A stretch of DNA of 64,000 nt from Gemmatimonadota bacterium (lineage in GTDB: Bacteria > Gemmatimonadota > Gemmatimonadetes > Palauibacterales > Palauibacteraceae), in contig JAZDDE010000304.1 of assembly GCA_036679495.1 (NCBI GenBank), positions 6,674-70,673 of the forward strand. Reading direction: 5' to 3'. The notes below the pieces were generated by a model. That model searched no databases. It had not been told where the DNA came from and was given only the letters and a program-made list of their open reading frames with translations. Every line of letters begins with the position of its first letter. Position 1 is the stretch's first letter. The position numbers were made by a program, and so were the translations under genes. Shown piece after piece: positions 1 through 64,000 of this stretch.

Positions 1-205
1 GTATCTGCGGGCAGACTCTGTGCTGTTCGACGTGGATGACGGATTTCAAGCCGATCTCGATTCAGATGGCCAAGCGTCAGAATCTGAGTCTCAACCCGTC
101 GAAGATCTCCGGTCAATGCGGCCGGCTTTTATGCTGCTTGGCGTACGAGAACGATCAGTACCCTCCACCGCGAAAGAAGCAGAAGAAACCCGAAAGGCAA
201 GCTAA
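1..205 (+). CDS. partial hypothetical protein (C-terminal fragment). Its TAA stop overlaps the downstream ATG as TAATG.
   Basis: The frame is open from the window edge to the TAA at 203-205, which overlaps the ATG at 205-207. Acidic, low-complexity tail with no recognisable domain. Confidence 0.2.
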
Positions 206-534
206 TGTCTGATTCGGTGACACCACGAAAACTGGTCCGTCCGGAGGTGGGGGAAGCCCGGCGCGAGAGCCCGCGGTCAGTGCGACGCAAGCAGACGCCT
301 CCGGAGCAAACCAACGCCGAGGAGTTCTACTACCTCAAGCAGATGACGGCCCGGACGCCTATGGTCGTGGTGCTCGAGAACGGTGAGGAGCTCAAGGGTT
401 GGATCGAGTGGTACGACAAGGGCTCGATCAAGCTCAACCGCCAGAGAGAGCCCAACCTCCTCGTGCTGAAGCACAATATCCGCTACATGTACAAGGAAGA
501 AGAGCAGCGCCGGCGCGGTAAGCGCAGTTCGTGA
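205..534 (+). CDS. Hfq-like Sm-fold RNA-binding protein
   Basis: 109-aa ORF. Residues ~40-95 ([26 protein letters not shown]...LKHNIRYMY) follow the Hfq Sm1/Sm2 pattern (P-V-x-I-x-L-x-NG-x-x-L-x-G-x-I-E-x-F-D...). It has a basic N-terminal extension. Confidence 0.4.
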
Positions 535-562
535 CGATGTCGGCGCGCCGTCTTCGTCCGCG

Positions 563-1594
563 GTGAACGGCCCTACCCCACCCCCGATCCTGGCGCTGAC
601 CCAAGGCGATCCAGCGGGCGTCGGCCCCGAGATCGTCGTTCGCGTGGCACTTGAGGCCACAGCACCCGAAGCCACGACGGGACGCTGGCGACCCCTGGTG
701 GTGGCGGAACACACGGCCCTCCTAGCGTTGCGCGAAGTGGGCGTCATAACACTGACGGAGTGGGAGCGCCTGCATTTCTTGACCGCTAAACCGACGGCCG
801 AGACCTGGGCGCAGCTGCCGGCTGACGCGGTGGCAGTGGCCGATCCGGTCGGCGGCTCGCGGTCGATCGTTTTTGGCGCCTCTGCGGCCGCTGACGCCGC
901 AGGCGCGGTGGCCGCGCTCGACCTCGGCATCGAGTTGGCGCGCAACGGCTTGGTGCAAGCACTGGTCACAGCACCGGTGAGCAAAGCGGCAATCGATCGC
1001 CATGTCCTGCCGGGCTTCTCCGGCCACACGGACTACATCGCGGCGGCCTGCGGACTGGAGCGCTACGGCCGCGACTACCTGATGGCCTTCTTGAGCGCCG
1101 ACCTCCGAGTGGCACTGCTGAGCACTCACCTCAAGCTGGCTGCCGCCCTCGAGTTGGTATCGACGGAGGCGCTCGGCGACGCTCTCGATTGCCTGGCTCG
1201 CCACACGGCGGGAAGCATCGCGGTCGCGGGGCTCAATCCCCATGCCGGCGAGGGCGGCCTCTTTGGCGATGAGGACGACCGGATCCTCCGGCCGGCGGTG
1301 GCCGCGGCCCGGGACCGCGGGCTCGAGGTCTTTGGCCCGGAGAGCGCCGATTCGGTTTTCGCCCGCGCGCGCCGGGGCGAGTTCGACTGGGTCCTAGCGC
1401 TCTACCATGACCAAGGGCTGATCGCGGTCAAGACGGCATCCTTCGGCGGCGCGACCAACTGGACCGTGGGGCTTCCTTTCATTCGTACCTCGGTCGATCA
1501 CGGCACGGCCTTCTCCTTGGCCGGTAGCGGGAAGGTCGATGCCGACCCTCTGCGCAAAGTCGTGGAGACGACCCTCGGGCTAATCGGCAGCTGA
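563..1594 (+). CDS. pdxA: 4-hydroxythreonine-4-phosphate dehydrogenase PdxA
   Basis: PdxA N-terminal signature LALTQGDPAGVGPEIVV plus HTDY, YHDQGL and SVDHGTAF motifs. Length 343 aa. Confidence 0.85.
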   Translation: MNGPTPPPILALTQGDPAGVGPEIVVRVALEATAPEATTGRWRPLVVAEHTALLALREVGVITLTEWERLHFLTAKPTAETWAQLPADAVAVADPVGGSRSIVFGASAAADAAGAVAALDLGIELARNGLVQALVTAPVSKAAIDRHVLPGFSGHTDYIAAACGLERYGRDYLMAFLSADLRVALLSTHLKLAAALELVSTEALGDALDCLARHTAGSIAVAGLNPHAGEGGLFGDEDDRILRPAVAAARDRGLEVFGPESADSVFARARRGEFDWVLALYHDQGLIAVKTASFGGATNWTVGLPFIRTSVDHGTAFSLAGSGKVDADPLRKVVETTLGLIGS

Positions 1595-1999
1595 CGCCGG
1601 TGCACTGTCCGAGCCGCTGACCGGCGGACTATCGGACCACGAGAGCCGCAGGCGGTCGAGCACGACAGTGCCCGGCCGGCCGCCGGGCGAGATCGGCTCG
1701 AGCGAGATGTCGAGCCTGTCCGCTCCGACCGGCCAAGGGACGCTACCGAGTTTGACGGCGGACCACTGCCTGTTCAAGGGAAGTGCCATCAGGACGGACG
1801 AGGATTGCCCGGGCTCGACGCGTAGAGAGACCCGGGTGTGTCCTTCGGTCCTGTACTCGAGCTCCAGAGCGCAGTAGGCGCCGCCGGGGACTACCGGCAG
1901 AGTCAGCGTATCCGTCCCGCGAAGTCGCCAGCCGCCGCGAAAACGCGTTCGAGCGACGACCCATTTTTCGGGCCAGAGGCTGCCACCGTGATGAACCAC
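1580..1999 (-). CDS. hypothetical beta-rich domain protein, possibly the true C-terminal periplasmic domain of the upstream GT-C gene reached by a frameshift
   Basis: 139-aa ORF with protein-like composition. It overlaps the Arg-rich, low-complexity tail of ORF 1743..3818 in another frame. There is no SD sequence before its ATG. Confidence 0.3.
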   Translation of the reverse strand: MVHHGGSLWPEKWVVARTRFRGGWRLRGTDTLTLPVVPGGAYCALELEYRTEGHTRVSLRVEPGQSSSVLMALPLNRQWSAVKLGSVPWPVGADRLDISLEPISPGGRPGTVVLDRLRLSWSDSPPVSGSDSAPASAAD

Positions 2000-3662
2000 G
2001 TAGGCCTAGAATCGGCACCGCCACTCCGAACCAACCGAGCCATGCCGACCGGCGCCGCGGCCAACGCCAGAGCACGGCAATCGTCAGGGCGAGCAGCCCA
2101 GGCCAGAGCCACAGAGCCAGGTTGGGGCGGACGCTGCTGGGGAAGAAGCGGGCGACATCGACACCCTGAGCCACGGTGAGAAAGTCCTCCAGGTGGCTCC
2201 GACCGTCGGAGATGTTGTAGGTCCAACCCGGGCGAGCGGCCCACAGGGCCCCCAACAGAGCCGTCGTGGAGGCCAGGGCTCCTAGAACCAGTCGTGCTCC
2301 GCCACTGCGCCGCCGATCGAGCGTTGGAACGAGGACTAGGGCAAAGAGCGATAGCGCGACACAGCCGTAACGAAAGGGTGGCGACCAGCCGCCGTACCAC
2401 TCGCTGCGCGGTACCAACAGCAGGATGTAGGGCGCCATGATCCAACCAAGCTGAAGCGCCGGCCTGAGTTTTCCGCGGCCCGGAGCTAACAGCAACAGCC
2501 AGATTGGTGCGGTGGCGAAGAGCCCGAACGAAGTGTCAAAGAACAACCCCATGAGTCCGCGCGGGTAGCGGCTCGGCGCGTTCAAGTAGAAGCCCATGTG
2601 ACTGAGGTTGTGGTACTTGAGCAAGTTGTCGTAGCGCAGGTAATTGAACGCCAGAATGGCGAGCGCGAGCGCCGCGCTGGCGCTCAGGGCGACCACGACG
2701 AAGCGCCGACCGCCACGGCCCAGCCGCCAGGCGAGCAGCAGCAGCAGAGGACCCACTACGAGTACGAAGCGGATCTTGATCAGCGGCAGCAGCGCGACGG
2801 GAATGAGGACCGGCAACCAAGCTTGCAGTCGGCTCGCCTTGGTGCTGTCGATTGCCCACACCGCGTCGAGCGCCAGGGTCAAGAGCAGAGCCGCCGGAAT
2901 CTCGACCCAGACCTGATGTGAGTACAGCAGCAGTGGCGAGGTGAACGCCAGGATGAAGTAGGCGATCAGGGTCGGGCCCGGGCGGTCAGCAAAGAAGTGG
3001 TGCGCTAGCCGCAGGGTAGACCAGGCCAGCGCGGCGGCGAAGGCACACATCACCGCCAGGGCGCCGTATTTGCCGCCGACGCGATATGCAGGTGCCAGGA
3101 TCGCCGGGATCACGACGTTGTGGCGTGAGTACATCTCGCCATTGGGGCCCAGAGGATCACCCGGCTGCGGCTCGATGGCGCGGTCCATGAAAGCGCGCGA
3201 GTCCTGGGCGGCGTAGTTGTTGGTCAGTTCGGCGTCGAAGTCGTACGCCAGGCTGTGGGCGACGAGGAGATTGAACGGCTCGTCCCCATCGGGCGGTCGC
3301 TGGCTGCTCGCCCACGGCATCAAAGCGAGGTAGACCACCAACGGCAACCAGAAAAAGATCGCCGCCGGAGTGCGGGGAAGTGACCTGCCGAGCAGGGGTC
3401 GCAAGCGGGGTAGGAGTTGCGCCAGATAGACCAGAAGCAGCAAGAAGAGCGCCCCTGCAATCAGCCGAGGCATCAGAGCGTCGCCGTAGCGTAGGTCGAG
3501 GCGCGGCGCTACGACGAGGAGTGCCAGGAGAGCGACAAGAGCTCCGGTGATGGCTCGGCGGCGCGGTTCGGGCCATGGCCGGCCGCCGCCCCGTCGGAGC
3601 AGGTACTCGACCCACCACAGGCCGGCGACGGCGAGCACGACACCGACCCAGAGCTCCGTCAT
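1743..3662 (-). CDS. GT-C family membrane glycosyltransferase (ArnT/PMT-like, polytopic)
   Basis: At least 10 predicted TM helices and ArnT/PMT-like N-terminal topology. Start set at the ATG forming an ATGA overlap with the stop of 3659..5317. The last ~80 aa are Arg-rich and look out of frame. Confidence 0.5.
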   Translation of the reverse strand: MTELWVGVVLAVAGLWWVEYLLRRGGGRPWPEPRRRAITGALVALLALLVVAPRLDLRYGDALMPRLIAGALFLLLLVYLAQLLPRLRPLLGRSLPRTPAAIFFWLPLVVYLALMPWASSQRPPDGDEPFNLLVAHSLAYDFDAELTNNYAAQDSRAFMDRAIEPQPGDPLGPNGEMYSRHNVVIPAILAPAYRVGGKYGALAVMCAFAAALAWSTLRLAHHFFADRPGPTLIAYFILAFTSPLLLYSHQVWVEIPAALLLTLALDAVWAIDSTKASRLQAWLPVLIPVALLPLIKIRFVLVVGPLLLLLAWRLGRGGRRFVVVALSASAALALAILAFNYLRYDNLLKYHNLSHMGFYLNAPSRYPRGLMGLFFDTSFGLFATAPIWLLLLAPGRGKLRPALQLGWIMAPYILLLVPRSEWYGGWSPPFRYGCVALSLFALVLVPTLDRRRSGGARLVLGALASTTALLGALWAARPGWTYNISDGRSHLEDFLTVAQGVDVARFFPSSVRPNLALWLWPGLLALTIAVLWRWPRRRSAWLGWFGVAVPILGLRGSSRWQPLARKMGRRSNAFSRRLATSRDGYADSAGSPRRRLLRSGARVQDRRTHPGLSTRRARAILVRPDGTSLEQAVVRRQTR

Positions 3663-5317
3663 CGGGCCGCCACCGAGAGAATAGTGATCTCGACTTCGGG
3701 CGCGAGCTCTTTCGCACGGACCAGCCCGATGTGCTCCAGGGCGAGCGGTGAAGCGAGTTGCCACTCGCCGCGGTAACGCTGAGCGAGAGAGCCGTCGCCA
3801 CCGAACCAGGTGAGCCACGGTGGGGGGAAAGAAGGAGTTTGACCCTGCTCGACATGGCGCCGGGCCGCCCAGTCAGCGGTGTCTCGACCGTAGCGCAGGG
3901 CTTGCCACTGCCGGCCGCCGCCGACTGTCTCGAGGAGCAGGTAGGCGATGGGTTGGCCGGGGCTAAGGGTCTGGCTCCCGTTGACTAGGCTGCCCACCTC
4001 GAGCGCGCGCACAGCACCTTCGGGAGCGTCGGCCTCCCAGGTCTGGTTCCCAACGGTGAGCACGATCGGTTCGATGTTGAGACGTTGCGGTCGGCGTTGA
4101 ACGGCAATGGCCAGGATCAGCCCAAACAGCACCAACGCCGTACTCCAGAGCTGTGCGGCGGGGCGTTTCTGCGCGGCGTAGACGACCGCCACTCCGAGCA
4201 CGAGAGCAGACACTCCAAGCACGAGGAGATCGGTCCCCGCGAGCCACTCGCCCAGAGGCCGGCGCAGCCAGGGGTACGAAGCGCTGACGGCGACGAAGGC
4301 CAGAAGTGCCAGGCTCCAGCCGGCCTGCAGGCCTCTCGAAGAGCGCTCGATCGGCAGGGCGAGAGCGGCCAGCGCCCAAGCTGGCGCCAGTAGTGCCGGC
4401 TCAGCTGCGGAACCATGGGTCAGAGCGAGGGCGAGTGCCGCGAGTGCCAGCGGCCGCGTGGCCGGTGGCGACAGCGCTACGAGCGGCAGCGTCAGCAGAA
4501 GCCACCCGAGCCCCGCGATGGCGTTGAACGAGCCTCCGGTAGCGATGATCGTAACGAGTGCCCATCCGAGGGCACCGGCGGCAGGAAGCCAGGCGCCGCG
4601 ACCGACGTGCCTGAGAGCCAAGGCCGCTACCAGCACGAGCATGGCCGGTGCGACGGGCGGCATCCACCCAATGGCGACCACGGCAGCGCCCGTGGCGACC
4701 GCGGCTGCCTGCCACGATCGGCCGTGCTCGCCGGTCAACGCGGCGACGACGACCAGCACGGCAACTGGCACCACGCCGAGACCGGGAGCAAGCGTGGCTA
4801 GAGCCGCCAGCAAGACAAGGACGTTGAGTCCTCCATGGCGGCGGCCAAGCCACCACGCCGCGACGGCGGCTGCGAGGGGCAGTCCGAGCAGCCAGACCAT
4901 CGACCGCGGTGAGTACCCCTGCCACTCGAGCAGGCGCGCGCTACGCAGAAGGCATTGCCAGGCGATCGCCAGCGCAGCGATATCGAGGAAAGCAGGGCGA
5001 GGCTCGCCGGCCACGATGCGCCACGTGGCAAAGCCCACGGTCGCGACGAGGAGGGCCATGACGAGAGCGCCCCTAGTGCCCTCAGCTGCGGGGAGGCAGA
5101 GCGCCAGAGCGATGAGAACCCCTCCGGGCACCACCGCCGACGCCGTGCGACCCGACAGAGCCAGAGCGCCAAGAGTGATTCCGAGGACCAAGGCGAGGAA
5201 TCCCGACTCCGCGGCGGTCGAGCCGTCCGGATGATGGCGGGCGAGGCCCGAAGCGAACGCCGTGACGGCGCCCGCCGTGGCGAATTGGGCCAAGCGTTGC
5301 GTGAGGGGACGCGTCAT
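3659..5317 (-). CDS. polytopic membrane protein with a C-terminal extracytoplasmic domain, translationally coupled to the GT-C gene
   Basis: 552 aa, mostly Ala/Leu-rich TM segments followed by a ~150-aa soluble C-terminal domain. 4-nt overlap with the downstream gene. Confidence 0.4.
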
Positions 5318-5362
5318 GAAGAGCAGGCTCGTAACGAACCGGATCTTATAGACTCGCGCCCC

Positions 5363-6640
5363 ATGTTGGCCCGCGAAATGATGCGAGACGAGTCGGGACG
5401 CGTGCGCGAGCTTCTCGCCTCCCGCGGCATCGATGGAGCAGTGGTCGATCGCTGGACTGAACTAGACGGCCAGCGCCGGACAGTTCTGGGCGAGACGGAA
5501 GAACTCAAGGCCCGGCGCAACAACGAGAGCAAGGCGATCGGACAGCTCAAGTCCCAGGGCGAAGACGCGACGCAACAGATCGTTGCCGTGGGCGCGCTCA
5601 AGGAGCAGATCGCCAATCTCGAGGAAAGGCTCACTGCCATCGACGGCGAACTGGCAGACATCGAGCTCGGCCTCCCCAACTTGCCGCACGACTCGGTTCC
5701 TCGAGGCGCCGACGAGAGCGACAACCGGGTCGAGAGCGTCGTCGGCGAGCCGACTGCCTTCGACTTCGAGCCGCAGGCGCACTGGGATCTCGGCCCGGCG
5801 CTGGGCATCCTAGACTTCGAACGTGCGGCCAAGATCACTGGCGCCCGTTTCGCCGTCTACTTTGGCCTCGGGGCGCGCCTCGAGCGAGCACTCATCAACT
5901 TCATGCTCGACCTCCATACCCGCGAGCACGGCTACTTGGAAGTGTTGCCGCCGTACATCGTCAATCGCGACTCGCTAGTCGGCACCAGCCAGCTACCGAA
6001 GTTCGAAGAGGATCTCTTCAAGCTCGAACCGTCGGGTTACTACCTGATTCCGACGGCCGAGGTGCCGGTCACCAATCTGCACGCGGGTGAGATTCTCGAC
6101 GAGGCTGACTTGCCACGGCGTTACGTAGCCTTCACCGCCTGCTTCCGGGCTGAGGCCGGGTCATATGGCAAGGACGTGCGTGGCTTGATCCGTCAGCACC
6201 AGTTCAACAAAGTCGAGCTGGTGCAACTTGCGACCGAGAGCCAGAGCTACGACACCCTCGAAGAGCTCACCGGCCACGCCGAGACCGTGCTCCAGCGCCT
6301 CGAGCTGCCCTACCGCAAGGTCTGCCTCTCGACCGGCGACATGGGTTTCTCCGGTGCCAAGACCTACGACCTGGAAGTCTGGCTCCCGGGCCAGAACGCC
6401 TACCGCGAGATCTCCTCGTGCAGCAACTGCGAGGCTTTCCAAGCCCGACGGGCGGCAATCCGCTACCGGCCGAGCGATGGCGGCAAGCCACGCTTGGTTC
6501 ATACGCTGAACGGTTCGGGCCTGGCCGTCGGTCGCACCTTGGTCGCGGTGCTCGAGAACTACCAACAGGCCGACGGGTCGATCGTGGTCCCTGAAGTGTT
6601 GCGCCCGTTCATGGGCGTCGAGCGCATTACCGGTCCTTAG
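5363..6640 (+). CDS. serS: seryl-tRNA synthetase
   Basis: Class II aaRS motifs, an N-terminal coiled-coil arm and ~426 aa from the ATG at 5363. The upstream part of ORF 4955.. is a non-coding extension. Confidence 0.9.
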
Positions 6641-6819
6641 CCTGGACTTCTCACCCCGGATCGGCTGCACCGGCGAATCTGCCCGCGCCTGCTGCGTTGC
6701 GCTCTGTCGGCCGTCCTCGCCGTAGCTACGGCTACGACTGCGGGGTCCTCCGTCGCGACGCCTTGCATGCACAGGCAGCTACACCGGTTCGCTCGAACCG
6801 TGGTGAGAAGTCCAGGCTA
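6638..6819. repeat. 18-nt perfect inverted repeats (tagcctggacttctcacc / ggtgagaagtccaggcta) flanking a 146-nt GC-rich core. Possible long-stem terminator, structured RNA or MITE-like element between serS and the antiporter.
   Basis: Directly read. 6638-6655 is the exact reverse complement of 6802-6819. The first arm overlaps the serS stop codon. Confidence 0.4.
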
Positions 6820-6864
6820 GCAGCTGAGAATCCCATGCGCGGAGCACCGGGTTAGGATGCGGCG

Positions 6865-7929
6865 ATGGCGTGGATCACGTTCTTCGGTGGCCTGGCCATC
6901 CTGCTGGTTGGCGCCGAACTCTTCGTTCGTGGCTCTTCGCGGATGGCGGCGGCCTTCGGCGTTCCCGCCCTTGTCATCGGTCTTACGGTGGTCGCCTTCG
7001 GCACCAGTGCGCCGGAGGCGGCGGTCGGGGTCCAATCGGTAGTCCAAGGCAACACCGATATCGGTCTAGGCAACGTTATCGGCAGCAACATCGCCAACGT
7101 CCTCTTGATCCTCGGCCTGGCCAGCCTGATCTCGCCGCTCCCGGTTTCGGCCCGCGTGGTGCGAGTCGATGTGCCGGTCATGATCGGCTTCTCGGCCCTG
7201 CTCTGGTTGCTCTGTCTCGATGGCCGGATCGGCCGCGGCAACGGGCTCCTTCTGCTCTCACTGGTGGTGGTCTACAACGTCTGGTTGGTGCGCTCGGCGC
7301 GTCGCGATGCCGCGCGTAATGCCGACTCCCCACGCCCGAGCGGCAAGCCGTTGTCCTCGGTCACCTTCGTCCTGATCGGCCTCATCGCCATCGTCGTCGG
7401 AGCCGGTTGGTTGGTCGATGGCGCGGTGAACCTGGCCCAGGCGTTCGGCTTGTCCGAACTGGTCATCGGTCTGACAGTGGTCGCGATTGGCACATCGATG
7501 CCCGAGATCGCAACGTCGACGATCGCCGGTTTGCGCGGTGAGCAGGACATCGCGGTTGGCAACGCCGTCGGCAGTAACGTCTTCAACATCCTCATGGTGG
7601 TGGGCCTGACGGCGACCCTGTCGCCCGAGCCGATTCCGGTCAATCCCTCGGTGCTCTCGTTCGACCTGCCGATCATGCTGGCCGTGGCGTTCGCCTGCCT
7701 GCCGATCTTCTTCAGCGGCTTTCGGATCGCGCGTTGGGAAGGGATTCTCTTCCTCTTCTACTATGTCGCCTATACGGCCTATTTGATCCTGCGCGCTCAG
7801 CAACACGCGGTGATCGAGGGCTTCGGCTTTGTCATGACCTACTTCGTCGTGCCGCTGACGGCGATGACACTACTGGTCTTCGCCTACCGATCCTGGCGCC
7901 GGGGATTCAGGTCCGGGCCCGCCTCATAG
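6865..7929 (+). CDS. Ca2+/Na+ antiporter, CaCA family (YrbG-like)
   Basis: Two internal alpha-repeats (GTSAPE...GNVIGSNIANVLLILG and GTSMPE...GNAVGSNVFNILMVVG). About 10 TM helices. Confidence 0.8.
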   Translation: MAWITFFGGLAILLVGAELFVRGSSRMAAAFGVPALVIGLTVVAFGTSAPEAAVGVQSVVQGNTDIGLGNVIGSNIANVLLILGLASLISPLPVSARVVRVDVPVMIGFSALLWLLCLDGRIGRGNGLLLLSLVVVYNVWLVRSARRDAARNADSPRPSGKPLSSVTFVLIGLIAIVVGAGWLVDGAVNLAQAFGLSELVIGLTVVAIGTSMPEIATSTIAGLRGEQDIAVGNAVGSNVFNILMVVGLTATLSPEPIPVNPSVLSFDLPIMLAVAFACLPIFFSGFRIARWEGILFLFYYVAYTAYLILRAQQHAVIEGFGFVMTYFVVPLTAMTLLVFAYRSWRRGFRSGPAS

Positions 7930-8213
7930 CTAACTGCTTCGCGTCAACCCTGAGCAGACCTCATGTAGAGGAACTGCTTCCGCTCGCTCGGCGAGGCTGA
8001 AACGCTTGACCCCAGGATAGAGCACCACTACGCGGGCGAGGCCCAGGTCTTCCAGGGCAATGCGAATCGACCCATTCAACGCCCAAAATCAGCACTCCAC
8101 TCCTCTAAACCCGCAGTTCATGGGCCAAAACCAGCACATCACGCTCACCAACTGTTCAGGGTCGAGCCCGACTGCTGTCGCATGCTCGGCCGTGGCGCTC
8201 GTGCCTACCGCCG

Positions 8214-8927
8214 CTAGTGGAGTCGAAAGTTGATCACCAAGTTGTAGATCACCGCGATGGCGTGGCCGCGGCGCCGGGCGGGCTCGAAGCGCCAGGTGGC
8301 GACGGTCTCGAGTGCCGACTCGTCGAGCCCGAAGCCGAGGCCCTTGATTATTCGGGCGTCGACAACCGCGCCGTCGGTGTCAATGACCGCCTCGAGCACG
8401 AGTCGGCCCTGCCGTTTGATCCGACGCGCCGCCGGCGTGTAGGCCGGCAGTGGAGCGAAGACCTTGACCGGCTTCTCGATCGAAGCGTCGTAGCGGACTG
8501 GCGCGCTCTCGGGCAGCGGCGGCGGCGCTAGGGGAAGAACGTCGAGCGGCTCGATCTGGGGCACGACAGGGTCGAACTCCACCGCTATCGGCTCAGTTCT
8601 CAACACGATATCGACCTCAGGCGGTCCGGGAACAACCATGGTCGGCTCGACCACGGTCGGCTGCGGCTCGACGGGCTTGGGCGGCGGCTCGACGATCCGT
8701 GGTCGAAAGACCAAGTCCACCAGCCGAGTAGTCGGCTGCAGAGGCTCCGGCTGGGGTACGGGAAGCGGTCCCTCGGGGAATCTCAGCGCGAAGAACAGGC
8801 CGTGTGCAAGGAGGGCGGCCAGCGCTGCGGCATGGATGCGGCGCTTTTCGGATCTCAGGTCGGCGGTGGCGGCGGCGAAGTACTGCGTCCAAGGGTCGGG
8901 TTGCGATGTTCCGGCTCGCGATGTCAT
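8214..8927 (-). CDS. tonB: energy transducer TonB
   Basis: N-terminal TM anchor, a Pro-rich (PEP/PKP/PVP) spacer and a C-terminal TonB domain. Confidence 0.7.
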   Translation of the reverse strand: MTSRAGTSQPDPWTQYFAAATADLRSEKRRIHAAALAALLAHGLFFALRFPEGPLPVPQPEPLQPTTRLVDLVFRPRIVEPPPKPVEPQPTVVEPTMVVPGPPEVDIVLRTEPIAVEFDPVVPQIEPLDVLPLAPPPLPESAPVRYDASIEKPVKVFAPLPAYTPAARRIKRQGRLVLEAVIDTDGAVVDARIIKGLGFGLDESALETVATWRFEPARRRGHAIAVIYNLVINFRLH

Positions 8928-9035
8928 CAGGCACCTCCTGGGAGATAAGACTCCATCACTCGCTCTCTGGTTCCGCTACGTCGGGGACGTGGCCGGCATG
9001 CGATTGTTCCCAGTGCTGATCTAGAATCAACAAGA

Positions 9036-9900
9036 GTGGGCGGGATGGCAGGTAGGAGCAGAACATCTCGGGTGACCGTGTCGATTCGCGGTCTGGCCCG
9101 CGGACTTCGATTCGGGCTGGGAAACGTCTGGTTCCAGGGTCTCGGTGCGCTGCCGGATATGCTTGCTACACCCAAGTTCTTTATTCTGGCGCAGGGACGC
9201 TCGGGCAGTTCCCTGCTGACGACTCTGCTGGACAGCCACCGGAGGATCAAGTGTGAGGGGGAGGTCTTGTCCATCCCTCTGCGTTTTCCGCGAGCGTTTC
9301 TTCGTGGCAAAGTCCTGCGGTACGGCCTCCGGGGCCAAGGGTGGGGCTTCAAGGCCAAGCACCATCAGATCATTAGGAACCCAGGGGATCGCGGACCTCA
9401 AGGCCTTCTTGAGAGACCTCGAAGCGGCGGGGTGGAAGCTGATCTATCTCCGGCGCAAGAACGTCGTCTACCAGGCTCTCTCGACCCTGGTTGGTGAGAA
9501 GCGGCGCAAGTGGTTGCACAAGGCGAGCGAGGGTCCGCTGGCCAAGGTCAGTATCGATCCTGGCGAGCTGGCTGTGTACATAAAAAGCCGCGAGAACCAG
9601 ACCGCACAAGAGTTTGAGGCCCTGGCGGGTCTGCCGCACCTGGCCCTAACTTATGAAGGTGACCTCGAGGATCCTGGCGTTCATCAACCGACATACGACC
9701 GGATCTTCGACCTGCTCGGACTCACGACGAATCCGGTGTGTTCTGCTCTTGGCAGAACTGGCAGCCGGAACATCGACGACGTGATCGAGAATCCGGTCGA
9801 GGTCAGGGCCGAACTCAAGAGGTTAGGCTACGCTCACTACCTCTTGCTAGGGCTTGCAATCATCGGCCGGCGAGGGCCGAGGGCCTGGCCTCGCTCGTGA
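9036..9900 (+). pseudogene. Stf0-like sulfotransferase, split by an apparent +1 frameshift near 9385 (possible pseudogene or sequencing error)
   Basis: ORF 9036..9497 carries the 5'-PSB motif (PKFFILAQGRSGSSLL). ORF 9253..9900 in the +1 frame carries the 3'-PB region (LIYLRRKNVVYQALS). Sense in both frames is lost around the ccagggg run at 9378-9392. Confidence 0.5.
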
Positions 9901-10843
9901 CCACCTCGGCGTAACGCTTGCGAAACCAGCGGTAGGTCTCCTCGATTCCCGCCCGCAGCTCGATCTTGTGGCGCCAGCCGAGCGCGTGGAGGCGCGAGAC
10001 ATCGAGCAACTTCCGCGGAGAACCGTCCGGCTTGCCCGCGTCGAAGGCCAGTTCGACCTCGGGAGCCACGACGCTACGGATAATCTCGGCGAGTTCGCGG
10101 ATGCTGAGATCGACGCCGGTTCCCACGTTGATGTGAGAGTCCTCGTCATAGTGGCGCAGGAGAAAGAGGCAGGAGTCGGCGAGGTCGTCGACGTGGAGGA
10201 ACTCCCGGCACGGCGAACCGCTGCCCCAGACCATCACTTCGCGCTCACCGTTGAGCTTGGCTTCGTGGAACTTGCGCAGCAAGGCCGGCAGCACATGGGA
10301 GCTTTCGAGGTCGAAGTTGTCGTTTGGGCCGTAGAGGTTGGTCGGCATAGCCGAGATGAAGTCGGCTCCGTACTGCCGGCGGTAGGCCTGACAGAGCTTG
10401 ATGCCGGCGATCTTGGCGATGGCGTAGGCCTCGTTGGTGGGCTCGAGCCGACCGCTGAGCAAGGCCTCTTCAGTCATCGGCTGGGGCGCCTCACGCGGAT
10501 AGATGCACGAGCTGCCGAGGTAGAGCAAGCGCTTGACCGCGAATTTGTGGGCAGCGTGCACTACCGTCGCGTGGATCATGAGGTTGTCGTAGATGAACTC
10601 GGCCGGTCGGGTCGAGTTGGCGAGGATGCCGCCGACCGTGCCGGCGACGAGAAAGACGTAATCCGGCCGGTTGCTCTGGAACCAGTAGTTCACCGCGGCC
10701 TGGTCCCGCAGGTCGAGCTGTGCGCGGGTCGCCGTCAACACGTTGGTAAAGCCCTCGGTCTCGAGCTTGCGCAGGAGGGCCGAGCCGACAAGGCCGCGGT
10801 GGCCGGCGACATAGATGGCTGAGTTTAGTGGTAGTTCCTCCAT
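9860..10843 (-). CDS. fcl: GDP-L-fucose synthase (GDP-4-keto-6-deoxymannose 3,5-epimerase/4-reductase)
   Basis: Fcl/WcaG hallmarks: NAD(P)-binding GHRGLVGSA, catalytic SSCIYP and YAIAK. Start moved to the internal ATG at 10843. Confidence 0.85.
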   Translation of the reverse strand: MEELPLNSAIYVAGHRGLVGSALLRKLETEGFTNVLTATRAQLDLRDQAAVNYWFQSNRPDYVFLVAGTVGGILANSTRPAEFIYDNLMIHATVVHAAHKFAVKRLLYLGSSCIYPREAPQPMTEEALLSGRLEPTNEAYAIAKIAGIKLCQAYRRQYGADFISAMPTNLYGPNDNFDLESSHVLPALLRKFHEAKLNGEREVMVWGSGSPCREFLHVDDLADSCLFLLRHYDEDSHINVGTGVDLSIRELAEIIRSVVAPEVELAFDAGKPDGSPRKLLDVSRLHALGWRHKIELRAGIEETYRWFRKRYAEVVTSEARPSALAGR

Positions 10844-10914
10844 CAACAACTCCTCGAGTGACTGGCGAACCCTATCAAGATGTGGCGCTCCGCTAGCTGC
10901 GGAGTGATCGATAC

Positions 10915-11721
10915 CTATGGCAGCGAACGCTCCCGGAGAATGCGCCACCCGGCGACCTCCTGGGCCAGTGTGAGCTCCTTGGTGACGGAGTCGCTGTAGC
11001 GGTCCGAGCGAAAGGTCTGAGCGAAGCGCACGACGACTTCACTCTCGTGAATCAGATCCAGCTGGATGTCGTCAAGCTCCACCTCTATGAACTCCGGCGC
11101 TTCGAGACGCTGGGTTCGGGTTTCCACCCAGGCCTCGCGCGTGGAGCCATCGCCAGGCTGGAAGAGCCTCGAGTAGCACTCCAGGTAGCTCGCCACGTCC
11201 TGCCTCTGCCAGGCCGTCCGCCAGATCTCGACGAGGGCGAGAACTGGGCTGGCGATTTCTGCCGACTGATTGGAAGCGGCCTCTCGGACCTCGGCCTCTT
11301 GGACCCCGGGCTCAGGGATCTCGGCCTCAGGGACCTCGACCTCCTGGACCCCGGCCTCCGGGACCCGGTCTTCAACTTGCTCCGAGATCTCGTCAACGGG
11401 CGCTGCATCCTCGGCGCTTCTCTCGACGAGTCGAACCAGGTCAGAGGGCGACAGACGGGCGAGAGGAATCTCAAAGCGCACTCGATGACCGGGCTTGACC
11501 TTCGCGGCGTCCTCGATGTCGAGAAGTGTGCGCTGCGCCGTCGACTCTACGACCTCAGCCAGGCCGACCTCCACGATCTTGACTTCGTCGCTGACTTGCA
11601 GGTCGTAGTAGACCGTGCCGGTGTCGCCCGATCGAAGCAGGTCGCCGAGGGGCTCCTCGAGGTACACCTGGCCGCCGCTAAGCGAGATCACCGTAGCGAT
11701 CAAGACGACGGTGGCGTTCAT
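10915..11721 (-). CDS. hypothetical secreted protein with an acidic Pro/Glu/Val tandem repeat and an NTF2/SnoaL-like C-terminal domain
   Basis: N-terminal signal peptide, (VPEAGVQE/VPEAEIPE)n repeats and a C-terminal W..W..D...YL..YS motif block. 4-nt overlap with wcaF. Confidence 0.45.
   Translation of the reverse strand: MNATVVLIATVISLSGGQVYLEEPLGDLLRSGDTGTVYYDLQVSDEVKIVEVGLAEVVESTAQRTLLDIEDAAKVKPGHRVRFEIPLARLSPSDLVRLVERSAEDAAPVDEISEQVEDRVPEAGVQEVEVPEAEIPEPGVQEAEVREAASNQSAEIASPVLALVEIWRTAWQRQDVASYLECYSRLFQPGDGSTREAWVETRTQRLEAPEFIEVELDDIQLDLIHESEVVVRFAQTFRSDRYSDSVTKELTLAQEVAGWRILRERSLP
11281..11375. repeat. imperfect tandem nucleotide repeats of ~24 nt (ctcggcct.. ggacc ccgg gctcagggat) inside the CDS
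   Basis: Read directly. They encode the acidic PE-repeats. Confidence 0.5.
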
Positions 11722-12281
11722 CGGTCAGTTTGCGCCGGTTTCGCCTCGACGCGGCGGGTACGGACGAGGATGGCGGGATTGCCCGAGTAGATCGACCATG
11801 GCTCCAGGTCGGACACGGCGATCGCGCCCAGGCCGAGCACTGCTCCCTGGCGCAGGGTCACGCCCGGCGCGACTACGGCCTGCGCACCGATCCAGCACTG
11901 TCCTTCGAGCGCTATCGGCGCCGTCATCAGTGCGAAATCCTCGCACGACCAGTCGTGGCTGCCGGTGCAGAGATAGGCGCCCTGGGAGATGCAGCAATGG
12001 TCGCCCACGGTCACTGGCGCGAGGTTGTCGATCCACACGCCTTCACCAAGCCACACGTGATCGCCGATCGCGAGCCGCCAAGGGAACTTGACCCGCAACC
12101 TCGGCTTGAGTCTCACACCCCGGCCGATCTGCGCACCGAAGAGACGAAGCAAGAAGGAGCGCCACGCAGAGCCGGGAAGCCAGGACTCGACGAAAAACCA
12201 GGAGGTATTCAGCCAGAGCGCCTCGACCAGCCGTGAGCGTCCGCGGTCGAAGTTTCGGCTGTCGAAGGTGTCAAGGCGCAC
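11718..12281 (-). CDS. wcaF: WcaF-type hexapeptide-repeat acetyltransferase (colanic-acid-like O-acetyltransferase)
   Basis: Near-collinear with E. coli WcaF (WRAFLLRLFGAKIG, YPWKL, ISQKSYLCTGSHD, GNPAVVIRER equivalents all present). Confidence 0.8.
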   Translation of the reverse strand: MRLDTFDSRNFDRGRSRLVEALWLNTSWFFVESWLPGSAWRSFLLRLFGAQIGRGVRLKPRLRVKFPWRLAIGDHVWLGEGVWIDNLAPVTVGDHCCISQGAYLCTGSHDWSCEDFALMTAPIALEGQCWIGAQAVVAPGVTLRQGAVLGLGAIAVSDLEPWSIYSGNPAILVRTRRVEAKPAQTDR

Positions 12282-12290
12282 GGCAAATCC

Positions 12291-13463
12291 TCAGCGATCT
12301 CGCAGGACTTCAGAATAGCAACTCTCCAGCCGGTCGGTGCTGGCCTCCCAGGTGAGCTCAGCGACGGCGAACGAGCGACCGCGCGCACCCATCTCCGCGG
12401 CCGCTGAGGGGTCGTCGAGCAAGCCAACCAGGGCCTCGTATAGCGTGCCGGGGTCCGCACAGTCGCAGACGACACCGGCTTGCGCTTGATCAACATGAGA
12501 GCGGCTGTTCACGCGGTCGGAAATTACCACCGGCAGTCCCATCTGCATGGCCTCGGCGACGACCAGCCCGAAGTTCTCCTGCCGTGACGGCAGAACGAAG
12601 AGCTCCGCGGCGGCGTAGGCGCCCCATTTGAGATCGCCGGTCAGGCGGCCGCAGAGAAGTACCGAATCGCTAAGGCCAAGGTTCTCGATCTGTCGGCGCA
12701 TGGAGCTCATGTGTTCGTCTTCGCCTGAGCCAGCAATGACGAACAGCAGGTCCGGCCGGCCAGCGATGAGCCTGGGCAGAACGTCGAGCAAGCGATCCAA
12801 CCCCTTCTTCGGGTGGATACGACTGAGAAACAGCATCCGCCGGCGATCGCGAGCGCTAGGGAAACGGTTCAGGAAGTCCTGGCGCAAGGGAGCGGGGTCC
12901 CGGCGGTGGGGTGCGTCGGAGCCTAGTGGCACGATGGCGGCGGGCGCCAACCCCTTGACGGCCGCTTCGGCCAGCTCGCGCTCCTCCTCGGTGGTGTAGA
13001 CGGTGCGCGCCGCCCGGCGCAAATTGCGCTTTTCGAGCAGAGCCAAGTAGACCGCCTTGCGCGCCCGCCGCACGCCGAGCGAGTACGGGTCAAGCATCCC
13101 ATGCGGCATGATGAGGTAGGGCTTGCCGTGGTGCTTGCATAGTCGCCGCGCGGGGGCGAAGAAGGGGTGCCAGAGAGTATGGATGTGCACCAAGTCAGCC
13201 GTCGCTATTGCCTGAGCCAGGACTGATCCGGCTCGTGAGCTCAGACCCAAGAGGCTCGGCCGATCAGCGGTCAGCAGTTCGAGTTCGACGCCCGCCGGCA
13301 CCGTAGCCACGATCTCGTCGTGGGCGTCGGCTCCGTGGAGGTCGGTCGTGAGAATCGTGATGTCCCAACCCCGCTCGGCGAGGGCGGCTGAGTGTCGGTT
13401 GACGACGACCGGTGGTCCGCCGGCACGTGGGTGAAGATAGGGCGTGACTTGGAGCAGTTTCAC
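12291..13463 (-). CDS. glycosyltransferase, GT4 family
   Basis: GT-B fold with the C-terminal E-x7-E region (PSRQENFGLVVAEAMQMGLPVV). GTG start at 13463 has a GGAGG SD 6 nt upstream and a GTGA overlap with the upstream stop. Confidence 0.8.
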   Translation of the reverse strand: MKLLQVTPYLHPRAGGPPVVVNRHSAALAERGWDITILTTDLHGADAHDEIVATVPAGVELELLTADRPSLLGLSSRAGSVLAQAIATADLVHIHTLWHPFFAPARRLCKHHGKPYLIMPHGMLDPYSLGVRRARKAVYLALLEKRNLRRAARTVYTTEEERELAEAAVKGLAPAAIVPLGSDAPHRRDPAPLRQDFLNRFPSARDRRRMLFLSRIHPKKGLDRLLDVLPRLIAGRPDLLFVIAGSGEDEHMSSMRRQIENLGLSDSVLLCGRLTGDLKWGAYAAAELFVLPSRQENFGLVVAEAMQMGLPVVISDRVNSRSHVDQAQAGVVCDCADPGTLYEALVGLLDDPSAAAEMGARGRSFAVAELTWEASTDRLESCYSEVLRDR

Positions 13464-14650
13464 GCCGAGCCTCCAGCCCTGATGGCCTCCCGGTAGACCT
13501 CGACAGTCTGCCGTGCCATCACCTCGACGCTGAAGCGGTGGCGGGCGGTCTCGGCTGCCGCCGTGCCGAGGCGGTGCCGCTCGCCGGCGTCGTTCAGTAG
13601 CGCGGAGAGCACTCCGACCCATGCGTCAAGGTCGCCGGGAACACAAAGCCGTCCGTTCTCGCCATCGGTGATCGCCTCCGGAATGCCATCGGTAGCACTC
13701 GCGCAGCAGGCCAGACCGGCGGTCAGCGCCTCGAGCAGAGCGAGGGGCAGGCCCTCGAATTTGGAAGGCATGAGGAAGACATCGAAGGCGTGCAATCGCT
13801 CGGCGGCGTCGTTCTGCCATCCATCGATGAGGAGCCGCTCCCCTAGATTGTGCCGGCCGGCTGCGGCCTCGACTTCGCTGCGCATCCTGCCGTCACCGAT
13901 CCACACACCCTTCACCGGCAGGCCCGCGGCCGTCAGGGCCGCCAACACTTCGACCACAAAGAGAGGATCCTTTTGGGCTTCTATGCGGCCCACGCAGCCG
14001 AGCACGAGTTCGTTGTCGGCGACACGCCAGTGGTCGCGGAAGCGTCGGCGCAGAGACCTGGCGTCGCCAGCCGTTGGCGCTTGCGCTACGCCATTGTGGA
14101 TCGCGTACAAGCGCTTCTGGGAGCGCAGGAACGGCAGCCAATCTGCCAGCGTGTCCGCCGAGTGCCGGGAGACTGCGATGTGGAGTGCCGACGAGCGTTC
14201 GAGAGCGCGGCGGGCCACGCGCAGCCGCAGTCCACCGGCGACAGCACCGAGCGTTTTTGGCGAACCCGGAATGTGAATCGTCGAAACTTTCGGCAGCTGC
14301 GCGTCACTGGCTGCCGCCAGAAGGTCGAGCCCATCCTCCGCCACCTGCTGATTCAGGTGCACGACATCTGGGGAGAGCCGCCGGAATTCGTCGCTCAGCC
14401 GCCCTATCTGGCGGCGGTCGTGCGTGGCTCCAAGAACGCGTAGCGGGCGCTGGTACATATTGGTGAGTGGCAGTCGATGAACCTGGGCCAAGGACTCAAT
14501 CTGGGTCGCGAGTTCGTCCATCACCGGAGCGCTGGCCAGGAGGACGTGAACCTCGTGCTCGAGCGCCGTGAGACCTTCGGCCAAGCGCCGGAGGTAGATC
14601 TCGCCACCGCCGCGCGAGCCGGAGTTGGACGAGACGAGGAGGACCTTCAC
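13460..14650 (-). CDS. glycosyltransferase, GT4 family
   Basis: MKVLLVS..GGGE N-terminus and MPSKFEGLPLALLEALTAGL C-terminal motif. Confidence 0.8.
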   Translation of the reverse strand: MKVLLVSSNSGSRGGGEIYLRRLAEGLTALEHEVHVLLASAPVMDELATQIESLAQVHRLPLTNMYQRPLRVLGATHDRRQIGRLSDEFRRLSPDVVHLNQQVAEDGLDLLAAASDAQLPKVSTIHIPGSPKTLGAVAGGLRLRVARRALERSSALHIAVSRHSADTLADWLPFLRSQKRLYAIHNGVAQAPTAGDARSLRRRFRDHWRVADNELVLGCVGRIEAQKDPLFVVEVLAALTAAGLPVKGVWIGDGRMRSEVEAAAGRHNLGERLLIDGWQNDAAERLHAFDVFLMPSKFEGLPLALLEALTAGLACCASATDGIPEAITDGENGRLCVPGDLDAWVGVLSALLNDAGERHRLGTAAAETARHRFSVEVMARQTVEVYREAIRAGGSA

Positions 14651-14680
14651 GAGTGGACTTTCAAGCGGCGCCGTCGAACT

Positions 14681-15538
14681 CTACAGGCCGAGCAGTTTCT
14701 TGGCGCTATCGTAGGCTCGGATGAACGGCCGGCGAGTCGCGCTGAAGCGACGATTGCTTGCTCGGAATCCCGCTAGCTGCTCGACCATGGGTGGGTCGAT
14801 CTCAGCAACCCGGAGCTCGAATTGCTGGCGGGCCCACTCGTAGAGTTCTATGTCGAGCTGGTTTCTGGCGGCCACCTCGGCCAAAAGGCGATCGTCGAGG
14901 TCAGGAGCCGGTGTGCCGACTCGCCGAACATTGCGCGACACATAGAAGCAGTCACGCCAGCCGAGTTCGCGCTTGAAGAGGAGGAGTGATTCGTCGAAGC
15001 GCTCCACCAGCCCGAGCGAGTAGAAGTGGTCACGCACGTTCGCTTTGGCGTGCGCGAGAAGTGCCGCGCCGCACTGGCCCAGTGGAGTGCGGTTGATAAA
15101 CAAATCGTCGCTGCCTCCGGCGAGGAACCGCACCTGCCCGTTGTCGAGCTCCATCAGGTCGGTCTCGAGTAGAAACTCCCGAGCGCTCCGGCCTACCGCC
15201 TGCTCGTGGTAGTAAGCGCCCGGCGTCGATGCCGAGTAGTTGTAGAGCGAGACCAGACGGCGCACCGGATCGCGCAGCAGGCAGAGGTACTTTGCGGGTC
15301 GCGCAATCAGCTCGTGCACGCCGAAGCTGAAGTGGCCGGCGATAAAGCGCTCGCTCGCCGGCACCGTGCGAATAGCCTCCGGGATTCCTACGTTTGTTGG
15401 GCGGCCATGCCGTAGGCGCCGAAGCATGCGCCAGGCAAAGCCGGGCCCGTAGTTACGCAGGAGCACATGATGGAGAGTTGAGCCGGCGTTCTTCTGGATA
15501 TGGAGAAAAACGACCACGGGCTGCGGGGGGTGGGTCAT
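14681..15538 (-). CDS. sulfotransferase (Sulfotransfer_2-like)
   Basis: 5'-PSB-like VVVFLHIQKNAGST and 3'-PB-like LLRDPVRRLVSLY motifs. Start at the internal ATG with a 4-nt overlap. Confidence 0.65.
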   Translation of the reverse strand: MTHPPQPVVVFLHIQKNAGSTLHHVLLRNYGPGFAWRMLRRLRHGRPTNVGIPEAIRTVPASERFIAGHFSFGVHELIARPAKYLCLLRDPVRRLVSLYNYSASTPGAYYHEQAVGRSAREFLLETDLMELDNGQVRFLAGGSDDLFINRTPLGQCGAALLAHAKANVRDHFYSLGLVERFDESLLLFKRELGWRDCFYVSRNVRRVGTPAPDLDDRLLAEVAARNQLDIELYEWARQQFELRVAEIDPPMVEQLAGFRASNRRFSATRRPFIRAYDSAKKLLGL

Positions 15539-16650
15539 TCGGCGCGCCCAAGCACCTGATTGCACAGAGCTCGCCAGCGCTCGACCCCCTTCGCGAGGGT
15601 CCACTCGCCCACCATCGCGCTCGATTCTCGGCTGAAGCGTTGCCGTAGCTCAGCCGAGGAGATCAGTTGGTCGAGCGCGGTGGCGAGCGCCGCGGCATCA
15701 TCGACTGGCACGACCAGGCCGTTGACGCCCTCACGCACCAAGTCATCGGCGGCGGCAACGCCTTGGGTGGTGACGATCGGTAGACCTGCCGCGAGAGCTT
15801 CATTCATCACCACACCCCAGCCGTCGTGGCGGCTAGGGAGAACGAAGAGGTCCGCAGCGGCAAATATGTCCGGCAAGTCATCCGGTTGGCGAAAACCGAG
15901 GAAGGCAATCCTCTCAGTGAGTTCCCGTGGCACCCCCGCCCGGTAACGCTGTAACTCGGGCCCGGCACCGACCAGGGTTAAGCGTGCCTCGCCACGCCGG
16001 TCGGCGATCTTCGAGAAGGCCTGGAGTAACGTATCGACGCCCTTTCTTTCGATCATTTGACCGCTGTAGAGCACCGTGACTCGAGAGCTGTCGGGCTGGC
16101 GCCCAAGAGCGGCCCGGGCAAAAGGTTCCGTGTCGCAATGGTACGGGATGTTGACTACCGGCACATGGCGGTTCAGATGCCGATAGGCGGGTACGGCGCG
16201 GCTACCAATGGCCGCGATGGCGTCGGCCTGGGCCACCGGGCGCTGAAGCCCCCAGCGCACGGCACGCCCGAGAGGCCCACGATGGCTCATGGCCGGCACC
16301 TCGCCCCAGAACACCCATGGACAGCGAGGCCGAAGCCAGCGCATCACGCGCTGCGCTGTCATGGAGGAGTAATCGCTGACCACAACCAGATCGGGAGCAA
16401 AGGCCTCAAGGTCGCGCACCGCTGTCGGGTTCCAGTGCGCCGACGGTCCAAGCCAATGGAGAGTCCGGCCGGGTAGAATTCGTTCGAACGCGGCGAGCTC
16501 GTTCGGCTGCCAATCGCGGTCGGTGGCGTCGGCGGTGTAGTACAACACCACCAGCTCGAACTCCGGGTCCGCCGCCAACGCCCCAAGGAACTGGCGTTGA
16601 TAGGGCGACGGCATAACCGTCAGAAAAGCGAGCCGGGTCGGTCGGATCAC
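15535..16650 (-). CDS. glycosyltransferase, GT4 family
   Basis: LPSRHDGWGVVMNEALAAGLPIV motif and GT-B architecture. Confidence 0.8.
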   Translation of the reverse strand: MIRPTRLAFLTVMPSPYQRQFLGALAADPEFELVVLYYTADATDRDWQPNELAAFERILPGRTLHWLGPSAHWNPTAVRDLEAFAPDLVVVSDYSSMTAQRVMRWLRPRCPWVFWGEVPAMSHRGPLGRAVRWGLQRPVAQADAIAAIGSRAVPAYRHLNRHVPVVNIPYHCDTEPFARAALGRQPDSSRVTVLYSGQMIERKGVDTLLQAFSKIADRRGEARLTLVGAGPELQRYRAGVPRELTERIAFLGFRQPDDLPDIFAAADLFVLPSRHDGWGVVMNEALAAGLPIVTTQGVAAADDLVREGVNGLVVPVDDAAALATALDQLISSAELRQRFSRESSAMVGEWTLAKGVERWRALCNQVLGRAE

Positions 16651-17996
16651 GAGCGTTGTGGGGTGATCGGGCCGCCGGCGCGCCAGGCAGCCATACGCTG
16701 CGAGTACTCCTTCTGCGTCACCACGATAACGGCAAGGAAGACAAAGATCGCCTGGTAGAAGACGGGAAACGTAAACGAACGGCCGATGACGAAGAAGCCG
16801 GCTAGGCCCATGGCGTAGAACGTCATGACAGTGATGTATTGGAAGGCGACCTCCCCGAGTCGGTCCCAGGTTCGACAGATCCAGCCGCCGACCGCGCTCA
16901 CCAACAGAATCCCGGCGATACCGAAGTTCATGTACATCTCGCCGACGATGCCGTAGGCCGCGGTGTATCCGGTACCCACCGAGCCGGGCGCGACGATGGC
17001 CGCGTAAGTGACCCCGAAGCGCGGCGGCTTGCCCTCCCAGAGGAAGCGCGGGAAGGGATTGACCAGCTCCGCGATGTAGCTCTCGCCCCAGACGAAATCG
17101 TACGTATCAGGGAAGTACTTGGTGATGAAGAGCAACTCCCGAAACATCTCGAAGCCGACATACTGGGTCTCGGCGCCCCAGGCCAGGACTCCTTGCTCTC
17201 GGCCGGCGACGACCGCGACGGAGTACTCGTAGAACACGAAGCCTAGCGGCACCATGAGCAAGATCAGTCGGCGCCGGTAATGGAGCGGGAGTCGCCAGAC
17301 GACGGCCATAGCGATGGGGATCAATGTGATGATCAACGAGGAACGGGTGCCCGAGCCATAGGCGCGGAGCAAGGCGTACGTCACCACCAAAGCCGCGAAA
17401 CAGCGTTTCCAGATCGGTTGATCGCGGCGCAGGGCATAGACCGTAGCGAGGCCGGCAAGGCCGATCAGAAACAGTTCGAGCATAAGCATCGCATCGCGCA
17501 CCTGGCCGAACTGCGCCCGCCCGATGCTGCCGCCCCAGGTCCGGCGCATACCCATGAAGCCACGGACTGTAGAGATGAGGTTGAGTCCGCCGTAGTAAAG
17601 CACCGGTGCTAGTCCGATGAACGCCGCCGACACCGTGACCGCCCACAGGTGACGAGGTTGTTCAAGAAGCGATAGCCGGATCGCCATCGAATCGATGCGG
17701 CGATAGGGAGGTAGCTTGTGATAGCCAAGCAGGAAGCAAGAGATCGAGATGCTTAGGAGAAGGATTCCAAAGTCGTACTCGGCTTGCGTGTAGCCAACGG
17801 TCAAAGCCTCGGGGATCATCAGCGCCTCGAGCAGGTACCAACTCAGGTAGCCACCGAGGACAACGTTGCGCGCTCTCACCAGGCGCAGAAGATCGTGGCG
17901 AAGATCGAGAGCCAAAGCCAAACCAACCGCGACAGCGAGCAGTTGGGCGTAGAAGCCGGAGAGTTCGGAGCCAATCAACGTCAGATCGTCCGGCAC
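16647..17996 (-). CDS. oligosaccharide repeat-unit polymerase (Wzy-like) membrane protein
   Basis: 449 aa, ~11 TM helices with a large loop between late helices. Sits between GT genes in an operon that overlaps at gene boundaries. Confidence 0.5.
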   Translation of the reverse strand: MPDDLTLIGSELSGFYAQLLAVAVGLALALDLRHDLLRLVRARNVVLGGYLSWYLLEALMIPEALTVGYTQAEYDFGILLLSISISCFLLGYHKLPPYRRIDSMAIRLSLLEQPRHLWAVTVSAAFIGLAPVLYYGGLNLISTVRGFMGMRRTWGGSIGRAQFGQVRDAMLMLELFLIGLAGLATVYALRRDQPIWKRCFAALVVTYALLRAYGSGTRSSLIITLIPIAMAVVWRLPLHYRRRLILLMVPLGFVFYEYSVAVVAGREQGVLAWGAETQYVGFEMFRELLFITKYFPDTYDFVWGESYIAELVNPFPRFLWEGKPPRFGVTYAAIVAPGSVGTGYTAAYGIVGEMYMNFGIAGILLVSAVGGWICRTWDRLGEVAFQYITVMTFYAMGLAGFFVIGRSFTFPVFYQAIFVFLAVIVVTQKEYSQRMAAWRAGGPITPQRS

Positions 17997-18967
17997 TCAG
18001 CGAGGAATCGGCGGCGGCGGTAGCTTCGCAGCAGGCGAAGCATCCTGGACTCGAGCCGGCGATGTGGCAGCGCCGAGCCAGGGCTCGGGCGCTCGTGCCG
18101 AAGCCAGTCGTGGACCTCGGGAAACCGATCGCTCAGCCAGGAGAGGAAGGCGGCCTTTGAGTGAGCCTGCATGGAATTATGATAGTGCAGAACGCAGGTA
18201 TCAGTTGGCGCTTCAAGGCTTTCAAACCCTCTTCCCCAAGCCGTCAGGCTGAAGTTGTATCCCGCTGCTAATGGACTCCAGCGCAGACCTCGTTGGGCGA
18301 CGGTGAGCCCCAGAGCAGCCTGTTCGATCCAGTGGATTCCGCTGCGTCGGCACGCTATGCGAGCGTCGAGGAGCTGCACCGCGTTGTCAAAGTAGCTCTC
18401 GGCCAGTCGAGTGTCGCGCCGGTAGGCGAAAACGCCGCTGTTGACGTAGTAGCGAACGATGCGTCGAGTCTCCGGTAGCTCGACCCACGGCAGAATCGAG
18501 AGTTCGACGCCGAGAGCAGCAGCGAACGCTGCCCACAGAGGCTCGTAAGAGTCGCCCTCGCCGGCCGTTTCGATACTTCCCGCCTCCGGTTTGGCGACGA
18601 AATCGACGGCGGGCTCGAGCAGTAACTCTCGCGGTTCGGCGACGACGAGCGCGTCGCTGTCGAGAAAGGCGACGACCTCGGTGGTGACGCGGTCCTCGAC
18701 GGCTCGCAGCGCCCTGGCCTTGTTCAGGAAGTGATACCAGGTGTAAGGGTCTGAGGGAGTCAGGCGAATCACCTCTACGTCCAATGAGGCGAGGCACCTC
18801 AGGGTCTCCTGGCTGAGCCGGGGGCCTGGGCGTGCACAGACCGCGACGACGGGCTGCTGCGCCATGCGTCCGCCGTAACGACGCAGGCTCTCGACGAGTC
18901 GCAGAGTCATGGGTTCGAGCGCCCCCGACTCAATGCAGCAAACGATCGTGCAGTCCGCGGAACTCAT
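17981..18967 (-). CDS. hypothetical nucleotide-diphospho-sugar transferase-like protein (DxD-containing)
   Basis: Soluble protein with FLDSDALVV (DxD) and ATGA coupling to the upstream GT4. No firm family assignment. Confidence 0.35.
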   Translation of the reverse strand: MSSADCTIVCCIESGALEPMTLRLVESLRRYGGRMAQQPVVAVCARPGPRLSQETLRCLASLDVEVIRLTPSDPYTWYHFLNKARALRAVEDRVTTEVVAFLDSDALVVAEPRELLLEPAVDFVAKPEAGSIETAGEGDSYEPLWAAFAAALGVELSILPWVELPETRRIVRYYVNSGVFAYRRDTRLAESYFDNAVQLLDARIACRRSGIHWIEQAALGLTVAQRGLRWSPLAAGYNFSLTAWGRGFESLEAPTDTCVLHYHNSMQAHSKAAFLSWLSDRFPEVHDWLRHERPSPGSALPHRRLESRMLRLLRSYRRRRFLAECRTI

Positions 18968-20226
18968 CGACCGCTCGCCGTCAGTTCCACCAGCTGATCG
19001 ATCACGGACTGCGGGTTGAACCGAGGGTCGGGCGCGGCGGCGGCAGCCGACATTCGAGCCAGCTCCAAGGGGTTCTCCAGACACCAGGTAAGCGCCGCAG
19101 CGATCGCTTCCGCCGACACTTCGGGAAGCACTCTCCCCGTCTCACCCTCGACGACAACCTCACCGCAATGCTTCGACGCAACGATAGGCAGGCCCCAGGC
19201 CTGGGCTTCCAGTTGAGTCAGCCCGAAACCGTCGGAGTGCGTCGGGAAGAGAAACACGTCGGCCGCCTGGTAGTACTCGTCCGTGGCGCTGCGCTGCACA
19301 GGGCCGTGCCAGTGAACTTTCGAGCTTTGCAGTTCCGCGTTACCCACCTCGACCCCTAAGGGCCCGACGAAGTGAAACTCGATCGGGCTGTCGGCCAATA
19401 GACGACTCGCCGCCAGAACCTCGGCGATACCCTTGCGGACAATGGCTGAACCCAAGAAAAGGACCCGCAGAGGCAGCTCGCGGGTAAAGGCCGCTGGGTA
19501 GTGCTTTGGCTTGGACACGAGGGCACGTAGTTCGTGGGCCAAAGGCACAAGGTGGAGCTTGGCCGGGTCGATCCCGGCGCGCTCGAGCGCTTCGAAAGAC
19601 CACTGAGAATTGACCACGATGTAATCGGCCAAGCCGCACTCTTCGCGCCAGCGCTGCCAGTACTCGGTCGGGGCAGGGCGAGAGTATGACTGGAATTCGG
19701 GGACACGGAGCTCGTGAGCGGTAACGATCTCTTCCTCGACAGGTCCGGGGTCGATCTGACCGAGGACCGTGGCCCGGCCCGCCTTCTTGGCGGCCGCGAA
19801 GATGCGTCGAGCCGCATAGCTGTAGGCGAAGACAGTTCCACGGCGAGTCACCGACTCGAAGCCGCCCGATTTGGCGACGCATTTGAGGACTCGGTCTTGA
19901 AACCACTCGTTGCGACGCACGATGGTCGTCCAGTAGTCGCCCCGTTGATGCGCCCGTTGACCCAACTCGAAGGCGAGTAGGGAGCGAGTGAACGCCTCTA
20001 CGCGAGCCCCGTCAAGCTCTGGCCGATAGCGCTCTCGTAGGCGCCGAAAACGAGCTCCCGGTATCAGGAGTGCCGCCGAGCGAGGTGGAACCCAGGCGTC
20101 GGTCATGAGGCCGGCCAGGAGCCCCCGAGCGTGCAGACCGCGCGCCACGGCATAGTGCTCGCGGGCGCCGATCTGACAGCACAGCCAGGGCGCAGGAGGC
20201 GAGGCGGATCTGTCGGAGGACGGCAT
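18964..20226 (-). CDS. glycosyltransferase, GT4 family
   Basis: GT-B fold. C-terminal FLFPTHSDGFGLTQLEAQAWGLPIV motif. Confidence 0.7.
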   Translation of the reverse strand: MPSSDRSASPPAPWLCCQIGAREHYAVARGLHARGLLAGLMTDAWVPPRSAALLIPGARFRRLRERYRPELDGARVEAFTRSLLAFELGQRAHQRGDYWTTIVRRNEWFQDRVLKCVAKSGGFESVTRRGTVFAYSYAARRIFAAAKKAGRATVLGQIDPGPVEEEIVTAHELRVPEFQSYSRPAPTEYWQRWREECGLADYIVVNSQWSFEALERAGIDPAKLHLVPLAHELRALVSKPKHYPAAFTRELPLRVLFLGSAIVRKGIAEVLAASRLLADSPIEFHFVGPLGVEVGNAELQSSKVHWHGPVQRSATDEYYQAADVFLFPTHSDGFGLTQLEAQAWGLPIVASKHCGEVVVEGETGRVLPEVSAEAIAAALTWCLENPLELARMSAAAAAPDPRFNPQSVIDQLVELTASGR

Positions 20227-20250
20227 CGTGATCGGGCGCTGCCTTCCTGG

Positions 20251-21150
20251 CTAGTTGGGCAGACTGAGCCAGTGGCGAAACGTCTTGAACGAGAGCGGAT
20301 CGCGCCTCCTGGCGAGCCGCGGCATCAGGCGCAACCAGTCTCCCACGCCGCGCAGCACGGCGCCGAGAAAACCGCGCCGTTTGTGGAAGAAAGCCAGTTT
20401 GACGATCTTGTTGACGGTCAGCAGGGGCAAGAGGACCAGGGGCGCACGCTCGGTGAGCCACCAGAGTTCGTTGCGGGTTCCGATCCGTACCCGGCGGTCC
20501 TTGGCCAGCTGGCCCTCGAAAGCGCTCTCGTTGCTCTTTGTGATGCCATCGCGCAACTGCCAATCGACGCGATGATGGACGACCAGACCGTGATCGGTGA
20601 CCACTCGCAGCCCGCCCCGCCAGAGCTTGAGACAGAAATCGATCTCCTCGCAGTAGAACTCGAACTCCGTCCTGAGCGGGCCGAAGCGCTCGAAAGCTGA
20701 GCGCCGAATGATGTGGCCGCAACCGGTGAAGGCTCGAACGGGCTCGATACCGCCGCCGACGGGGCCGTCGGGAGGGGTGAGCGACTCGTGGACGTGGAAC
20801 GCGAAGGCTCCGATCTCCGGGTCCGCTTCGAGCAACGCGATTGCGCGCTCCAGAGCGGCCGGGAGAACCCAGTTGGCATCATCGTCCAGGTGGACAAAGT
20901 AGTCGCCGCTCGCCCGGCGCATGAGCTCGTTGCGAGCCTCTATATAACCTCTGGACGCGGGCCAGCAGATGATTTCCACTTTGGGGAACTCACTCGCCAG
21001 CTTCGCGGGATCGTGGGTCGTCGAACCATCGTCGAGGACGAAGATCTCCGGTTCGGGCCAGGTTTGCTGGCCTAGCGAGGCAAGAGTGAGCCGTAGTTCT
21101 CGCGGCCGGTCCTTGGTCGCGATCAGGACTGAGACCCGGGGAGCGCTCAT
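20251..21150 (-). CDS. glycosyltransferase, GT2 family
   Basis: VSVLIATKDRP...DDGSTT...HLDDDANW (DxD) GT-A signature. Confidence 0.8.
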   Translation of the reverse strand: MSAPRVSVLIATKDRPRELRLTLASLGQQTWPEPEIFVLDDGSTTHDPAKLASEFPKVEIICWPASRGYIEARNELMRRASGDYFVHLDDDANWVLPAALERAIALLEADPEIGAFAFHVHESLTPPDGPVGGGIEPVRAFTGCGHIIRRSAFERFGPLRTEFEFYCEEIDFCLKLWRGGLRVVTDHGLVVHHRVDWQLRDGITKSNESAFEGQLAKDRRVRIGTRNELWWLTERAPLVLLPLLTVNKIVKLAFFHKRRGFLGAVLRGVGDWLRLMPRLARRRDPLSFKTFRHWLSLPN

Positions 21151-22124
21151 CGACGGGTCTCACTGTTGCGTGGCCCGAGCGCGCGACCGGTGACGATCCG
21201 CGCGGCGCTGGTAGCAGCGCCCCAGAGCACCGGCGCAGCGACACCAGGCTGGTGGTGAATCTGGCCGGCTACGTCGAAGGCCTGCCAGACCGCGAACCTT
21301 AGATGATCTCCGAGGCCGTGCTTGGCGAGTACCCGCCGCATGATGAAGTACCGGTTGATGATCGTCATGCGCTCGAGAGCCGCACGATCCGCCTTGTGGT
21401 CGCCCGGCTGGCAGTCGTGGAAGATCTTGGCTGAGCGAACGTTGGCGAGGGCCCAGTTGCGGCGCACGGTCAGAGAAAGGGTCAGGTCCTCGCCCAGAGA
21501 GTAGCCGCGGAAGAAGTTGTCAAACGCTGGGTCCGGCAACAACCGCCGCCAGTAGAGCGTGCAGCCGGTGCTGAGCCACTCGACAGGTACCACTTCGGGC
21601 AGGGTCTCGCGGTCGTCCGGGAGCAGGTTGAGACCGGGGCCGAGGCACAGTCCGCCGTAGCTCTCCTCCGAGCGACCGCGGAGGAAACGAAACAGCGACC
21701 GGCTCGCTCGGCCAGGCGGCTGATAGCTCTCATTGGTGATCATCGCGTTGACGCCACCCAGCGCCGGGTCGGCGTTGAGCGCCACCCATAACCGGCTCAC
21801 GCAACCGGGCTCGAAGAGCACATCGTCGTCGTGAAAGAGGATCGCTGGCTGGGTGGCCGCGGCGACACCTTGATTGCGTTGTGGCGCGGCGCCCGTCTTC
21901 TCAGCGCGCAGGTAGTTCAGGCGAGCGCACAGGCCGTCCGGCGGCCGGTCGCAGAGTTCGGCGGTTGCCTGATCGTCCGAGGAATCAATGACGACAACTT
22001 CGGTCGGTTGAGCCTCCAGAGCGGCGAGACTGGTGAGAGTTCGTCCGAAGACGACGGCACGGTTGCGCGTGGGCACCACAGCCGAGATGGGCAGAAGTGT
22101 GCGCATTGCGGTTGGGGATGCCAT
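21147..22124 (-). CDS. glycosyltransferase, GT2 family
   Basis: ISAVVPTRNRA...VIDSSDD...FHDDDVLF. Start set at the ATG that overlaps the upstream stop by 1 nt. Confidence 0.75.
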   Translation of the reverse strand: MASPTAMRTLLPISAVVPTRNRAVVFGRTLTSLAALEAQPTEVVVIDSSDDQATAELCDRPPDGLCARLNYLRAEKTGAAPQRNQGVAAATQPAILFHDDDVLFEPGCVSRLWVALNADPALGGVNAMITNESYQPPGRASRSLFRFLRGRSEESYGGLCLGPGLNLLPDDRETLPEVVPVEWLSTGCTLYWRRLLPDPAFDNFFRGYSLGEDLTLSLTVRRNWALANVRSAKIFHDCQPGDHKADRAALERMTIINRYFIMRRVLAKHGLGDHLRFAVWQAFDVAGQIHHQPGVAAPVLWGAATSAARIVTGRALGPRNSETRR

Positions 22125-23065
22125 CAGGAGCGGCCCGCCGGCCGCAAAGCTCTCCGCCAATCGGCGACAGTCTCGGCAGAGCGAAAGCCGAACAGCCGAT
22201 AGAGCTGGCGGTAGAGCGCGGGAAAAGCGGTTCCGGAGGGAGCGAAACCAGGCGCTTTGGCCTCGATCTCCGCCACCAGAGAGAGAGCTCGCGCCCGATC
22301 ATGGCGCCACTCGATGCGAGCGATCTCGAAGCGCGACTGCTGGACCGCAGCCAGTCGTTCAGGCGTGAGTTGATTGGCGGCGGAGAGGAATCGCTCGAGT
22401 TCAGCGGTGATCGCCAAGCGATGCCGCCGCGTGGTCGCGGGCGCACGCGTCGAAACAGTCGAGTCAGTCGGCTTGCAGTAGACAGCTCCGGCAGCGGCGA
22501 GATACTTGAAGTCCATTCCGGCCTGGAGCAGCCGCAGGTAAAGCTCATGCTCCTGGCAGACCGGCTGGTCTGTCTTCCAGCCCCCAACGCTCTCGAGGGC
22601 TGCTTTGCGCCACAGAGTGGCCCCGGTCTGGGGTAGCCACCAGCGTGCCAGTAGGACCCATGGGTCCCGCGGTTTAGGGATCTCCAGAACTTCGCGTTCG
22701 CCGGCCGTTGTCTCCAGGACGATGGGCCCGTAGAGCACATCGATCGGAGAGTGCCCCTCCAGATCTGCGACCTGAGCAGAGAGCTTGTCCGGTAACAAGT
22801 AGTCATCGCTGTCCAAGTACTGCAGCCATGTCCCGCCGCTGAGCGCGAGCAATCGGTTGCGGGTTGCTCCGCCGCCGGCGTTCTCCTGCCGTTCGAGCCG
22901 AATGCGATCACCGAAGGCGGAAAGGACACGGACGCTGTCATCGGTGGAGCCATCATCCACAACGATGACTTCTTTGTCCGCGTGCGACTGCGCGAGCGCG
23001 CTCTCCACTGCACGCGCCACAGTGCTTTCGGCGTTGTGGCAGGGAATCAGAATGCTGATCCGCAT
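22124..23065 (-). CDS. glycosyltransferase, GT2 family
   Basis: ISILIPCHNAE...VVDDGSTD...YLDSDDY. First gene of the long minus-strand operon. Confidence 0.85.
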   Translation of the reverse strand: MRISILIPCHNAESTVARAVESALAQSHADKEVIVVDDGSTDDSVRVLSAFGDRIRLERQENAGGGATRNRLLALSGGTWLQYLDSDDYLLPDKLSAQVADLEGHSPIDVLYGPIVLETTAGEREVLEIPKPRDPWVLLARWWLPQTGATLWRKAALESVGGWKTDQPVCQEHELYLRLLQAGMDFKYLAAAGAVYCKPTDSTVSTRAPATTRRHRLAITAELERFLSAANQLTPERLAAVQQSRFEIARIEWRHDRARALSLVAEIEAKAPGFAPSGTAFPALYRQLYRLFGFRSAETVADWRRALRPAGRS

Positions 23066-23310
23066 GGGCGAGATCTTACTCGGACCCGTGGTGAAGGGAT
23101 CAAGTCTCGGCTCGGGAGTCGGTGGTGCACGTTGTCAGTTGGGCGAGTTGGCCAACGTTGATCGGTCAGCGATGATGAGTGGATTGAGATCGGAGTGGAG
23201 TTTGAGGAGAAAGCAGCCGTGCAGGGTTCGGCAGTTGACCGCTTTCGGGGCTGATAGGCTGCCTCGCCTGGGAGAAATCGACGCTCAATTACCGCGAAGA
23301 GGAGAAACTG

Positions 23311-24597
23311 ATGTCTCGACTATCGTCCCGGGGCCCGCTGGTGACCACTTTGGTTTGTTTCTTGATGGCTTTACCAGCCTTAGCCGGCAGCGGGGTCGGA
23401 GCGGAGTTCCAGGTCAACACCTTCACTCTAAATTCCCAGCGAGCGTCCTCGGCTGCCGCGGACAACGACGGCAACTTCGTCGTTGTCTGGCAGAGCGGGG
23501 GTCAAGACGGTTCTCTGCTAGGCATATTTGGCCAGCGCTACGAAGCGACCGGCGATCCTGTTGGCAGCGAGTTTCAAATCAACTCGTACACACCGGACCG
23601 TCAGTCCAGCCCCTCGGTCGCCTCAGACGGAGTTGGCAACTTCGTCGTGGTGTGGCAGGACTATTTCTTGGACGGCTCAGAACGAGGGGTGTTCGCTCAG
23701 CGCTACGACGGTGCCGGTAACCCGATTGGCGACGAGTTCCAAGTCAATTCCTATACCTCAGGCATCCAGGACAGTCCGTCGGTTGGCACCGATAGCGTCG
23801 GCAACTTCGTCGTCGTTTGGCGGAGCGATACTCAGGACGGCTCCGGCTTTGGCGTCTTCGGCCAACGCTTCGCGGCCACCGGGGCGCCCCTCGGGGGGGA
23901 GTTTCAGATCAACACCTACACCTCGGGCGGTCAGTTACGCCCCACGGTGGCCTCAGACAGCGCGGGCAACTTCGTGGTCGCCTGGGAGGACGATTCTCAG
24001 GACGGCTCGGGCAGTGGGATATTCGCGCGGCGCTACGACGCCGCAGGCGATCCGCTCGGTCGAGCGTTTCAGGTTAACTCTCACACCACCGGTGCCCAGC
24101 GCGACGTCGATGTCGCATCCACGGCCGCAGGCAGTTTTGTGGTCGTGTGGCGAAGCGATGACCAAGACGGTTCGGGGCGCGGCGTCTTCGGTCAGCGTTA
24201 CGACGCGGCCGGCGATCCTACCGGTGCCGAGTTCCAGGCGAATTCCTACACGATTGGGGAGCAGGATCGTCCTTCCGCAGAGTTCGACGAGGCTGGCAAC
24301 TTCGTGGTTACGTGGACGGGCGACCTGCAAGACGGCTCGGACAACGGTGTCTTCGGCCAGCGCTTCGACGCAGCGGGTAGTCGGACTCTGGACGAGTTCC
24401 AAGTCAACGACTTCACAAACAACAGTCAGTCAGGTTCTTCAGTTCTGGCGAGCCAAGCGGGAAGCTTTGTGGTTACTTGGTCGAGCTATCTTCAGGACGG
24501 CTCGAGCGACGGCGTCTTCGGTCGCGTCCTTGAGACTATCTTTGTCGATGGTTTTGAGTCTGGCGATACTGCAGCTTGGAGCCAAACGGTTCCCTGA
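23311..24597 (+). CDS. secreted protein built from seven ~50-aa tandem repeats (propeller-like) ending in a DGFESGDTAAWS motif
   Basis: Signal peptide, then 7x [EFQVN.YT...Q..PSVA.D..GNFVVVW.S..QDGSG.GVFGQRYDAAG.P.G.]. Strong GAGGAG SD before the ATG. Confidence 0.7.
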   Translation: MSRLSSRGPLVTTLVCFLMALPALAGSGVGAEFQVNTFTLNSQRASSAAADNDGNFVVVWQSGGQDGSLLGIFGQRYEATGDPVGSEFQINSYTPDRQSSPSVASDGVGNFVVVWQDYFLDGSERGVFAQRYDGAGNPIGDEFQVNSYTSGIQDSPSVGTDSVGNFVVVWRSDTQDGSGFGVFGQRFAATGAPLGGEFQINTYTSGGQLRPTVASDSAGNFVVAWEDDSQDGSGSGIFARRYDAAGDPLGRAFQVNSHTTGAQRDVDVASTAAGSFVVVWRSDDQDGSGRGVFGQRYDAAGDPTGAEFQANSYTIGEQDRPSAEFDEAGNFVVTWTGDLQDGSDNGVFGQRFDAAGSRTLDEFQVNDFTNNSQSGSSVLASQAGSFVVTWSSYLQDGSSDGVFGRVLETIFVDGFESGDTAAWSQTVP

Positions 24598-24688
24598 ACC
24601 AGCTCGGCCCCGGGGCGTGCCTCCTGTCCTGAGAGGTTGTAGGGAAGCGGCTGAGCGGATGTCCCAGCGGGGCGATGAGGAAGCTCGC

Positions 24689-24712
24689 AAGACGTCGGGA
24701 GTCGGGCGTCTT
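24689..24712. terminator. candidate hairpin between convergent genes (aagacg-N12-cgtctt), with no U-tract
   Basis: Read directly. 6-bp stem in the 113-nt convergent intergenic region. Confidence 0.2.
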
Positions 24713-25520
24713 ACGGCCAGAGGTGAAGGCCGTGCATAGTGCGCTTTATCAAGCGCTCGAGTAGTCGCCCGCGGTGGTCAGGAAGGAGAGAAGCGTCGAT
24801 GTGGAGAGCGTCGTCTCCAGGATCCAACTGCAAGGTCGCCGACTCGCTGATCTTGCTCTCCCAGCTCTCCTGAATCGCGTGCCCGAAAGTCGTCTCGCCG
24901 GCTAGTGTGGCCTCTCTTCGGGTTTCCAGTCTTTGTGCGATCTGGCCAGGACTGCGATACTTGTAGTGGCGGTAGGGAATCCGATCCGGATGGGCTAGCC
25001 CCATGTGTCGGGGCCAGGCTTGTTCGCCGCGCCAGGTGAGCCCACGCCGATAGCGAAAGAACCGGGGCTCGGAATTGACGGCTTGATAGTGCCTTATGCG
25101 TGGGAGAATCTGCGAGATCGGGGCGGAGAAATCAATCTCCCGAACGTCTGCCCAGGTCAGGAAGTACTCGACGGCGAGCCCCCATAGGACGTGGTAGGGC
25201 GGCTCGACACGTGGGAGCCAAGCGCGGGGGTCGGCGGCGTAGAACTCGTCGGCATCGAGCCTGCACCACCAATCGTCCGCAGAAGACCTGCCCTCGAACT
25301 CGTTGTAGACTCGGTTCCGCAAGTCATTGCTGAACGGTATGTCCTCCTGGCGCCAAGGAACTATCTGGTCGTTAGCTAGGGCGCGCACGATCTCCCAAGT
25401 GCCGTCGGTGCTGCCATTGTCGTAGACGTAGATTTTGTCCGACCAACGACTTGCTTCTTGCAGGCAGTGCGCGACGATGTCGGCTTCATTCTTGACCAGG
25501 CAGATGGAATAGACCTTCAA
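24711..25520 (-). CDS. glycosyltransferase family 2-like (Glyco_tranf_2_4 type)
   Basis: N-terminus MKVYSICLVKNEADIV...YVYDNGSTDGT...RLDADEFY is typical of this GT-A subgroup. Confidence 0.65.
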   Translation of the reverse strand: MKVYSICLVKNEADIVAHCLQEASRWSDKIYVYDNGSTDGTWEIVRALANDQIVPWRQEDIPFSNDLRNRVYNEFEGRSSADDWWCRLDADEFYAADPRAWLPRVEPPYHVLWGLAVEYFLTWADVREIDFSAPISQILPRIRHYQAVNSEPRFFRYRRGLTWRGEQAWPRHMGLAHPDRIPYRHYKYRSPGQIAQRLETRREATLAGETTFGHAIQESWESKISESATLQLDPGDDALHIDASLLPDHRGRLLERLIKRTMHGLHLWP

Positions 25521-26386
25521 GACTCGATACTCCGTGAGCTCACCTTTTCTTGAGACTCTTCGGCCCGCTTCGAGAAGTGGTAGATGATCGTCTTGGCGAA
25601 GGCCTCGCGACGAACTCCAAGAGCCCGCAAAATGGGCCCCAACAAGAAGAAGGCTCGCGACAGCAGAGAGGGCGGGGATGCGACCTGGACGCCCGCAAAG
25701 AACGAGAGCCGAAGTCCTGCCCTTCTAGCCAACTCAAGAAGGACCGCCGGCTCGTACCAGGCGACGTGGTCCGCGCTGTCGACGAAGACGGATCGCCCCA
25801 AGATGTTCTTCAGGATCACGTTGGCGTACCAAGGATTCGGGGTGGTCAGCACCGCTAAGCCGCCTGGATTGAGCATTTCGGCCACGGATTCGAACAGCCG
25901 GAGCGGCGAGCCGAGGTGTTCGATCAGTTCTCCGCAAACCACAAGATCGAACGTCTCCGGAAGCGGCGAAACAAGAAGGTCGTGGCACTGAACCTCGTAT
26001 CCCGCGGCGATAAGCTGTTGGATCTCGTCCTCCAGGATATCGACTCCGACGCAACGATCCGCCGTTCGCGCCAACTGACCATGTAGCCAGTCGGCGCCGG
26101 TTGTAGCCGCCATGCTGTGCTCGACGCACCCGACATCAAGGACTGATTTTCCGCGCGCCAGCGAGCAGACATGGCTAACCCGGTCTCGAATGAGCTCGCC
26201 GCCGCGCGCCTCCTCGAGGATCTGTTGGCGTACCGCTGCCGTTTCGGCGGCGTTCGGATCCAAGGAAAGGCCACGCCAGTCGAGATCGCTGTTGTTGCCT
26301 GCGGATGCCATGAGGGACGGTTGTCGGCCGCAGTCAACCGAGCTCAGTTCGTTGGGGTTCGGCAGACCAGAGCACATGGACCCCAT
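25517..26386 (-). CDS. class I SAM-dependent methyltransferase
   Basis: VLDVGCVEH..(motif I), VGVDI (motif II), FDLVVCGELIEHL and LNPGGLAVLTTPN. Confidence 0.75.
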   Translation of the reverse strand: MGSMCSGLPNPNELSSVDCGRQPSLMASAGNNSDLDWRGLSLDPNAAETAAVRQQILEEARGGELIRDRVSHVCSLARGKSVLDVGCVEHSMAATTGADWLHGQLARTADRCVGVDILEDEIQQLIAAGYEVQCHDLLVSPLPETFDLVVCGELIEHLGSPLRLFESVAEMLNPGGLAVLTTPNPWYANVILKNILGRSVFVDSADHVAWYEPAVLLELARRAGLRLSFFAGVQVASPPSLLSRAFFLLGPILRALGVRREAFAKTIIYHFSKRAEESQEKVSSRSIES

Positions 26387-27248
26387 CGTCGGTGAGGTGC
26401 GTGGGTTCTAGGTCCTGCAGTCGGCTCGGCAGCAGTGGGCCATCCGGCTGAGAGAATCTGGTCGATCTAACGAACTCGTCCCGTACTCGGTAGCCATGGT
26501 ATCCATAGCGCTTCATCGAATCAGTTAGGGCCGCCAGGCGCTGCGATGAGGCGAGCCGCGGGTGGAGTTCGACGATCAAGTTCGCGATACGCCGGTGACG
26601 GAGGAGGTTCGACATCCCGACAAAGGCTTCGACTTCGTGCCCCTCAATGTCCATCTTTAGGAGGTCGATAGAGTCAAGGCCGAGTCTGGCGCACTCGCTA
26701 TCAAGGGTACGCCCGTCGACGACGACGGTACCCGAGGGAGAGATCGTGCCCCATCCTGAGCGCCCTTCGTCGTCCCCACGAGGGTCAAACTCCAACGGTC
26801 CGTTCCGATCGGAGATCGCGATCTGGAGAGGCAGCCAGTTGTCCAAATTCGCGGCCGCTCGTGTTGCCTCGAGAAAGCGAAAGTTCCTCGGCAAGGGCTC
26901 GTATGAGACGACTCGCCCTCGGGTGCGGTGAGCGGCCAGGATCGAGAAATAGCCGCTGTTGGATCCGATGTCCAGAACGCAGCCCGTTGGCTTCAGCAAC
27001 GCGAGGAAGACCTCCGTCACGGCGGCCTCGTGGACCCCCCAAAGGAACAGCTGCATCGAGCTGTGACGGTCCTGCGGATCGACTACGAACGGTGAGCCGT
27101 CGAATTCACCGACGAACTCCTCGGGAGATCCCGCCGCCCGCCACGCAAGCTGAAACGCCCTATGCCTGCCTTTGGGAAGGACCCGGACGAACCGGCCGAA
27201 CCGGCGCAGGAAGCGGGATTGGAATGGTGTGGCCTCGCTGGTCGACAT
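26334..27248 (-). CDS. FkbM-family methyltransferase
   Basis: VLDIGSNSGYFS...IAISDRNG...LKMDIEGHE motifs are characteristic of FkbM. Confidence 0.8.
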   Translation of the reverse strand: MSTSEATPFQSRFLRRFGRFVRVLPKGRHRAFQLAWRAAGSPEEFVGEFDGSPFVVDPQDRHSSMQLFLWGVHEAAVTEVFLALLKPTGCVLDIGSNSGYFSILAAHRTRGRVVSYEPLPRNFRFLEATRAAANLDNWLPLQIAISDRNGPLEFDPRGDDEGRSGWGTISPSGTVVVDGRTLDSECARLGLDSIDLLKMDIEGHEVEAFVGMSNLLRHRRIANLIVELHPRLASSQRLAALTDSMKRYGYHGYRVRDEFVRSTRFSQPDGPLLPSRLQDLEPTHLTDDGVHVLWSAEPQRTELG

Positions 27249-27266
27249 CGGTACCCCAGCGGGAGG

Positions 27267-28163
27267 CTAGCTGTACCAGCCTGACAAGTCACGTTGGACG
27301 AGTGTTTCGAGTCGCTGAATATCGGCTCGGAATCTCTCTCGAAGTGAAGCTCGCAGTTCGAGATCCATCCGCGGTCTTGCCTGCTCTTGGTTGGAGACCC
27401 TCTCCGCCAGATCTCCAGCACGACGCCGCCAGCGCGGAGGAACATGTCGATGCAGGAATCGGCCCAGGGCCGGATTCGAGCGGAGGAACTGACGAGCACC
27501 GACATTGCGGATGCGACGTGCGGCGTTGACCACCTCAAAGTCGGGCTCAAAGTCTGGATTGACCTCGAGGAACTCCAAGACCTGCCGGAAGGCCTCGCGA
27601 GGATTGCGGGCGAGGTCGTCGAAGAGCAGGAAGCAGAGCGCCTCCCTCGGAAAGGTCTGAAGGTAGCGAGCTACCTGTTCAGCGTAGCTGGCGACCCGGG
27701 TGTAGAACACGTTGCAGTCGACCAGGACACGTTGCGGAATATGGCCGCCCGCGAGGCGCTTAGGTTCAGCGGCGAGTGCTTCACTTATGTCGAGTAGATC
27801 TTCCGAACCATTGGCGACGTTCATGTGAAAGAAGGATTGAACGGCGTCGACCGGATTGCGCAGAATACAGAGGATCTTGGCGGTGGGAGAGAAAACTCTG
27901 ATGTTCTCGGCGGCGGTCTGCGAGTAGAGATAAAAGACCGAAGCTTCTCCAACCACGGTTTGATCGCTCGCCGCGCGAAAGATCGCTTGATACTTCTCTA
28001 GGTCCTTGATGCCGCCGAATTCGGGCGCCCACTCGAGGTCGGAAGCGAAGTAGTGCGGCTCTTTGCGCGCCATGAAGATGTCGGGGTGTTGCCCGAGATA
28101 GACGTTCATGGAGGACGTGCCGCACTTCGGCGCACCTACTAGGAAGAAGTTTGGTTGGCGCAT
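27267..28163 (-). CDS. sulfotransferase (Sulfotransfer_1-like)
   Basis: 5'-PSB FFLVGAPKCGTSS and 3'-PB ILRNPVDAVQS. Start at the internal ATG (28163). Confidence 0.8.
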   Translation of the reverse strand: MRQPNFFLVGAPKCGTSSMNVYLGQHPDIFMARKEPHYFASDLEWAPEFGGIKDLEKYQAIFRAASDQTVVGEASVFYLYSQTAAENIRVFSPTAKILCILRNPVDAVQSFFHMNVANGSEDLLDISEALAAEPKRLAGGHIPQRVLVDCNVFYTRVASYAEQVARYLQTFPREALCFLLFDDLARNPREAFRQVLEFLEVNPDFEPDFEVVNAARRIRNVGARQFLRSNPALGRFLHRHVPPRWRRRAGDLAERVSNQEQARPRMDLELRASLRERFRADIQRLETLVQRDLSGWYS

Positions 28164-28396
28164 ACATGAGGGCCCGCAGGTTCGTTTACTGCGACGCTGG
28201 TGGGTGGCCATTATGTCCCGGGCTGGCATGCTCTCGCCGTCTACGTCCGCTTCTAGACTCAAGGTTCCACAGCTGGCGTGGACCGGCGAGTTTCTCCCGC
28301 GATGATTGCAGGGGGGGTGAAGTCTCCGGTTTCTTGTTCTTGCGAGAGTTGTGGTTCCGGGTAAGATGCGAGCACACTTGGCTCAGGAGTGCCCTG

Positions 28397-29362
28397 ATGA
28401 TGTCCCCAGCGCCAGACGCCAAATCACCGCTCCTCACCGTGGTTTGCCCAAGCTATGACGAGATCGAAGTCATCGGGCTGTTCTACAGCGAGTTGAGTGC
28501 GGTGCTGCAGGGCCTCGAAGGACTGAGATACGAGATAGTGTTCGTCGAAGATGGCGGTTCCGACGGAACCCTGGAGAAACTCAACGAGATCGCAGAGGTT
28601 GATTCTCGCGTCCGAGTCTTCTCGCTCTCGCGCAATTTCGGCCACCAAGTGGCCCTCAGCGCAGGGCTGGACGTTGCTCGGGGCGACGCGGTGGTGATGA
28701 TGGACTGTGACCTGCAGCACCCTCCGGTTCTGATTCCGCAGATGGTTGCTCTGTGGGCGCAGGGCTACGATGTCGTGTCGACGGTGAGAACCGCCTCCCG
28801 AGGGACTCCCTGGTCGAAGAGAGCCACCTCGCGAGCCTTTTACTGGGCGATCAATCGCCTCAGTGACACCGAAGTGGTACCCGGCGCGTCAGACTTCTGC
28901 CTTCTTTCGCGACGTGCGGTGGAGAGCCTTGGGAAGATGCCCGAGCGTCACAGATTCCTCCGCGGAATGGTCGCGTGGCTGGGCTTCAGGCGCACATTTC
29001 TCCCCTTCGAAGCTCCTGAGCGCGGGGCGGGCACATCGAAGTACTCATGGACGCGGATGGTGAGCTTCGCTCTAGACGCGATTTTTTCGTTCTCGGCCGC
29101 GCCCCTGAAGTTAGCAACAAAGATGGGTCTGGCAGTGGCAGTGGCGGGGATCGCCTACTTGGGCTACATCCTCGTGAGGTTCTTCGTGCTAGGCGATCTC
29201 GTAGAAGGGTGGGCATCTATCCTAAGCGCAGTGCTGATACTTGGCGGGGTACAGCTCGCCTTTGTCGGTCTGATCGGCGAATACCTGGCGCGAGTCTTCG
29301 AGGAAGGTAAGGAGAGACCGCTATATCTGCTGAGGCAGACCCCCTCGGCCGACGCTCAATAG
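28397..29362 (+). CDS. polyprenyl-phosphate glycosyltransferase, GT2 (GtrB/ArnC/DPM1-like) with two C-terminal TM helices
   Basis: LTVVCPSYDE...FVEDGGSDGT...MMDCDLQHPP. AGGAG SD 6 nt before the ATG at 28397. Confidence 0.8.
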   Translation: MMSPAPDAKSPLLTVVCPSYDEIEVIGLFYSELSAVLQGLEGLRYEIVFVEDGGSDGTLEKLNEIAEVDSRVRVFSLSRNFGHQVALSAGLDVARGDAVVMMDCDLQHPPVLIPQMVALWAQGYDVVSTVRTASRGTPWSKRATSRAFYWAINRLSDTEVVPGASDFCLLSRRAVESLGKMPERHRFLRGMVAWLGFRRTFLPFEAPERGAGTSKYSWTRMVSFALDAIFSFSAAPLKLATKMGLAVAVAGIAYLGYILVRFFVLGDLVEGWASILSAVLILGGVQLAFVGLIGEYLARVFEEGKERPLYLLRQTPSADAQ

Positions 29363-29380
29363 CCTCGGAGAGCGACTTAT

Positions 29381-30088
29381 GTGACCGAGTCTAGCGAAAA
29401 AGCCCTTTTCTACGAGCGAATGGGGGATCGCTTCGAAGACGCTCTTTCCGAGTACGACACCAGGCGCCGGATCCACGTCCTCGTGGATCAGTTCCTGTCA
29501 GACGAGATGGTCGCAGGCAAGAGCGCGCTCGATGTCGGTTGCGGTTTGGGCTTCTTCGGCGAGCGGTTGGCACAGCGCGGCGCCCGGGTGGTGGCGTGCG
29601 ATATCGGGCTAGGTCTAGTGCGAAGGTCTACTCAGCGCGCGTCTTGCTCGGGGGTGGTCACAGACGCGCTGCGACTGACCGAGTGCTTCGGTAAGGGGCG
29701 GTTTGATCTGGTCGTTTCGTCCGAGTGCATCGAACACACGCCGGATCCCAAGAAAGCTCTCGAAGAACTGGCTGGGGTAGTTCGGGAGGGTGGCTACCTG
29801 GCCCTATCAACCCCCAACGTGGTGTGGTATCCGATCGTCTGGGCGGCAACACAGCTGAGGATTCGCCCGTTCGCGGGTTACGAACACTTCAGCTCATGGC
29901 GCTCGGTGCGGATAACGCTCGAGAGTTCGGGCATCGAAGTGCTAGCGGAGTATGGTCTCCACCTATTCCCCTTCCAATTGCGACTGGATCGTGCGTCCCG
30001 GTGGTGCGATGAGCACCTCCAGGGTCTGAGGGGGGTGATGATCAACCTCTGCGTGCTGGGGCAGAAACTACCGCGAAAAGACGCGTAG
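29381..30088 (+). CDS. class I SAM-dependent methyltransferase
   Basis: ALDVGCGLGFFGERLAQRGARVVACDI, SECIEHTPDP and GGYLALSTPN. GTG start. Confidence 0.7.
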   Translation: MTESSEKALFYERMGDRFEDALSEYDTRRRIHVLVDQFLSDEMVAGKSALDVGCGLGFFGERLAQRGARVVACDIGLGLVRRSTQRASCSGVVTDALRLTECFGKGRFDLVVSSECIEHTPDPKKALEELAGVVREGGYLALSTPNVVWYPIVWAATQLRIRPFAGYEHFSSWRSVRITLESSGIEVLAEYGLHLFPFQLRLDRASRWCDEHLQGLRGVMINLCVLGQKLPRKDA

Positions 30089-30109
30089 CCATCGGGAGGC
30101 GCATCACAG

Positions 30110-31711
30110 ATGCTTGCTAGTGGCTTTCGTCGGCCGGGTTTACGTTCCTGTTTTCTCTTGATTCCGGCGATCGCCCTAGGCGCGTTCGTCTTCTTGCCGG
30201 GTTCCCTCGAGCGACACTGGTTCAGCGATGACTACGGCCTAGTCTATGGGCTTGAGGGCAGACCGGTGCCGTCGATAAGTGAGGCGCTAAGGCAAGGCGG
30301 CGGTGGGAAGCTCTCGATTCATCGCCTCCTGTGCTATCCCTTCATCGGCTACGTCGGGGGAGCTCTCGGCCCGCATCTGGGCGGTCTACTGCAAGTTGGT
30401 CTTCACTTGTTGGTGGCCTGGCTTCTCGGTCTCTTGTTGTTGAGGCTCGATTGGCCGCCGGCCAGCTCTGCTCTCGCGGTGGCTCTGTTCGCTGTCTCGC
30501 CTTGGAGTACGCAGCCGGTGGTCTGGTGGTCTGCGGTATGCACCGTCGTCTCCACGGTTCTGCTCATGTGCGCCGCTCACGCCTACGTGAGCTGGTCTAT
30601 GAGCGAGCGCAGGAGCTGGTGGTGGCTGGCGAGCGCGCTGCTGTGCATGCAGGTAGCACTGACTTTCTACGAGTTATGGCTAGCCGCCTATCCTCTCTTC
30701 GTGGGCTTGGAACTCTACCGCCGCCGCGGATATCGGGCCGACCAGAAGGCGGCCTGGCGAAATGACACTTGGGCCGCCTTGGCGCACTCCTCCATCATGT
30801 TGATTCCGTCTCTGGTCTACGTGACCTTTTTCGTCCTTGTCGGTCACGGGGCCACCCACAGTCCGAGCTTCAGTCTCTCTCGGGTGCCGGTCGTACTCCT
30901 CTCGATTCATCTGCGCGTCTACCACTGGTTCGCGGACACGCCGTGGGTCCTGGCTCTGGACAAGGGGCTGACGACCCTCAGATCCGGGCCCGGAGCGTCG
31001 GTGCTCCTTGCACTGATCTTGGTCTCTGTGTTGATCTTGCGCCAGAGGCAAAGAGTCAACCGATCATTGGCCTCCGCGAACGCGACGATTCCCGTTGCCG
31101 CGGCGATGCTTCTTTCCTGGGGGTGGTTTCTGGGTTCTCGTCTCGTTTTCCTTGCTCAGGCAGGCGTAGCCACCCATACACGTCACAACTACGGCGCGGC
31201 CATCGCGGCAGCTATCGCGTTTGCCGCGTTGCACAACTACGCGAGCCACTTCGTCCGGAGCGGGCCACTTGGCAGAGGACTGTTGTCTACGAGTTCGATT
31301 TTGGTGCTGGGCGTTCTCTCGCTGACTACAATGGGCATTGCCCAGGAGAGCGAGCGCAACTCCAGGGCCGAGCAGGACACCTTCGAGCAGGTTCTCCCAG
31401 CGGCGTTGTCCGGGGACGTAGGCAGCACCGTCCTTGTTGTTGGGACCCCGAACCCGCGGCGAACCGAGCTGGCCTACTACTCTGAGGAGCAGGGGGTCTG
31501 GCTCAACTACCGTCTCAAGAAGGCGGCGCCGGGTACTAGTGCCTATGTGCTAGACGACGTGACGCGAGATGGAGACCGGTGGGTTTTCACGACAACCAGG
31601 CGTCGTGACAGCAGCGCAGGGCAGAACAGGATACAGCTGCCACTGGAAAAGACCTTGATCTTCCGCTGGGTAGACGGCCGTCTCGAGCGAGACCAATCCA
31701 GCGCCAACTAA
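30110..31711 (+). CDS. polytopic membrane protein with a C-terminal soluble domain (possible GT-C-like glycosyltransferase or polymerase, unassigned)
   Basis: About 11 TM helices and 533 aa. No MOP/Wzx signature. Confidence 0.4.
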   Translation: MLASGFRRPGLRSCFLLIPAIALGAFVFLPGSLERHWFSDDYGLVYGLEGRPVPSISEALRQGGGGKLSIHRLLCYPFIGYVGGALGPHLGGLLQVGLHLLVAWLLGLLLLRLDWPPASSALAVALFAVSPWSTQPVVWWSAVCTVVSTVLLMCAAHAYVSWSMSERRSWWWLASALLCMQVALTFYELWLAAYPLFVGLELYRRRGYRADQKAAWRNDTWAALAHSSIMLIPSLVYVTFFVLVGHGATHSPSFSLSRVPVVLLSIHLRVYHWFADTPWVLALDKGLTTLRSGPGASVLLALILVSVLILRQRQRVNRSLASANATIPVAAAMLLSWGWFLGSRLVFLAQAGVATHTRHNYGAAIAAAIAFAALHNYASHFVRSGPLGRGLLSTSSILVLGVLSLTTMGIAQESERNSRAEQDTFEQVLPAALSGDVGSTVLVVGTPNPRRTELAYYSEEQGVWLNYRLKKAAPGTSAYVLDDVTRDGDRWVFTTTRRRDSSAGQNRIQLPLEKTLIFRWVDGRLERDQSSAN

Positions 31712-31835
31712 CTCCGCTCGACGCGCGCGGAGCAGGCACGACCTGCCGATTGCGATTCAGGGGCAAGCCTCAACGCCATCCGGAGGAGAGGTGAAGCCGA
31801 GTTGGCTACGAGGCTCGACTTCCCTCACCGGGATA

Positions 31836-32351
31836 TCAGCGATAGATGACGCGAACTGTTCGCTCTTTAGCGGTGATCTCTTCCGCCCCGACCGGAGGTA
31901 CGGCCAGCCCCCATTGAATCTCGATCGAATGGGGTCCAGGGTTCACCGGGTGATAGACCCAGGTCATGCAGCGGGTCTGGATGGCGGCCTCCAAGCTCGG
32001 AGATAGCACGACCGAGCCCGGATTGAGGATTACTTCGCCGCCTTGGACGCCCGCGTCAAGCACGGCCTGGACCTTCACACCGGAGAGCGTGGAGCTGCTT
32101 AGCTCGGAGCAGAAAGTGACCTCGACAATGCTCCGCTTAGCCAGACCGAAGCTCACCTTGCTGTTTTCAAGCCTAGTGGGTATGTCCGAGTCGTAGGTGG
32201 TCACTTCGTTCGTAGCCTTGAAACCGATGTGGCCGATCTCCTTGCCGGTGAACGAGATGACCTCGGCGAACGCTATCGAAGGCGCGAGGAGCGCCATTAT
32301 GAGGAACGCAGTGGGAAGGCTGCGGCTACCGATTCGTGCTCTTGTGATCAT
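31836..32351 (-). CDS. small secreted hypothetical protein (171 aa) in a lower-GC islet
   Basis: Start chosen at the ATG preceded by GGAGGAG 6 nt upstream. Signal peptide MITRARIGSRSLPTAFLIMALLAPSIAFA. The local sequence is visibly AT-richer than its surroundings. Confidence 0.5.
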   Translation of the reverse strand: MITRARIGSRSLPTAFLIMALLAPSIAFAEVISFTGKEIGHIGFKATNEVTTYDSDIPTRLENSKVSFGLAKRSIVEVTFCSELSSSTLSGVKVQAVLDAGVQGGEVILNPGSVVLSPSLEAAIQTRCMTWVYHPVNPGPHSIEIQWGLAVPPVGAEEITAKERTVRVIYR

Positions 32352-32498
32352 GTGTCTCTCCTCCACGGGATATTTCAAAGTCATCAGCTGTATACGAGCG
32401 AGGTCAAACCGATGTTGACCGATCCATCTCGCTGCAAGATATACGCCAGAACAAGAAGCTAGCGGCCGAATGCCTCGGACTGTTGATATTACACAAGA

Positions 32499-32517
32499 AC
32501 TGACACATACTGTCAGT
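32499..32517. promoter_or_regulatory. 7-5-7 palindrome actgaca-catac-tgtcagt in the AT-rich region upstream of the secreted-protein gene (candidate operator)
   Basis: Read directly. Confidence 0.3.
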
Positions 32518-32535
32518 CTGGCTAACAAGGGGTGG

Positions 32536-32660
32536 CTCATGAAGACAATCCGAGCCGGGAATAACAGTCCAATGCGTGCTCGACCCCTCGGTTCCAGCTG
32601 AAGCACGCCGCGGTAGGCGCCCGCGTTTACTCGATGTGCCTCAGACGCAAGATCACGACG
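32536..32660 (-). pseudogene. relic 3' end of a GT4 glycosyltransferase gene (about 40 codons with an internal stop)
   Basis: Minus-strand translation gives LRHIE*TRAPTAACFSWNRGVEHALDCYSRLGLSS*. The intact GT4 (33718..34860) ends FLRHELVFSAAECSSFAACFGWNRVVDHTLECYSRLA*. The nucleotide segments 32576-32613 and 33745-33782 match at 34 of 38 positions. Confidence 0.5.
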
Positions 32661-32674
32661 CTGCGAGAGATATC

Positions 32675-33703
32675 TCAGGTCTGACGCTCGAAACCGAGTG
32701 AGACAAAGAGAGGCTGCAGTCGGTCTTCAATTAGCTTCGCCTCTTCGGGTTCGACGTAGTCGTCCCACCGTACGGTGCTCGGTGCGACGCTGTCCCAGGC
32801 TCGCTTTTTACTACCCGAAACAAGGCGCGGCAACATCGCGTCCGGCTTGAAAGGCTCCCCGACGAAATCGCAGGCGGTCCTCAACACTGGTCGCGGGTCG
32901 ACGGCGAAATCCTCGTAACGAACCCTCATGAAACGGCTCGGATTCTTGCGGCCAAAGCGCAGGGCCTGTTTCACGCGATCCCGGTACGATCGGCAAAACT
33001 CCTCCGGCGACACCGAGAGCCATCGGAGCTTCGACTCGGGCGATCCGAGAGCGCGACCTTGCTGCAGACGCTTGCGATAGGAGCTGTACACGTTCACCGG
33101 ATGCCTGTAGACGAAGAACACCGAGGCGTCGGTAAACGACGCCCATATCTCGGGAATCTTGAGGGAGTGATCGGGTGTCTTCTCTAGCATCCTGTGCGCT
33201 CCGCGCGCCCGAGCGGAGTAGTAGAAGAACAGGCGAGCCGCGTGATGGTGCCCGCGCGCCTGCCACGATAGCCTACGAACGGCGAAGTTGCCGGACGAAG
33301 ATAGCCGTTCTGCAAGCTTTCGAACAACCGTCGACGCCGCTGGTACTTGACTAAGCGTTTCCACAAAGTCTGTGATCGCCGTCTCGTTGAAGCCCATGAA
33401 CTTGGCCTGCCGATTGCCTTGCTTCGGCTCGATCCGCGCAAGCGCTTCCGGGGCAGTAAATGCTTGCGACTCCAAGGCATAGGAGCCTAGCGGCAGAGTA
33501 CGGACCCGAAATGTCGGATGCCGCTCGATGCAATGAAAGAAGACCGTCGTACCAGAGCGCGGGACGCCAGTGACAAAGACAGGTCGCGAGCCTGCCTGCT
33601 GCCGGGAGATCTCGGATGCGAGCGCCGGCCGGCAACCATCGATCGAGTCAATCACCTTGCTACTAGGAGTGCCGGACGGGTATGACGTGCGGTCAGACCT
33701 CAT
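32675..33703 (-). CDS. sulfotransferase (Sulfotransfer_3/Stf0-like)
   Basis: 5'-PSB VFVTGVPRSGTTVF and 3'-PB FFVYRHPVNVYSSY. Start at the ATG at 33703, which avoids overlap with the GT4 gene. Confidence 0.75.
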   Translation of the reverse strand: MRSDRTSYPSGTPSSKVIDSIDGCRPALASEISRQQAGSRPVFVTGVPRSGTTVFFHCIERHPTFRVRTLPLGSYALESQAFTAPEALARIEPKQGNRQAKFMGFNETAITDFVETLSQVPAASTVVRKLAERLSSSGNFAVRRLSWQARGHHHAARLFFYYSARARGAHRMLEKTPDHSLKIPEIWASFTDASVFFVYRHPVNVYSSYRKRLQQGRALGSPESKLRWLSVSPEEFCRSYRDRVKQALRFGRKNPSRFMRVRYEDFAVDPRPVLRTACDFVGEPFKPDAMLPRLVSGSKKRAWDSVAPSTVRWDDYVEPEEAKLIEDRLQPLFVSLGFERQT

Positions 33704-33717
33704 GGGCAAAGAGTAGC

Positions 33718-34860
33718 CTAGGCGAGCCTGGAATAGCATTCTAGGGTGTGATCGACCACTCGGTTCCAGCCGAAACACGCCGCGAAGCTGCTGCACTCGG
33801 CGGCCGAGAACACCAGCTCATGGCGAAGGAACCTGGTTAGGGCCTGCTGGATCTCGTCGACGGTCGGTTGTGCGACAAGAATCCCACTGACTCCAGGCTC
33901 GATCGCCTCGCGAGCTCCGCCCTGATTCGCTGCCAGGACCGGCGTGCCGCAGGCGTTCGCTTCGAGATAGACGATGCCGAAGCCCTCAACTGATGCTTCG
34001 GAACACGAGGCGGGCAACAAGAACAGGTCGCTCGAACCATAGAGTTCGACCAGAGCTTCGTCAGGCACCCGCCCGAGAAAACGCACCCGGTCGGCCAGCC
34101 CTAGCTCTTCAGCCAGACGCTCCAGAGACGGTCGTAGGTGGCCCTCGCCGGCGATCCGGTAGATGAACTGATGATCGGCCTGCAATGGCGCCAGCGCGCG
34201 AAGTACCTGATCAACGTTCTTCCGCGGCTCCGAGAGGCGGGCGACGGTGAGCAGCTGCGCGGGTCCATCGCGGGGCCTTTCGGGTCGAGAAGACTCGAGA
34301 AAGCGAGTGGCGACGCCGACGTAGCCGACTGAGGTTCGATCAGACGGAACGCGAAACCTTTCCAGCAGGAGGTTGCGGGTGAACTCGCTATTGCTGATTG
34401 CATGTCCCAGACGTGGGATGGCCCGCTGCATGAGGCGCTTCGTCCGCCAGCGCGAGAGGAGAAGGTCGAGGCGGGAACTCCAGGGCAATCCGTAGCGGTC
34501 GCCCAAGGCCAGGGGAGCGATCGCGTTGGGCTGCAGAAGATCGTTACCGTGTGCCGAAAGGACGACTGGACTCGCTGCGAGGGCCACCCAAGAGTAAGCC
34601 GCATTGAGGACGTGCCAAAGGTCGAAGTCTGGGGCGCGATCGCGAACCAGCTGCCGATCGTCGGACCAACTCGCCGCCAGAACCGGTTCGACCCGTGGGT
34701 CGGGCGATGGCTGGGAACCCCGTTTGGTGAACACGGTGACCGCCACCCCTCGCTCGCAGAGCCCGCGGAACAGCTCGTCGGCGTAGGTCTGCATGCCACC
34801 GATCTCCGGAGGAAACTCGGGCGCCACAAGGGCGACTCGAAACGCCCTGGGGCTCGTCAT
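33718..34860 (-). CDS. glycosyltransferase, GT4 family
   Basis: FRVALVAPEFPPEIGGMQTY N-terminus and LLPASCSEASVEGFGIVYLEANACGTPVL motif. Confidence 0.8.
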   Translation of the reverse strand: MTSPRAFRVALVAPEFPPEIGGMQTYADELFRGLCERGVAVTVFTKRGSQPSPDPRVEPVLAASWSDDRQLVRDRAPDFDLWHVLNAAYSWVALAASPVVLSAHGNDLLQPNAIAPLALGDRYGLPWSSRLDLLLSRWRTKRLMQRAIPRLGHAISNSEFTRNLLLERFRVPSDRTSVGYVGVATRFLESSRPERPRDGPAQLLTVARLSEPRKNVDQVLRALAPLQADHQFIYRIAGEGHLRPSLERLAEELGLADRVRFLGRVPDEALVELYGSSDLFLLPASCSEASVEGFGIVYLEANACGTPVLAANQGGAREAIEPGVSGILVAQPTVDEIQQALTRFLRHELVFSAAECSSFAACFGWNRVVDHTLECYSRLA

Positions 34861-34933
34861 GTTCGCGTAGGCTCCGCGCTGCGGGCCCGCTGGGCTTCCG
34901 AAGAGTTGGAAACATAGGGAACGAGGAGTCTCC

Positions 34934-35857
34934 TCATGAGGCCACAGGCGGTCTGAGGTTCTCGCGGCCTATACCCTGGCGCACGAGTTGCCTAATCCCC
35001 TCGCTGTACAGACGGTGCCGGATCGGGCCGGTGTAGTGGCGGCAGGAGTGCTGCTCAACCCAAGGCCCAGTGTGGACATCGTATTCTGTCGGCAGGAACT
35101 CGAAGCCGGCAGCGCAGCAACACAGGCCGATGAGGGTCTGCTCGATCCTGTGGTGGTGGCTCATGATCCCCGGCAAGGCGAGAAAGGACTCCAGGCGGTC
35201 GAAATCCATCGTGCGGCGGTGAATCAACCCGAGCCCCGAGTTGATGTTCTCGACGAAGTCGAACGAGAGGCCCTCGCGCGCCGTGTCCATGGAGATGCTG
35301 TAGCCATAGCGCCAGTCCCTATTCAGCGTGTTCAACTCGTAGCGCGGGTCCTCGATTCGATCGATGAGCGCCTGCGGCCGAGAGAAGAACAGGACATCGC
35401 TGTCGAGCAGAAGCATCCGCTCGCCGGTCAAGAACGCGGCGAAGTCGAAGACTTTGAGCGCCAAGGGGTTGGTGTTGCGAAAGCTCTGAGCGCGGGGGTA
35501 AGGCTTCAAGAGAGGCGCGAGCCGGGAATCCGCATCGGACCGAGCAACGATCCGAGCGTGTGTGCAGTGTTCAGCAAGGATGTCGAGCGTCGAGTCATCC
35601 AGTGAGCCATCGTCGTGAATGCAGAGTCGATAGGCTCGACCGCTGTAGCGGTAGAAGGATTTTAGTACCCACAAGAGATTCAACCAATCCCTACTCGAGG
35701 TCAAGACGTGGATCTCGCAGCCGTCGTCATCGGCGGGGGCGATCGCCGGCATGGCCAGGATCCGGTGTCGAACCACGTCGCGATAATAGGCGGCCCGAAG
35801 CCCGTCCCCGTACTTCTGACGGATTCGCAGATAGAGCGCCCCCGGCGTCAGCCTCAT
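34934..35857 (-). CDS. putative glycosyltransferase (GT-A-like, DxD motif LLDSDVLFF)
   Basis: Soluble ~300-aa protein with a CIHDDGS...D block and a DSD motif. Family unassigned. Confidence 0.4.
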   Translation of the reverse strand: MRLTPGALYLRIRQKYGDGLRAAYYRDVVRHRILAMPAIAPADDDGCEIHVLTSSRDWLNLLWVLKSFYRYSGRAYRLCIHDDGSLDDSTLDILAEHCTHARIVARSDADSRLAPLLKPYPRAQSFRNTNPLALKVFDFAAFLTGERMLLLDSDVLFFSRPQALIDRIEDPRYELNTLNRDWRYGYSISMDTAREGLSFDFVENINSGLGLIHRRTMDFDRLESFLALPGIMSHHHRIEQTLIGLCCCAAGFEFLPTEYDVHTGPWVEQHSCRHYTGPIRHRLYSEGIRQLVRQGIGRENLRPPVAS

Positions 35858-36696
35858 GAACCCTCGGTCCCGAGATTCCAGAGAGTCTCCGGCTTTCCGT
35901 AAAAGCGCAGGAAGGTTCGCGAGTCCTCGAGAACTCGGCTACCGACCTCCTCCCTCAGCTCGGAGCTCCACACAGGACGTCCTTGAATCCTTCTCGTCAG
36001 GAGAGGCCTGGCCGCCGTTTTGAGCCAGGTTGGCGCCAGTGTGCCGAGAGCACGAAGTGATTGCGAACGCCGTGCCGCCCGCAACGCTCCGCGTTCGACC
36101 ATCCTTCCCTCAGACTCGTTGCGCACAGAGTCGAACTGGGAAGGAGAGGCCGCAACGTCCACTCCTAGGAACCGGAGGCAATCGCTGACGGTTCGCGCTG
36201 GATCCCGGCGCATCTCTTCCAGGAAGAGGACGAGGATTCGATCGTCTGGGAAGTGGGATCGATAGGTTTGAATCTGGAGCCAGTAGCAGCTCGTCTCGAT
36301 CCATTGGGGGTGCTGTCCCAGAGCCTTTTCGAACGAGAGAGCCTGCCTGCCCCAGCGTCGATAGTGGAGCCAGTGGGACTCCAAGCGCTCAAAAGGGTCG
36401 CGAACGATGTAAATCAGTTTGGCCCCCGGCAAGTCGGCGTAGATCCGACTGGCAGTCTGGGGGAAGATAGTGGCCTTCGAGTACCGCGTCGACGCTTCGC
36501 CGATCGCAATCGCGTCGCCAGCCTGCGCATAGTGCGCTCTGTACCAGTTGGGACCTTTGGCGTAGTTGCGATCGTCGTTGAAATAGTTCGGCTCTTTCGG
36601 CGTGCTCAGGAAAACTTGGGGGTGCTTGCTCAACGACGAGGCTAGAAAGGTGGTGCCGCATCGCATCGCTCCCAAGATGAGGAAATTGGGCTTCAT
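35854..36696 (-). CDS. sulfotransferase (Sulfotransfer_1-like)
   Basis: 5'-PSB FLILGAMRCGTTFL and 3'-PB IYIVRDPFERLES. ATGA coupling with the upstream gene. Confidence 0.8.
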   Translation of the reverse strand: MKPNFLILGAMRCGTTFLASSLSKHPQVFLSTPKEPNYFNDDRNYAKGPNWYRAHYAQAGDAIAIGEASTRYSKATIFPQTASRIYADLPGAKLIYIVRDPFERLESHWLHYRRWGRQALSFEKALGQHPQWIETSCYWLQIQTYRSHFPDDRILVLFLEEMRRDPARTVSDCLRFLGVDVAASPSQFDSVRNESEGRMVERGALRAARRSQSLRALGTLAPTWLKTAARPLLTRRIQGRPVWSSELREEVGSRVLEDSRTFLRFYGKPETLWNLGTEGS

Positions 36697-37922
36697 TGGC
36701 GCATCCCGCGGGCTAGAGCTAGGAGCTTCGTCAATGGCTGCAGGACGCCGCGGAGCCGGCCCTTGATCCTCACCAGCAGCTGAAAGGCCCTTCCGCTCCG
36801 CCCGATCCCCTTCTTTAAACGCCATCTTATGAAGGCGCGGTGGAGCCGGCGAGCGCTTTTGCTCCGCTGAGGCAGCGTCCGATAGTACCTGTTGTAGAAG
36901 CGCAGCGCGGCGTTGAAGGCTTCGAGCCGTTCGGGCGAGCGATCGATGCGTCCGGTGATGGCGTCCGTGGTGTTGAACGCGAAGACATCGAGCGGTTGAA
37001 GCTCCATCAGCACCTGGTTCTGGAGGCGCGAGAGAAGGGCTTCGGTCGTCGACTCGAGTGCCGCTGCCTCGAGCGCGGGGGCCATAACCTCGAGGGGTAC
37101 TCTGAAGAGGAAAGGATTGTGGAGATTGCGCAGGGTCTGATAGCCGGGGCTTGCCGAATAGGTAAGGGCCCGGCTCATGCTGCCAAAGTCCACGGCTCGG
37201 ATGCCGATCTCCGAAGCGAGTTCGTAGCAGAGGATCTTGGCTCCGGTGGCGAGAGACAGGAGGAGAAGGTCCGCGCCGAAGTCCTCCATATCGCGCTTGA
37301 GGTCATCCTTGATCAGGTCAAGGTTCTCGGAGTAGTTGCGGCCGTTCTCTCTGATTTGGTGGAAACGGAAGTTGGCGGCTTCGGGTAGGAAAGCGGAAGC
37401 CGCAGAGCGGTATCGGGGTTCTGTCCACAAACTCTCCAGAAGCGATGCCTCGGCACTGGCGAAGATCGTGCGACATCGCCCGAGAAGAGCATGCAACTCA
37501 TAGTAGGTCCATTCGAAGAGGATGTTGGACGTTCGCGGCGAAGAGTTCCTCGCCAAGTGATCAGGGCGGCGAAACCTGAGGCGTGGTAGGTGCTCCCGCA
37601 CTTTGGGAATGCTGTCGCAATAGTCCAGATAGTCGCCGCGCTCCAGTGCCGCAACGAAGCGGTCGTAGTGACGTAGCTCGAGTCCCGACGTGCTGGCCGC
37701 TCTCTCCACGGTGGAGGCTTCATTGGCGAAGTATCGGTACTTCGGAGGCGGTTTTCCGTCCTGAGCGTGCAGCAACCACCATGTCTCGCCGTCCCCCAGG
37801 CGGATGAAGGAGAATGCCGGGTTCGCGTCCAGCAGCCCAGCGAGCCCGCTAGCGGCTGCGCGCCGCTCGGCCGCTCTCCCAGGCTCACAGCTGGTCTTGT
37901 CGCTGTAGGTACCGGATGCCAT
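36693..37922 (-). CDS. hypothetical protein, possibly a GT-D/DUF1792-type glycosyltransferase
   Basis: The motif FIRLGDGE near the N-terminus resembles the DUF1792 (GT-D) signature. No other assignable domain, and the start is uncertain. Confidence 0.3.
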   Translation of the reverse strand: MASGTYSDKTSCEPGRAAERRAAASGLAGLLDANPAFSFIRLGDGETWWLLHAQDGKPPPKYRYFANEASTVERAASTSGLELRHYDRFVAALERGDYLDYCDSIPKVREHLPRLRFRRPDHLARNSSPRTSNILFEWTYYELHALLGRCRTIFASAEASLLESLWTEPRYRSAASAFLPEAANFRFHQIRENGRNYSENLDLIKDDLKRDMEDFGADLLLLSLATGAKILCYELASEIGIRAVDFGSMSRALTYSASPGYQTLRNLHNPFLFRVPLEVMAPALEAAALESTTEALLSRLQNQVLMELQPLDVFAFNTTDAITGRIDRSPERLEAFNAALRFYNRYYRTLPQRSKSARRLHRAFIRWRLKKGIGRSGRAFQLLVRIKGRLRGVLQPLTKLLALARGMRQ

Positions 37923-37981
37923 TGGAGCCAACTTGCCAGCTTGGGTAGGAATGCTCGAGGCCTCGGTCGCGTGCGAACGGC

Positions 37982-39352
37982 TCAGAGCTCTCGCAGGTCT
38001 CCGACCTCGCAGGCGCACCGGGCGACCTTCTTGATCGCAGCTGCGCACTGGCGGATGAAGCGGTCGCTAACGCGGGTAAGGGCCGGAATGCTGACGAGCT
38101 GTTCGGCTAGTTCTTCGGCTACCGGGAAGGGGCCGAATCTGCGACTCTCATTCGAGTTGCCGCCCAGATAGCCGCCGAGTTGCGAAAAGTCGAGGTCGGT
38201 GAACAGAGGCGACTCGTGAAGGAGCCTGGCGTTGTCAGCGATTCGGGTGTATCGATCGGCCGATATCGGGACTCCCTCGGCCTGCAGGGCGCGGACGAAG
38301 GCCGCCCGGTTCCAACCTCCCGCGTGTCTAGGATGGTAAGTAAAGATGAACTCCAGCAGCCCACCGCGAGTCGCTTCTGGGTACGTAGAGATCGCCTGGA
38401 CGGCAGGGCAATCCCTCAAGAGTTCGGCCAGCAGCGCGTAGTTGCGGCGCCTCCGGCGGTTGAGCTCTGGCAAGCGTGAGAGAGCTCCGTTTGCCAGCAC
38501 CATGGCATAGAGATGGGGACGGTATTTCAGCCCTAGGGAGAACGGTCCGACATCGAACGACGCGGCCTGCTGGTGCCGCTGCGGTCGTCCGAAATGTCCG
38601 AGGACCAGCATCTTGTCGAAGAGCTTTGGGTCGTTCGTGGTCGCTATGCCTGCTTCGCCTCCCGAAACCGCCTTTGAGCCCTGCAAGCTAAAGCAGCCAA
38701 CGTCCCCCCACGAGCCGACAGGGCGACCTTGATAGGTGGCCCCTGGAGCGTGGGAGCAGTCTTCTATGAGCGCGAGCTTGTGGCGGTCCTTGATCTCTAC
38801 GAGCCGATCGAGGGCCGCGGGATTCCCCCACACGTGGACCGCGCAGATGGCCCGCGTGCGAGAGGTGATTCGTCGCTCGACGTCGTCCGGGTCTAGGGTC
38901 AGTGTCACCGGGTCGATGTCGCAGAAGACTGGATGGGCGCCACATTGAAGAATCGGCGTGGCGCTTGCCGGAAACGTGTAGGTCGGTACGATGACCTCGT
39001 GCTCAGGTTTGACCCCAACGGCAAAAAGCGCGCTATGAATCGCGGCGGTGCCGCTGTTCATGGCAAGCGCGTATCGCGTTCCCGCGCTCTTCGCAAAAGA
39101 TCGTTCGAGGCGCGAGACTGCGTTTGCGCCGCCGGTTGCAGTGTGTTGGTCTCTTAGCGCGAGCTTCAGGATCTCCCAGATCTCGGCTGCCCTAATCTGT
39201 CGCCAGCGGTCCGAGAACCTTGACCGCACGGCTGCTTGACCTCCAGCAATCGCCAGGCGAGAAGAGGGGTGGCTACGGCCTAGTCCGCTGACGCCTACGT
39301 TGGGGGCCTCAGAGCCTAGAGCCATCAGATCCTCCGAGGTAGTGTCAGGCAT
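37982..39352 (-). CDS. DegT/DnrJ/EryC1/StrS-family PLP-dependent sugar aminotransferase
   Basis: TYTFPASATPI, CAVHVWGNPA, IEDCSHAPGATYQGRPVG and the PLP-lysine context FSLQGSKAVSGGEAG. Confidence 0.8.
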   Translation of the reverse strand: MPDTTSEDLMALGSEAPNVGVSGLGRSHPSSRLAIAGGQAAVRSRFSDRWRQIRAAEIWEILKLALRDQHTATGGANAVSRLERSFAKSAGTRYALAMNSGTAAIHSALFAVGVKPEHEVIVPTYTFPASATPILQCGAHPVFCDIDPVTLTLDPDDVERRITSRTRAICAVHVWGNPAALDRLVEIKDRHKLALIEDCSHAPGATYQGRPVGSWGDVGCFSLQGSKAVSGGEAGIATTNDPKLFDKMLVLGHFGRPQRHQQAASFDVGPFSLGLKYRPHLYAMVLANGALSRLPELNRRRRRNYALLAELLRDCPAVQAISTYPEATRGGLLEFIFTYHPRHAGGWNRAAFVRALQAEGVPISADRYTRIADNARLLHESPLFTDLDFSQLGGYLGGNSNESRRFGPFPVAEELAEQLVSIPALTRVSDRFIRQCAAAIKKVARCACEVGDLREL

Positions 39353-40505
39353 TGGCGCGCTCGCGATGATACTGACTGACCGTAACGCCGTCGTAGTACG
39401 GATTCTCCGGGCCCACAGGCAGTTCCACGACGCTCCCGTTCAGCGCCGCGGTGTAGATGGCCGTGCATAGTTCGAGCGCGGAGCGACCCTCGTGCGCCGA
39501 AACTGGCAGTGGCTTGCCTTCGGATAGCGCATCGACGACTTGGCGGAGATACGGTGCGTGGCTGTTCTCCTGTTTCTTACGCTGGCGCGGGGCAAAGCCC
39601 GCCCGCCGAGCCACTCGTGTCGTGATCCTCGTCCACCTCGCGGGCCTGCGTGGGCGAGCAGATGGGAAGCGCTTCTCGAGTTCAGCCTGGACTTTCGCCA
39701 GGTGATGGCCATCAGCACTGCGCAGCGCCCATGGTCGGTGGACCGAGCAGAGATCACCAATGACATCCAGGACGGTGCTGGCTTGGTGCGCCAACATCGT
39801 TGCTGAGCAGCTCGCGATTGCGCCGCTCTGGAAAGAGATATTGGCCGAGAGGCTGTCCTCGGACTCCAGGTCCTCGTTGGTAGTGGTCACTAGGGCGCTG
39901 ACCGTCCGGGCTTTTCCGAAGATGTACTGCAGCAGATCGAGCTGGTGAATCATCAGAGTCATCGTGACTCCGCCTCCCGCGATGCCCCATCGCCCCCACC
40001 AGCTCGAGCGGGTGCCCGGCTTTTGGTCAAACGTGCTGAACTGGTTGAGCCGGCCGAAGCGCAGCGCTCCTAGCAGTCCCTCGTCCCGGGCCCAGATTAT
40101 CCGCTCAACAGTTTCGGAGAAACGAAGCTGATGCACCACTGAAAGCCTGCCGGGGTACCGTTCAGCGGCCGCGAGGATCCTGTCGGCAGACGCCAGCGAG
40201 TGTGCCAAGGGCTTCTCGCACACGACAGCCTTGCCAGCTGAAAGAGCGTCGATGACCAATTCTTCGTGAGCTGAGGGCGGAGTAGCGACGATGACGACAT
40301 CGACGTCAGGCCGGTCGAGTAGGGCGCGATGGTCCGACAAGACATGAGGCACAAAGAACGAATCAGCGACTGCGCGGAGAGACCTCTCACTAACGTCGGC
40401 GACGGCAACGACGCGGGCTCGATCCGGCATTTGTTTCAAGCCGTCGAGGTGCTCCCGGGCGACCAGGCCGGCACCGATGACGCCGAATCCTGCCGGGCGT
40501 TCCAT
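39345..40505 (-). CDS. Gfo/Idh/MocA-family NAD(P)-dependent sugar oxidoreductase
   Basis: N-terminal Rossmann GVIGAGLVAREH...VVAVADV and VVCEKPLA (EKP motif). WbpB-like context next to the DegT gene. Confidence 0.8.
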   Translation of the reverse strand: MERPAGFGVIGAGLVAREHLDGLKQMPDRARVVAVADVSERSLRAVADSFFVPHVLSDHRALLDRPDVDVVIVATPPSAHEELVIDALSAGKAVVCEKPLAHSLASADRILAAAERYPGRLSVVHQLRFSETVERIIWARDEGLLGALRFGRLNQFSTFDQKPGTRSSWWGRWGIAGGGVTMTLMIHQLDLLQYIFGKARTVSALVTTTNEDLESEDSLSANISFQSGAIASCSATMLAHQASTVLDVIGDLCSVHRPWALRSADGHHLAKVQAELEKRFPSARPRRPARWTRITTRVARRAGFAPRQRKKQENSHAPYLRQVVDALSEGKPLPVSAHEGRSALELCTAIYTAALNGSVVELPVGPENPYYDGVTVSQYHRERANA

Positions 40506-40539
40506 GAGTCGAGTCTAGCGCGACAGACACCACCGTGCT

Positions 40540-41463
40540 TCAGGCTGGATCGACGCCTCTTCCTCCCTCAGTCGCCTTGAGCTGCGCTCGCAACCGCACC
40601 TCGAGCTCTGGATCGATCTTGGGGGTCGGCCGCATCTCGAAAGACGCCGGCAACGGGCGGATCCTGCGGATCTCGACGCCATGGAGGTCGAGGAACGATT
40701 CGATACGAGTCGCGACCCTCGGAGGGTCTCTACAGAGCTCTTCGTAGGTCAAGGTCAAGAACCGGTTTGAGTTCATGGACCCGGAAACGATCGCTTGTTC
40801 GGTGGCGCGGATCTGCTCGATGACCTGGTGCTCGGGCGCGAGGTGCTTCAGGGTCTCCAGGTTTGGGGGTCGTATTGACCACCAGCGAGCGTAGTCTCCC
40901 CGGATCCTTTTCCTTGCAGCGAGGATCGAGACCGCGCTGGCCAGCTCATTCCTGGATATCACCAGATAGAGGGTTTCGGGGAGAAATTTCTGAAGCGCGG
41001 CGAGACGGAAGGCCGCCGGTAGATTCTTCGAGACGGCGGGTCGACCGAATGCTCTCATCAGCGCCCTGAACGAGCCGCGCATCACCTCCATCCGGCGAAG
41101 GTCGATGCGGTCGAGGGAGCATTCCTCGGCGGATTTCGGGAAGAAACGGTACCAATAACGCCAGAACTCGCTAACTCCTCGCGGCCCTCGGGTCCTGCCG
41201 GCATCGGACGAGTAGTCTGCGGTTCGTGGCCACCTGGTCACCCTACCGATCCTCTCCGCGAGAGCGGGCCAACCGAAGAGCGCGTGATGGAGGTTGGCGG
41301 TGAACGCGAGATCGTAGCTGGCGACGAGGAACTGGAAAAGCAGAGTCGTGCCGCTTCGTGGGGACCCCAGGATGACTATGGGGACGTACGGGAGAGGTTT
41401 CATCGAGCCGTCGGCAGCCCACTGCTCGAGTCGCTCTAATCTAGCGTTGAGTCGTTCCAGCAT
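40540..41463 (-). CDS. sulfotransferase
   Basis: 5'-PSB IVILGSPRSGTTLLF and 3'-PB YLVISRNELASAVS. Start ambiguous (41463 or 41403). Confidence 0.7.
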   Translation of the reverse strand: MLERLNARLERLEQWAADGSMKPLPYVPIVILGSPRSGTTLLFQFLVASYDLAFTANLHHALFGWPALAERIGRVTRWPRTADYSSDAGRTRGPRGVSEFWRYWYRFFPKSAEECSLDRIDLRRMEVMRGSFRALMRAFGRPAVSKNLPAAFRLAALQKFLPETLYLVISRNELASAVSILAARKRIRGDYARWWSIRPPNLETLKHLAPEHQVIEQIRATEQAIVSGSMNSNRFLTLTYEELCRDPPRVATRIESFLDLHGVEIRRIRPLPASFEMRPTPKIDPELEVRLRAQLKATEGGRGVDPA

Positions 41464-41505
41464 GAAGTTCGTGTGATCTTGTACTTTCGCGACTCGGCCC
41501 TTGAG

Positions 41506-42570
41506 TCAATCGTTCTCCGGCCGCTCAGTCAGCCAGAATCTGCCGCGGGGTGAGCGGGCTCCCGAAGCTCGCTCGAGCTGCTGAATCGCCCGCCGTCGCG
41601 CCTCGCGGCTGGTTTCGGGAAGAACCTTCCGTAGGCCCCGTTTGAGGCGCCGTTTCCGCCACAGCTCGACTGCCTCCAGCCACGGCGGTCCTGAGGCTCG
41701 ATTGTTTCGAGTCTGCCCGAACTCGAGCAGGTAGCCGAGGCGCTCGAGAGCGTCGCCAGCCAGTCCTTCGAACGCGCGGATTTCGCGCTGTTTCAACTGG
41801 GAGCGATACTTGGCGGTGTTTCCCTGCATCAGCGGTTCCCCGAGGTTGCGCCACATGTCTGTCGTCGACGCCTCTGTACGAGCTCGGTCGCTCTCATTGA
41901 ACGACAGCATGCTGGGCTCGAACTCGAGTCCCAGTCCCGCACAGAGGTGGCGAAGCGTTGGCTCAGGGGCCTCGACGAGATCCTCGTACTTGACCGCCAC
42001 AATCAGATGTCGGGAGGCGTGATCGGTGCATACCTTCATGCAGTTCTCTTGCTCGTCCTGCCATTTCAGGGCGAGTTCTCTCCAGGTTAGTGCCAGGCGT
42101 CCGCTGTTCCGGAGGGAGAGGGCGACGTCGCGGCCGTCACGGTAGAGGTAGACGAGGCGGCTGGTCGGGAACGCCGCAGTCATGCCGTGAGTGAATCTCC
42201 AAAGGTCGTTCTCCTTGCACAGCCATGAGGTCTTCGATTCTGCACGAGCGTAGGCCGCGTAGAACTCGCCCACGATGCCGCACAGTGAATGGGACGGCGC
42301 CGCTGCTGCTATCGTGCCCGGGTCGAAGTGACCTTGCCAAGGGCTGAAGTGCGATAGCACAAGCTTCTTGCAGGCCTCGGCCACGCCCTCGCCGTATCCG
42401 GCCGTGTTGGGGTTTCCCAGTCGATCGACGAAGCGCCAGAGAACCTTTAGCATGTGGGGAGACGGAGGACCGCTGACCCGGCTGTGACGGTCGAGCATCA
42501 AACGCAAGACGTTGCTGCCCGATCTCTCGCTCGCGACGAGGAGGATCGGTCCTTGCGGAGTCTCGGCCAT
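41506..42570 (-). CDS. sulfotransferase
   Basis: 5'-PSB ILLVASERSGSNVL and 3'-PB VYLYRDGRDVALSL. The ORF extends to 42684, but that would overlap the upstream gene by 64 nt. Confidence 0.7.
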   Translation of the reverse strand: MAETPQGPILLVASERSGSNVLRLMLDRHSRVSGPPSPHMLKVLWRFVDRLGNPNTAGYGEGVAEACKKLVLSHFSPWQGHFDPGTIAAAAPSHSLCGIVGEFYAAYARAESKTSWLCKENDLWRFTHGMTAAFPTSRLVYLYRDGRDVALSLRNSGRLALTWRELALKWQDEQENCMKVCTDHASRHLIVAVKYEDLVEAPEPTLRHLCAGLGLEFEPSMLSFNESDRARTEASTTDMWRNLGEPLMQGNTAKYRSQLKQREIRAFEGLAGDALERLGYLLEFGQTRNNRASGPPWLEAVELWRKRRLKRGLRKVLPETSREARRRAIQQLERASGARSPRGRFWLTERPEND

Positions 42571-42620
42571 GGCTCGGGATTCGATGAAGAGTGTGTCTCG
42601 GCCGGACCGGGCTGGCCAAG

Positions 42621-43694
42621 CTAGCGAAGCAGCGTGGGGCTCCTGTACCAGCGGCGATACTTTCTGAGGACACGCCACCTCCACCGGCGAAACTCACTCC
42701 GACTCCTGTGCCGGCTCTTCGAATCCAAACCGGGCGCACCGCAGATGAGGTCCAGATCGTAGCCTAGGTGCCGCTGTAGCTCCAGGGCCGACCGCGGTAG
42801 ATTGCGCTTTTCTCCGAGAGCAAGCAGCTCTTCGCCCGCCGATGAGAGCCCAAGCGCGCTAAAGACACTGCGAACAGGCGCCTCGAATTCCTTCTTGTAC
42901 TGTCCGACGCTAGTGGTGGCTATTCGATCGTTCTTGTTGCTTTTCCACCCTCTTATTTGCCTCCCGCCGGCTCCCTCGGCTTGCAGCATGGCCGGATGGA
43001 AGGGCAGATCAAGAAAGGCGCAGAGGTCGCGGACTACTGGCTCAGGGTCCCTCGCGAGATCCTCGTAACGCAGTTCGTAGTAGCCGGGCATCTCGCGGTG
43101 ACTGATTCCCGCCAGCGTGGCGCAGAACCAGCGAGATACCGCTCGAAACGGGGAGTGTCCTCGGCGCACGAGGGAGGCGACGCAGTCTCGTCCATCGCGG
43201 ATGATGTGCACGAACTGCGCTCCGGGAAAGAGACGACGGAGATGAGCGAAGCAGAACACGTTGCCAGGGGTCTTCTCGACCCACCGCTGCGCACCGCACG
43301 TTTCCCTTTCCCGATCGAGAAACGCCTTCACCATCGTGCCGTAGTCACTGCTCTCCCTCGCGAGTTGGAACAGATCCTTGAAAGTCCAGCTGTAGTCTTC
43401 GAGATGAGTGAACAGCCTGAAACCGCTTCCAACGAAGTGGTTCGGGTAGCCATTCTCAAGCCAGTCACCAATGTTGCGTTCGAACGAAGCTGGACTCTCG
43501 AGTAGGAGTCTTTGTTTGTCGAAGATCGCGAGCTCAGGACCAGCGTACAGATCGGGATGTCGACTCAGGATGACCCTTAGCAGAGAGCTGCCGGCGCTGG
43601 GTGCGTTGCCCAGGATGATCGGCGTGGATTGGTCAAAGGCGGTCAACTTCTCATTTCCCACGTCCCCCGGCCGCGAGCTGCGTAGATCGATCAT
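42621..43694 (-). CDS. sulfotransferase
   Basis: 5'-PSB IILGNAPSAGSSLL and 3'-PB VHIIRDGRDCVASL. Confidence 0.75.
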   Translation of the reverse strand: MIDLRSSRPGDVGNEKLTAFDQSTPIILGNAPSAGSSLLRVILSRHPDLYAGPELAIFDKQRLLLESPASFERNIGDWLENGYPNHFVGSGFRLFTHLEDYSWTFKDLFQLARESSDYGTMVKAFLDRERETCGAQRWVEKTPGNVFCFAHLRRLFPGAQFVHIIRDGRDCVASLVRRGHSPFRAVSRWFCATLAGISHREMPGYYELRYEDLARDPEPVVRDLCAFLDLPFHPAMLQAEGAGGRQIRGWKSNKNDRIATTSVGQYKKEFEAPVRSVFSALGLSSAGEELLALGEKRNLPRSALELQRHLGYDLDLICGAPGLDSKSRHRSRSEFRRWRWRVLRKYRRWYRSPTLLR

Positions 43695-43714
43695 TCGACT
43701 TCGATGCCACTCCG

Positions 43715-44806
43715 CTAGCTCCTGAACAACCGCTTGAATCCTCCCGCTATTCGGGCCGCGTTCGCCTTGAGGCCCACTGGCCTAGCGGCGTGGCTCTTCC
43801 GAATAACCGCGTAGGGAGTCTGTCGGCCGCCGAGTCCGCGGAAGGCGTGCTCGATAGGCTCCATCACGGAGCCTTCAAAGTCGAAACGCGCGGCGACTCC
43901 AGCAGAAAACTTGATGGCCTCCCACATCGCCAGGCTCGAGGCGCCACTGCTTCGCAGGCTGGGCTCTGAACCGCCCATCAGGTAGTAGGCCGTCCCGTTG
44001 TGCCAGACGACGTAGACGGCAGCGTGGACTGTCCCTGAACGATCGCGCGCCGCCACGATCCTGCGGCCTGCATGGACGCGGCAGGCTAGATCGACCCGCT
44101 CGAGTAGGTCGGAGGGGATCGGATTCGCAAGTCCCTGTCGGCTAAAGGTCTTGTCGTTGAGTACCAGAAAAGCGTCGAAGCTGAGGTCCTGGTCGGCGAC
44201 CAGGCCGCTCTTGCGCGCCCGGTTGATGCGCGACCTCGTCGTGCTTCTCATCTCGCTCCAGAGACGCTCCGGGTCCGACAGATCCGGCAGCAGATAGGTG
44301 TATCGGCTGGTCTGATGGAAGCCCCGCCAGTGAAACGGGAGCCAATTGGTGAAGTTTTCATGGAAGCGGTGCCGAAACCCGATGAAAGAAGGGAGTTGAT
44401 CGATCAACTGGCTGATCAGCCGGTGCTCACGGGAGAGCCTCTCGGCGTACTTCGCCCCCGTGTCCGCGAAGAGTATCCCGAGTTTCTGCGTCAAGAGCGG
44501 CATGTCAATCACAAGGCCGCTCGGTCCCTCTTCGAAGACGATGGGCCAAGCAGCGGCGAGCTCGGAGCCACGCCCGACGGTCAGAACGGTGTAGGCGTCC
44601 GGCGCCACGGCGTCCAACCACCAGCGGTGGCAGTAGATGCTGCCCTGCCGGGACTGCCTAACCAGCTCCTCATAGAGGTCCTTGCCCCCTCGGGGCTCGT
44701 CCCTCGCGTGACCGTCGCCAACGTTCAGGGTTTGGAATTCCTTTGGTGTGTGGGTTCGACGAGTGGGGAGGAGACGCCTTCGGCGGACCAGGAATAGTCG
44801 ACGCAT
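43715..44806 (-). CDS. FemAB-like/GNAT-fold acyl- or aminoacyl-transferase (Acetyltransf_6-like)
   Basis: About 360-aa soluble protein whose composition and length resemble the FemAB/BioF2-like GNAT family often found in EPS loci. Start uncertain because candidate starts overlap wzt. Confidence 0.45.
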   Translation of the reverse strand: MRRLFLVRRRRLLPTRRTHTPKEFQTLNVGDGHARDEPRGGKDLYEELVRQSRQGSIYCHRWWLDAVAPDAYTVLTVGRGSELAAAWPIVFEEGPSGLVIDMPLLTQKLGILFADTGAKYAERLSREHRLISQLIDQLPSFIGFRHRFHENFTNWLPFHWRGFHQTSRYTYLLPDLSDPERLWSEMRSTTRSRINRARKSGLVADQDLSFDAFLVLNDKTFSRQGLANPIPSDLLERVDLACRVHAGRRIVAARDRSGTVHAAVYVVWHNGTAYYLMGGSEPSLRSSGASSLAMWEAIKFSAGVAARFDFEGSVMEPIEHAFRGLGGRQTPYAVIRKSHAARPVGLKANAARIAGGFKRLFRS

Positions 44807-46029
44807 ACTCCGCCTCTTGGGTCCGTTGCCGACCTGCCGCTGCCGTAGTAGTCGCCGGCGTGGACTTCTATCAACGCTGCACCGGAGATCTTGTCGGCTA
44901 AGCCTCCGTTTGCCTTGCACTTGAGACTCAAACGATAGGAGCCCGGGTACAAGGGGAAGCGCGGGAAGGTACAAACTACTCGGGTGTTGTTCGAACCGAC
45001 GTCGAGCCGAGCATCAACGACATCGCTCCGGCACTTGAAGAGGAAATGATCTCTCATGTTGAGGAAGGCCAGCGAGACCCAGAAGCCCGACACCTGGGGA
45101 CGAGGCGTCTCGAGCGTCACGACGACCTGAGTCTGTTGGCCGGTTCTCGCCGCAGGTATCTGCTCGCCGGCAGAGTTGCGCAGCTCGATGGACGCAAACC
45201 TGACGTCCCCTGAGCCATAGCGGTCGGTCCGACTTCTTAGGTCGGGGTTATGAGCCGCCGAGCTTTGTCGCACGTAGATGTCGAGCGCTCGCGCAGTCTC
45301 GGTGTCGGCAACTACTTGGCCTTGTTTCAGTACCAGAGTCCGCTGACACAGCGCCTCGACGGCGGCGAGGTTGTGGCTCACGAAGAGGATCGTCGCCCCG
45401 GACGAGGCCACATCTGCCATCTTGCTCAGGCACTTCTGCCGAAAGGAGGCGTCCCCCACGGCCAGCACCTCGTCAATGATGAGAACTTCGGGGTTGAGAT
45501 GGGCCGCAACTGCGAAGCCCAGCCGCACTCCCATTCCGCTCGAATAGCGCTTGACGGGGGTATCGAGAAAGCGCTCGACCTCCGAGAAGGCGACGATCTC
45601 GTCGAACTTGGCGTCAATCTCGCGCTTGCTCATCCCCAGGATCGCGCCGTTGAGATAGATGTTCTCTCTGCCCGTGAGCTCGGCATGAAAGCCAGTCCCA
45701 ACCTCGAGCAGGCACCCAACTCGACCCACGATCTCGGCCTGACCCTCGGTCGGCTCGGTGATTCGCGACAGAACCTTGAGCAGAGTGCTCTTGCCGGCAC
45801 CGTTGCCTCCGATGATGCCCAGAGCTTCTCCTTGAGCCACCTCGAATGAGATGTCGCGAATGGCCCAAATCTCTCGCGTGTCGGGAGTCTCGATGGGGTC
45901 CGGATCCCGTCTGCCCAAGGACTTCCGGGCCAGTCGAGAGATGCTCTCGCGAAGGGTCCGGTAGCCGACGGTCTCTCCGAGGCGGTACTTCTTGCCGAGG
46001 GCATCTACTCGGAGGGCGTAGCGACTCAT
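44725..46029 (-). CDS. wzt: ABC transporter ATP-binding protein Wzt/KpsT-like with a C-terminal glycan-binding extension
   Basis: Walker A GGNGAGKST, signature YSSGMGVRLGFA, Walker B LIIDEVLAVGD and H-loop SHN. A ~180-aa C-terminal extension is typical of Wzt. Confidence 0.85.
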   Translation of the reverse strand: MSRYALRVDALGKKYRLGETVGYRTLRESISRLARKSLGRRDPDPIETPDTREIWAIRDISFEVAQGEALGIIGGNGAGKSTLLKVLSRITEPTEGQAEIVGRVGCLLEVGTGFHAELTGRENIYLNGAILGMSKREIDAKFDEIVAFSEVERFLDTPVKRYSSGMGVRLGFAVAAHLNPEVLIIDEVLAVGDASFRQKCLSKMADVASSGATILFVSHNLAAVEALCQRTLVLKQGQVVADTETARALDIYVRQSSAAHNPDLRSRTDRYGSGDVRFASIELRNSAGEQIPAARTGQQTQVVVTLETPRPQVSGFWVSLAFLNMRDHFLFKCRSDVVDARLDVGSNNTRVVCTFPRFPLYPGSYRLSLKCKANGGLADKISGAALIEVHAGDYYGSGRSATDPRGGVCVDYSWSAEGVSSPLVEPTHQRNSKP

Positions 46030-46032
46030 CGA

Positions 46033-46974
46033 TCAGACCAGGTCAACAATCGTGTGCTCCATCCGCCGAAAGAAGAACACTCCTCCGACCAGCAGGCAAA
46101 CGACCATGAGCGACGAGACGAGCAGCAGCAAACCCGGCGGCTCGCCTCGACCGAGCAACGCCCATCGAAACCCCTCGATCACACCGGCCATCGGATTGAG
46201 TCCATAGATGGCTTGCCAGCGGGCGGGGATTACGGCCTGCGTCTCGTAGACAACAGGGCTGATGAATTGCCCGATAGAGATAATGAACGGAATGATGTAG
46301 CGCACATCTCGGTACAGGGCGTTGAGGGCAGAGAGCCATAGACCCGCCGCAAGCGAGGTCAAGACCGCGAGCAAGAGGAACAACGGCAGCGTCAGGATGC
46401 GCCATGTCGGCGTGAGGTCGTAGGGTCCAAGGACTGAGTAGCCGGCCATGATTACCAGTAGGACCAGGAAGGCGACGAAAAAGTCGATGAGCGCGCAAAT
46501 CACTGGCGAAGCAGGGGCCAGCAAACGGGGGAAGTAGACCTTCTTGACGAGGTTCGCATTGGCGACGAGGCTGCCCCCGGACTGGGCCACCGACGACGAG
46601 AACAGTTGCCAAGGAAGGAGCGCGCAGTAGGTGGTTACCGCGTATGGGATGCCTTCCCCAACGGGCTTGCGGCCTATCAAGCTGAAGAGCAGATTGAACA
46701 CCAGCATGGTGAGCAAGGGACGGATAATCGCCCAGCCGGCGCCAAGAACAGTCTGCTTGTAGCGAACCTTGATGTCGCGAAGCGATAGGAACCAGAGAAG
46801 CTCTCGGTAGCGCCAAAGCTCCTTCAGTCCGAGCGAGGGCCAACCCTGGTTGGCTTGAATGATCTGCACGACCCCCTTCGCTGGTCGGCTGGTTGTCCCG
46901 GGCGAAGCCGGCGCCTCATCGTGCCCAGGCTCTTGAGTCGGGTCTTCTTGAACACTAGTCGCGTCGCTTGTCAC
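46033..46974 (-). CDS. wzm: ABC-2 type polysaccharide export permease Wzm-like
   Basis: 6 TM helices with ABC-2 topology. GTG start at 46974 gives a GTGA overlap with the upstream stop. The 365-aa ORF N-terminus is Arg-rich and was rejected. Confidence 0.7.
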   Translation of the reverse strand: MTSDATSVQEDPTQEPGHDEAPASPGTTSRPAKGVVQIIQANQGWPSLGLKELWRYRELLWFLSLRDIKVRYKQTVLGAGWAIIRPLLTMLVFNLLFSLIGRKPVGEGIPYAVTTYCALLPWQLFSSSVAQSGGSLVANANLVKKVYFPRLLAPASPVICALIDFFVAFLVLLVIMAGYSVLGPYDLTPTWRILTLPLFLLLAVLTSLAAGLWLSALNALYRDVRYIIPFIISIGQFISPVVYETQAVIPARWQAIYGLNPMAGVIEGFRWALLGRGEPPGLLLLVSSLMVVCLLVGGVFFFRRMEHTIVDLV

Positions 46975-47729
46975 AACGTGGCCTCTGTGGCGTCGAGATG
47001 TCGGAACGAGGCGAGCCCGAGCTCTCGCATCTCCGTCGCGACCGTGGCTTCCAGCCTTGAGAAGCTCTCGGGGTCGAAGTGTTGGAAGTCGTGAGCCCTT
47101 CGTGGAGCGATGATCTCCAGACTCGAACACGCGCTTTCTATCTGGGTCCGCTGGGGCTCCCTGTCAGGGAAGAAAAATCGAACGACACGCTCGAGGGCCG
47201 TCCCAGGCTGGTCGACCAGATCTTCGTAAGCGACGTGGCAGGACATAGGGTGATCGCCGTCCAGAACCCATTTGCGGACGAAGGACTTCCAGAATGAGAG
47301 ATGTTTGACGACATATTGATCCCAAAGACTTCGAGTGTCGTCCAAGCCCATCTGCTTCATGAAAAGGAAGTAGTTGGAGATCGAGGCGAGGAGAGGACTG
47401 CGGTATTGAACCAGGGTTGGGATGGCGTAGTCGTTGACCATGGAGAGTCCGAAGTCGTGGTTCTTCGAGAGGATCACGGCCGAGCGAACACGGTCGGCCG
47501 TGAGCTCGGGTTCCGGCCTCGAGCTCGCCAAGGCAGGGAGGCGCCTCGCAAGGCCCAGGCGGACCAACAACCTCTCACCGAGAGTCGGCGGAGGGAGTGG
47601 ATGGGGGCGATCATCGCGCTCGAACTTGGGTGTGTACTTGAAGTCAGCCTCGACAAAGTAACCCTCGAGAAGACGGATCAGAAGGTGGTGGCCACTCCTT
47701 GGGAACGAGACTCCGCGGTAGTACCTCAT
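46971..47729 (-). CDS. sulfotransferase-like protein
   Basis: 5'-PSB-like YRGVSFPRSGHHLLIRLL. The 3' motif is weak (AVILSKNHD). Start at the internal ATG. Confidence 0.45.
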   Translation of the reverse strand: MRYYRGVSFPRSGHHLLIRLLEGYFVEADFKYTPKFERDDRPHPLPPPTLGERLLVRLGLARRLPALASSRPEPELTADRVRSAVILSKNHDFGLSMVNDYAIPTLVQYRSPLLASISNYFLFMKQMGLDDTRSLWDQYVVKHLSFWKSFVRKWVLDGDHPMSCHVAYEDLVDQPGTALERVVRFFFPDREPQRTQIESACSSLEIIAPRRAHDFQHFDPESFSRLEATVATEMRELGLASFRHLDATEATL

Positions 47730-47971
47730 CGGTTTCTTGGGGGTTGGCGGGCGGGAACCTGGATTGACGATGGTGGACGAGGCCCGCCACTGCGCTTCGG
47801 AGCGTGATTGTACCGGAACCCAGAGGGCGAGAGAGGAGGTTACCTTGGCGCAGCCGGGCCTACGGGAGACACGATGCTCGCAGGCCGAGGAGTCCTCGAC
47901 CATATACTGGCCCGGCTTTGGCCAAGCCGCATATCTCACACTCGCCGCGATCCGATCGCGCCGGAGTCTTG

Positions 47972-49174
47972 ATGATCAACCAGTACTATTGGCCGGACGT
48001 AGCGGCCACGGCACAACTACTTAGCGACCTCGGCGAGGATCTGGCGTCTGCCGGCCACTACGTGTGTGCGTTGGCTGGTCGGGGTAGCTACGCCGGTACC
48101 GGTAAGAAGCGGGCGCCGCGAGAAGAGCACTGCGGAGTTGAAGTAGTTCGTGTGTGGTGTTCCAGTCTTGGCAGGCATTCGCGACTCGGGCGGATAGCCG
48201 ACTATGCGAGTTTCTTTGCGAGCGCGGCCTGGAGGGTGTGGCGGCGACCCGCTCCAGACGTTGTCATTTGCCTGTCGACGCCGCCGCTGGTCGCTCTTCT
48301 CGGTCTGCTCTGCAAGCGCCGCGGAAGCCGTTTCATCTACAAGGTCGAGGACCTCTATCCCGAGGTCGCCGTCGCCTTGGGCGTCCTTCGGGAGGGCGCG
48401 CTCTCGACCCGGATCCTGCGCTGGATCTCTAGGCGGGCGCTAGCTGGCGCCGACGCAGTGGTCGTCCTCGACAACGGCATGGAGGAGGCGGTGGTGAAGG
48501 CTGGCGCCGAGCGCGTGTGGGTCGTACCGAATTGGTCTGATGGCTCGGCCATTAGGCCGCAGTCGGCCTCGAAGAGTGGTTTTCGGAGCGACCACGATCT
48601 GGATCGCTCGTTCATCATTCTCTACTCGGGCAACATGGGCCTAGCCCACCGGTTCGACGCCGTGTCGCAAGCGGCCCGGAGCTTGGAAGGAACCCATCCG
48701 GACGTCCGATTTCTGTTCGTCGGCCGTGGCCCCCAGCGCGCCCGCCTGCAGGCGGACACGCGCGGCCTTGGAAACGTCCTGTTCTTCGACTATAGGCCGC
48801 GTGAGATGCTGAACGATCTCTACGCCGCAGCTGACGTACATCTGGTCACTCTGCGCGACGAGGTGGCTGGTCTTCTGTGGCCGTCCAAGTATCCGGCGGC
48901 GTTGGCCTCGGGGAGACCGGTGCTGCTGGTCGGCGGCGAGAACAGCACGATCTGGCGGGAGATTCTCCAGCGTGGCGTAGGTTGGTGCTGTGCTCATGAC
49001 CCGGCCGACCTAACCGATGCCGTTCTGGCGGCGAAGGCCGAGCTGGCGACCAGCGACGAACGCCGATCCCGGGCTCGTGAGCTCTTCGATCAGCGGTACT
49101 CTCGGGAACTCACGTCGCAGCGCTGGGTCGAGTTGGTCGAGAATCTGGCGGCGCCCCAAAGTCGCCGGCACTAG
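47972..49174 (+). CDS. glycosyltransferase, GT4 family (WcaI/WbuB-like)
   Basis: MINQYYWPD N-terminus is typical of the WcaI-like subgroup. GGAG SD 5 nt before the ATG at 47972. C-terminal GT-B motif. Confidence 0.75.
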   Translation: MINQYYWPDVAATAQLLSDLGEDLASAGHYVCALAGRGSYAGTGKKRAPREEHCGVEVVRVWCSSLGRHSRLGRIADYASFFASAAWRVWRRPAPDVVICLSTPPLVALLGLLCKRRGSRFIYKVEDLYPEVAVALGVLREGALSTRILRWISRRALAGADAVVVLDNGMEEAVVKAGAERVWVVPNWSDGSAIRPQSASKSGFRSDHDLDRSFIILYSGNMGLAHRFDAVSQAARSLEGTHPDVRFLFVGRGPQRARLQADTRGLGNVLFFDYRPREMLNDLYAAADVHLVTLRDEVAGLLWPSKYPAALASGRPVLLVGGENSTIWREILQRGVGWCCAHDPADLTDAVLAAKAELATSDERRSRARELFDQRYSRELTSQRWVELVENLAAPQSRRH

Positions 49175-50475
49175 AAAAACCACTCGCCGACGACGACGGT
49201 GTCGCCGTTCTCTAGCAGCACGTCATCGTCGGCCCCCTTGCGAACCCGTTTCAAGTTGACAGGAATGCGCAGCTGTGATCCGTCCGGCATTCGTCGGATG
49301 ACGGTGACTTTACGCAGGTTGGCTCGTTCTGTAGCGCCTCCGGCGGCAGTGATCGCCTGAAAGACGGTGAATGCCTCGGAGCTTGAGAAGTCGACTGTAC
49401 CGGTGGTCCTCACCGCGCCCGAGATGAAGACGCGATAGACCTGGGGTGGCGGCACGATCACGATGTCGCCTGGTCGCAGGGCCAGATTGAGAGACAGGTC
49501 GCCTTGCTCCACGAGGCGTAAAGCGTCGATCTGGATGCGCTCCTCGGTGCCTGCTCGGTTGCGCAGGATGATGATCGAGGTGCCCGAGCGAGCCCCGGTC
49601 ACGAGTCCGCCGGCTTCGCCGATCATATCGAGCAGGGTCTTGGATCCGACCATCTGGTAGGCGCCGGGCCTGTTGACCGCGCCTTGAATCGAGATGCCGC
49701 GGCTCTGGAACTCCTTCACCAGGATCGAGACCTGAGGGTCGTTGACGAGTTTGCGCTGGGCCAACAGGTTCGCGATGGCTCGCTCGGCCTTCCGCAAACC
49801 CAAGCCGGCCACTCGCATGCCACCGACGAGAGGCAGGGTGATCGATCCATCGCGCAGGACGCGCGTCTCCCGAGTCAGCTCGGGAAGCCCGAAGACCTCC
49901 ACTTGGAGCACGTCACCGGTGCCGATTAGGTACTGACCGGAGTCTGGGTCGGGCGTAGCGATTGACGGACCGGGTGCGATCGCCGGAGCTGCTTCGGGCG
50001 GTGCCGGGGCTGCCAGCGGTGTCGCAGGGCCTCCGCTCGAGGAGCGGATGCGAACGAAGAGCCAGTCCTCGCTCGCGGCGACGGAGTACGAGCTCCTCGA
50101 GCGCGTGCGAATATGGACGCTTGTGGCGGGCGCGGCGGCGCTGTTGTCGAGGAGCACTTCGACCGAGGCCACATGGCCTTCTGCGGCCACTAGGTTGGTC
50201 ACGACCGGACTCGGGGCTGTGTCCTCGAGCGAGATGGTGATCAGGCCGTCAGCACGGCTATTGGCGAGCCAACGGCCGCGGCTGCTCATCGCTAGCGCGA
50301 GGACGGCGCTGCTGGGCTCGTTGGTCAAGGTCATGGACTCCAGGACCACGGCCGCGGGAGCCTGTGCCGAAGCCGGCGAGATACCGAGGGCGGTGAGGGC
50401 CATGGCGGCGAGCAATAGAGAGAAGCGCCGGAAAGCGGGTCCAGTGGATCTAGACGTTGAAGAGATTCGGTTCAT
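49171..50475 (-). CDS. wza: polysaccharide export outer-membrane protein (Wza/GumB-like: Poly_export + SLBB) with a ~150-aa N-terminal extension
   Basis: Signal peptide, PxxP/Ala-rich extension, then the Poly_export motif (YLIGTGDVLQVEVFG) and two SLBB-like segments. Confidence 0.8.
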   Translation of the reverse strand: MNRISSTSRSTGPAFRRFSLLLAAMALTALGISPASAQAPAAVVLESMTLTNEPSSAVLALAMSSRGRWLANSRADGLITISLEDTAPSPVVTNLVAAEGHVASVEVLLDNSAAAPATSVHIRTRSRSSYSVAASEDWLFVRIRSSSGGPATPLAAPAPPEAAPAIAPGPSIATPDPDSGQYLIGTGDVLQVEVFGLPELTRETRVLRDGSITLPLVGGMRVAGLGLRKAERAIANLLAQRKLVNDPQVSILVKEFQSRGISIQGAVNRPGAYQMVGSKTLLDMIGEAGGLVTGARSGTSIIILRNRAGTEERIQIDALRLVEQGDLSLNLALRPGDIVIVPPPQVYRVFISGAVRTTGTVDFSSSEAFTVFQAITAAGGATERANLRKVTVIRRMPDGSQLRIPVNLKRVRKGADDDVLLENGDTVVVGEWFF

Positions 50476-50508
50476 TGTTGCGTTCTTATTCTCCGAGGGT
50501 TCGCTTCC

Positions 50509-51798
50509 CTAGCCCCAGGGTCCGCCGCTACTGTTGTCGAAAAGGCGGAAGTTCACACTGGTGCGGAAACGCGTCACTGTGCGATCGAGGCCCGGGAGGT
50601 TGGAATCGTACTCGGTCTCGGAGCCTGAGAGAGCGATCTGTGCGCGCCCGAGCTTAAAGGCCAGTGTTACGCCGCTGCCCGTCAGGTCGTCGCGTCGGTC
50701 GGATGGGCCTCCGGGACCGCTCCGGAAATCGAGCTCGCCGATCTCGTAGAAGACTCGCATGCTAGCCCTGGAGCCAAGTGCCACGCGGACCGCGGCAGTA
50801 GAGATGGTGCTCTCGAAGAAGGCGCTCGACTCGGCGAGGGAGAACGACAGGTTGTGCCGCTCGCTGAGTTCGAGTTGAATCGGCCCAACGGGGCGCAACG
50901 ATAGGTCCAGAGATCCAGTCTGGCCGTCGAACGTGGCGAATGACCCGAGCGTCGTGGGTTCCACGGTGCGATCGACTAGCTGGCCGCGAGCGACGAAGCG
51001 ATCGCTCGAGTACTCGAGTTCGATGAAGATGCCGTCGCCGGTGCTCGATCGATCGAAAGTCGAAACGGTGCCGAAATCGACCTCCGTATCTTCCACACCG
51101 AGGCCCAGTCGGAACTGATCTCGGATGAACAGACCGAAACCGGTCTGGAGTCTCGTCTCGTCGCGATCGAGACGGTCGAATCCGCCTCCGAGCGAGGCGT
51201 CGTCTTCAACCGACTGGAAGCTCAGAGTTTCGGCGCGAGCGAACCAGGCGATGCGCTTCCCGAGGTCCACCGTCAACTCAAAGGAGATCTCATCCTGGCG
51301 TTGGTTCACCCGTTCCTCGAGTTCACGACTGAAGATTCGCGAGGCCTCGGTGCGCTCGGCTGCGCCCTCGACGCCGATGCGGCCGAAGTTGCCAAAGAAC
51401 CCGACTCCGGCTCCACCGTTCAGCCTTCTACGCTCGCCGTTGTCGCGCCACCACACGTATTCCGGCCGGATGTAGCCGCCGACCACGAGGCTACCGCCCA
51501 GCGGCAGGTAAGTGTCGAGGCCAGCGCCTAGAGAGGCACTGAGATCCGCGTCATTGCCGGTAGAGGAGCCTGTCGAGTCGCCGCTGACGTAGCTAAGGTT
51601 GCGAATGGCGAACCAGGGATTCGCGTAGAGCCGACCGAGCCTCCAACTCGCATTCTGCATCGCGGTTTCGAAGATGACCTGACGCGACTCGGCCGGGCCG
51701 CGAAAGTCACCGGCAGGGTTGTACTGGACGAACTGGGCCGCACCCGCGAGCGGGAGCAGCAGAAGAGAGATGATGAACAGAAGCGTTGCGCGATGCAT
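50509..51798 (-). CDS. predicted outer-membrane beta-barrel protein
   Basis: Signal peptide (MHRATLLFIISLLLLPLAGAAQ) and alternating amphipathic beta-strand pattern. Sits directly downstream of wza. Confidence 0.4.
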   Translation of the reverse strand: MHRATLLFIISLLLLPLAGAAQFVQYNPAGDFRGPAESRQVIFETAMQNASWRLGRLYANPWFAIRNLSYVSGDSTGSSTGNDADLSASLGAGLDTYLPLGGSLVVGGYIRPEYVWWRDNGERRRLNGGAGVGFFGNFGRIGVEGAAERTEASRIFSRELEERVNQRQDEISFELTVDLGKRIAWFARAETLSFQSVEDDASLGGGFDRLDRDETRLQTGFGLFIRDQFRLGLGVEDTEVDFGTVSTFDRSSTGDGIFIELEYSSDRFVARGQLVDRTVEPTTLGSFATFDGQTGSLDLSLRPVGPIQLELSERHNLSFSLAESSAFFESTISTAAVRVALGSRASMRVFYEIGELDFRSGPGGPSDRRDDLTGSGVTLAFKLGRAQIALSGSETEYDSNLPGLDRTVTRFRTSVNFRLFDNSSGGPWG

Positions 51799-51886
51799 TG
51801 GTCTCGTCTCCAGGTCGTCCGTGACACTCGGCAAGAAGTAGAACCAGGCTCGGTGCGGGCTGCGGGCCTTGAGCGGCTGTTCGAGG

Positions 51887-52726
51887 TCAGGCGTCTCCCT
51901 CGATCTCTTGAACATCGATGACTTCCACGTCGATCACCTGCCGGGGACCGCCGCTCGAATCGTCCAGAGCCTGCTCACGCTGCTTGAGGCTCTCGATGAA
52001 GCCGCTATCGTCGTCTACTGAAACCGCTTTCTCGAACGGTATCTCCTGCGGCCCGTGAGCCGGCGAGGTGGGGATCGAAGCCGATCTCCGGCCGGTGAAG
52101 AAGATGGCCAAACTGCCGGCTAGCGCAATGCCGAGGGCGAGCAACAACTGCATGAGGCCTCGATGCCCGCTATCGTCGCTGCTCTCTAGTTGAGCGGCGG
52201 GCGAAGGTTCTTCAACGGCCACCAGTTCTTGCTCCGTGTCGAGGGTTCCTTGGCTGTCGGGCACTGGCGGCGGGAGCCCGGGACCGGCCTCACCTAGGTT
52301 CGTAGAGTCCTCTACGAACGTATCGGCGGTTTCCGTCTCGGTGATCGGTTCGACATCGGTTTCGACGAGGGGCGGCGCGGGCGGGACCTCCTTCTCGGAG
52401 GCCGCGACGGGCTCCGGCGAGGTCAACGGTACGACCGAGTCGAGTTGCTCGAGATAGCCGTGGTAGACGGCCGGCTCCTCGGTGACGACGAGCCGCTGGC
52501 TCTGGCTGCGATAGCCGGTCTTCTTCATTTCGAGCACATACTCGCCGATAGGTATGCCCTCAACCAACATCGTTCCCTTCGCATCGGTGTGGCCGAGGGA
52601 TGTGCCGTCCCACACCACCTCGACTCCGGGTTGAGACTCGATGCTCACACGTCCGGTGGCGGCTGCTAGAGAGGCGGCCATGGCGAACGAGACGATCAAG
52701 ACTAGCGGCCGGGCCGCACAACGCAC
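51887..52726 (-). CDS. PEGA-domain membrane-anchored protein
   Basis: Signal peptide, PEGA domain (GRVSIESQPGVEVVWDG...GEYVLEMKKTGY), acidic linker, one TM and a cytoplasmic tail. The GTG start shares 1 nt with the wzc stop. Confidence 0.55.
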   Translation of the reverse strand: MRCAARPLVLIVSFAMAASLAAATGRVSIESQPGVEVVWDGTSLGHTDAKGTMLVEGIPIGEYVLEMKKTGYRSQSQRLVVTEEPAVYHGYLEQLDSVVPLTSPEPVAASEKEVPPAPPLVETDVEPITETETADTFVEDSTNLGEAGPGLPPPVPDSQGTLDTEQELVAVEEPSPAAQLESSDDSGHRGLMQLLLALGIALAGSLAIFFTGRRSASIPTSPAHGPQEIPFEKAVSVDDDSGFIESLKQREQALDDSSGGPRQVIDVEVIDVQEIEGDA

Positions 52727-55116
52727 TAGGCTGTCCTCTTCGCGGTGAGCTCTCCGTCCGAGCCGTGATAAGTGCTGTAGTAGCCGCCGTAGTAGCTGTA
52801 GTTCTCCGAGTGGATGTCGACCGAGTTGAGGGCTACTCCGAGAAGCGGCGCTCGAGCTCGAAGCAGTTGATCGCGCGCGCGGATGAGGGCGTGGCGCGGT
52901 GTCTTGCCCGCTCGGGCGACGAGGATGACGCCGTCGACGATGAGGGAGAGCAGAACCGCGTCGCTAAGCTCCAGGCAAGGAGGCGAGTCGATCACGACGT
53001 GGGTGAAGTCACGGGCCAGGGTCAGTCCGGCACGCATGCGTTCGGAGCCGAGCAGCTCAGGCGGGTTGGGTGAGTGGGGGCCGGCGGCGACGGCGTAGAG
53101 ATTGGCAACACCGGTCGGCTGGATGAGCGTCGAGAGGCTTGCGTGACCTGTGAGATAGGTACTCATTCCCTCGATGGCCTTGAGCCCGAGGGCCTTGCCG
53201 AGCTTCGGTCGCCGCAGGTCGAGGTCGAGTAGCAGGGTTCGTCCGCCCGTTTGAGCGAGAGCGACCGCCAGATTGAGCGCGGTGGTCGATTTGCCCTCTC
53301 CGGGGATCGCCGAAGTGATGAGCAGAGCCTGCGGCTCCTTGGCGGGCGACGAGAGCATGATCGAAGTGCGAAGCGATCGGTAGGCCTCCCAGGCCTGAGC
53401 ACTGTGGGCCTCGTCTTCGCGCCCGTAGAGAAGCACGGGGCCATCGGGCGCCGGCGTTTCGGCTTTGCGTCGCAGGAGCCTCTGGAGCAGAGAGAGTTTG
53501 GTCCTGCCGAAGAGCGCTGGGATGATTCCGAGCGAAGGCAGATGGATGAAGTGATCGATGTCGTCAGGCGTCTTGACCGTATTGTCGAGGTTCTCGGCCA
53601 ACACCACGGAGGCGAGCCCGAGGAGGAGCCCGAGCAACAAAGCGCGAATCAAGCTCTGGGTCTTCTTGGGCGAACTCGCAACGCTCGGCGTGATCGCGCG
53701 GTCGGCTACCTGGATGTTGCTCGGTTCGAGCCCGGCTGCGACTGTAGCCTCTTTGAGCCGCTGCAAGAGTCCCTGATAGAGAGCCTTGTTGCTCTCCACT
53801 TCCCGTTTGAGAATGTTGTATTCGATCGAGTCGTCGTCGAGCAGATCGACGACCTGCTGTTGGTCAGTCATTGTTGAGGCAATCCGGTTGTGACGATTGC
53901 GCGCCAACTGATAGTTCTGTTCCGCAGAAGAGATCGCTTCGCGGCGCGCGGTTTCGAGCTGCGCCCGCAGGTCGTTGCTCTGGGAGCGCAATTGCTTGAC
54001 TGCCGGCCATTCCGGACCGTAGCGGCTGGAGTAGCCGGCGAGCTCCCCCTCGAGCTCGGACAGCCGTCCCTCGAGCGAGCGGATACGCTCGTCCTTGAAG
54101 GACTCGGGCAATGAGCGTCCGGGGGCATTGCGCACCGCCTCGTAGCGCGCCTGGGCCGCCACCATCTCGTTAAAGAGTCTGGTCTTCTCGTCCGAGAGGT
54201 CCGCAAAGCGCTTCCGGTTGACGGTCTCATTGCCGGAGACGGCTATTATGTTCTTGCGCTGTGCGTAGTCGAGAAGGCTAGCCTCGGAAGACTCGACCTT
54301 GCTCTTGAGTTCGGCCAACTGACCTTCCAAGAAGCGGGTGGCGCGAATCGTCGCGTCGTAGCGGTTCTGCAGATGAAGCAGGATGAACTCATCGGCTATG
54401 GTGTTGGCCACTTGCGACGCCAGTGCGGGGGACTGGGAAACGTAGCCCACTTCGATCAGGCGAGTCCGGCGCAGCGGGCTGATGCGTATGTTGCTGATCA
54501 GCTTGCCCTCGAGGGCCTGGAGCCGGCGATCGCTTAGTACCTGGGGAGGTCTAGCCTCATCCGATGTGTCGGTCTCCGCCGTTACGGTCGTCTGCTGGAT
54601 CGGTGGGCCCGGCGATCCGACTAATGCCGTCCCGGCGGCCCGAGCCAAACGGCGGATGCTGCCGCTCAGCTCCTTGAACGCGCCCGCGCTGGGCCGGGCA
54701 TTGAAGTCACGGTTGTTGGCCAGGTCGAGGCGCTCGATCACGCGCGCCGCCAGGTCGCGCGACTTGAGCTTCTCCGCCTGAGTCCAAATGAACTGCTCGG
54801 AGGCCCCTCCTCGGCCGGGCCCGGCAATGTCCTGGTAAGGAAGAATGTCGGCTTCGCCCGGATTGATCTGAACCCGCGATGCTGCCGTGTACTTCGGCGT
54901 CGTCGTGAAAACTTGGAGTGCAGAAAGAGCCAGGACGGTCAGGGTCACTGCTACCGGAAGCCACTTGCGGCGCCGGAGGATGTACAGATAATCCTTGAGC
55001 GAGGTCTGGCGCGGTGGCGGCAGGGCTCCGGCCGTGGGCTGGTAGAGTTGGGGCAGTGTCTGGCCGACGTAGTGCTGCGGCAGGCCGCTTGGAGGGTTGT
55101 CTGGTGGCTCGATCAT
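52726..55116 (-). CDS. wzc: polysaccharide co-polymerase/tyrosine autokinase (Wzc-like, PCP-2a)
   Basis: N-terminal Wzz domain with 2 TM, long coiled coil, Walker A SAIPGEGKSTTALNLA and a C-terminal Tyr cluster YSYYGGYYSTY. Confidence 0.85.
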   Translation of the reverse strand: MIEPPDNPPSGLPQHYVGQTLPQLYQPTAGALPPPRQTSLKDYLYILRRRKWLPVAVTLTVLALSALQVFTTTPKYTAASRVQINPGEADILPYQDIAGPGRGGASEQFIWTQAEKLKSRDLAARVIERLDLANNRDFNARPSAGAFKELSGSIRRLARAAGTALVGSPGPPIQQTTVTAETDTSDEARPPQVLSDRRLQALEGKLISNIRISPLRRTRLIEVGYVSQSPALASQVANTIADEFILLHLQNRYDATIRATRFLEGQLAELKSKVESSEASLLDYAQRKNIIAVSGNETVNRKRFADLSDEKTRLFNEMVAAQARYEAVRNAPGRSLPESFKDERIRSLEGRLSELEGELAGYSSRYGPEWPAVKQLRSQSNDLRAQLETARREAISSAEQNYQLARNRHNRIASTMTDQQQVVDLLDDDSIEYNILKREVESNKALYQGLLQRLKEATVAAGLEPSNIQVADRAITPSVASSPKKTQSLIRALLLGLLLGLASVVLAENLDNTVKTPDDIDHFIHLPSLGIIPALFGRTKLSLLQRLLRRKAETPAPDGPVLLYGREDEAHSAQAWEAYRSLRTSIMLSSPAKEPQALLITSAIPGEGKSTTALNLAVALAQTGGRTLLLDLDLRRPKLGKALGLKAIEGMSTYLTGHASLSTLIQPTGVANLYAVAAGPHSPNPPELLGSERMRAGLTLARDFTHVVIDSPPCLELSDAVLLSLIVDGVILVARAGKTPRHALIRARDQLLRARAPLLGVALNSVDIHSENYSYYGGYYSTYHGSDGELTAKRTA

Positions 55117-55246
55117 GATGGACGGGTCTTCGAACTGGGCGCCTGCGGAATCCCGTGCAAAGAGGCCCGGCGGGAGTCTGTGAGACGCCTAACTTGCTTG
55201 ATCATTGATAATATAACGCTATCCCGGCTTTGAGGGAGGTATCGCG

Positions 55247-55268
55247 CACAGTGAACAAGCTCACTGTG
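55247..55268. promoter_or_regulatory. 8-6-8 perfect palindrome cacagtga-acaagc-tcactgtg in the divergent wzc/wecA promoter region (candidate operator)
   Basis: Read directly. An AT-rich stretch (ttgataatataacg) lies 30 nt upstream. Confidence 0.3.
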
Positions 55269-55315
55269 TCGAGGCACCGGTAGAGGGTATACCGGAGCCA
55301 TGGGGACAGGGACGG

Positions 55316-56467
55316 ATGACTGACGCCGCCGCAAACCTAGCATTCTCCGCCCTTGTCGCGGGTTCGATCGCCTGTCTGGTGACCACCTTGATGGTGCCGT
55401 TGAGTCTGCGGCTCGCTCGGACCCTAGGCGCGATTGACGAGCCGGGAGGGAGACGGCTGCAGGCCGTGCCCACTCCGCGACTCGGCGGTATCGCGATCTT
55501 GGCTGGTATTGCGCTAGCCGTCCCCGCCGTCTTGATCTTTCGCTGGAGTCAGCAGCTCGCCGGGTTGCCGCCGTCTCAGATCACCGCGGTGTTGATCGGA
55601 ATCGCTATCATCTTTCTTCTGGGGCTGGCCGACGATCTCTTCGGCATGACGCCGGTGGTCAAGTTGGTGGTGCAATTCACCGCCGCGGCAGTGGTTGTTC
55701 AAGCCGGCCTGAGTTTCGAAACGCTCAGCCTGCCCTTCGTCGGTACGCTGGAGCTTGGGGTTCTCGGAGGGGTCGCTTCCTGCGTCTGGATCGTCGGGGT
55801 GACCAACGCGATCAATCTCATCGACGGCCTCGACGGGCTGGCGAGCGGCGTCGTTGCGATCATCGCGCTCAGCTTCTCGATCTACGCTTTCGTGCAAGGC
55901 AACTCGATGACGGTGTTGTTGATGGCCGCCGCGGCCGGCTCGTGCGTCGGCTTCCTGCGTCAGAACTGGCATCCGGCGAAGGTATTCATGGGCGACTCCG
56001 GGGCTCTGACTCTAGGCTTTATGCTGGCGGCGGTCAGCGTTCACTCGTCGCTCAAGACGCCGGCGGCGGTCGCTATCCTGGTGCCGCTCCTGGCACTGGG
56101 CGTGCCGATCATGGACGCCTTCCTGGTGATGCTGGGCCGGTTTCTAAACGGTCCGCAGAGCGGGCCGGTCAGACGGGCGCTGAGGATGTTCCACGCCGAT
56201 CGCAACCATCTCCATCATCTGATGGAGGTATTCCACCTGACCCGTCCCCGGGTCGTCCTCGGGATTTACGCTTTGGTGCTGGCGTTCTGTGCTTTCAGCC
56301 TGACCGTAGCTCTGAGCAAGAGCGCGTCCATCGGCCTCTCCTTGATCGTCGTTGAGTTCCTAGTTATCGTTGCGGTGCGGCACTGGGGGCTGAAGCGGGT
56401 GGATATGACCTCCGAAGACGCTCCGGCGGTGGCCGACAACGTCCGCCCGATCCGTCGAGCCGGCTGA
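55316..56467 (+). CDS. polyprenyl-phosphate HexNAc-1-phosphate transferase (WecA/TagO/MraY family), the initiating enzyme
   Basis: 11 TM helices, VTNAINLIDGLDGLASG and FMGDSGA motifs. Confidence 0.85.
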   Translation: MTDAAANLAFSALVAGSIACLVTTLMVPLSLRLARTLGAIDEPGGRRLQAVPTPRLGGIAILAGIALAVPAVLIFRWSQQLAGLPPSQITAVLIGIAIIFLLGLADDLFGMTPVVKLVVQFTAAAVVVQAGLSFETLSLPFVGTLELGVLGGVASCVWIVGVTNAINLIDGLDGLASGVVAIIALSFSIYAFVQGNSMTVLLMAAAAGSCVGFLRQNWHPAKVFMGDSGALTLGFMLAAVSVHSSLKTPAAVAILVPLLALGVPIMDAFLVMLGRFLNGPQSGPVRRALRMFHADRNHLHHLMEVFHLTRPRVVLGIYALVLAFCAFSLTVALSKSASIGLSLIVVEFLVIVAVRHWGLKRVDMTSEDAPAVADNVRPIRRAG

Positions 56468-56507
56468 CAGGCGGAACGCACTTCGGGTGAGCCGCGGCGC
56501 AGGAGTG

Positions 56508-57494
56508 CTAACTGGAGAGAGAACGCACACACCGAAAGCCAACTTCGGCGCTCGACGACGACGGCTCCATGAACCGCCGACGATGGGGGTCGAGCACTCC
56601 ATACTTGCCGCCCAGGCCGCCCCGTAGCACTCGATGGGTTTCACCGTACTGAGCCTCGGGTCGGGTGTTGCCTGGGTAGGGCGCGTACCAGGATGCAGTC
56701 CACTCCAGTTGCCCCGGTGGCGCGGTCACCTTCTCCTGTTGGATCGCCACTTCCCACTCGAATTCGGTCGGGAGGCGGGCGCCGCGCCACCCGCAGTACG
56801 CCTTGGCCGCATTGTAGGAGACCAGGCCGGCGGCACTGGTGCCCGGCTTCGAGAAGTCGTAGACGGGTTCGAAGGCTTGGAATTCGGCGTTGCTGACCGG
56901 CCGGCTGTCGATCTCGAGATCGCTCAGGTTGAAGTCGAAAGGAGGCTGCTGGTTGTAGTAGCGAGCCGCGCGAGCGGACAACCCGATTCGATAGGAGCCC
57001 GCGGAGATGAGTGCTGTCGAAACGGACTCGCGTGCCGTGCGTACGGCTAATTCGGCTGCTTCGGCCTGCCTCTCGAGTCTCTGCTCCTCGAGCCAGGCGA
57101 GGACGACTTCTTGAGTCTCGGGATCCTTCGGCATCACTCGCTGGAGGGCCTCCGAGTCGAGTGTTGTGCCCTCTAGGGACGCCTGCTCGCGTGCGAACGC
57201 CAGAATGGCGGGCGGTGAGACCCGCTCATTTGATACCTCGAACTCGACGACGAATCCCTGCCGGAAGATCTTTTCGGGATCGGTTGCGATGAGGGAGCTG
57301 TCAGCCTCGACCGACGTGATACTCGTCCCAGCCACGCTGACTCGGCGCTTCGTCCCACCGACGTTGAGCTCGTAGTAGACCTCGCCGAGGTCGCCAACTC
57401 GCAGTCCGTCGGCGAAGCCCTTGTCGATCCGAGCCGAGTTGGTACCGGCAGTGGCTACCAGGGCGAGGACGGTGAGGAGCGTGGCTGGGGTCAT
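56508..57494 (-). CDS. secreted FGE-sulfatase (SUMF1/EgtB/PvdO) domain protein
   Basis: Signal peptide. C-terminal RLPTEFEWEVA...GFRCV is the hallmark of the FGE-sulfatase domain. 4-nt overlap with the TPR gene. Confidence 0.7.
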   Translation of the reverse strand: MTPATLLTVLALVATAGTNSARIDKGFADGLRVGDLGEVYYELNVGGTKRRVSVAGTSITSVEADSSLIATDPEKIFRQGFVVEFEVSNERVSPPAILAFAREQASLEGTTLDSEALQRVMPKDPETQEVVLAWLEEQRLERQAEAAELAVRTARESVSTALISAGSYRIGLSARAARYYNQQPPFDFNLSDLEIDSRPVSNAEFQAFEPVYDFSKPGTSAAGLVSYNAAKAYCGWRGARLPTEFEWEVAIQQEKVTAPPGQLEWTASWYAPYPGNTRPEAQYGETHRVLRGGLGGKYGVLDPHRRRFMEPSSSSAEVGFRCVRSLSS

Positions 57495-58762
57495 GGGCTT
57501 TGAGCTGTGGCCGGTAGGGGTCGGACCGCTAGCTTATCCAACAGAAGCCTACCGCTGAGCGGCGAACCGCCTCGGGGAGCGACATTGCGCAAGGTCAGGC
57601 GCAAGAGGCTCGCTGTCTCCGTTGGGCCAAAGTCGGCGCTGACCTCGTGCCAGTCTCGAGTTCCGCCGTCGACAGGTAGACGAACCAGTCGTTCGCGGCT
57701 GGCGAGGTCGAGGACCTCGAAAAAAAGCTCTGGCCCGTCGAGCGCGCGAGAAGCCACCCGAGCCGAGAAAGTGTAGGTGACTCCCGGAGCGGCGACGAAC
57801 TGTTGGCGTAGGCCGCCGAAGCGGGCTCTCACCACTCGGAAATCGATCGCCAGCGCGGCGGAGCCGTCCTCAGCGAGCCCCGGCTCGATAGCAATCCCCC
57901 ACTCGGGTGCCTCACGCAGGCGCCAATCAATCAGGCCGGAGGTGATGTCCCGTTCGAAGTCGCCGTTCCAGAGGGCATTGGCGCCGGACGTGTAAGCCGG
58001 ATCTTCAACGCCCTGGCGACCCAAGGCGGCGATCCAGGCGGACCGTAGGTCGGCGTACCGACCTGTGTCCGACAGATAGGAGAAGTAGGCCGAAGCCTCG
58101 GAGGCCTTGGGTGGTTCGGCGTCGGCCAGCGCCGAAGCCCACTGCTCGGCCAATAGCGTGGGGTCGATCGTCAGGTCGGCTCGGGAGCGAAGTCGCAGCA
58201 AGTGTCGAAGGAGGCTGCCGGCAAGTCCTGGGCCGGTCGGCCAGAGGCGTTGCACCGCAGCCGGATCGACTCCGGACTTGAGTAGGAGCGCCGCTCCCGC
58301 GTCGGCAAGGGACCGGTCGCGGGCCATGGCCTCGCCGAAGAGCGGCAGGGCCTCGTCGATGGCGCCCAGGCGTAGCTTCAGGTTGGCCAGCCGCCAGAGA
58401 TAGGGCGCGTCCCGCGGGTTGCGTTCCAGCGCTCGACGCAGCGTAGTTTCCGCCTCCGGCATCAGGCCCATGGCCTCATAGAGAGCTCCGAGCTCGGCCA
58501 GGAACCGCGCGCTCTGAGGCCTCAGTTCGACCGCCCGCTCCATGTTTCTCCGGGCGTTGTCGTAGTCGCGAGTCGCGACCGTGTCGCGCTCGAGGCGGCC
58601 GAGCCGCATATAGAGGTCCGCGTTGTGCTCATCGCGGTTGATCGCGAGTTGCAGGTTGGTCTCGGTGGGCTCGCTGGCCAGCTCGAGCGCCGCCTTGCGC
58701 TGCCAGACCCGCCAGCCGGCAAGCATCAGGAGGAGGACGAGGGCGATGCGAGCGGCGCTCAT
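57491..58762 (-). CDS. TPR-repeat protein with N-terminal TM and a C-terminal beta-sandwich (CBM-like) domain
   Basis: Start at MSAARIALVLLLMLAG (ATGA overlap with the ligase gene), at least 4 TPR-like repeats and a WNGDFE-containing C-terminal domain. Confidence 0.55.
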   Translation of the reverse strand: MSAARIALVLLLMLAGWRVWQRKAALELASEPTETNLQLAINRDEHNADLYMRLGRLERDTVATRDYDNARRNMERAVELRPQSARFLAELGALYEAMGLMPEAETTLRRALERNPRDAPYLWRLANLKLRLGAIDEALPLFGEAMARDRSLADAGAALLLKSGVDPAAVQRLWPTGPGLAGSLLRHLLRLRSRADLTIDPTLLAEQWASALADAEPPKASEASAYFSYLSDTGRYADLRSAWIAALGRQGVEDPAYTSGANALWNGDFERDITSGLIDWRLREAPEWGIAIEPGLAEDGSAALAIDFRVVRARFGGLRQQFVAAPGVTYTFSARVASRALDGPELFFEVLDLASRERLVRLPVDGGTRDWHEVSADFGPTETASLLRLTLRNVAPRGGSPLSGRLLLDKLAVRPLPATAQSP

Positions 58763-60054
58763 TCGGCTGTTCCGGGTCCCGGCAGGACTGAAGCCAGCGG
58801 CATGTCGCGAACTTCGAGTTCGAGGCTCCAACCGAGTCCCAAGATCGCCGCGAACACCATCAGGTTGGCGGGAATGTGGAGATTGAAATCGACCATGCCG
58901 TGCAAGAGGATCGCCACGAGCGCCGCGGCGCAGCCGAGACTGGCGCCTCGATGCCAAGGATCGTCGGCGACTAGGAACAAGCGGCTGACACCGTAGAGGC
59001 GCCGGAAAACGAATCCCCAGAAGAGCACCGCCAACGGGATGCCCCACTCGGCCGCGGTCTCCAGATAGTCGTTGTGAGCGTGGTTGAACCACAGGCCTAT
59101 CGTGGCGGTCTGATAGGGCCGGAACTCCCAGACGTAGCGTCCGGGGCCGACGCCCGTCAATGGATGGTCGGCGATCAAGCGCAACGTATCGCGATAAATC
59201 TGCGGGCGGCTGAGAGTGTCACTCTCAGCGAACCGGTCGAAGAGCCCGCTCACGCCGACGACCGCGGCCAGCCCGACAATGGTGAGAACGAGTACCACCA
59301 CCGCCGCCGCCGGAAGGCCTCGGCGATTCCGGCCATGTCGCGTGCGGCCGCGTCGCAGCTCGAGAAAGAGCATCAGGAAGACAAAGGCGATCATGCCAAG
59401 CATCGACAGAGTTCCGCCACGGGAGCGCGACAACAACACGGCCAGGCCGATAAACGCACTCGTCATAATCAGAAGCCAGCTCCACGCCAGGGTTTCCGAC
59501 CGATGCTCGCCCCGGCCCCGGCCGCGAGCGAAACCGGTGTAGAGCCAGCCTAGGGTCAGGCCGAGCCCCATGTTGGCGAATCCGGCGAAGTGGTTGCGGT
59601 TGATGAAGGTCCCGCTGGCGATCTGCCCGAGCTTGCGCTCGTAGGCAAAGATGCGGTCGACCCCGCCGAGCGCCTGGCTCAAGCCGAAGAGTGCCTCGAC
59701 CAGACCGAGCAGCACAAGAAAGAAGAAGAGCCAACGACTGCGACGACCGGCGGAAGCCCACTGGAGAGCGAGAACGAGGCTCATCCAGCCGAGAGACGCG
59801 ACAACAAAGCCCCGGGCGGCATCGGTTGGCCTCAACGCAACTTCGAGCAGCAACACCGCGCCACACAGCGCGATTGCGATCGTGGTGTTGCGCCCGACCC
59901 TGGCCGGCAGCCAGAGAACGCAGGCTGTGGCCGGCACGAGAAGGACGAAGGCCACGTACAAGGCGTGGCTCTGGGTGAGCCCGTAGCGGCCGAGCCCCAG
60001 TAGCAACACTGCGCCAAAGAGCGCAGCCGGGAACCCGATTAGAAGGCGTTGCAT
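58759..60054 (-). CDS. O-antigen ligase/Wzy_C-family membrane protein
   Basis: About 11 TM helices and the Wzy_C motif block (NHAHNDYLETAAEWG). Confidence 0.75.
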   Translation of the reverse strand: MQRLLIGFPAALFGAVLLLGLGRYGLTQSHALYVAFVLLVPATACVLWLPARVGRNTTIAIALCGAVLLLEVALRPTDAARGFVVASLGWMSLVLALQWASAGRRSRWLFFFLVLLGLVEALFGLSQALGGVDRIFAYERKLGQIASGTFINRNHFAGFANMGLGLTLGWLYTGFARGRGRGEHRSETLAWSWLLIMTSAFIGLAVLLSRSRGGTLSMLGMIAFVFLMLFLELRRGRTRHGRNRRGLPAAAVVVLVLTIVGLAAVVGVSGLFDRFAESDTLSRPQIYRDTLRLIADHPLTGVGPGRYVWEFRPYQTATIGLWFNHAHNDYLETAAEWGIPLAVLFWGFVFRRLYGVSRLFLVADDPWHRGASLGCAAALVAILLHGMVDFNLHIPANLMVFAAILGLGWSLELEVRDMPLASVLPGPGTAE

Positions 60055-60153
60055 ACGGTCGGCGGAGTCTACCGTGGAGGGCCTTTATGGAGGATATCTC
60101 TGGACGCTGGCTCGATTTGAGTCTATGATTCCTGGCCTGAGGGGATCGTAACT

Positions 60154-60849
60154 ATGCATGAGCTCACGAAAAGTCTCACGAAAAGTAGTGTTTTGATGGT
60201 TGTTCTCACCCTCGCGGTGGCGACCACCGCCTGGACCGCTCCGGCCGGGTACCTGGGTCAGACAGTGTCGAGTGATCTTCGGATCGACGGCGTGTCTGTT
60301 CCTTCGGGCACCTCGGTCCTGAGTCCGACCTTAATCGGCTCAGGCGATAGCGATGGTCTGCTGCGACTGGACGACAACAGCATTCTTGGCCTGGAACCGG
60401 GGTCGGCGGCATATCTCGAGAGCACACCTTCTGGTGGAGTCCAGGTGGCCGTGAGGTCCGGGACCGTGTCGGTCGAAAGCGCCGACGGCGAGTCCTTCAA
60501 GCTGGCGGCCAACAGCCGCATCACCCTCGACCCCCAAGGCCAGGTTCTCGAAGGCGAAACCATCGAGCTGGTTCCGTTGTGCACCTACAATGACGAGACC
60601 GAGGAGTGGGAGTTGATCGAGGTGCCCGAGCCCGAAGTTGCAAGCCGACTCGCCGCCGGCGACCTAGTCCCGGGCGACAACGACAAGGGCCTCGACGAAG
60701 AGTGCAATGAGGACGACCCGATCATCTTTTGGACGACCGCCAAGAAGGTCGGTGTCGGCATCGGCGGCGCGGCGATCCTCGGCTTCGGTATCGACGAGAT
60801 CAACAGCGACGACACCACCACCCGCCCCGCCAGCGCGATCCAGCCGTAG
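60154..60849 (+). CDS. hypothetical secreted/membrane-anchored protein
   Basis: Signal peptide, beta-rich middle section, acidic region and a C-terminal hydrophobic anchor (VGVGIGGAAILGFGI). Confidence 0.4.
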   Translation: MHELTKSLTKSSVLMVVLTLAVATTAWTAPAGYLGQTVSSDLRIDGVSVPSGTSVLSPTLIGSGDSDGLLRLDDNSILGLEPGSAAYLESTPSGGVQVAVRSGTVSVESADGESFKLAANSRITLDPQGQVLEGETIELVPLCTYNDETEEWELIEVPEPEVASRLAAGDLVPGDNDKGLDEECNEDDPIIFWTTAKKVGVGIGGAAILGFGIDEINSDDTTTRPASAIQP

Positions 60850-60872
60850 ACTGCTCGCTGGTTCCTCCAGGG

Positions 60873-60892
60873 CTAGCAGCCGCGGCTGCTAG
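60873..60892. terminator. perfect 20-nt palindrome ctagcagccgcggctgctag downstream of 60154..60849 (hairpin, no U-tract)
   Basis: Read directly. Confidence 0.25.
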
Positions 60893-60925
60893 AGTCCCCT
60901 CGCTAGGTCATAGGAGGAGGACTCG

Positions 60926-63304
60926 ATGCGTTTGCTTTTCGCGACGACGACGGCTGTACTCGTCTGTTCGGCCGGTTTCTGGGGTGGTGCTGCGCACGCT
61001 CAAGCGCCCTCGACCGACATCTTCATCCTGCCGGTAGAGGGCTCCGTCGTGGGGACTCCGAGTCGGGCGACCGACCGTGAGGGCTACGACAATCAGCCGC
61101 AGTTCTTGGCCGACGGCAGCGGCGTGGTCTACAGCTCAATCGGTGACGACGGGGCGACGGACATTCATCTCTATGATCTGGTATCCGGCGAGAGCGACGT
61201 GTTGGTCTCGACCCCGCAGAGCGAGTACTCGCCGACCCCAATTCCAGGCCGCGAGGCGATTTCGGTGGTGCGCGACTACGGCGATCTCGTACAGCAACTG
61301 TGGGCCTTCCCGCTCGACGGGGGCGAGCCTGAGTTGCTTCTGCCCGACGTCAATCCGGTCGGTTACCACGCCTGGGCCGACGCTGAGCAGTTGATCCTCT
61401 TCGTGCTGGGCGAGCCGATGACACTACAGTCGGCCCGCGTCGGGCCCGGCGCTGGGGAGGTGCTGGCCGACTCCCCAGGCCGTGCGTTGGCGCGCGTTCC
61501 CGGCTCGCATGAGATGAGCTACGTCGATAAGTCGGACGATGACGCCTGGTGGGTTACCGCTGTAGATCTGGCCAGCGGCGAGCAGCGCCGTTTGATGCCG
61601 ACTCTCGAAGGCCGTGAGGACTGCGCCTGGGCGCCCGACGGCGCGCTGTGGATGGGTGACGACAGCCGGCTCTACCGCTGGCCGGCCGGCGGCACCGCTT
61701 GGGAGCTGGCGGCCGATCTCGATGCGGCCGGCATCTACGGCATCACTCGGCTCGCCTTCTCTCCCGATGGGACGCAGTTGGCGGTCGTCGGTCGGCGGCC
61801 ACCGGCCGATCTGGCCCAGGCCTACAGCCGTCCGGCCGGGGAGATCCTGGGAGCCGCGCTCACCGACACCGAGGGCTGGGAGAAGCTGAGCTACCTGGCG
61901 ACAGCGATCGGGCATCGCCTCAGCGGTTCCGACGGCCTCGAACAGGCGATCGACTGGGCGGTCGAGCGCATGACAGCCGAGGGACTCACGGTGCGCAAGC
62001 AGTCGGTGATGGTGCCGCACTGGGTGCGCGGCACAGAGAGCGCTAGGGTCGTGGCGCCGGTCGCGCGCGAGCTGCCGATTCTCGGTCTCGGCAACAGCGT
62101 CGGCACTCCGCCCGGCGGAATTACCGCGCCGGTGGTTGTGGTCCGAAGCTTCGAGGAGCTCGAAGCCTTGGGCCGTGAGCGGGTCGAGGGCAAGATCGTC
62201 CTCTACGCCGTCGAGTGGGACGGCTACGGCTACACCGTACAGTTTCGCGGTAAAGGACCCTCGCGCGCGGCCGCCCTGGGAGCGGTTGCGGCCTTGACCC
62301 GCTCGGTGACGGGCCAGAGTCTCGCGACGCCCCATACCGGTGCGCTGGGCTACGACGAGGAGCAGCCGAAGATCCCGGCGGCGGCGGTGACGGTCGAGGA
62401 CGCCGCCTGGATGCGGCGCATGTCCGAACTCGGTCGCGAGGTCACCGTGCATCTCGAGATGGAAGCGCGGATGCTGCCCGACGCGGAGTCGTTCAACGTG
62501 ATCGCCGAGATCGCGGGCAGTGAGCGCCCGGAAGAAGTGGTCGTGATGGGCGGGCACTACGACTCGTGGGACGTGGGGCAGGGCGTTCATGACGATGGCG
62601 CGGCCTGTATCGCTGCCTGGCAAGCGCTGCGGTTGATCGATCGACTAGGCCTGGTGCCGCGGAGGACTCTGCGCGTGGTTCTGTGGACCAACGAAGAGAA
62701 TGGTTTGCGCGGCGGCCGGGCCTACCATGAAGAGCTCTCCGCCGAACAGGTCGCCAACCACGTGGCGGCGATCGAGATGGACGGCGGGGTCGAGCGACCG
62801 GTGGGCTTCGGCTTCGGCCTGGTCGGCGTCGATCCGGCGGCCGAGGAACCGGACGCGAGGTACGAAGCGGCCTACTCCAAGCTCGAACAGATCGGACAGC
62901 TGTTGGCCGGAATCGACGCCTCGGAGCTGAATCGCGGTGGTGGCGGCGCCGACATCGGTCCGCTGATGCGGGCGGGTGTGCCGGGCCTCGGCCTGCGGAC
63001 GGTCGGCGAGCACTACTTCGACTGGCATCACACTCACGCCGACACTCTGGACAAAGTCGACGTACAGAACTTCCGGCGCGCGATCGCTCTGCTCGGAGTG
63101 ACGGGGTTCGTTCTGGCCGACATGCCGGAACGCGGGGTTCGTTCTGGCCGACATGCCGGAACGCTTGGTGCAGCCGGAACGCTCAGCGCAGCGGGAACCG
63201 ACCGAGTGACCGGCAAATTCGAGACCCGCGACGCGCTCGAAGCCACGCAGCCACTCGAGGCGCTGGCCCGACGTCTCGCCGCGACCGAGGAAGGGTCCCA
63301 GTGA
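60926..63304 (+). CDS. secreted TolB-like beta-propeller plus PA-domain plus M28 zinc aminopeptidase. The 3' end is frame-shifted by a 31-bp tandem duplication.
   Basis: GGAGGAGG SD and a signal peptide. Repeated DG..VY/..SPDG propeller motifs. M28 signature GGHYDSWDVGQGVHDDGAA. Without the duplication the ORF would end ...ADMPERLVQPERSAQREPTE*. Confidence 0.7.
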   Translation: MRLLFATTTAVLVCSAGFWGGAAHAQAPSTDIFILPVEGSVVGTPSRATDREGYDNQPQFLADGSGVVYSSIGDDGATDIHLYDLVSGESDVLVSTPQSEYSPTPIPGREAISVVRDYGDLVQQLWAFPLDGGEPELLLPDVNPVGYHAWADAEQLILFVLGEPMTLQSARVGPGAGEVLADSPGRALARVPGSHEMSYVDKSDDDAWWVTAVDLASGEQRRLMPTLEGREDCAWAPDGALWMGDDSRLYRWPAGGTAWELAADLDAAGIYGITRLAFSPDGTQLAVVGRRPPADLAQAYSRPAGEILGAALTDTEGWEKLSYLATAIGHRLSGSDGLEQAIDWAVERMTAEGLTVRKQSVMVPHWVRGTESARVVAPVARELPILGLGNSVGTPPGGITAPVVVVRSFEELEALGRERVEGKIVLYAVEWDGYGYTVQFRGKGPSRAAALGAVAALTRSVTGQSLATPHTGALGYDEEQPKIPAAAVTVEDAAWMRRMSELGREVTVHLEMEARMLPDAESFNVIAEIAGSERPEEVVVMGGHYDSWDVGQGVHDDGAACIAAWQALRLIDRLGLVPRRTLRVVLWTNEENGLRGGRAYHEELSAEQVANHVAAIEMDGGVERPVGFGFGLVGVDPAAEEPDARYEAAYSKLEQIGQLLAGIDASELNRGGGGADIGPLMRAGVPGLGLRTVGEHYFDWHHTHADTLDKVDVQNFRRAIALLGVTGFVLADMPERGVRSGRHAGTLGAAGTLSAAGTDRVTGKFETRDALEATQPLEALARRLAATEEGSQ
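63103..63164. repeat. perfect direct tandem duplication of 31 bp (ggggttcgttctggccgacatgccggaacgc x2)
   Basis: Read directly. 63103-63133 equals 63134-63164. Confidence 0.9.
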
Positions 63305-63849
63305 GTTGGATCGATACGGTGGCCCCCGACGACGCCGAGGCCGAACTCGCGGAGCTCTACCGGCAGGTGCTCGATCCGACGAGCGGGCAACTCGACAACA
63401 TCATGCGCATCCACAGCCTCCACCCGCGGGGCCTGGCGGCTCACCAGGAGGTCTACAGCGCGGTGATGCGGCCGACGCCGAGCCTGCGCCGCGCCGAACG
63501 CGAGATGATCGCGTTGGTCGTCAGCCAGATCAACGAGTGCCACTACTGAATCACTCACCACCGGCGCGGTCTGCGCCGAGCGCTCAAGGATGATGAGCTA
63601 CTGGCCGCGATCGAGGAGGACTACCACGCTGCGGGCCTCGAACCTCGGCGCCTGGCGATGCTGACTTACATCGACAAGCTCACCCGCACGCCGAGCAGGA
63701 TGTCGCGCAGTGACGTCACCGCTCTGCGCGAGGTCGGTTTCGACGACAAGGACGTGCTGCAGATCGTCGAGGTGGCGGCCTACTACGCCTACGCCAATCG
63801 CATCGCCGATGGTCTCGGCGTGGCTCTCGAGGAGCCGGAGTCCTCTTAG
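63301..63849 (+). CDS. CMD/AhpD-like peroxidase-related enzyme with in-frame TGA (candidate selenocysteine) at 63547-63549
   Basis: ORFs 63301..63549 and 63658..63849 are in the same frame. The TGA falls exactly at the second Cys of the conserved C-x-x-C (INECHY-U-ITHH). Read-through gives a full-length, collinear ~182-aa family member. Confidence 0.6.
63562..63578 (+). other. SECIS-like hairpin (cggcgc-GGUCU-gcgccg) 12 nt downstream of the TGA, with G and U at positions 23/24 from the U of UGA
   Basis: Read directly. The position and the GGUC loop match the fdhF-type bacterial SECIS. Confidence 0.5.
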
Positions 63850-63856
63850 GCACTTC

Positions 63857-64000
63857 ATGCTGCCGGAAGCCGTCAGCTCGTTCTTTGCCGCCCACCAGAG
63901 CCTGCTCTGGGTGGTGACGGTCTGCCTCGACCTGTCCCTGACGCTGCTGATGTTCCGCCTGTTCGGCAAGCAAGGGCTTTACGCGGTGATCTGCCTCAAC
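63857..64000 (+). CDS. partial hydrophobic (membrane) protein, N-terminus only
   Basis: ATG at 63857 directly after the previous stop. Hydrophobic N-terminus, truncated by the window end. Confidence 0.2.
   Translation, partial: MLPEAVSSFFAAHQSLLWVVTVCLDLSLTLLMFRLFGKQGLYAVICLN

What the first reader, a model, noticed from the sequence alone, without database searches (positions are those of the whole stretch)
9036..47729. Polysaccharide locus with nine sulfotransferase genes, the gene set for a heavily sulfated bacterial glycan
Nine separate ORFs carry both PAPS-binding elements of carbohydrate sulfotransferases. These are a 5'-PSB motif (PKxGTT/RSGTT-like, near the N-terminus) and a 3'-PB motif (RDPxxRxxS-like). 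The ORFs start at 9036 (frameshifted), 14681, 27267, 32675, 35854, 40540, 41506, 42621 and 46971 (the last one weaker). They are interleaved and translationally coupled with GT2/GT4 glycosyltransferases, Wzm/Wzt and a polymerase. The context therefore points to sulfation of the glycan itself, not of a small molecule. Bacterial surface polysaccharides with several distinct sulfation steps are very rare; NodH/NoeE and a few cyanobacterial or marine EPS systems are the main examples. Nine paralogues with three different folds (Stf0-like, Sulfotransfer_1-like, Sulfotransfer_2-like) imply a glycosaminoglycan-like, multiply sulfated product.
Basis: partly seen in the sequence, partly recalled or inferred. 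Interest (0 to 1): 0.85.

Follow-up and report, generated by a model that had tools for sequence, protein, structure and literature searches.

The report
Sulfotransferase-rich surface polysaccharide gene cluster
An uncultured Acidobacteriota bacterium carries a roughly 50-kb cell-surface sugar-polymer gene cluster with eight intact and one broken sulfotransferase gene, far more than the two or three in any bacterial cluster studied so far, so it probably makes one or two heavily sulfated glycans, though no chemistry confirms this.

Summary
All nine ORFs carry both PAPS-binding motifs.

- Seven pass Pfam sulfotransferase gathering thresholds.
- The "weak" ninth (46971-47729) belongs to a family with no Pfam or NCBIfam model. 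Its profile and AlphaFold model match only sulfotransferases.
- The first (9036-9900) is a real sulfotransferase-family gene broken by a one-base frameshift.

The genes sit among at least 11 glycosyltransferases, often overlapping them by 4 nt. The cluster also holds Wzm/Wzt, a Wzy-type polymerase, Wza/Wzc, WecA, amino-sugar enzymes, three methyltransferases and an O-acetyltransferase.

- The nine genes represent four or five families of one fold, not three folds.
- They are less than 29% identical to each other, so they are not recent paralogues.
- Six form one roughly 16-kb operon with Wzm/Wzt, and two lie in the Wzy block. Two glycans are therefore more likely than one nine-fold sulfated polymer.
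- No uronic-acid or GAG-synthase genes support the "GAG-like" label.
- No PAPS-supply genes lie in the window.

The host is an Acidobacteriota MAG, probably Thermoanaerobaculia. Its closest relative lacks the locus. Uncharacterised MAG loci with 4-6 sulfotransferases exist elsewhere. This is an extreme new member of a known but little-studied kind. Sulfation itself remains inferred.

The parts
9036..9900 (+). Sulfotransferase gene (Stf0/Sulfotransfer_3-like family) broken by a 1-nt frameshift near 9373-9377. The N-terminal half is in the frame of 9036, the C-terminal half in the frame of 9253.
   Evidence: Motifs GRSGSS and RRKNVVYQALS. 1079 homologues of the C-terminal half. Colinear alignment A3. 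18 of 20 family members hit PF13469. The corrected protein itself scores 25.5 bits, below the gathering score of 27.
9860..10843 (-). GDP-L-fucose synthase (Fcl). Conserved next to TonB in the nearest relative, so it may belong to the genome backbone rather than the island.
   Evidence: NCBIfam NF047922, 501 bits against cutoff 500. Synteny.
10915..11721 (-). Cds6_C/NTF2-like protein of unknown role
   Evidence: Pfam PF24125, 60 bits
11718..12281 (-). WcaF-family polysaccharide O-acetyltransferase
   Evidence: NF007797, 228 bits against cutoff 192
12291..14650 (-). Two GT4 glycosyltransferases (12291-13463 and 13460-14650), overlapping by 4 nt
   Evidence: Pfam Glycos_transf_1 and Glyco_transf_4. 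Overlap.
14681..15538 (-). Sulfotransferase of the Gal-3-O / HS-6-OST-like (Sulfotransfer_2-type) class. Its start overlaps the upstream GT4 stop by 4 nt.
   Evidence: PF06990, 60.8 bits. HS 6-OST in PDB at 1e-5. Motifs KNAGST and RDPVRRLVS. Overlap.
15535..16650 (-). GT4 glycosyltransferase
16647..17996 (-). Wzy-type oligosaccharide repeat-unit polymerase with 9 or more hydrophobic segments
   Evidence: TIGR04370, 51.4 bits against cutoff 40..
17981..23065 (-). GT-A-like DxD protein (17981-18967), a GT4 (18964-20226) and three GT2 genes (20251-21150, 21147-22124, 22124-23065)
24711..27248 (-). GT2 (24711-25520), SAM methyltransferase (25517-26386) and FkbM-family methyltransferase (26334-27248)
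27267..28163 (-). Sulfotransferase (Sulfotransfer_1), closest to Alicyclobacillus 3RNL and to heparan-sulfate 3-OST/NST domains
   Evidence: PF00685, 60.9 bits. PDB 3rnl at 2.8e-46 and NDST/3-OST at about 1e-7.
28151..31711 (+). Gtr-like module: a GT2 with two C-terminal TM helices (its true start is probably downstream of 28151), a SAM methyltransferase (29381-30088) and a 533-aa polytopic membrane protein (30110-31711) that may be a GT-C
   Evidence: The GT-C role is inferred only.
31836..32606 (-). Small secreted or membrane-anchored protein of unknown function; last gene of the long minus-strand operon
32675..33703 (-). Sulfotransferase (Sulfotransfer_3)
   Evidence: PF13469, 78 bits. CurM ST at 3e-8. 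Motifs PRSGTT and RHPVNVYSS.
33718..35857 (-). GT4 (33718-34860) and a GT-A-like protein (34934-35857, weak GT2 match)
35854..36696 (-). Sulfotransferase (Sulfotransfer_1, HS-3-OST/NST-like), overlapping both neighbours by 4 nt
   Evidence: PF00685, 69 bits. PDB hits. Overlaps. Gene call of 280 aa in an independent Logan assembly.
36693..37922 (-). GT-D-fold-like putative glycosyltransferase
   Evidence: PF22882, 28.3 bits against cutoff 27
37982..40505 (-). DegT-family sugar aminotransferase (37982-39352) and GFO/IDH/MocA sugar oxidoreductase (39345-40505). Together they make an amino sugar in the manner of WbpB/WbpE.
   Evidence: The same pair lies beside ST42621-subfamily genes in L004/L006 and L138/L139; in L005 the homologue of the oxidoreductase lies beside one just before the contig ends, so the aminotransferase could not be seen there.
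40540..41463 (-). Sulfotransferase (Sulfotransfer_3)
   Evidence: PF13469, 66 bits. Motifs PRSGTT and SRNELASAVS.
41506..42570 (-). Sulfotransferase (Sulfotransfer_3, CurM/TPST-like)
   Evidence: PF13469, 79.6 bits..
42621..43694 (-). Sulfotransferase (Sulfotransfer_3 subfamily with a P-S-x-G-S-S loop and a basic C-terminal helix)
   Evidence: PF13469, 96.4 bits. Alignment A1. AF2 pLDDT 85. Foldseek best hits OLS/CurM ST and TPST at 1e-10 to 1e-8.
43715..44608 (-). GNAT/FemAB-like acyltransferase
   Evidence: PF13480, 46.8 bits. Homologue at the same position in L005.
44725..46869 (-). Wzt ABC ATPase with a C-terminal carbohydrate-binding domain (44725-46029) and Wzm ABC-2 permease (46033-46869)
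46971..47729 (-). Sulfotransferase-fold protein of a family with no Pfam or NCBIfam model. Motifs are GVSFPRSGHH, KNHDF and QYRSPLLASIS. It is the first gene of the operon.
   Evidence: Homologues lie in glycan loci L087 and L088.
47972..49174 (+). GT4 glycosyltransferase, divergent from the sulfotransferase operon
49171..55116 (-). Wza-like OPX exporter (49171-50403), two unknown envelope proteins (50509-51915 and 51887-52726), and a Wzc-like PCP/tyrosine autokinase (52726-55116)
55316..56467 (+). WecA/MraY-family initiating phosphoglycosyltransferase
   Evidence: PF00953, 136.8 bits..
56508..60054 (-). FGE/EgtB-C-like domain protein, a TPR protein and a Wzy_C (O-antigen-ligase-like) membrane protein. 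This is the probable right edge of the locus.

Best explanation
The window holds a roughly 50-kb cell-surface glycan biosynthesis and export region, from about 9 to 60 kb. The host is an uncultured Acidobacteriota bacterium, probably of the class Thermoanaerobaculia.

Eight intact, soluble PAPS-type sulfotransferases with no signal peptide are encoded among at least 11 glycosyltransferases. They come from four or five mutually distant families. A ninth is frameshifted.

Inferred mechanism: WecA starts a glycan on undecaprenyl phosphate. GT2 and GT4 enzymes extend it at the cytoplasmic face. There the sulfotransferases use cytoplasmic PAPS to sulfate specific hydroxyl (possibly amino) positions of the lipid-linked glycan before export. 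Three methyltransferases and an O-acetyltransferase add further decoration.

Six sulfotransferases form one operon of about 16 kb with Wzm/Wzt, an oxidoreductase/aminotransferase pair for an amino sugar, and only three or four glycosyltransferases. That implies an ABC-transporter-exported glycan with about one or more sulfates per sugar. Two further sulfotransferases lie in a Wzy-polymerase block. The locus therefore most likely makes two sulfated glycans, or one glycan with a sulfated side decoration, rather than a single nine-fold sulfated polymer. Export across the outer membrane would use Wza/Wzc, or ligation by the Wzy_C protein.

Shown: gene identities, fold, motifs and operon coupling. 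Inferred: sulfation, acceptors and number of products.
For: - Pfam and NCBIfam assignments cover every large ORF.
- Both PAPS motifs are present in all nine.
- Fold is confirmed for the two least standard members.
- ST27267 and ST35854 are closest to heparan-sulfate 3-OST/NST domains, and ST14681 to HS 6-OST/Gal-3-OST, which are carbohydrate sulfotransferase classes.
- No sulfotransferase has a TM segment or signal peptide.
- 4-nt overlaps link sulfotransferases to glycosyltransferases.
- Independent Logan assemblies from two runs reproduce the Wzm-to-ST35854 operon with identical proteins.
- The core Wzm-Wzt-ST42621-GNAT-GFO recurs in a Phycisphaeraceae MAG.
- ST42621-subfamily genes lie in glycan loci in all five contexts examined. 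In four of the five a GFO oxidoreductase is nearby; the DegT aminotransferase was seen in three, and in L005 the contig ends in the GFO gene.
- Characterised precedents show that sulfotransferases inside polysaccharide loci do give sulfated polymers (PMC8205485; PMC11641403).
Against: - There is no chemistry and no expression data.
In Vibrio KMM 8419 these genes lie inside the locus.
- No Wzx flippase was found for the Wzy block.
- One sulfotransferase is broken.
- The ST42621 subfamily lacks the usual Lys/Arg of the 5'-PSB loop.
- Four Sulfotransfer_3 members are closest in the PDB to CurM/OLS and tyrosylprotein sulfotransferases, so their acceptor class cannot be read from sequence.
- The locus is absent from the nearest known relative, so its function rests on one MAG lineage.
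Confidence: 0.7

Rival explanations
1. One reading: all nine sulfotransferases act on one polymer, giving a single glycosaminoglycan-like product with about nine distinct sulfation steps.
For: All genes lie in one contiguous region that shares a single WecA, Wza and Wzc. Three sulfotransferases resemble heparan-sulfate sulfotransferases. Amino-sugar genes are present.
Against: One gene is frameshifted and lies outside the conserved TonB-Fcl junction. The sulfotransferases are split between a Wzm/Wzt operon and a Wzy-type block, which are normally alternative assembly routes. The window has no UDP-sugar 6-dehydrogenase, C5-epimerase or GAG synthase family.
Confidence: 0.15
2. The sulfated glycan is not a free capsule, EPS or O-antigen. 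It is transferred to protein (S-layer or general O-glycosylation) or to a glycolipid. The Wzy_C membrane protein would act as an oligosaccharyltransferase.
For: The Wzy_C family includes PglL-type O-oligosaccharyltransferases as well as WaaL ligases (established knowledge). A secreted repeat protein (23311-24597) and other secreted proteins are encoded inside the locus. Rhizobial and mycobacterial sulfotransferases act on lipid-linked glycans (PMC11625862).
Against: Wza, Wzc and Wzt_C are typical of polysaccharide export. Nothing identifies a target protein.
Confidence: 0.12
3. Some or most of the Sulfotransfer_3-type enzymes act on non-sugar acceptors such as peptide tyrosine (RaxST/TPST-like) or small molecules. 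Only two or three enzymes would sulfate the glycan.
For: The closest solved relatives of 32675, 40540, 41506 and 42621 are CurM/OLS and tyrosylprotein sulfotransferases. Distant homologues are common in Streptosporangiaceae genomes.
Against: These genes sit inside one operon with Wzm/Wzt, glycosyltransferases and amino-sugar genes. All five contexts examined for ST42621 relatives are glycan loci. NodH, a sugar sulfotransferase, is also PF13469 (PMC11625862). The window has no PKS/NRPS, RaxX-like peptide or PCAT exporter.
Confidence: 0.1
4. The locus is a horizontally acquired, partly decaying island. Its sulfotransferases are mostly non-functional or unsupplied with PAPS, so the glycan is weakly sulfated or not at all.
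For: One sulfotransferase is frameshifted. GC is lower than in the flanks. The nearest relative lacks the locus. No PAPS genes are in the window. The ST42621 subfamily lacks the PSB Lys/Arg.
Against: Eight ORFs are intact with conserved motifs. Tight operon overlaps are maintained. Identical operon sequence was recovered from two further sequencing runs. The PSB variant is invariant across a 17-member subfamily, which suggests selection rather than decay.
Confidence: 0.1

Closest known systems
Synechocystis sp. PCC 6803 xss (synechan) cluster (Maeda et al. 2021, PMC8205485)
   Same: One locus combines sulfotransferases from distinct subfamilies with many glycosyltransferases and a PCP. Sulfation is thought to occur on the lipid-linked unit in the cytoplasm. 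The authors note that cyanobacterial sulfotransferases sit in both Wzy-type and ABC-type clusters.
   Different: xss has two sulfotransferases against eight intact here. It uses only Wzx/Wzy, has the XssQ/R/S regulators, and lies on a megaplasmid of a cyanobacterium. Here there is a Wzm/Wzt operon, no Wzx, no such regulators, and the host is an Acidobacteriota MAG. Synechan chemistry is known; nothing is known here.
Vibrio sp. KMM 8419 sulfated capsule locus (PMC11641403)
   Same: An ABC-transporter-exported polysaccharide whose locus holds glycosyltransferases and several sulfotransferases. The sulfated structure is proven by NMR.
   Different: It has three sulfotransferases spread over 80 genes and includes cysN/D/C for PAPS synthesis. 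The window has eight intact plus one frameshifted in 39 kb and no PAPS genes.
Pontiella sulfatireligans F21 putative sulfated GAG-like cluster (PMC7356697)
   Same: A GT2/GT4-rich cluster with a methyltransferase, a sulfotransferase next to a sugar aminotransferase, a polyprenyl-phosphate GT2 and a large YfhO-like membrane protein. The organism makes mostly N-sulfated polymers.
   Different: That cluster has a single sulfotransferase. The host is a Kiritimatiellae isolate with measured sulfated EPS.
Rhizobial and mycobacterial carbohydrate sulfotransferases (NodH, KpsS, LpsS, Stf0; summarised in PMC11625862)
   Same: Cytoplasmic PAPS-dependent enzymes of the PF13469/Stf0 type that sulfate sugars of lipid-linked or surface glycans. 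The broken 9036 gene belongs to a Stf0/Sulfotransfer_3-like family.
   Different: These are single enzymes for one position, not arrays of eight. There is no close sequence relationship.
Animal heparan-sulfate sulfotransferases (3-OST, NDST N-sulfotransferase domain, 6-OST)
   Same: ST27267 and ST35854 match 3-OST/NST domains at 1e-7 to 1e-10, and ST14681 matches 6-OST at 1e-5. The fold and PAPS motifs are the same.
   Different: The animal enzymes are Golgi-lumenal type II membrane proteins acting on a completed GAG chain. Those here are soluble cytoplasmic proteins, and the locus has no heparosan or chondroitin synthase and no uronic-acid genes.
E. coli O9a-type Wzm/Wzt O-polysaccharide export
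   Same: An ABC-2 permease, an ATPase with a C-terminal carbohydrate-binding domain (Wzt_C, 34.9 bits against cutoff 30.4), WecA initiation, and methyltransferases that could cap the chain.
   Different: No WbdD-like kinase-methyltransferase terminator was identified, and the nature of any terminal cap is unknown. Sulfated substrates are not known for this system.
Uncharacterised MAG loci found here (L080 Solirubrobacterales; L138/L139 JGI metagenome; L005 Phycisphaeraceae)
   Same: Several sulfotransferases sit beside GT4s, Wzx or Wzm/Wzt and GFO+DegT. L005 shares the Wzm-Wzt-ST-GNAT-GFO core.
   Different: They hold fewer sulfotransferases (six genes, four and one or two), and mostly from one family (Sulfotransfer_3). 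The window mixes four or five families.

Membership tests
PAPS-dependent sulfotransferase superfamily (each of the nine ORFs) | Profile-HMM membership above curated threshold | tested here: met
   Seven of nine are above Pfam gathering score. 46971 has no direct hit, but its family profile hits only sulfotransferases in the PDB. The frameshift-corrected 9036 scores 25.5 against 27 bits, while 18 of 20 of its full-length homologues pass.
PAPS-dependent sulfotransferase superfamily | 5'-phosphosulfate-binding loop ((K/R)xGxx(S/T)) and 3'-phosphate-binding R...S motif | tested here: met
   Both are present in all nine translations. The exception is ST42621, whose loop is P-S-A-G-S-S with no Lys/Arg. 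This variant is invariant across its 17-member subfamily.
PAPS-dependent sulfotransferase superfamily | Sulfotransferase alpha/beta fold | tested here: met
   AF2 plus Foldseek for X46971 and ST42621. The other seven were not modelled.
PAPS-dependent sulfotransferase superfamily | PAPS-dependent sulfuryl transfer to an acceptor | not testable with these tools
   Needs an enzyme assay.
ABC-transporter-dependent (Wzm/Wzt) polysaccharide pathway | ABC-2 permease plus an ATPase, optionally with a C-terminal glycan-binding domain | tested here: met
   PF01061 at 65 bits, PF00005 at 74 bits and PF14524 at 34.9 bits against cutoff 30.4.
ABC-transporter-dependent (Wzm/Wzt) polysaccharide pathway | Initiating polyprenyl-phosphate GlcNAc-1-P transferase, and cytoplasmic completion of the chain | tested here: met
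   A WecA/MraY-family gene is at 55316-56467 (PF00953, 137 bits). All glycosyltransferases and sulfotransferases of the operon lack signal peptides. Cytoplasmic completion itself is inferred.
ABC-transporter-dependent (Wzm/Wzt) polysaccharide pathway | Chain terminator or cap enzyme recognised by Wzt_C | tested here: inconclusive
   Three methyltransferases are present, but no WbdD-like kinase-methyltransferase was identified.
Wzx/Wzy-dependent polysaccharide pathway | Wzy polymerase | tested here: met
   TIGR04370, 51.4 bits against cutoff 40.
Wzx/Wzy-dependent polysaccharide pathway | Wzx (MOP-family) flippase | tested here: not met
   No ORF in the window hits PF01943, PF13440 or any related family. 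It could be encoded elsewhere.
Wzx/Wzy-dependent polysaccharide pathway | PCP tyrosine autokinase and OPX exporter | tested here: met
   Wzc-like: TIGR01007, 159 bits against cutoff 108, with a Tyr-rich tail. Wza-like: Poly_export plus SLBB.
Glycosaminoglycan-like polymer biosynthesis | Uronic-acid supply (UDP-sugar 6-dehydrogenase) and a GAG-type synthase, with or without C5-epimerase | tested here: not met
   None of these families appears in any window ORF. By contrast the related locus L138 does carry a UDP-sugar dehydrogenase.
Glycosaminoglycan-like polymer biosynthesis | Hexosamine or amino sugar in the backbone | tested here: inconclusive
   A GFO oxidoreductase and a DegT aminotransferase are present, and WecA implies a HexNAc primer. 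Backbone composition is unknown.
Sulfated-polysaccharide locus with its own PAPS supply (Vibrio KMM 8419 type) | cysC/cysDN (and cysQ) within the locus | tested here: not met
   No such domains occur in any window ORF, and no unannotated gap is large enough to hide them. The genome-wide presence of these genes could not be tested.
Synechan-type xss cluster | XssS/R/Q two-component plus STAND regulator set next to the cluster | tested here: not met
   No response-regulator, histidine-kinase or STAND domains occur in window ORFs.

The most novel reading that the evidence does not exclude
The six-sulfotransferase Wzm/Wzt operon makes a hyper-sulfated glycan with about one or more sulfates per sugar on a short repeat built by only three or four glycosyltransferases. 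The glycan contains a 3- or 4-amino sugar.

At least one enzyme would N-sulfate that amino group, a bacterial counterpart of heparan N-sulfation. The candidate is the ST42621 subfamily, which travels with the oxidoreductase/aminotransferase pair across phyla and has an atypical P-S-x-G-S-S PAPS loop. The operon also begins with a sulfotransferase family that current profile libraries do not model.

If so, this would be the first genetically defined prokaryotic route to a heparin-like sulfation density. It would also name a producer for the 'sulfated GAG-like' polymers detected chemically in sediments, granular sludge and Pontiella cultures.
Probability: 0.2. Interest if true: 0.8.

Novelty: new member of a known kind. 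Interest (0 to 1): 0.55.

Why it matters
Sulfated polysaccharides such as heparin, carrageenan and fucoidan are valuable, and they come almost entirely from animals and algae. As late as 2021-2026, papers still describe bacterial sulfated polysaccharides as essentially cyanobacterial. Characterised bacterial loci hold only two or three sulfotransferases.

One compact operon with six mutually distant sugar-associated sulfotransferases, plus two more nearby, is a ready-made panel of candidate regio-specific polysaccharide sulfotransferases for enzymology and glyco-engineering.

It also extends likely sulfated-glycan production to Acidobacteriota. Together with the multi-sulfotransferase MAG loci seen here in Actinomycetota and Planctomycetota, it suggests that sulfated surface glycans are more widespread in uncultured bacteria than the literature assumes. 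That bears on the unidentified producers of the 'sulfated GAG-like' polymers in sediments and sludge.

Tried and rejected
- Pfam and NCBIfam on the unassigned ORFs (17981, 23311, 30110, 31836, 50509, 51887) found no hidden sulfotransferase, Wzx or PAPS gene, even at E up to 10.
- phmmer with all nine sulfotransferases against every stop-to-stop ORF of the window found no tenth copy.
- I looked for an independent assembly across the frameshift, using the TonB protein and the 198-aa C-terminal ORF. Nothing is on record, so sequencing error and true pseudogene cannot be separated.
- The window's own genome is not among the GTDB representatives scanned. PAPS genes, Wzx and exact taxonomy could therefore not be checked. 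Taxonomy rests on SerRS similarity alone.
- The metagenome scan with the X46971 family gave 49 loci. Annotating their neighbours by phmmer with window proteins was too insensitive to establish a general context.
- The promoter/terminator scan of 27-33 kb was at background level.
- Literature searches for sulfotransferases in Acidobacteriota/Thermoanaerobaculia, and for the sample accessions, returned nothing relevant.
- Recent tandem duplication was rejected as the origin of the array, because maximum pairwise identity is 28.5%.
- 'Non-sulfotransferase P-loop proteins' was rejected.

Full report
**Source and setting**

The window is about 63% G+C. It is identical to part of a 70,904-bp NCBI contig that carries no protein names (100% hits P0001, P0025 and P0145). 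Two Logan assemblies, SRR32233996 and SRR32233995, contain the 35.8-51.6 kb stretch with identical proteins.

The seryl-tRNA synthetase at 5363-6640 is 72-79% identical to proteins named as Acidobacteriota or Thermoanaerobaculia MAGs. It is 92% identical to one on a 2.2-Mb metagenome contig. The host is therefore an uncultured Acidobacteriota bacterium, probably of the class Thermoanaerobaculia.

**Checking the observation**

I scanned every long ORF against Pfam. Seven of the nine flagged ORFs pass sulfotransferase gathering thresholds:

| ORF | Pfam family | Bits |
|---|---|---|
| 14681 | Gal-3-O_sulfotr | 60.8 |
| 27267 | Sulfotransfer_1 | 60.9 |
| 32675 | Sulfotransfer_3 | 78 |
| 35854 | Sulfotransfer_1 | 69 |
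| 40540 | Sulfotransfer_3 | 66 |
| 41506 | Sulfotransfer_3 | 79.6 |
| 42621 | Sulfotransfer_3 | 96.4 |

The translations show a 5'-PSB loop and a 3'-PB R...S motif in all nine.

*The 'weaker' ORF, 46971-47729.* It has no Pfam or NCBIfam hit. A search of 5.8 billion proteins found only 24 relatives, five of which carry PF00685 or PF13469. Their alignment (A2) has invariant GVS(F/W)PRSGH, KNHD and Q-x-R...S motifs. The profile hits only sulfotransferases in the PDB, best 3e-7. An AlphaFold model (pLDDT 79.9, pTM 0.75) gives sulfotransferases for all top-50 Foldseek hits. Two homologues sit in glycan loci. One lies beside three GT4s, an FkbM methyltransferase and two Sulfotransfer_2 genes. It is a sulfotransferase-fold protein from a family that the profile libraries do not model.

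*The frameshifted ORF, 9036-9900.*
- The C-terminal half has 1079 homologues. Most are 255-275 aa long, with the match at residues 105-255.
- The frameshift-corrected protein aligns colinearly with them over both halves (A3).
- 18 of 20 members hit Sulfotransfer_3 and 5 hit Stf0.
- The break is one extra base at about 9373-9377.
- No independent assembly covers that spot. I cannot say whether it is a pseudogene or an assembly error.

*No tenth copy.* A phmmer search with all nine found none.

The count is therefore eight intact sulfotransferase-fold genes plus one disrupted.

**The surroundings**

The region from about 9 to 60 kb is a surface-glycan locus.

*Block A, 10.9-28.2 kb, minus strand.* It holds:
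- a WcaF-family O-acetyltransferase;
- four GT4 and four GT2 genes, plus a GT-A-like protein;
- a Wzy-type polymerase (TIGR04370 above cutoff);
- two methyltransferases;
- sulfotransferases 14681 and 27267.

*Block B, 28.2-31.7 kb, plus strand.* It is a Gtr-like module: a GT2 with two C-terminal TM helices, a methyltransferase and a 533-aa polytopic membrane protein.

*Block C, 31.8-47.7 kb, minus strand.* It is one operon. In transcription order it encodes:
- sulfotransferase 46971;
- Wzm, then Wzt with a Wzt_C domain;
- a GNAT/FemAB-like acyltransferase;
- sulfotransferases 42621, 41506 and 40540;
- a GFO oxidoreductase and a DegT aminotransferase;
- a GT-D-like protein;
- sulfotransferase 35854;
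- a GT-A-like protein and a GT4;
- sulfotransferase 32675;
- a small secreted protein.

*Beyond block C.* There follow a divergent GT4, Wza, two unknown envelope proteins, a Wzc tyrosine autokinase and WecA. The last three genes encode an FGE-like protein, a TPR protein and a Wzy_C ligase-like protein.

*Other features of the locus.*
- GDP-fucose synthase (9860-10843) lies at the left edge.
- Many neighbouring genes overlap by 4 nt, including ST14681/GT4, GT-D-like/ST35854 and ST35854/GT-A-like.
- No sulfotransferase has a signal peptide or TM segment.
- The window has no Wzx, no UDP-sugar 6-dehydrogenase, no GAG synthase, and no cysC, cysDN or cysQ.

**How the sulfotransferases relate to each other**

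They are very distant. The best pair, 27267 and 35854, is 28.5% identical. The next, 41506 and 42621, is 26%. Most pairs are not detectable by BLASTP. They are not recent duplicates. This fits distinct specificities.

They share one fold and fall into four or five families, not 'three folds'.

By sequence, 27267 and 35854 are nearest to the Alicyclobacillus sulfotransferase 3RNL, and then to heparan-sulfate 3-OST and NDST domains. ST14681 is nearest to HS 6-OST and Gal-3-OST. The Sulfotransfer_3 members are nearest to CurM/OLS and tyrosylprotein sulfotransferases. That says nothing firm about their acceptors; NodH is also PF13469 (PMC11625862).

The ST42621 subfamily has an invariant P-S-x-G-S-S loop without the usual Lys/Arg. 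It also has a conserved basic C-terminal helix, which may give peripheral membrane association. This is unexplained.

**Comparative evidence**

*The locus is not conserved in the closest relative.*
- On the 2.2-Mb contig of the 92%-SerRS relative, the synteny Hfq-PdxA-...-SerRS-Na/Ca exchanger-...-TonB-Fcl is kept.
- There, TonB and Fcl are adjacent, with no sulfotransferase between them, and Fcl is followed by an unrelated SH3 gene.
- The best database matches to ST42621 and X46971 are only 50% and 33% identical.
- The locus also has a lower G+C content than its flanks.

Together these point to a variable, probably horizontally acquired surface-glycan island.

*The core module recurs elsewhere.* Wzm-Wzt-ST42621-GNAT-GFO appears in a Phycisphaeraceae MAG (L005). 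ST42621 relatives also sit next to GFO+DegT in a Thermodesulfobacteriota MAG (L004/L006). In a JGI metagenome contig they do so again, this time with three further sulfotransferases, Wzx, a UDP-GlcNAc 2-epimerase and a UDP-sugar dehydrogenase (L138). A fifth relative sits in a NeuB/CMP-sugar glycan locus.

*Sulfotransferase density.* Among 80 sulfotransferase-anchored genome loci of up to 21 kb:

| Sulfotransferases per locus | 1 | 2 | 3 | 4 | 6 |
|---|---|---|---|---|---|
| Number of loci | 53 | 20 | 3 | 3 | 1 |

. The six-gene locus is L080, from a Solirubrobacterales soil MAG. Pfam confirms six sulfotransferase genes, one with two domains, plus three GT4s in 13 kb. The window holds seven in its densest 20.5 kb and nine in 39 kb. 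It is at the extreme, but it is not alone.

**Mechanism**

What follows is inferred. WecA primes undecaprenyl phosphate. Cytoplasmic glycosyltransferases extend the glycan. The soluble sulfotransferases, whose genes overlap glycosyltransferase genes, use cytoplasmic PAPS to sulfate defined positions before export. This is the logic proposed for synechan and for the Vibrio KMM 8419 capsule (PMC8205485, PMC11641403).

In block C, six sulfotransferases accompany only three or four glycosyltransferases and an amino-sugar pathway. That implies a short repeat with high sulfate density, exported by Wzm/Wzt. The Wzt_C domain suggests recognition of a terminal cap.

Block A would give a second, Wzy-polymerised, methylated, acetylated and less sulfated polymer. 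Its flippase was not found.

Whether any enzyme N-sulfates the amino sugar cannot be decided from sequence. Pontiella polymers are reported to be mostly N-sulfated (PMC7356697).

**Comparison with what is known, and novelty**

Sulfotransferase-bearing polysaccharide loci are known:
- xss in Synechocystis, with two sulfotransferases;
- the Vibrio KMM 8419 capsule locus, with three sulfotransferases and in-locus cysNDC;
- the Pontiella cluster, with one;
- Actinoplanes wps-1, with two (PMC13390465);
- rhizobial KpsS, LpsS and NodH.

The literature still calls bacterial sulfated polysaccharides rare or cyanobacterial (PMC8205485, PMC13390465). I found nothing on Acidobacteriota.

This locus is a new and extreme member of that kind. 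It has eight intact sulfotransferases from four or five families, one of them unmodelled, and six of them in a single ABC-transporter operon. It is not a new kind of system. The 'GAG-like' label is not supported by the gene content.

**Verdict**

Sulfation of one or two surface glycans is the best explanation, at about 0.7. It is unproven until PAPS supply and polymer chemistry are shown. Interest is moderate to high for glycobiology and enzyme discovery, at 0.55.

Noticed in passing
window 23311-24597 (+): A secreted 428-aa protein built from about 7-8 tandem repeats of roughly 47 aa (EFQVNxYT...GNFVVVW...QDGS..GVFGQRY). It has no Pfam or NCBIfam match. It is encoded on the opposite strand in the middle of the glycosyltransferase block and could be a propeller-like glycan-binding or processing protein.
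   Followed up: partly
window 28151-31711 (+): A GT2 with two C-terminal TM helices (GtrB/ArnC architecture), a SAM methyltransferase and a 533-aa polytopic membrane protein with no family assignment. The arrangement looks like a periplasmic, Gtr-type glycan-decoration module, similar to the yfhO/upmt genes in the Pontiella cluster.
   Followed up: partly
window 42621-43694 (-) and alignment A1: This Sulfotransfer_3 subfamily has an invariant P-S-x-G-S-S loop where sulfotransferases normally have Lys/Arg. It also has a conserved Arg/Trp-rich C-terminal helix (residues 325-346 of the model). In four of five contexts examined it lies near a GFO oxidoreductase; the DegT aminotransferase was seen in three of them, and in the fourth (L005) the contig ends in the GFO gene.
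   Followed up: partly
L085/L086 against window 7929-10948: In the 92%-SerRS relative, a five-gene insert lies between the Na/Ca exchanger and TonB: an AMP-binding enzyme, a B12-radical SAM enzyme, a carrier protein, DUF374 and an unknown. There, TonB abuts Fcl. The window lacks that insert and instead has the frameshifted sulfotransferase between TonB and Fcl.
   Followed up: partly
L080 1101-13921 (Solirubrobacterales soil MAG CAVURM010000005.1): Six Sulfotransfer_3 genes, one with two sulfotransferase domains, are interleaved with three GT4 genes in 13 kb. This is an uncharacterised sulfotransferase array in Actinomycetota. L059, L073, L084, L031 and L045 have 3-4 each.
   Followed up: partly
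L138/L139 (JGI 3300023202 / 3300023199): A metagenome locus with four sulfotransferases, GFO+DegT, Wzx, GT4s, a UDP-GlcNAc 2-epimerase and a UDP-sugar 6-dehydrogenase. This gene set resembles the one for a di-N-acetylated mannuronic acid, but with several sulfotransferases added.
   Followed up: no
window 56508-57494 (-): An FGE-sulfatase/EgtB-C-terminal-like domain protein is co-oriented with a TPR protein and the Wzy_C ligase-like gene at the right edge of the locus. Any link to sulfate chemistry is unknown.
   Followed up: no
window 1743-5317 (-): Two large polytopic membrane proteins (691 and 552 aa as listed, with 12 and 10 hydrophobic segments) have no Pfam family. They are conserved in the same position, between PdxA and SerRS, in the relative.
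   Followed up: no
window 22000-48000: G+C is 59-63% across the central part of the locus, against 64-68% in the flanks. This is consistent with a horizontally acquired or fast-evolving surface-glycan island.
   Followed up: partly

Follow-up and report, generated by a model that had tools for sequence, protein, structure and literature searches.

The gene and its surroundings

The window, meaning the whole stretch of 64,000 nucleotides that was analysed, carries a polysaccharide locus encoding Wza, Wzc, Wzm/Wzt, a priming transferase, many glycosyltransferases (GTs) and seven sulfotransferases. Several methyltransferases, a Wzt C-terminal domain and a Wzy_C protein are also encoded in the window, and no recognisable glycanase or matrix protein was found in the locus. 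A complete coding sequence of 428 amino acids (aa) plus a stop codon lies at positions 23311-24597 of the plus strand. An earlier note on this DNA had placed the gene in a glycan locus for a sulfated polymer, in agreement with flanks rich in sulfotransferases. Upstream, a divergent GT2 glycosyltransferase gene (22124-23065, minus strand) is the first of a long minus-strand run and has the same position in the orthologous loci L001 and L085; downstream, a GT2-like gene (24711-25520, minus strand) converges on the 3' end, and a neighbour of the same size is present in both of these loci. The intergenic region at 23066-23310, shared with the upstream GT2 operon, contains two islands conserved in three syntenic loci. 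A scan for promoters and terminators returned nothing, and no sigma-70-like promoter was found in this region. The gene had also been described as the only plus-strand gene between two long minus-strand GT operons, which is correct for its strand and for the run on its left (9860-23065), while the run on its right comprises only four minus-strand genes (24711-28262), with plus-strand genes resuming from 28151.

The reading frame is a real and intact gene. It starts with ATG, has a dN/dS of 0.20 against the L001 orthologue and stops at the same point as four orthologues, and orthologues of 64-70% identity share its length and its end. A Shine-Dalgarno sequence (AGGAG, 23300-23304, plus strand), read directly from the sequence, lies 6 nt 5' of the ATG and is invariant in the alignment with L001 and L085, bearing out the strong ribosome-binding site proposed earlier. 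The concern that the gene might be a frameshifted fragment of a larger repeat protein was unfounded, as a single open reading frame (ORF) with seven units is present, nothing adjacent resembles it, and the orthologues end identically; a profile hidden Markov model (HMM) of the repeat found no further units elsewhere in the window.

The protein appears to be exported. Residues 1-25 (23311-23385, plus strand), MSRLSSRGPLVTTLVCFLMALPALA with GSG following, have the basic start, hydrophobic core and A-x-A site of a Sec-type signal peptide, as had been claimed; these features were judged by eye and agree with equivalent N-termini in the orthologues P0015, P0016 and P0049 and with low AlphaFold2 (AF2) confidence (pLDDT) over residues 1-29. 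A lipoprotein was ruled out, since no lipobox precedes Cys16 and the orthologues lack this residue. The NCBI product P0001 begins at M19, so that the signal peptide would be missing from it, and an exact look-up of this product returned no record. A Sec signal is the sole evident localisation feature, compatible with a final place in the periplasm or outside the cell, and was counted against the explanation preferred below.

Seven repeats predicted to form a closed propeller

The mature protein is built from consecutive repeats starting at aa 32, 87, 142, 197, 252, 307 and 362, all on the plus strand and delimited by the repeat period, the AF2 model and the repeat HMM. These are repeat 1 (aa 32-86, 23404-23568), repeat 2 (aa 87-141, 23569-23733), repeat 3 (aa 142-196, 23734-23898), repeat 4 (aa 197-251, 23899-24063), repeat 5 (aa 252-306, 24064-24228), repeat 6 (aa 307-361, 24229-24393) and a shortened repeat 7 (aa 362-407, 24394-24531) that stops after the GVFGR strand. 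The number of seven had been recognised earlier, with a length of about 50 aa; the period is exactly 55 aa. Mean pairwise identity between repeats at lag 55 is 55% (range 43-67%), against a background of 6-9% for the other lags tried between 50 and 60, none a multiple of the period, and of 8.0 +/- 0.9% in 1000 shuffles, and the seven units match the repeat HMM with E-values of 1e-23 to 1e-30. The consensus previously read from the protein matches that of its family, EFQVNTYTTg.Q..PsVA.Da.GNFVVVW.S.gQDGSg.GVFGQRYdssGaPlG. In nucleotide sequence, the units share 61% identity (47% at third codon positions), and Tandem Repeats Finder reported no tandem repeat in the DNA. The repeat is therefore old and confined to the protein level, rather than a DNA-level tandem repeat or an assembly artefact.

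The AF2 model (pLDDT 80.6, pTM 0.83) has 28 strands, four per repeat, and predicts that the protein is a closed, stand-alone, seven-bladed β-propeller. Within each 55-aa unit the strands follow the order EFQVN, PSVA.D, GNFVVVW and GVFGQRY, and a blade runs from PSVA.D as the inner strand through GNFVVVW and GVFGQRY to the P.G.EFQ of the next unit as the outer strand. The first strand of repeat 1 (EFQ) probably completes blade 7, giving a Velcro closure. Foldseek matched β-propellers only; the best TM scores (given as 0.55-0.57 and as 0.55-0.61) were to the seven-bladed GH145/PL42 enzymes 5mum, 5mul, 7esn and 4irt, and the lowest E-values (2e-9 to 1e-8) were to sialidase/BNR (Asp-box) propellers. 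Of the two folds suggested before, a seven-bladed propeller or a β-solenoid, the former is supported by the model, the fold matches and the repeat counts of relatives, and the latter, a stack of short-period coils, was discarded on the model and on all fold matches.

By sequence, the protein matches no curated family and no solved structure. Searches of the PDB with the single protein (phmmer) and with a 25-sequence profile (hmmsearch) gave nothing significant at E <= 10, and neither Pfam nor NCBIfam yielded a hit above cut-off. Pfam at E <= 10 returned sub-threshold CopC and DUF3459 hits only, and the sub-threshold CopC, GH43 and GH43-related matches in relatives were treated as noise from β-rich repeats.

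A large family of probably extracellular propellers

Judged from its repeat, the protein belongs to a very large family for which there is no curated model. Tandem 55-aa units of the form EFxVNTYTT..Q..P.VA.D..GNFVVVW.S..QDGS..GVFGQRY...G.P.G are present in at least 7853 homologues and in 39,405 representative clusters at 50% identity, distributed over Acidobacteriota, Planctomycetota, Myxococcota, Bacteroidota, Proteobacteria, Cyanobacteria and others. As a rule, the units are grouped by sevens, each group making up one closed propeller: exactly seven were counted in 77 of 119 repeat-bearing ORFs, 14 in four and 21 in three. Modules are used 7 to 53 times in giant adhesin-like proteins and in many members adjoin SLH, dockerin, RTX, Ig-like (Big) or PEP-CTERM-like parts in the same protein, which suggests that the propeller is an extracellular module. 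In Pantoea, for example, the repeats lie inside a giant Ig-like protein whose gene is followed by those for TolC, a type I secretion (T1SS) ATPase and HlyD. Paralogues are numerous and often form tandem arrays (L005, L017, L023, L058). None of the cluster names was informative; annotators name members after whichever other domain they carry. A literature search with the repeat and tail strings returned nothing relevant, and one paper pairing "RTX adhesin" with "propeller" concerned an unrelated five-bladed domain. The fold is ordinary, and the sequence family is very large and has no curated profile, solved structure or assigned function. As a free-standing protein of 43 kDa whose genetic context is defined, the window member offers a convenient route to that function.

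A C-terminal tail shared with short homologues

The protein ends in a 21-aa tail, VLETIFVDGFESGDTAAWSQTVP-COOH (aa 408-428, 24532-24594, plus strand; the leading V overlaps repeat 7), delimited by AF2 confidence and by the shared endings of short homologues. It is disordered in the AF2 model, with pLDDT < 50 over residues 410-428. The reading frame closes as ...FVDGFESGDTAAWSQTVP*, consistent with the earlier observation that it stops directly after the tail motif. A clade of short homologues keeps the tail as a terminal peptide, and the same ending is found in P0015, P0016, P0049, P0069, L029, L032, L041 and L076.

The earlier note had taken DGFESGDTAAWS for a motif that precedes sorting or anchoring domains. 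Yet the relatives that continue past "DGFESGD..WS" have a ConA-like jelly-roll of about 200 aa there instead, which rules out the tail as a sorting signal. This domain (~195 aa) follows L-I-F-x-D-G-F-E-S-G..W-S in L005, in five copies, and in P0125-P0244, and alginate and ulvan lyases are among the folds nearest to it. The window protein lacks the jelly-roll and retains the junction peptide alone, with the ORF stopping 5 aa after WS. The check proposed for a sorting signal after the motif in homologues was run, and the PEP-CTERM-like, SLH, dockerin and RTX ends that do occur are found in proteins without the motif; L006, L064 and L071 have PEP-CTERM-like ends. A PEP-CTERM or other C-terminal sorting signal was not found in the window protein, whose tail (...AAWSQTVP) has no hydrophobic helix, and no exosortase was found in the window. 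The tail was also considered as the degenerate start of an eighth repeat, supplying the last strand of blade 7, and this was rejected, as hhalign supports a shared GVFGQRF strand only and gives no confident alignment of the motif.

Conservation, charge and the case for an enzyme

The repeat frame contains invariant polar residues (N5, T8, Q12, W29, Q34-D35-G36 and R45), and positions 11, 13, 14, 30, 32 and 39 are the most variable. From the usual propeller topology and DSSP, the variable positions are predicted to lie in two loops forming the top face. Across 157 unique seven-repeat modules, no residue was conserved in one blade only, which argues against a single active site. The mature protein has a net charge of about -34, a pI of about 4.05, no Lys and one His, located in blade 5, which is replaced by Tyr in the 69% identical orthologue P0015. 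The lyase role proposed earlier is disfavoured by the absence of blade-specific conserved residues and by this His that the orthologue does not keep, and the lectin or scaffold role proposed along with it is a plausible candidate.

Nevertheless, a lyase or hydrolase with a propeller fold, acting to trim or release the polymer of the locus, would have precedents. AlgL, PslG and PelA are encoded in other exopolysaccharide loci, which often include such an enzyme, and PL24/PL25, PL42/GH145 and PL22 are propeller-fold enzymes. No glycanase is otherwise recognisable in this locus, and the best TM scores to GH145/PL42, the sub-threshold GH43-type hints in relatives and the lyase-like folds closest to the jelly-roll behind their propellers can all be read in its favour. 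However, a TM score of about 0.56 at ~12% identity is the value for any two seven-bladed propellers, and no PDB chain or CAZy-type Pfam family matched the sequence significantly. While GH145/PL42 enzymes (BT3686, BACINT_00347, FoRham1) also have seven blades, give the best superposition and act on acidic glycans, their blades are divergent, whereas those of the window protein share one consensus. Catalysis by PL42 and GH145 depends on a His (the 7esn structure is of an H105F mutant), and no such His is conserved here. The multiplication of the module in giant adhesin-like proteins likewise speaks against catalysis, and an enzymatic role is considered highly unlikely.

Other propellers offer partial parallels. 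Sialidase/BNR propellers have hairpin loops with S/D/G-rich motifs, as does the window protein, but they have six blades and the Asp-box S-x-D-x-G-x-T-W in place of its S..QDGS and D..GNFVVVW motifs; no BNR Pfam match was obtained at E <= 10, and neither the arginine triad of GH33 nor any asymmetric conserved residue was found. Propeller lectins (Photorhabdus PLL/PHL, Psathyrella PVL/FG-GAP, AAL/RSL, tachylectin-2 and tectonins) are small, secreted and very regular, with equivalent aromatic/polar sites in their blades, and the invariant N, T, Q, W and QDG of every blade could be read as lectin-like equivalent sites. These lectins gave no Pfam or PDB sequence match and were absent from the 50 best fold matches. 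Giant RTX/Bap-type adhesins secreted by type I systems contain homologous propellers within Ig-like or RTX proteins, whereas the window protein is stand-alone, has a Sec signal and lacks GGxGxD-type RTX repeats and extender domains; it has no PF00353 match, and no T1SS genes were found in the window. Some homologues do have these RTX and T1SS features.

A possible partner of the locus polymer

Two orthologues (64-70% identity) have their flanks visible on their contigs, and both share the position in a glycan locus. In both L001 (69% identity) and L085 (64%), the order of a minus-strand GT2 gene, the plus-strand propeller gene and a minus-strand 268-aa gene is kept, and the gene content of the right flank differs among the syntenic loci. 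Elsewhere, tblastn found no glycan genes in 78 of 80 loci outside the syntenic contig, and HMMs built from the GT2, GT4, sulfotransferase and methyltransferase paralogues of the window found none in 76 of 83 sources and a single match in four; P0069 and P0021, for instance, sit among unrelated genes. A family-wide association with glycan genes was therefore rejected, and the link to a glycan locus holds for a narrow clade only.

The explanation we tentatively prefer, at somewhat less than even confidence, is that a non-catalytic binding or scaffold propeller was recruited to the sulfated-glycan locus, with a role like that of Bap1. The constant frame and variable top-face loops would suit such a module, which elsewhere may be cargo of surface-display systems. 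In the source lineage, a free copy would have been inserted between the glycosyltransferase operons of a locus for a sulfated, methylated polysaccharide, and on this explanation the propeller would most probably bind, cross-link or organise this polymer outside the cell, as Bap1/RbmC do with Vibrio polysaccharide. The net charge of -34 and the presumably polyanionic polymer argue against simple electrostatic binding; since both partners would be anionic, binding would have to go through Ca2+ or Mg2+ bridges or through uncharged parts of the glycan. The conserved gene order in L001 and L085 and the conserved upstream region were counted for this explanation, and the confinement of the glycan context to a narrow clade against it.

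In Vibrio cholerae, the gene for RbmC lies between the vps polysaccharide clusters. Like the window protein, for which the closure is predicted, Bap1 and RbmC are secreted β-propellers with a Velcro closure. They differ from it in having eight blades, a β-prism insertion and a single asymmetric site, as opposed to seven blades and no insertion, and neither the PDB sequence searches nor the top 50 fold matches showed any similarity to them. As Bap1 uses one asymmetric site, the lack of blade-specific conservation is not itself a sign of a Bap1-like mode. The Bap1/RbmC propeller binds VPS directly (PMC10102183), at a site with an induced Mg2+ (bioRxiv 10.64898/2026.08.03.742583). Bap1 and RbmC bind and organise their cognate exopolysaccharide, whereas gene position alone links the window protein to its polymer. 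If polymer binding is true, the protein would give a handle on matrix assembly and extend the Bap1/VPS type of protein-exopolysaccharide pairing beyond Vibrio; if not, it is one more surface repeat protein. A bolder version, which seems unlikely, would make the 55-aa-blade propeller a widespread and unrecognised glycan-binding class, the acidic free copy a metal-dependent organiser of sulfated exopolysaccharide and thus a second, independently evolved Bap1-type pair, and the tail ...DGFESGDTSAWSxxVP a docking or export tag.

Alternatively, the propeller may be the acceptor that the locus decorates, as an S-layer-like glycoprotein whose glycan would travel by the ABC-transporter pathway and be attached by an O-antigen-ligase-like enzyme. 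The arrangement would mirror S-layer glycosylation clusters that adjoin their target gene. In favour of it are the Wzm/Wzt pair with its Wzt C-terminal domain, the methyltransferases and the Wzy_C protein (O-antigen ligase/O-oligosaccharyltransferase-type) encoded in the window, and the SLH domains of many family members. The protein also has many exposed Ser and Thr residues and shares the acidity of many S-layer proteins. However, the locus also encodes Wza and Wzc, which are hallmarks of free capsules or exopolysaccharides, an SLH domain or other anchor is missing from the window protein, the Wzy_C gene is 34 kb away, and no glycosylation sequon is known for the phylum. An acceptor role is considered even a little less probable than an enzymatic one.

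A passenger gene is a more serious competitor of the polymer-binding explanation, although we consider it rather unlikely. Here, an ordinary surface or adhesin propeller, directed at an environmental ligand or forming a surface coat, would have arrived between two glycosyltransferase operons in one lineage, been kept in place by inheritance and have no functional tie to the polymer. Such a gene would fit the missing general association with glycan genes, the synteny among close relatives only, the opposite strand with its own Shine-Dalgarno sequence and upstream region, and the many paralogues, often in tandem arrays elsewhere, expected of a diversifying surface family. Yet polysaccharide loci rarely retain unrelated genes in their interior, and the position has been kept at a dS of about 1 while the gene content of the right flank changed. 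With net charges of -27 to -35, the glycan-locus clade is also distinctly more acidic than most of the other members, whose charges range from -11 to -20. This suggests some specialisation, although P0069, which lies outside such a locus, is also at -35.

The gene and its seven-bladed product

The gene at 23311-24597 (+), referred to here as the propeller gene, is intact and under selection, and its product is an exported seven-bladed propeller of a family of extracellular modules. As the earlier note had read it, the ORF encodes 428 aa and begins with ATG; AGGAG is located 6 nt upstream. The N-terminus, MSRLSSRGPLVTTLVCFLMALPALA/GSG, resembles a Sec signal peptide when judged by eye, in agreement with the signal peptide claimed for it, and orthologues have equivalent N-termini. 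The NCBI product (P0001) is 410 aa long and starts at Met19, omitting window positions 23311-23364 and thus the signal peptide. Since the AGGAG before the ATG at 23311 is conserved and orthologues align across the full N-terminus, this database start is probably mis-called. The GC content of the gene (61.1%) is close to that of the window (63.3%).

The seven consecutive repeats proposed earlier start at residues 32, 87, 142, 197, 252, 307, and 362, with a period of exactly 55 aa. At lag 55 the repeats share a mean pairwise identity of 55%, compared with 6-9% for nearby lags; 1000 shuffles of the protein gave 8.0 ± 0.9%. At the DNA level, the units are just 61% identical overall and 47% at third codon positions, and Tandem Repeats Finder reported no tandem repeat in the DNA, so the repeat is old and has been preserved as a feature of the protein. 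The alternative raised in the earlier note, that the gene is a piece of some larger repeat protein, was rejected, as a repeat HMM run across the window found a single ORF with seven units and no adjoining ones, and orthologues share its length and end. Three of these, P0015, P0016, and P0049, share 64-70% identity with the window protein, have 428-429 aa, and end in ...IFADGFESGDTAAW(S/D/G)xxVP, and comparison with the P0015 gene gave a dN/dS of 0.20 at a dS of ~1.0.

The AlphaFold2 model, based on a 25-sequence alignment (mean pLDDT 80.6, pTM 0.83), is all-beta with 28 strands, four per repeat, and disorder is limited to the signal peptide and residues 410-428. Foldseek searches against the PDB returned beta-propellers exclusively, so that, of the folds initially considered, the seven-bladed propeller was the right one. 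Repeat counts across 82 loci independently point to seven as the structural unit, with exactly seven in 77 of 119 repeat-bearing ORFs (14 in four ORFs, 21 in three). The lengths of the loops in the DSSP assignment suggest that each blade runs from PSVA.D (inner) through GNFVVVW and GVFGQRY to P.G.EFQ of the next unit (outer), an order in which blade 7 would be closed, Velcro-fashion, by the N-terminal EFQ strand.

Family size, spread, and partner domains

No Pfam-A or NCBIfam model matches the protein, and no PDB chain was matched by sequence, using either the single protein or a profile. A word-indexed search gave at least 7853 homologues, and an exhaustive search gave 39,405 clusters (50% identity) at E <= 1e-3 and 13,345 at E <= 1e-30, among which giant proteins of up to ~7,900 aa are common. 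The sequence family is new and uncurated; the kind of protein is familiar. Genome matches were found in Acidobacteriota, Binatia, Myxococcota, Planctomycetota, Bacteroidota, Alpha- and Gammaproteobacteria, Cyanobacteria, and Chlamydiales, the closest (69%) being a Thermoanaerobaculia MAG (Acidobacteriota).

Fusion partners of the module include SLH domains, dockerin-like segments, RTX repeats with Big domains, PT-rich linkers, and PEP-CTERM-like ends, and on plasmids of Pantoea agglomerans the repeats form part of a giant "Ig-like domain-containing protein", with genes for TolC, a T1SS permease/ATPase, and HlyD immediately after it. The annotation names of these proteins come from their other domains, and none names the propeller. 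The module is thus a piece of extracellular cargo that a wide range of systems display.

One P. agglomerans plasmid (NZ_CP134731.1, locus L083, 5749-23149) carries ~15 repeats spread over two giant "Ig-like domain-containing" genes that lie side by side, and the same arrangement, with TolC/T1SS ATPase/HlyD behind the giant genes, occurs on plasmids of 19 Pantoea strains; Pantoea is a cultured, tractable host in which to study the module. Single MAGs of Vicinamibacteria, Acidobacteriota, and Thermoanaerobaculia (loci L005, L017, L023, and L058) contain head-to-tail arrays of four or five seven-repeat paralogues, many with a C-terminal extension of ~300 aa in which relatives, P0006 among them, carry SLH domains.

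Enzyme or binder

A glycanase is a disfavoured rival reading of the protein, and enzymes are among its structural neighbours: sialidases gave the lowest Foldseek E-values, and the best TM scores (0.55-0.61) belong to seven-bladed GH145/PL42 enzymes (5mum, 5mul, 7esn, and 4irt), which at ~12% identity resemble it in fold alone. A single catalytic centre throughout the family would call for asymmetric conservation and is argued against by the blade comparison, in which 1099 repeats from 157 unique seven-repeat modules were aligned to the repeat HMM. The consensus was identical for all blades, and among these modules no residue was conserved in a single blade only; the sole signal, at position 55 of the 55-aa unit, was dismissed as an alignment-edge artefact. 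The only His of the window protein is Tyr in the 69% orthologue.

Variability is highest (entropy >= 3.5 bits) at repeat positions 11, 13, 14, 30, 32, and 39, and variable positions flank the invariant N5, T8, Q12, W29, S31, Q34-D35-G36, and R45. The D-to-A and B-to-C loops make up the top face of propellers, and by this standard rule the variable positions would belong to these loops. The pattern fits what may be a constant scaffold with a variable recognition surface, as do the tandem paralogue arrays.

The C-terminal tail

The tail motif had been taken to precede a sorting or anchoring domain, which is wrong in detail, as relatives continue into a ConA-like domain. The sequence ...(I/L)F.DGFESGDT(A/S)AWSxxVP is the true C-terminus in homologues at 41-52% identity (L002/P0069, L029, L032, L041, and L076), with variants at L054, L070, and L073. 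In the five tandem Vicinamibacteria paralogues of L005 and in many fragments, the junction GVFGQRF-xPD-LIFxDGFESGxLxAWS opens a ~195-aa domain (L005 222-9677; P0125-P0244), for which 219 homologues were detected and Pfam offers no model. This domain also stands after ELWxxDGT repeat proteins and DUF5122 propellers. Its model is a ConA-like beta-jelly-roll (pTM 0.84), closest to TtX122, PL7/PL36 alginate lyases, PL28 ulvan lyase, the BoNT Hc lectin-like domain, and calreticulin. As the same junction leads into the jelly-roll in relatives, the motif is a junction to this domain rather than the lead-in to a sorting signal, and the window protein retains the junction peptide only. Reading the tail as a degenerate eighth repeat start found no support from hhalign.

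Stand-alone seven-repeat proteins of another large clade (P0008, P0009, P0010, P0014, P0021, and others) end in ...IVPVELMxFxVE, and in a Saprospiraceae locus (L018, 707-2632) the similar string PVELLSFKG is followed by another domain. Short conserved C-terminal peptides that begin a downstream domain in other proteins may therefore recur across the family.

The glycan locus and a possible role

Window positions ~9860-60054 form one large glycan locus of ~50 kb. It encodes an epimerase, nine GT4-type and six GT2-type transferases, a Wzy-like protein (16647-17996), four methyltransferases, seven sulfotransferases (starts 14681, 27267, 32675, 35854, 40540, 41506, and 42621), a DegT aminotransferase, an oxidoreductase, a GNAT acetyltransferase, an ABC-transporter set of Wzt (44725-46029) and Wzm (46033-47130), Wza (49171-50475), Wzc (52726-55116), a priming transferase (55316-56467), an FGE-sulfatase-like protein (56508-57494), and a ligase-like Wzy_C protein (58759-60054). 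Two export routes in one locus, Wzm/Wzt and Wza/Wzc, are unusual. No glycanase or exosortase was recognisable in the locus, and Pfam and NCBIfam gave nothing for the genes at 17981-19084, 30110-31711, 31836-32606, 34934-35857, 46971-47939, and 50509-51915, the first two of which are kept in the syntenic locus L001 at 72-73% identity.

On a rival reading, the propeller could be a passenger surface protein at this site. The gene order GT2(-), propeller(+), 268/269-aa gene(-) is kept in the syntenic loci L001 and L085, carrying P0015 and P0049, despite a right flank of different gene content whose genes are just 55-56% identical, and ~65 nt upstream of the propeller start codon are conserved. The association is clade-specific: tblastn with 19 window glycan genes found no match in 78 of 80 loci outside the syntenic contig, an HMM search left 76 of 83 sources without a match and four others with a single one, and the genes surrounding the homologues P0069 and P0021 are unrelated. 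Within the divergent intergenic region 23066-23310, two islands are conserved across the three syntenic loci, CGAGATCTTACTCGG abutting the GT2 start and GGCTGATAGGCT...CTGGGAGAA...GACGC...CGCG..AGGAGAA..TGATG ahead of the propeller gene; a scan of this region for sigma-70-like promoters found none.

The mature protein has a net charge of -34, a pI of ~4.05, and no Lys, making direct electrostatic binding of a polyanionic polymer unlikely. Charges in the glycan-locus clade range from -27 to -35 versus -11 to -20 in most other members; P0069, outside a glycan locus, also reaches -35. The propeller is, tentatively, best read as a non-catalytic binder or scaffold recruited by this lineage to a sulfated-polysaccharide locus, where polymer contact would be cation-bridged or directed at neutral or methylated glycan parts. 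A propeller from Vibrio cholerae, that of Bap1/RbmC, offers the best precedent: it directly binds and organises Vibrio polysaccharide (PMC10102183) and has an induced Mg2+ in its binding site (bioRxiv 10.64898/2026.08.03.742583). A glycosylated S-layer-like substrate of the glycan locus is a further rival to such a binder. Overall, the observation and fold of the earlier note stand, its reading of the tail errs in detail, and a functional tie to the polymer is plausible on the basis of clade-limited synteny.

Among the homologues on plasmids, the best (49% identity) is a "hypothetical protein" of 1228 aa from Salipiger sp. CCB-MM3 (NZ_CP014601.1, locus L084, 7965-11651). Its gene adjoins glf, a sulfotransferase gene, and cysD, a second, independent case near sulfation/glycan genes that may be coincidental.

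Follow-up and report, generated by a model that had tools for sequence, protein, structure and literature searches.

Positions 63301-63849 of the forward strand very probably constitute one gene encoding an AhpD-like selenoprotein (TIGR01926, CMD fold), in which an in-frame UGA at 63547 would serve as the selenocysteine (Sec) codon of a C-H-Y-U motif, with a SECIS element downstream. Judging from comparison with orthologues, this TGA is almost certainly a genuine Sec codon accompanied by an RNA insertion signal. The features of the locus, numbered along the whole stretch of DNA that was analysed (64 kb, hereafter the window), are as follows:

63301..63849, + strand: complete CDS of a predicted AhpD-like / TIGR01926 'peroxidase-related' selenoprotein of 182 residues (from the ORFs, the translation and the HMM matches)
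63287..63295, + strand: possible Shine-Dalgarno sequence, purine-rich GAGGAAGGG, proposed from a reading of the sequence
63502..63561, + strand: predicted active-site segment with an AhpD-type proton relay, comprising Glu68 (63502-63504), Cys80 (63538-63540), Tyr82, Sec83 and His87 (63559-63561)
63547..63549, + strand: UGA as putative selenocysteine codon (residue 83), replacing the second Cys of the C80-H-Y-U83 redox motif
63562..63578, + strand: candidate bacterial SECIS hairpin, with a 6-bp stem CGGCGC/GCGCCG and the apical loop GGUCU at 63568-63572

The locus has the architecture of a single gene. The ORF list of the window contains two forward-strand ORFs in the same frame, 63301-63549 and 63658-63849, and the translation of 63301-63849 is interrupted by one internal stop only (...INECHY*ITHHRRGLRR...), corresponding to the TGA at 63547-63549; no other disruption is present in the gene. 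The positions of the two ORFs, of the TGA, of the hairpin and of its loop G and U, as given by a previous sequence-only reading, were all confirmed on the sequence. The start codon is a GTG at 63301 that overlaps the TGA of the upstream ORF, and the stop codon is a TAG (63847-63849). The orthologue N-termini (MAWI or MSWI) coincide with this proposed start in the alignment, and the purine-rich GAGGAAGGG ends 5 nt upstream of the GTG.

The protein translated through the TGA, with Cys in place of Sec, matches TIGR01926 with 141.9 bits (cutoff 81.8), residues 2-175 covering positions 1-174 of the 178 of the profile, and matches the Pfam CMD domain with 6.9e-15. These matches bear out both the proposed assignment to the AhpD/CMD-like family and the proposal that read-through yields a full-length peroxidase-related enzyme. 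The protein scores below the cutoffs of TIGR00777, the M. tuberculosis-type AhpD (18.8 bits, cutoff 191.95), and of NF041238, the AhpD-related CFYUT (seleno)protein (56.5 bits, cutoff 175), the latter match being confined to the C-terminal domain of the model (357 positions). Alignment with Cys-form homologues (P0006-P0031) and with relatives of solved structure in the PDB places the TGA on a Cys, the second of a C-x-Y-C motif, as had been suggested from the sequence. The residues E68, C80, Y82 and H87 are invariant in the alignment (A1). Moreover, the spacing of E68/C80/Y82/U83/H87 is that of the relay residues described for PA0269 (Glu36/Cys48/Tyr50/Cys51/His55) and MtAhpD (Glu118/Cys130/His132/Cys133/His137; PMC3141380), with offsets taken from the 2ijc and TIGR00777 alignments.

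The TGA is conserved at the homologous codon in 80/80 of the best orthologues (one genome per species), which come from at least eight phyla and include members of the Actinomycetota, Acidobacteriota, Planctomycetota, Chloroflexota, Marinimicrobia, Gemmatimonadota, Bacillota and others. In these 80 species genomes, the tblastn alignments cross the TGA site and span residues 1-177 or more. The half of the protein encoded 3' of the TGA is 63-73% identical to orthologues. Overall, 131 of 153 unique sequences carry TGA at the Sec codon and 22 are Cys forms; the alternative residue at this site within the family is Cys, never Trp. Of the 120 best database matches, about 96 correspond to 'proteins' of ~100 aa starting at the codon directly after the TGA, indicating that one and the same gene is everywhere cut in two by gene callers.

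Considered within the window alone, the locus is just a conserved gene with a stop codon, whose hairpin has an energy that is not unusual for such a G+C content, and it could be taken for a pseudogene in which a nonsense change from TGC or TGT to TGA affected an ordinary Cys AhpD-like gene next to an incidental hairpin. The comparative data effectively refute this explanation, whose probability we regard as practically nil: the same TGA recurs in all 80 species-level genomes across many phyla, with alignments that continue across the site and no further frameshifts or other disruptions, the downstream half has kept its similarity to orthologues, and the hairpin displays synonymous-site covariation and codon constraint (see below). 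The sequence-only reading had favoured a genuine Sec codon over a pseudogene, and the 80 best orthologues, which carry TGA and not TGC or TGT, are in agreement with it. It is also extremely improbable that the TGA is a true stop separating two small genes, one for an 82-aa N-terminal protein and the other for a C-terminal protein of ~63-100 aa. Hundreds of ~100-aa database entries named 'peroxidase-related enzyme' do begin just past the TGA, and gene callers also list the 82-aa upstream ORF, but the TGA in the window is followed by ATC, which is not a start codon, and the corresponding codon in orthologues is often a non-start codon as well (ATC, ATA, ACT, CTG, CTC). The first in-frame start, at 63658, lies 36 codons downstream, and its use would remove His87 and the conserved HHRRGLRR, whereas the CMD domain and the catalytic relay extend across the TGA. 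A third explanation, read-through that does not involve selenium, would have the UGA read as Trp or Gly (codes 4 and 25) or suppressed by a near-cognate tRNA-Trp or tRNA-Cys, the hairpin acting as a generic stimulator. It could draw on the W that some pipelines give at the Sec site of orthologues (P0002-P0005) and on the Sec machinery, of which nothing was seen within the 64-kb window: an NCBIfam scan of its ~56 ORFs found no selA, selB or selD, and ARAGORN found no tRNA in it, hence no tRNA-Sec. However, TGA is the stop codon of 13 of the 23 confidently assigned genes of the window, so that the genetic code is standard and not reassigned, and the W of P0002 is a TGA translated under another table. 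The site is specifically the redox Cys position, where the alternative residue in the family is Cys and never Trp, the loop has the sequence of a SECIS that binds SelB and lies at the corresponding distance from the UGA, and the literature lists the family among the selenoproteins, all of which makes decoding without selenium very unlikely.

Bacterial SECIS elements typically consist of a stem-loop that begins ~11-13 nt downstream of the UGA and carries, in its apical loop, a G (and a U) ~20-25 nt from the UGA. The hairpin at 63562-63578, which encodes R88-R89-G90-L91-R92-R93, has this general geometry: it follows the TGA after a gap of 12 nt and, with the U of the UGA taken as nt 1, its GGUCU loop spans nt 22-26, the G and U of the loop falling at nt 23 and 24, exactly as the hairpin (cggcgc-GGUCU-gcgccg) had been described. 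In the fold, pairing is continuous between nt 16-21 and nt 27-32, G17 being paired with C31. From the window sequence alone, this hairpin is not beyond chance, and the evidence for more is comparative. A 40-nt fold gave an MFE of -12.2 kcal/mol (z = -0.73), with 36 of 200 shuffles as stable or more, and in a 71-nt fold (z = +0.36) the hairpin was present only in the centroid structure. Rfam searches retrieved no SECIS or other credible family, either in the whole window at gathering thresholds or in 63480-63680 at permissive E-values.

Comparison of the orthologues shows that the hairpin is under RNA-level selection, as judged from covariation and synonymous constraint. The pair nt18:nt30 connects the third positions of two codons, with the combinations GC (36), AU (6), GU (6), CG (5) and others (5); nt21:nt27, also at third codon positions, occurs as CG (53), UG (4) or UA (1). 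Covariation scores 0.147 versus 0.084 for shuffled data (0/500) and collapses when the partner is slid, and in another shuffle test 0/5000 trials attained the pairing that was observed. The Gly codon of the loop is GGT in 48/51 orthologues (94%) versus 15% of the other Gly codons of the same genes (p = 2e-31), and the Leu codon of the loop is CTG in 50/51 orthologues (98%) versus 34% elsewhere. All six pairs are kept in 46/51 Sec forms versus 2/5 Cys forms with an identical HHRRGL[R/Q]R peptide (p = 0.017, with a small control of n=5), and GGTCT is present at nt 22-26 in 93/131 TGA forms versus 2/22 Cys forms (p = 4e-8).

A hairpin could also arise at this position, with no RNA function, as a by-product of coding for R-R-G-L-R-R when the genome is rich in G+C (CGN CGN GGN CUN CGN CGN is self-complementary). 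In line with this possibility, HHRRGLRR also occurs in some Cys-form homologues (P0006-P0010), and the first and second positions of Arg codons determine four of the six pairs. The two purely third-position pairs have nevertheless been kept through compensatory changes, the bias of the loop codons towards GGT and CTG far exceeds their background usage, and in Cys forms that share the peptide the Gly codons are GGC, GGA, GGG and GGT, with the stem broken in 3/5 of these forms. In addition, distant Sec forms with other peptides (G-E-G-L, A-A-G-L) still form the hairpin around GGUCU. We consequently regard a mere coding by-product as highly improbable. A related possibility, to which we grant slightly less than an even chance, is that the SECIS RNA, and not enzyme function, dictates which residues directly follow the active site in the AhpD-like family. 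In Sec forms from at least eight phyla, nt 22-27 encode Gly-Leu as GGU-CUN between self-complementary codons (R-R...R-R, G-E...L-R), and Cys forms vary freely at the corresponding peptide (G-A-E-L, S-A-V-L and others). If this were true, GGUCU at the fdhF distance would be a nearly universal SelB recognition module within coding sequence, and the family would be a clean natural system for RNA-imposed protein constraint.

With the gene read as a selenoprotein gene, we infer that Sec-tRNA(Sec), carried by the elongation factor SelB, would decode the UGA at 63547, and that SelB would be recruited by the mRNA hairpin at 63562-63578, whose apical loop displays GGUCU (nt 22-26). The enzyme would then use the Glu68/Cys80/Tyr82/Sec83/His87 relay, the selenolate attacking and Cys80 resolving; Sec83 is proposed as the nucleophile by analogy with M. 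tuberculosis AhpD, in which Cys133 is the nucleophile. As a putative thiol/selenol oxidoreductase, the AhpD-like selenoenzyme may reduce a peroxiredoxin partner or a peroxide or disulfide substrate.

The gene implies that the host organism uses selenium and should carry selABCD, a prediction for the rest of the genome; the Sec-decoding trait has been reported in some Acidobacteria (PMC1794560). ARAGORN detected no tRNA-Sec in the flanks (mostly ±3 kb) of 60 related loci, where its only finds were a tRNA-Leu and a tRNA-Lys. The AhpD-like gene has no visible selenoprotein operon partner beside it, and when the whole window was scanned for further coding-like pairs of ORFs interrupted by a TGA, only the 63547 site and ordinary gene boundaries came up. 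The window corresponds mainly to an exopolysaccharide cluster; it also encodes SerS, and a 792-aa ORF is located upstream of the selenoprotein gene. For annotation, the locus should be described as one selenoprotein of 182 residues and not as a pseudogene or two fragments, a mistake to which it has so far been exposed, most of the nearest database entries of the family being ~100-aa C-terminal fragments from gene callers that stopped at the Sec codon.

A known bacterial counterpart of the hairpin is the SECIS of E. coli fdhF; the reference sequence used for it matches annotated fdhF genes of more than 5,400 genomes at 100% identity. Both hairpins lie within the coding sequence, immediately 3' of the UGA, and share an identical GGUCUGC at nt 22-28, with G23 and U24 at the same positions. 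They differ in stem sequence, and the stem of the window hairpin is short (6 bp, perhaps 7 bp) and G+C-rich, without a long lower helix back to the UGA. The window hairpin also has no equivalent of the bulged U17, G17 being paired; in E. coli, this bulged nucleotide, located below the upper helix of the fdhF element, is a SelB-binding determinant. Judged by eye, a 2-nt bulge at nt 16-17 may exist in some distant orthologues (GGGGAG...CUCC types). The 'fdhF-type' label previously given to the hairpin is thus justified for the loop GGUC(U) and the G23/U24 spacing but not for the bulged U17, and in a strict sense it is only partly apt because that equivalent is missing.

The case is real and ordinary. 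Sec-containing AhpD-like proteins were said in the sequence-only reading to have been reported before, and the literature agrees: an AhpD-like selenoprotein family with a CxxU motif (COG2128/TIGR01926) was described by Zhang, Fomenko & Gladyshev 2005 (PMC1088965), appears as 'AhpD-like 1' (CxxU) in the GOS survey (PMC2398784), figures in the table of a 2026 review (PMC13188914) and is listed in BSepDB (PMC13326102). Novelty is low, since the family was already catalogued in the 2005, 2008 and 2026 papers, and no new biological question arises, since publications of 2005-2008 describe the family together with its CxxU motif and SECIS. The window protein resembles the published family in its TIGR01926 score above cutoff, in its single Sec, placed as the second residue of the CxxC pair, in the bacterial SECIS immediately downstream and in a function presumed to be redox. 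Nothing in kind sets it apart; the window copy adjoins the exopolysaccharide cluster and a peptidase gene.

Among solved structures, the Cys proteins of TIGR01926 type, Mlr4105 (3c1l), 2pfx, 2oyo, 6k40 (AhpD) and 2prr, align with residues 18-173 (E = 1.6e-27 to 5.8e-18), and P. aeruginosa PA0269 (2o4d/2ijc) aligns with residues 61-174 (~1e-8) with identical relay spacing. All share the domain and the C-x-Y-C active site of the window protein, but they have Cys where the window gene has UGA, and none is a selenoprotein. The AhpC-reducing alkylhydroperoxidase AhpD of M. tuberculosis (TIGR00777) has in common with it the CMD fold, the CxxC redox centre and, with an offset of 50, the relay Glu118/Cys130/x/Cys133/His137, equivalent to E68/C80/Y82/U83/H87. 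No ahpC neighbour occurs in the 64-kb window. The window protein differs from this AhpD in falling below the TIGR00777 cutoff and in having Tyr82 in place of His132; on this analysis, it should be seen as probably working like AhpD, not as an AhpD orthologue.

Translated in a single frame, positions 63301-63849 contain only one internal stop (...VVSQINECHY*ITHHRRGLRRALKDD...) and end at a TAG codon (63847-63849). The sequence-only reading had described two same-frame ORFs split by a TGA and, 12 nt downstream, a hairpin with G23 and U24 in its loop; the ORF list and the translation give the same coordinates, and the hairpin is confirmed on the sequence, its apical loop GGUCU occupying nt 22-26 from the U of UGA.

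Features of the selenoprotein candidate gene
63301-63549, + strand: N-terminal ORF, 82 aa, GTG start (ORF list)
63547-63549, + strand: in-frame TGA (read from sequence)
63562-63578, + strand: hairpin CGGCGC-GGTCT-GCGCCG, starting after a 12-nt gap 3' of the TGA
63658-63849, + strand: C-terminal ORF, same frame as 63301-63549 (ORF list)

We consider it very probable that 63547-63578 holds a true Sec codon and a working SECIS.

Family searches used the 182-aa product with Cys substituted for the stop. This protein matches TIGR01926 ('peroxidase-related enzyme', NCBIfam) end to end, with 141.9 bits for a cutoff of 81.8, so that read-through restores a full-length family protein as had been proposed. 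It also matches Pfam CMD (PF02627) and misses the cutoffs of TIGR00777 (true AhpD; 18.8 vs 191.95) and of the NF041238 CFYUT (seleno)protein family. The closest solved structures (3c1l Mlr4105, 2pfx, 2oyo, 6k40 AhpD and 2prr) are all Cys-containing CMD-fold proteins, whose C-x-Y-C aligns to C-H-Y-[TGA] in the window protein. The predicted placement of the TGA opposite the second Cys of CxxC is seen both in these relatives and in a 26-sequence alignment, where E68, C80, Y82 and H87 are invariant. The spacing of E68/C80/Y82/TGA83/H87 equals that of the proton relays Glu36/Cys48/Tyr50/Cys51/His55 of Pseudomonas aeruginosa PA0269 (offset 32; 2ijc) and Glu118/Cys130/His132/Cys133/His137 of Mycobacterium tuberculosis AhpD (offset 50; TIGR00777) (PMC3141380).

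A lesion in an ordinary Cys gene is effectively ruled out, in agreement with the earlier preference for a Sec codon over a pseudogene: in a search of GTDB representative genomes, one for each species, TGA directly follows C-x-[Y/F] in all of the best 80 loci. The tblastn matches at these loci span residues 1-177 or more, and the loci come from Actinomycetota/Acidimicrobiia, Acidobacteriota, Planctomycetota, Chloroflexota, Marinimicrobia, Gemmatimonadota, Bacillota (Acidaminobacter) and others. TGA forms were still the majority returned by a metagenome scan with a Cys-form seed, and all unique sequences collected comprise 131 TGA forms and 22 TGC/TGT forms. The window uses the standard genetic code: of its 23 genes with family assignments, 13 end in TGA as a normal stop. 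The 'W' at the site in database match P0002 comes from translating TGA with a different code.

Most protein-search matches are ~100-aa 'proteins' starting at the codon right after the TGA position ([M/V]THHRRGL...), and in their contigs an 82-92-aa ORF finishes exactly at their start. Such C-terminal fragments, several of them named 'peroxidase-related enzyme' in NCBI nr or JGI, make up ~80% of the 120 best matches (P0025-P0120). They result from gene callers starting anew at the codon that follows the Sec UGA, and the family is thereby systematically mis-annotated in MAGs. The best full-length match (P0001, 63% identical; locus L169, GCA_024275815.1, JAJRYI010000263.1, gene 501-1049) differs from the remaining close orthologues in having TTA (Leu) instead of TGA at the site; its hairpin is intact as another compensatory variant, CGUCGC-GGUCU-GCGACG (U18:A30). 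The TTA may reflect a one-base error in sequencing or assembly; otherwise it is a very recent mutation from TGA that inactivated the gene. A possible tandem paralogue is seen in an Acidimicrobiia locus (L076, ~3835-3879), where the C-x-[Y/F]-[C/U]...H motif recurs ~590 nt downstream of its first occurrence.

On the window sequence alone the hairpin is statistically unremarkable: the 40-nt fold has an MFE of -12.2 kcal/mol (z = -0.73; 36 of 200 shuffles fold as well), and in the 71-nt fold it is present in the centroid structure only. Its significance must therefore rest on comparison with other sequences. Since its stem consists of Arg codons, coding alone might account for the hairpin. However, in two of the six pairs, nt18:nt30 and nt21:nt27, both partners are third codon positions, and these pairs thus offer a clean test of RNA selection. 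Among 59 orthologues in the same register (58 distinct after removal of one duplicate), nt18:nt30 is GC in 36, AU in 6, GU in 6, CG in 5 and unpaired in 5, and nt21:nt27 is CG in 53, UG in 4 and UA in 1. Against a coding by-product, the covariation score (0.147 vs 0.084 in shuffles) was reached in 0 of 500 shuffles and collapses once the pairing partners are shifted by 1-3 nt. For the 51 sequences encoding U..HHRRGLRR, none of 5000 permutations reached the observed 92% nt18:nt30 pairing.

Codon choice and the Cys forms also argue against a coding by-product. The loop Gly is GGT in 48 of these 51 sequences, whereas other Gly codons of the same genes are GGT in 15% (Fisher p = 2e-31), and the next Leu is CTG in 50 of 51 (34% elsewhere). 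All six pairs are kept in 46/51 Sec forms but in only 2/5 Cys forms (p = 0.017); these five Cys forms, which also encode HHRRGL[R/Q]R, vary in their Gly codon (GGC, GGA, GGG and GGT). Of the 131 TGA forms, 93 have GGTCT at nt 22-26; of the 22 Cys forms, 2 do (p = 4e-8). Distant Sec forms with other peptides (G-E-G-L, A-A-G-L) rebuild a hairpin around GGUCU. By these comparisons, selection acts on the hairpin at 63562-63578 at the RNA level. The SECIS appears to have a strong influence on the peptide encoded downstream, and the position of GGUCU (nt 22-26) is notably uniform across phyla; together these are only a mildly novel angle. Five Chloroflexota/Anaerolineae Sec forms (L065, L072, L075, L077 and L082), encoding ...HHARNLRQLT..., do not have the GGUCU hairpin and carry a different 7-bp hairpin, CUUCGUC-AGUU-GACGAAG, slightly further 3' (nt ~24-41 after the TGA), an indication that the SECIS was replaced within the family.

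The SECIS had been called fdhF-type. The Escherichia coli fdhF SECIS sequence, searched against 5,426 E. coli genomes, was 100% identical inside the gene annotated 'fdhF ... selenocysteine-containing'. GGUCUGC at nt 22-28 is common to both elements, so the asserted likeness in loop sequence and spacing holds. The E. coli element also has a bulged U17, which is absent from the window hairpin; the latter would thus work like an fdhF-type SECIS while not sharing every fdhF feature.

Standard bacterial Sec insertion is the best-supported explanation. The hairpin would tether SelB with Sec-tRNA(Sec), and this complex would decode UGA-83, the dependence on SelB being presumed. The product would be a C-H-Y-U oxidoreductase with a selenolate in place of the thiolate equivalent to AhpD Cys133. 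Residue 83, the second motif position, would probably be the nucleophile, as Cys133 reportedly is in mechanistic work on M. tuberculosis AhpD. The enzyme would reduce a peroxiredoxin partner or a peroxide/disulfide substrate; the candidate gene has neither ahpC nor another peroxiredoxin gene next to it.

The 64-kb window contains no tRNA genes, and no selA, selB or selD was found among the ~56 ORFs scanned. Its content is mostly an exopolysaccharide biosynthesis/export cluster, with no apparent link to the selenoprotein, plus serS, pdxA and a TonB-domain gene; SerS has a 100% identical counterpart among database proteins, and its nearest named relatives are Acidobacteriota/Thermoanaerobaculia MAGs.

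Exopolysaccharide cluster
~9800-56500, both strands: whole cluster, many GT4/GT2 glycosyltransferases
9860-10948: GDP-fucose synthase
16647-17996: O-antigen-type polymerase
44725-46029: Wzt-like ABC ATPase
49171-50475: polysaccharide export protein
52726-55116: Wzc-like tyrosine autokinase
55316-56467: WecA-like initiating transferase

For the ORF at 56508-57494 (- strand), similarity to the SenA (selenoneine synthase) and EgtB models is confined to their C-terminal, FGE-sulfatase-like part and falls well short of the cutoffs (86.9 bits vs 420). It probably encodes a generic protein with a formylglycine-generating-enzyme domain and does not point to selenium metabolism. Upstream of the candidate gene, a perfect 31-nt tandem duplication (63102-63164, 2.0 copies, 100% identical) lies near the 3' end of a 792-aa ORF (60926-63304, + strand). 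As 31 nt is not a whole number of codons, the frame changes with the second copy: in its absence the ORF would read ...ADMPERLVQPERSAQREPTE and end near 63207-63209; with it the ORF extends to 63304 and overlaps the GTG start of the candidate. The duplication is either recent and real or an assembly artefact.

Sec-containing AhpD-like proteins were indeed known from earlier surveys (PMC1088965; PMC2398784). The 'AhpD-like protein' (COG2128, CxxU) was introduced in 2005 as a new selenoprotein family from Sargasso Sea data, with 27 sequences and predicted SECIS (PMC1088965), and ranked fourth in abundance among prokaryotic selenoprotein families in the GOS survey (299 sequences; PMC2398784). It occurs in sequenced genomes, e.g., Alkaliphilus metalliredigenes, and selenoproteins are reported in some Acidobacteria (PMC1794560). 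A 2026 review tabulates 'AhpD-like protein, TIGR01926, CxxU' (PMC13188914), and BSepDB has it as a browsable family (PMC13326102). The architecture of the window gene is no departure from this known family, for which a Sec codon is the expected result.
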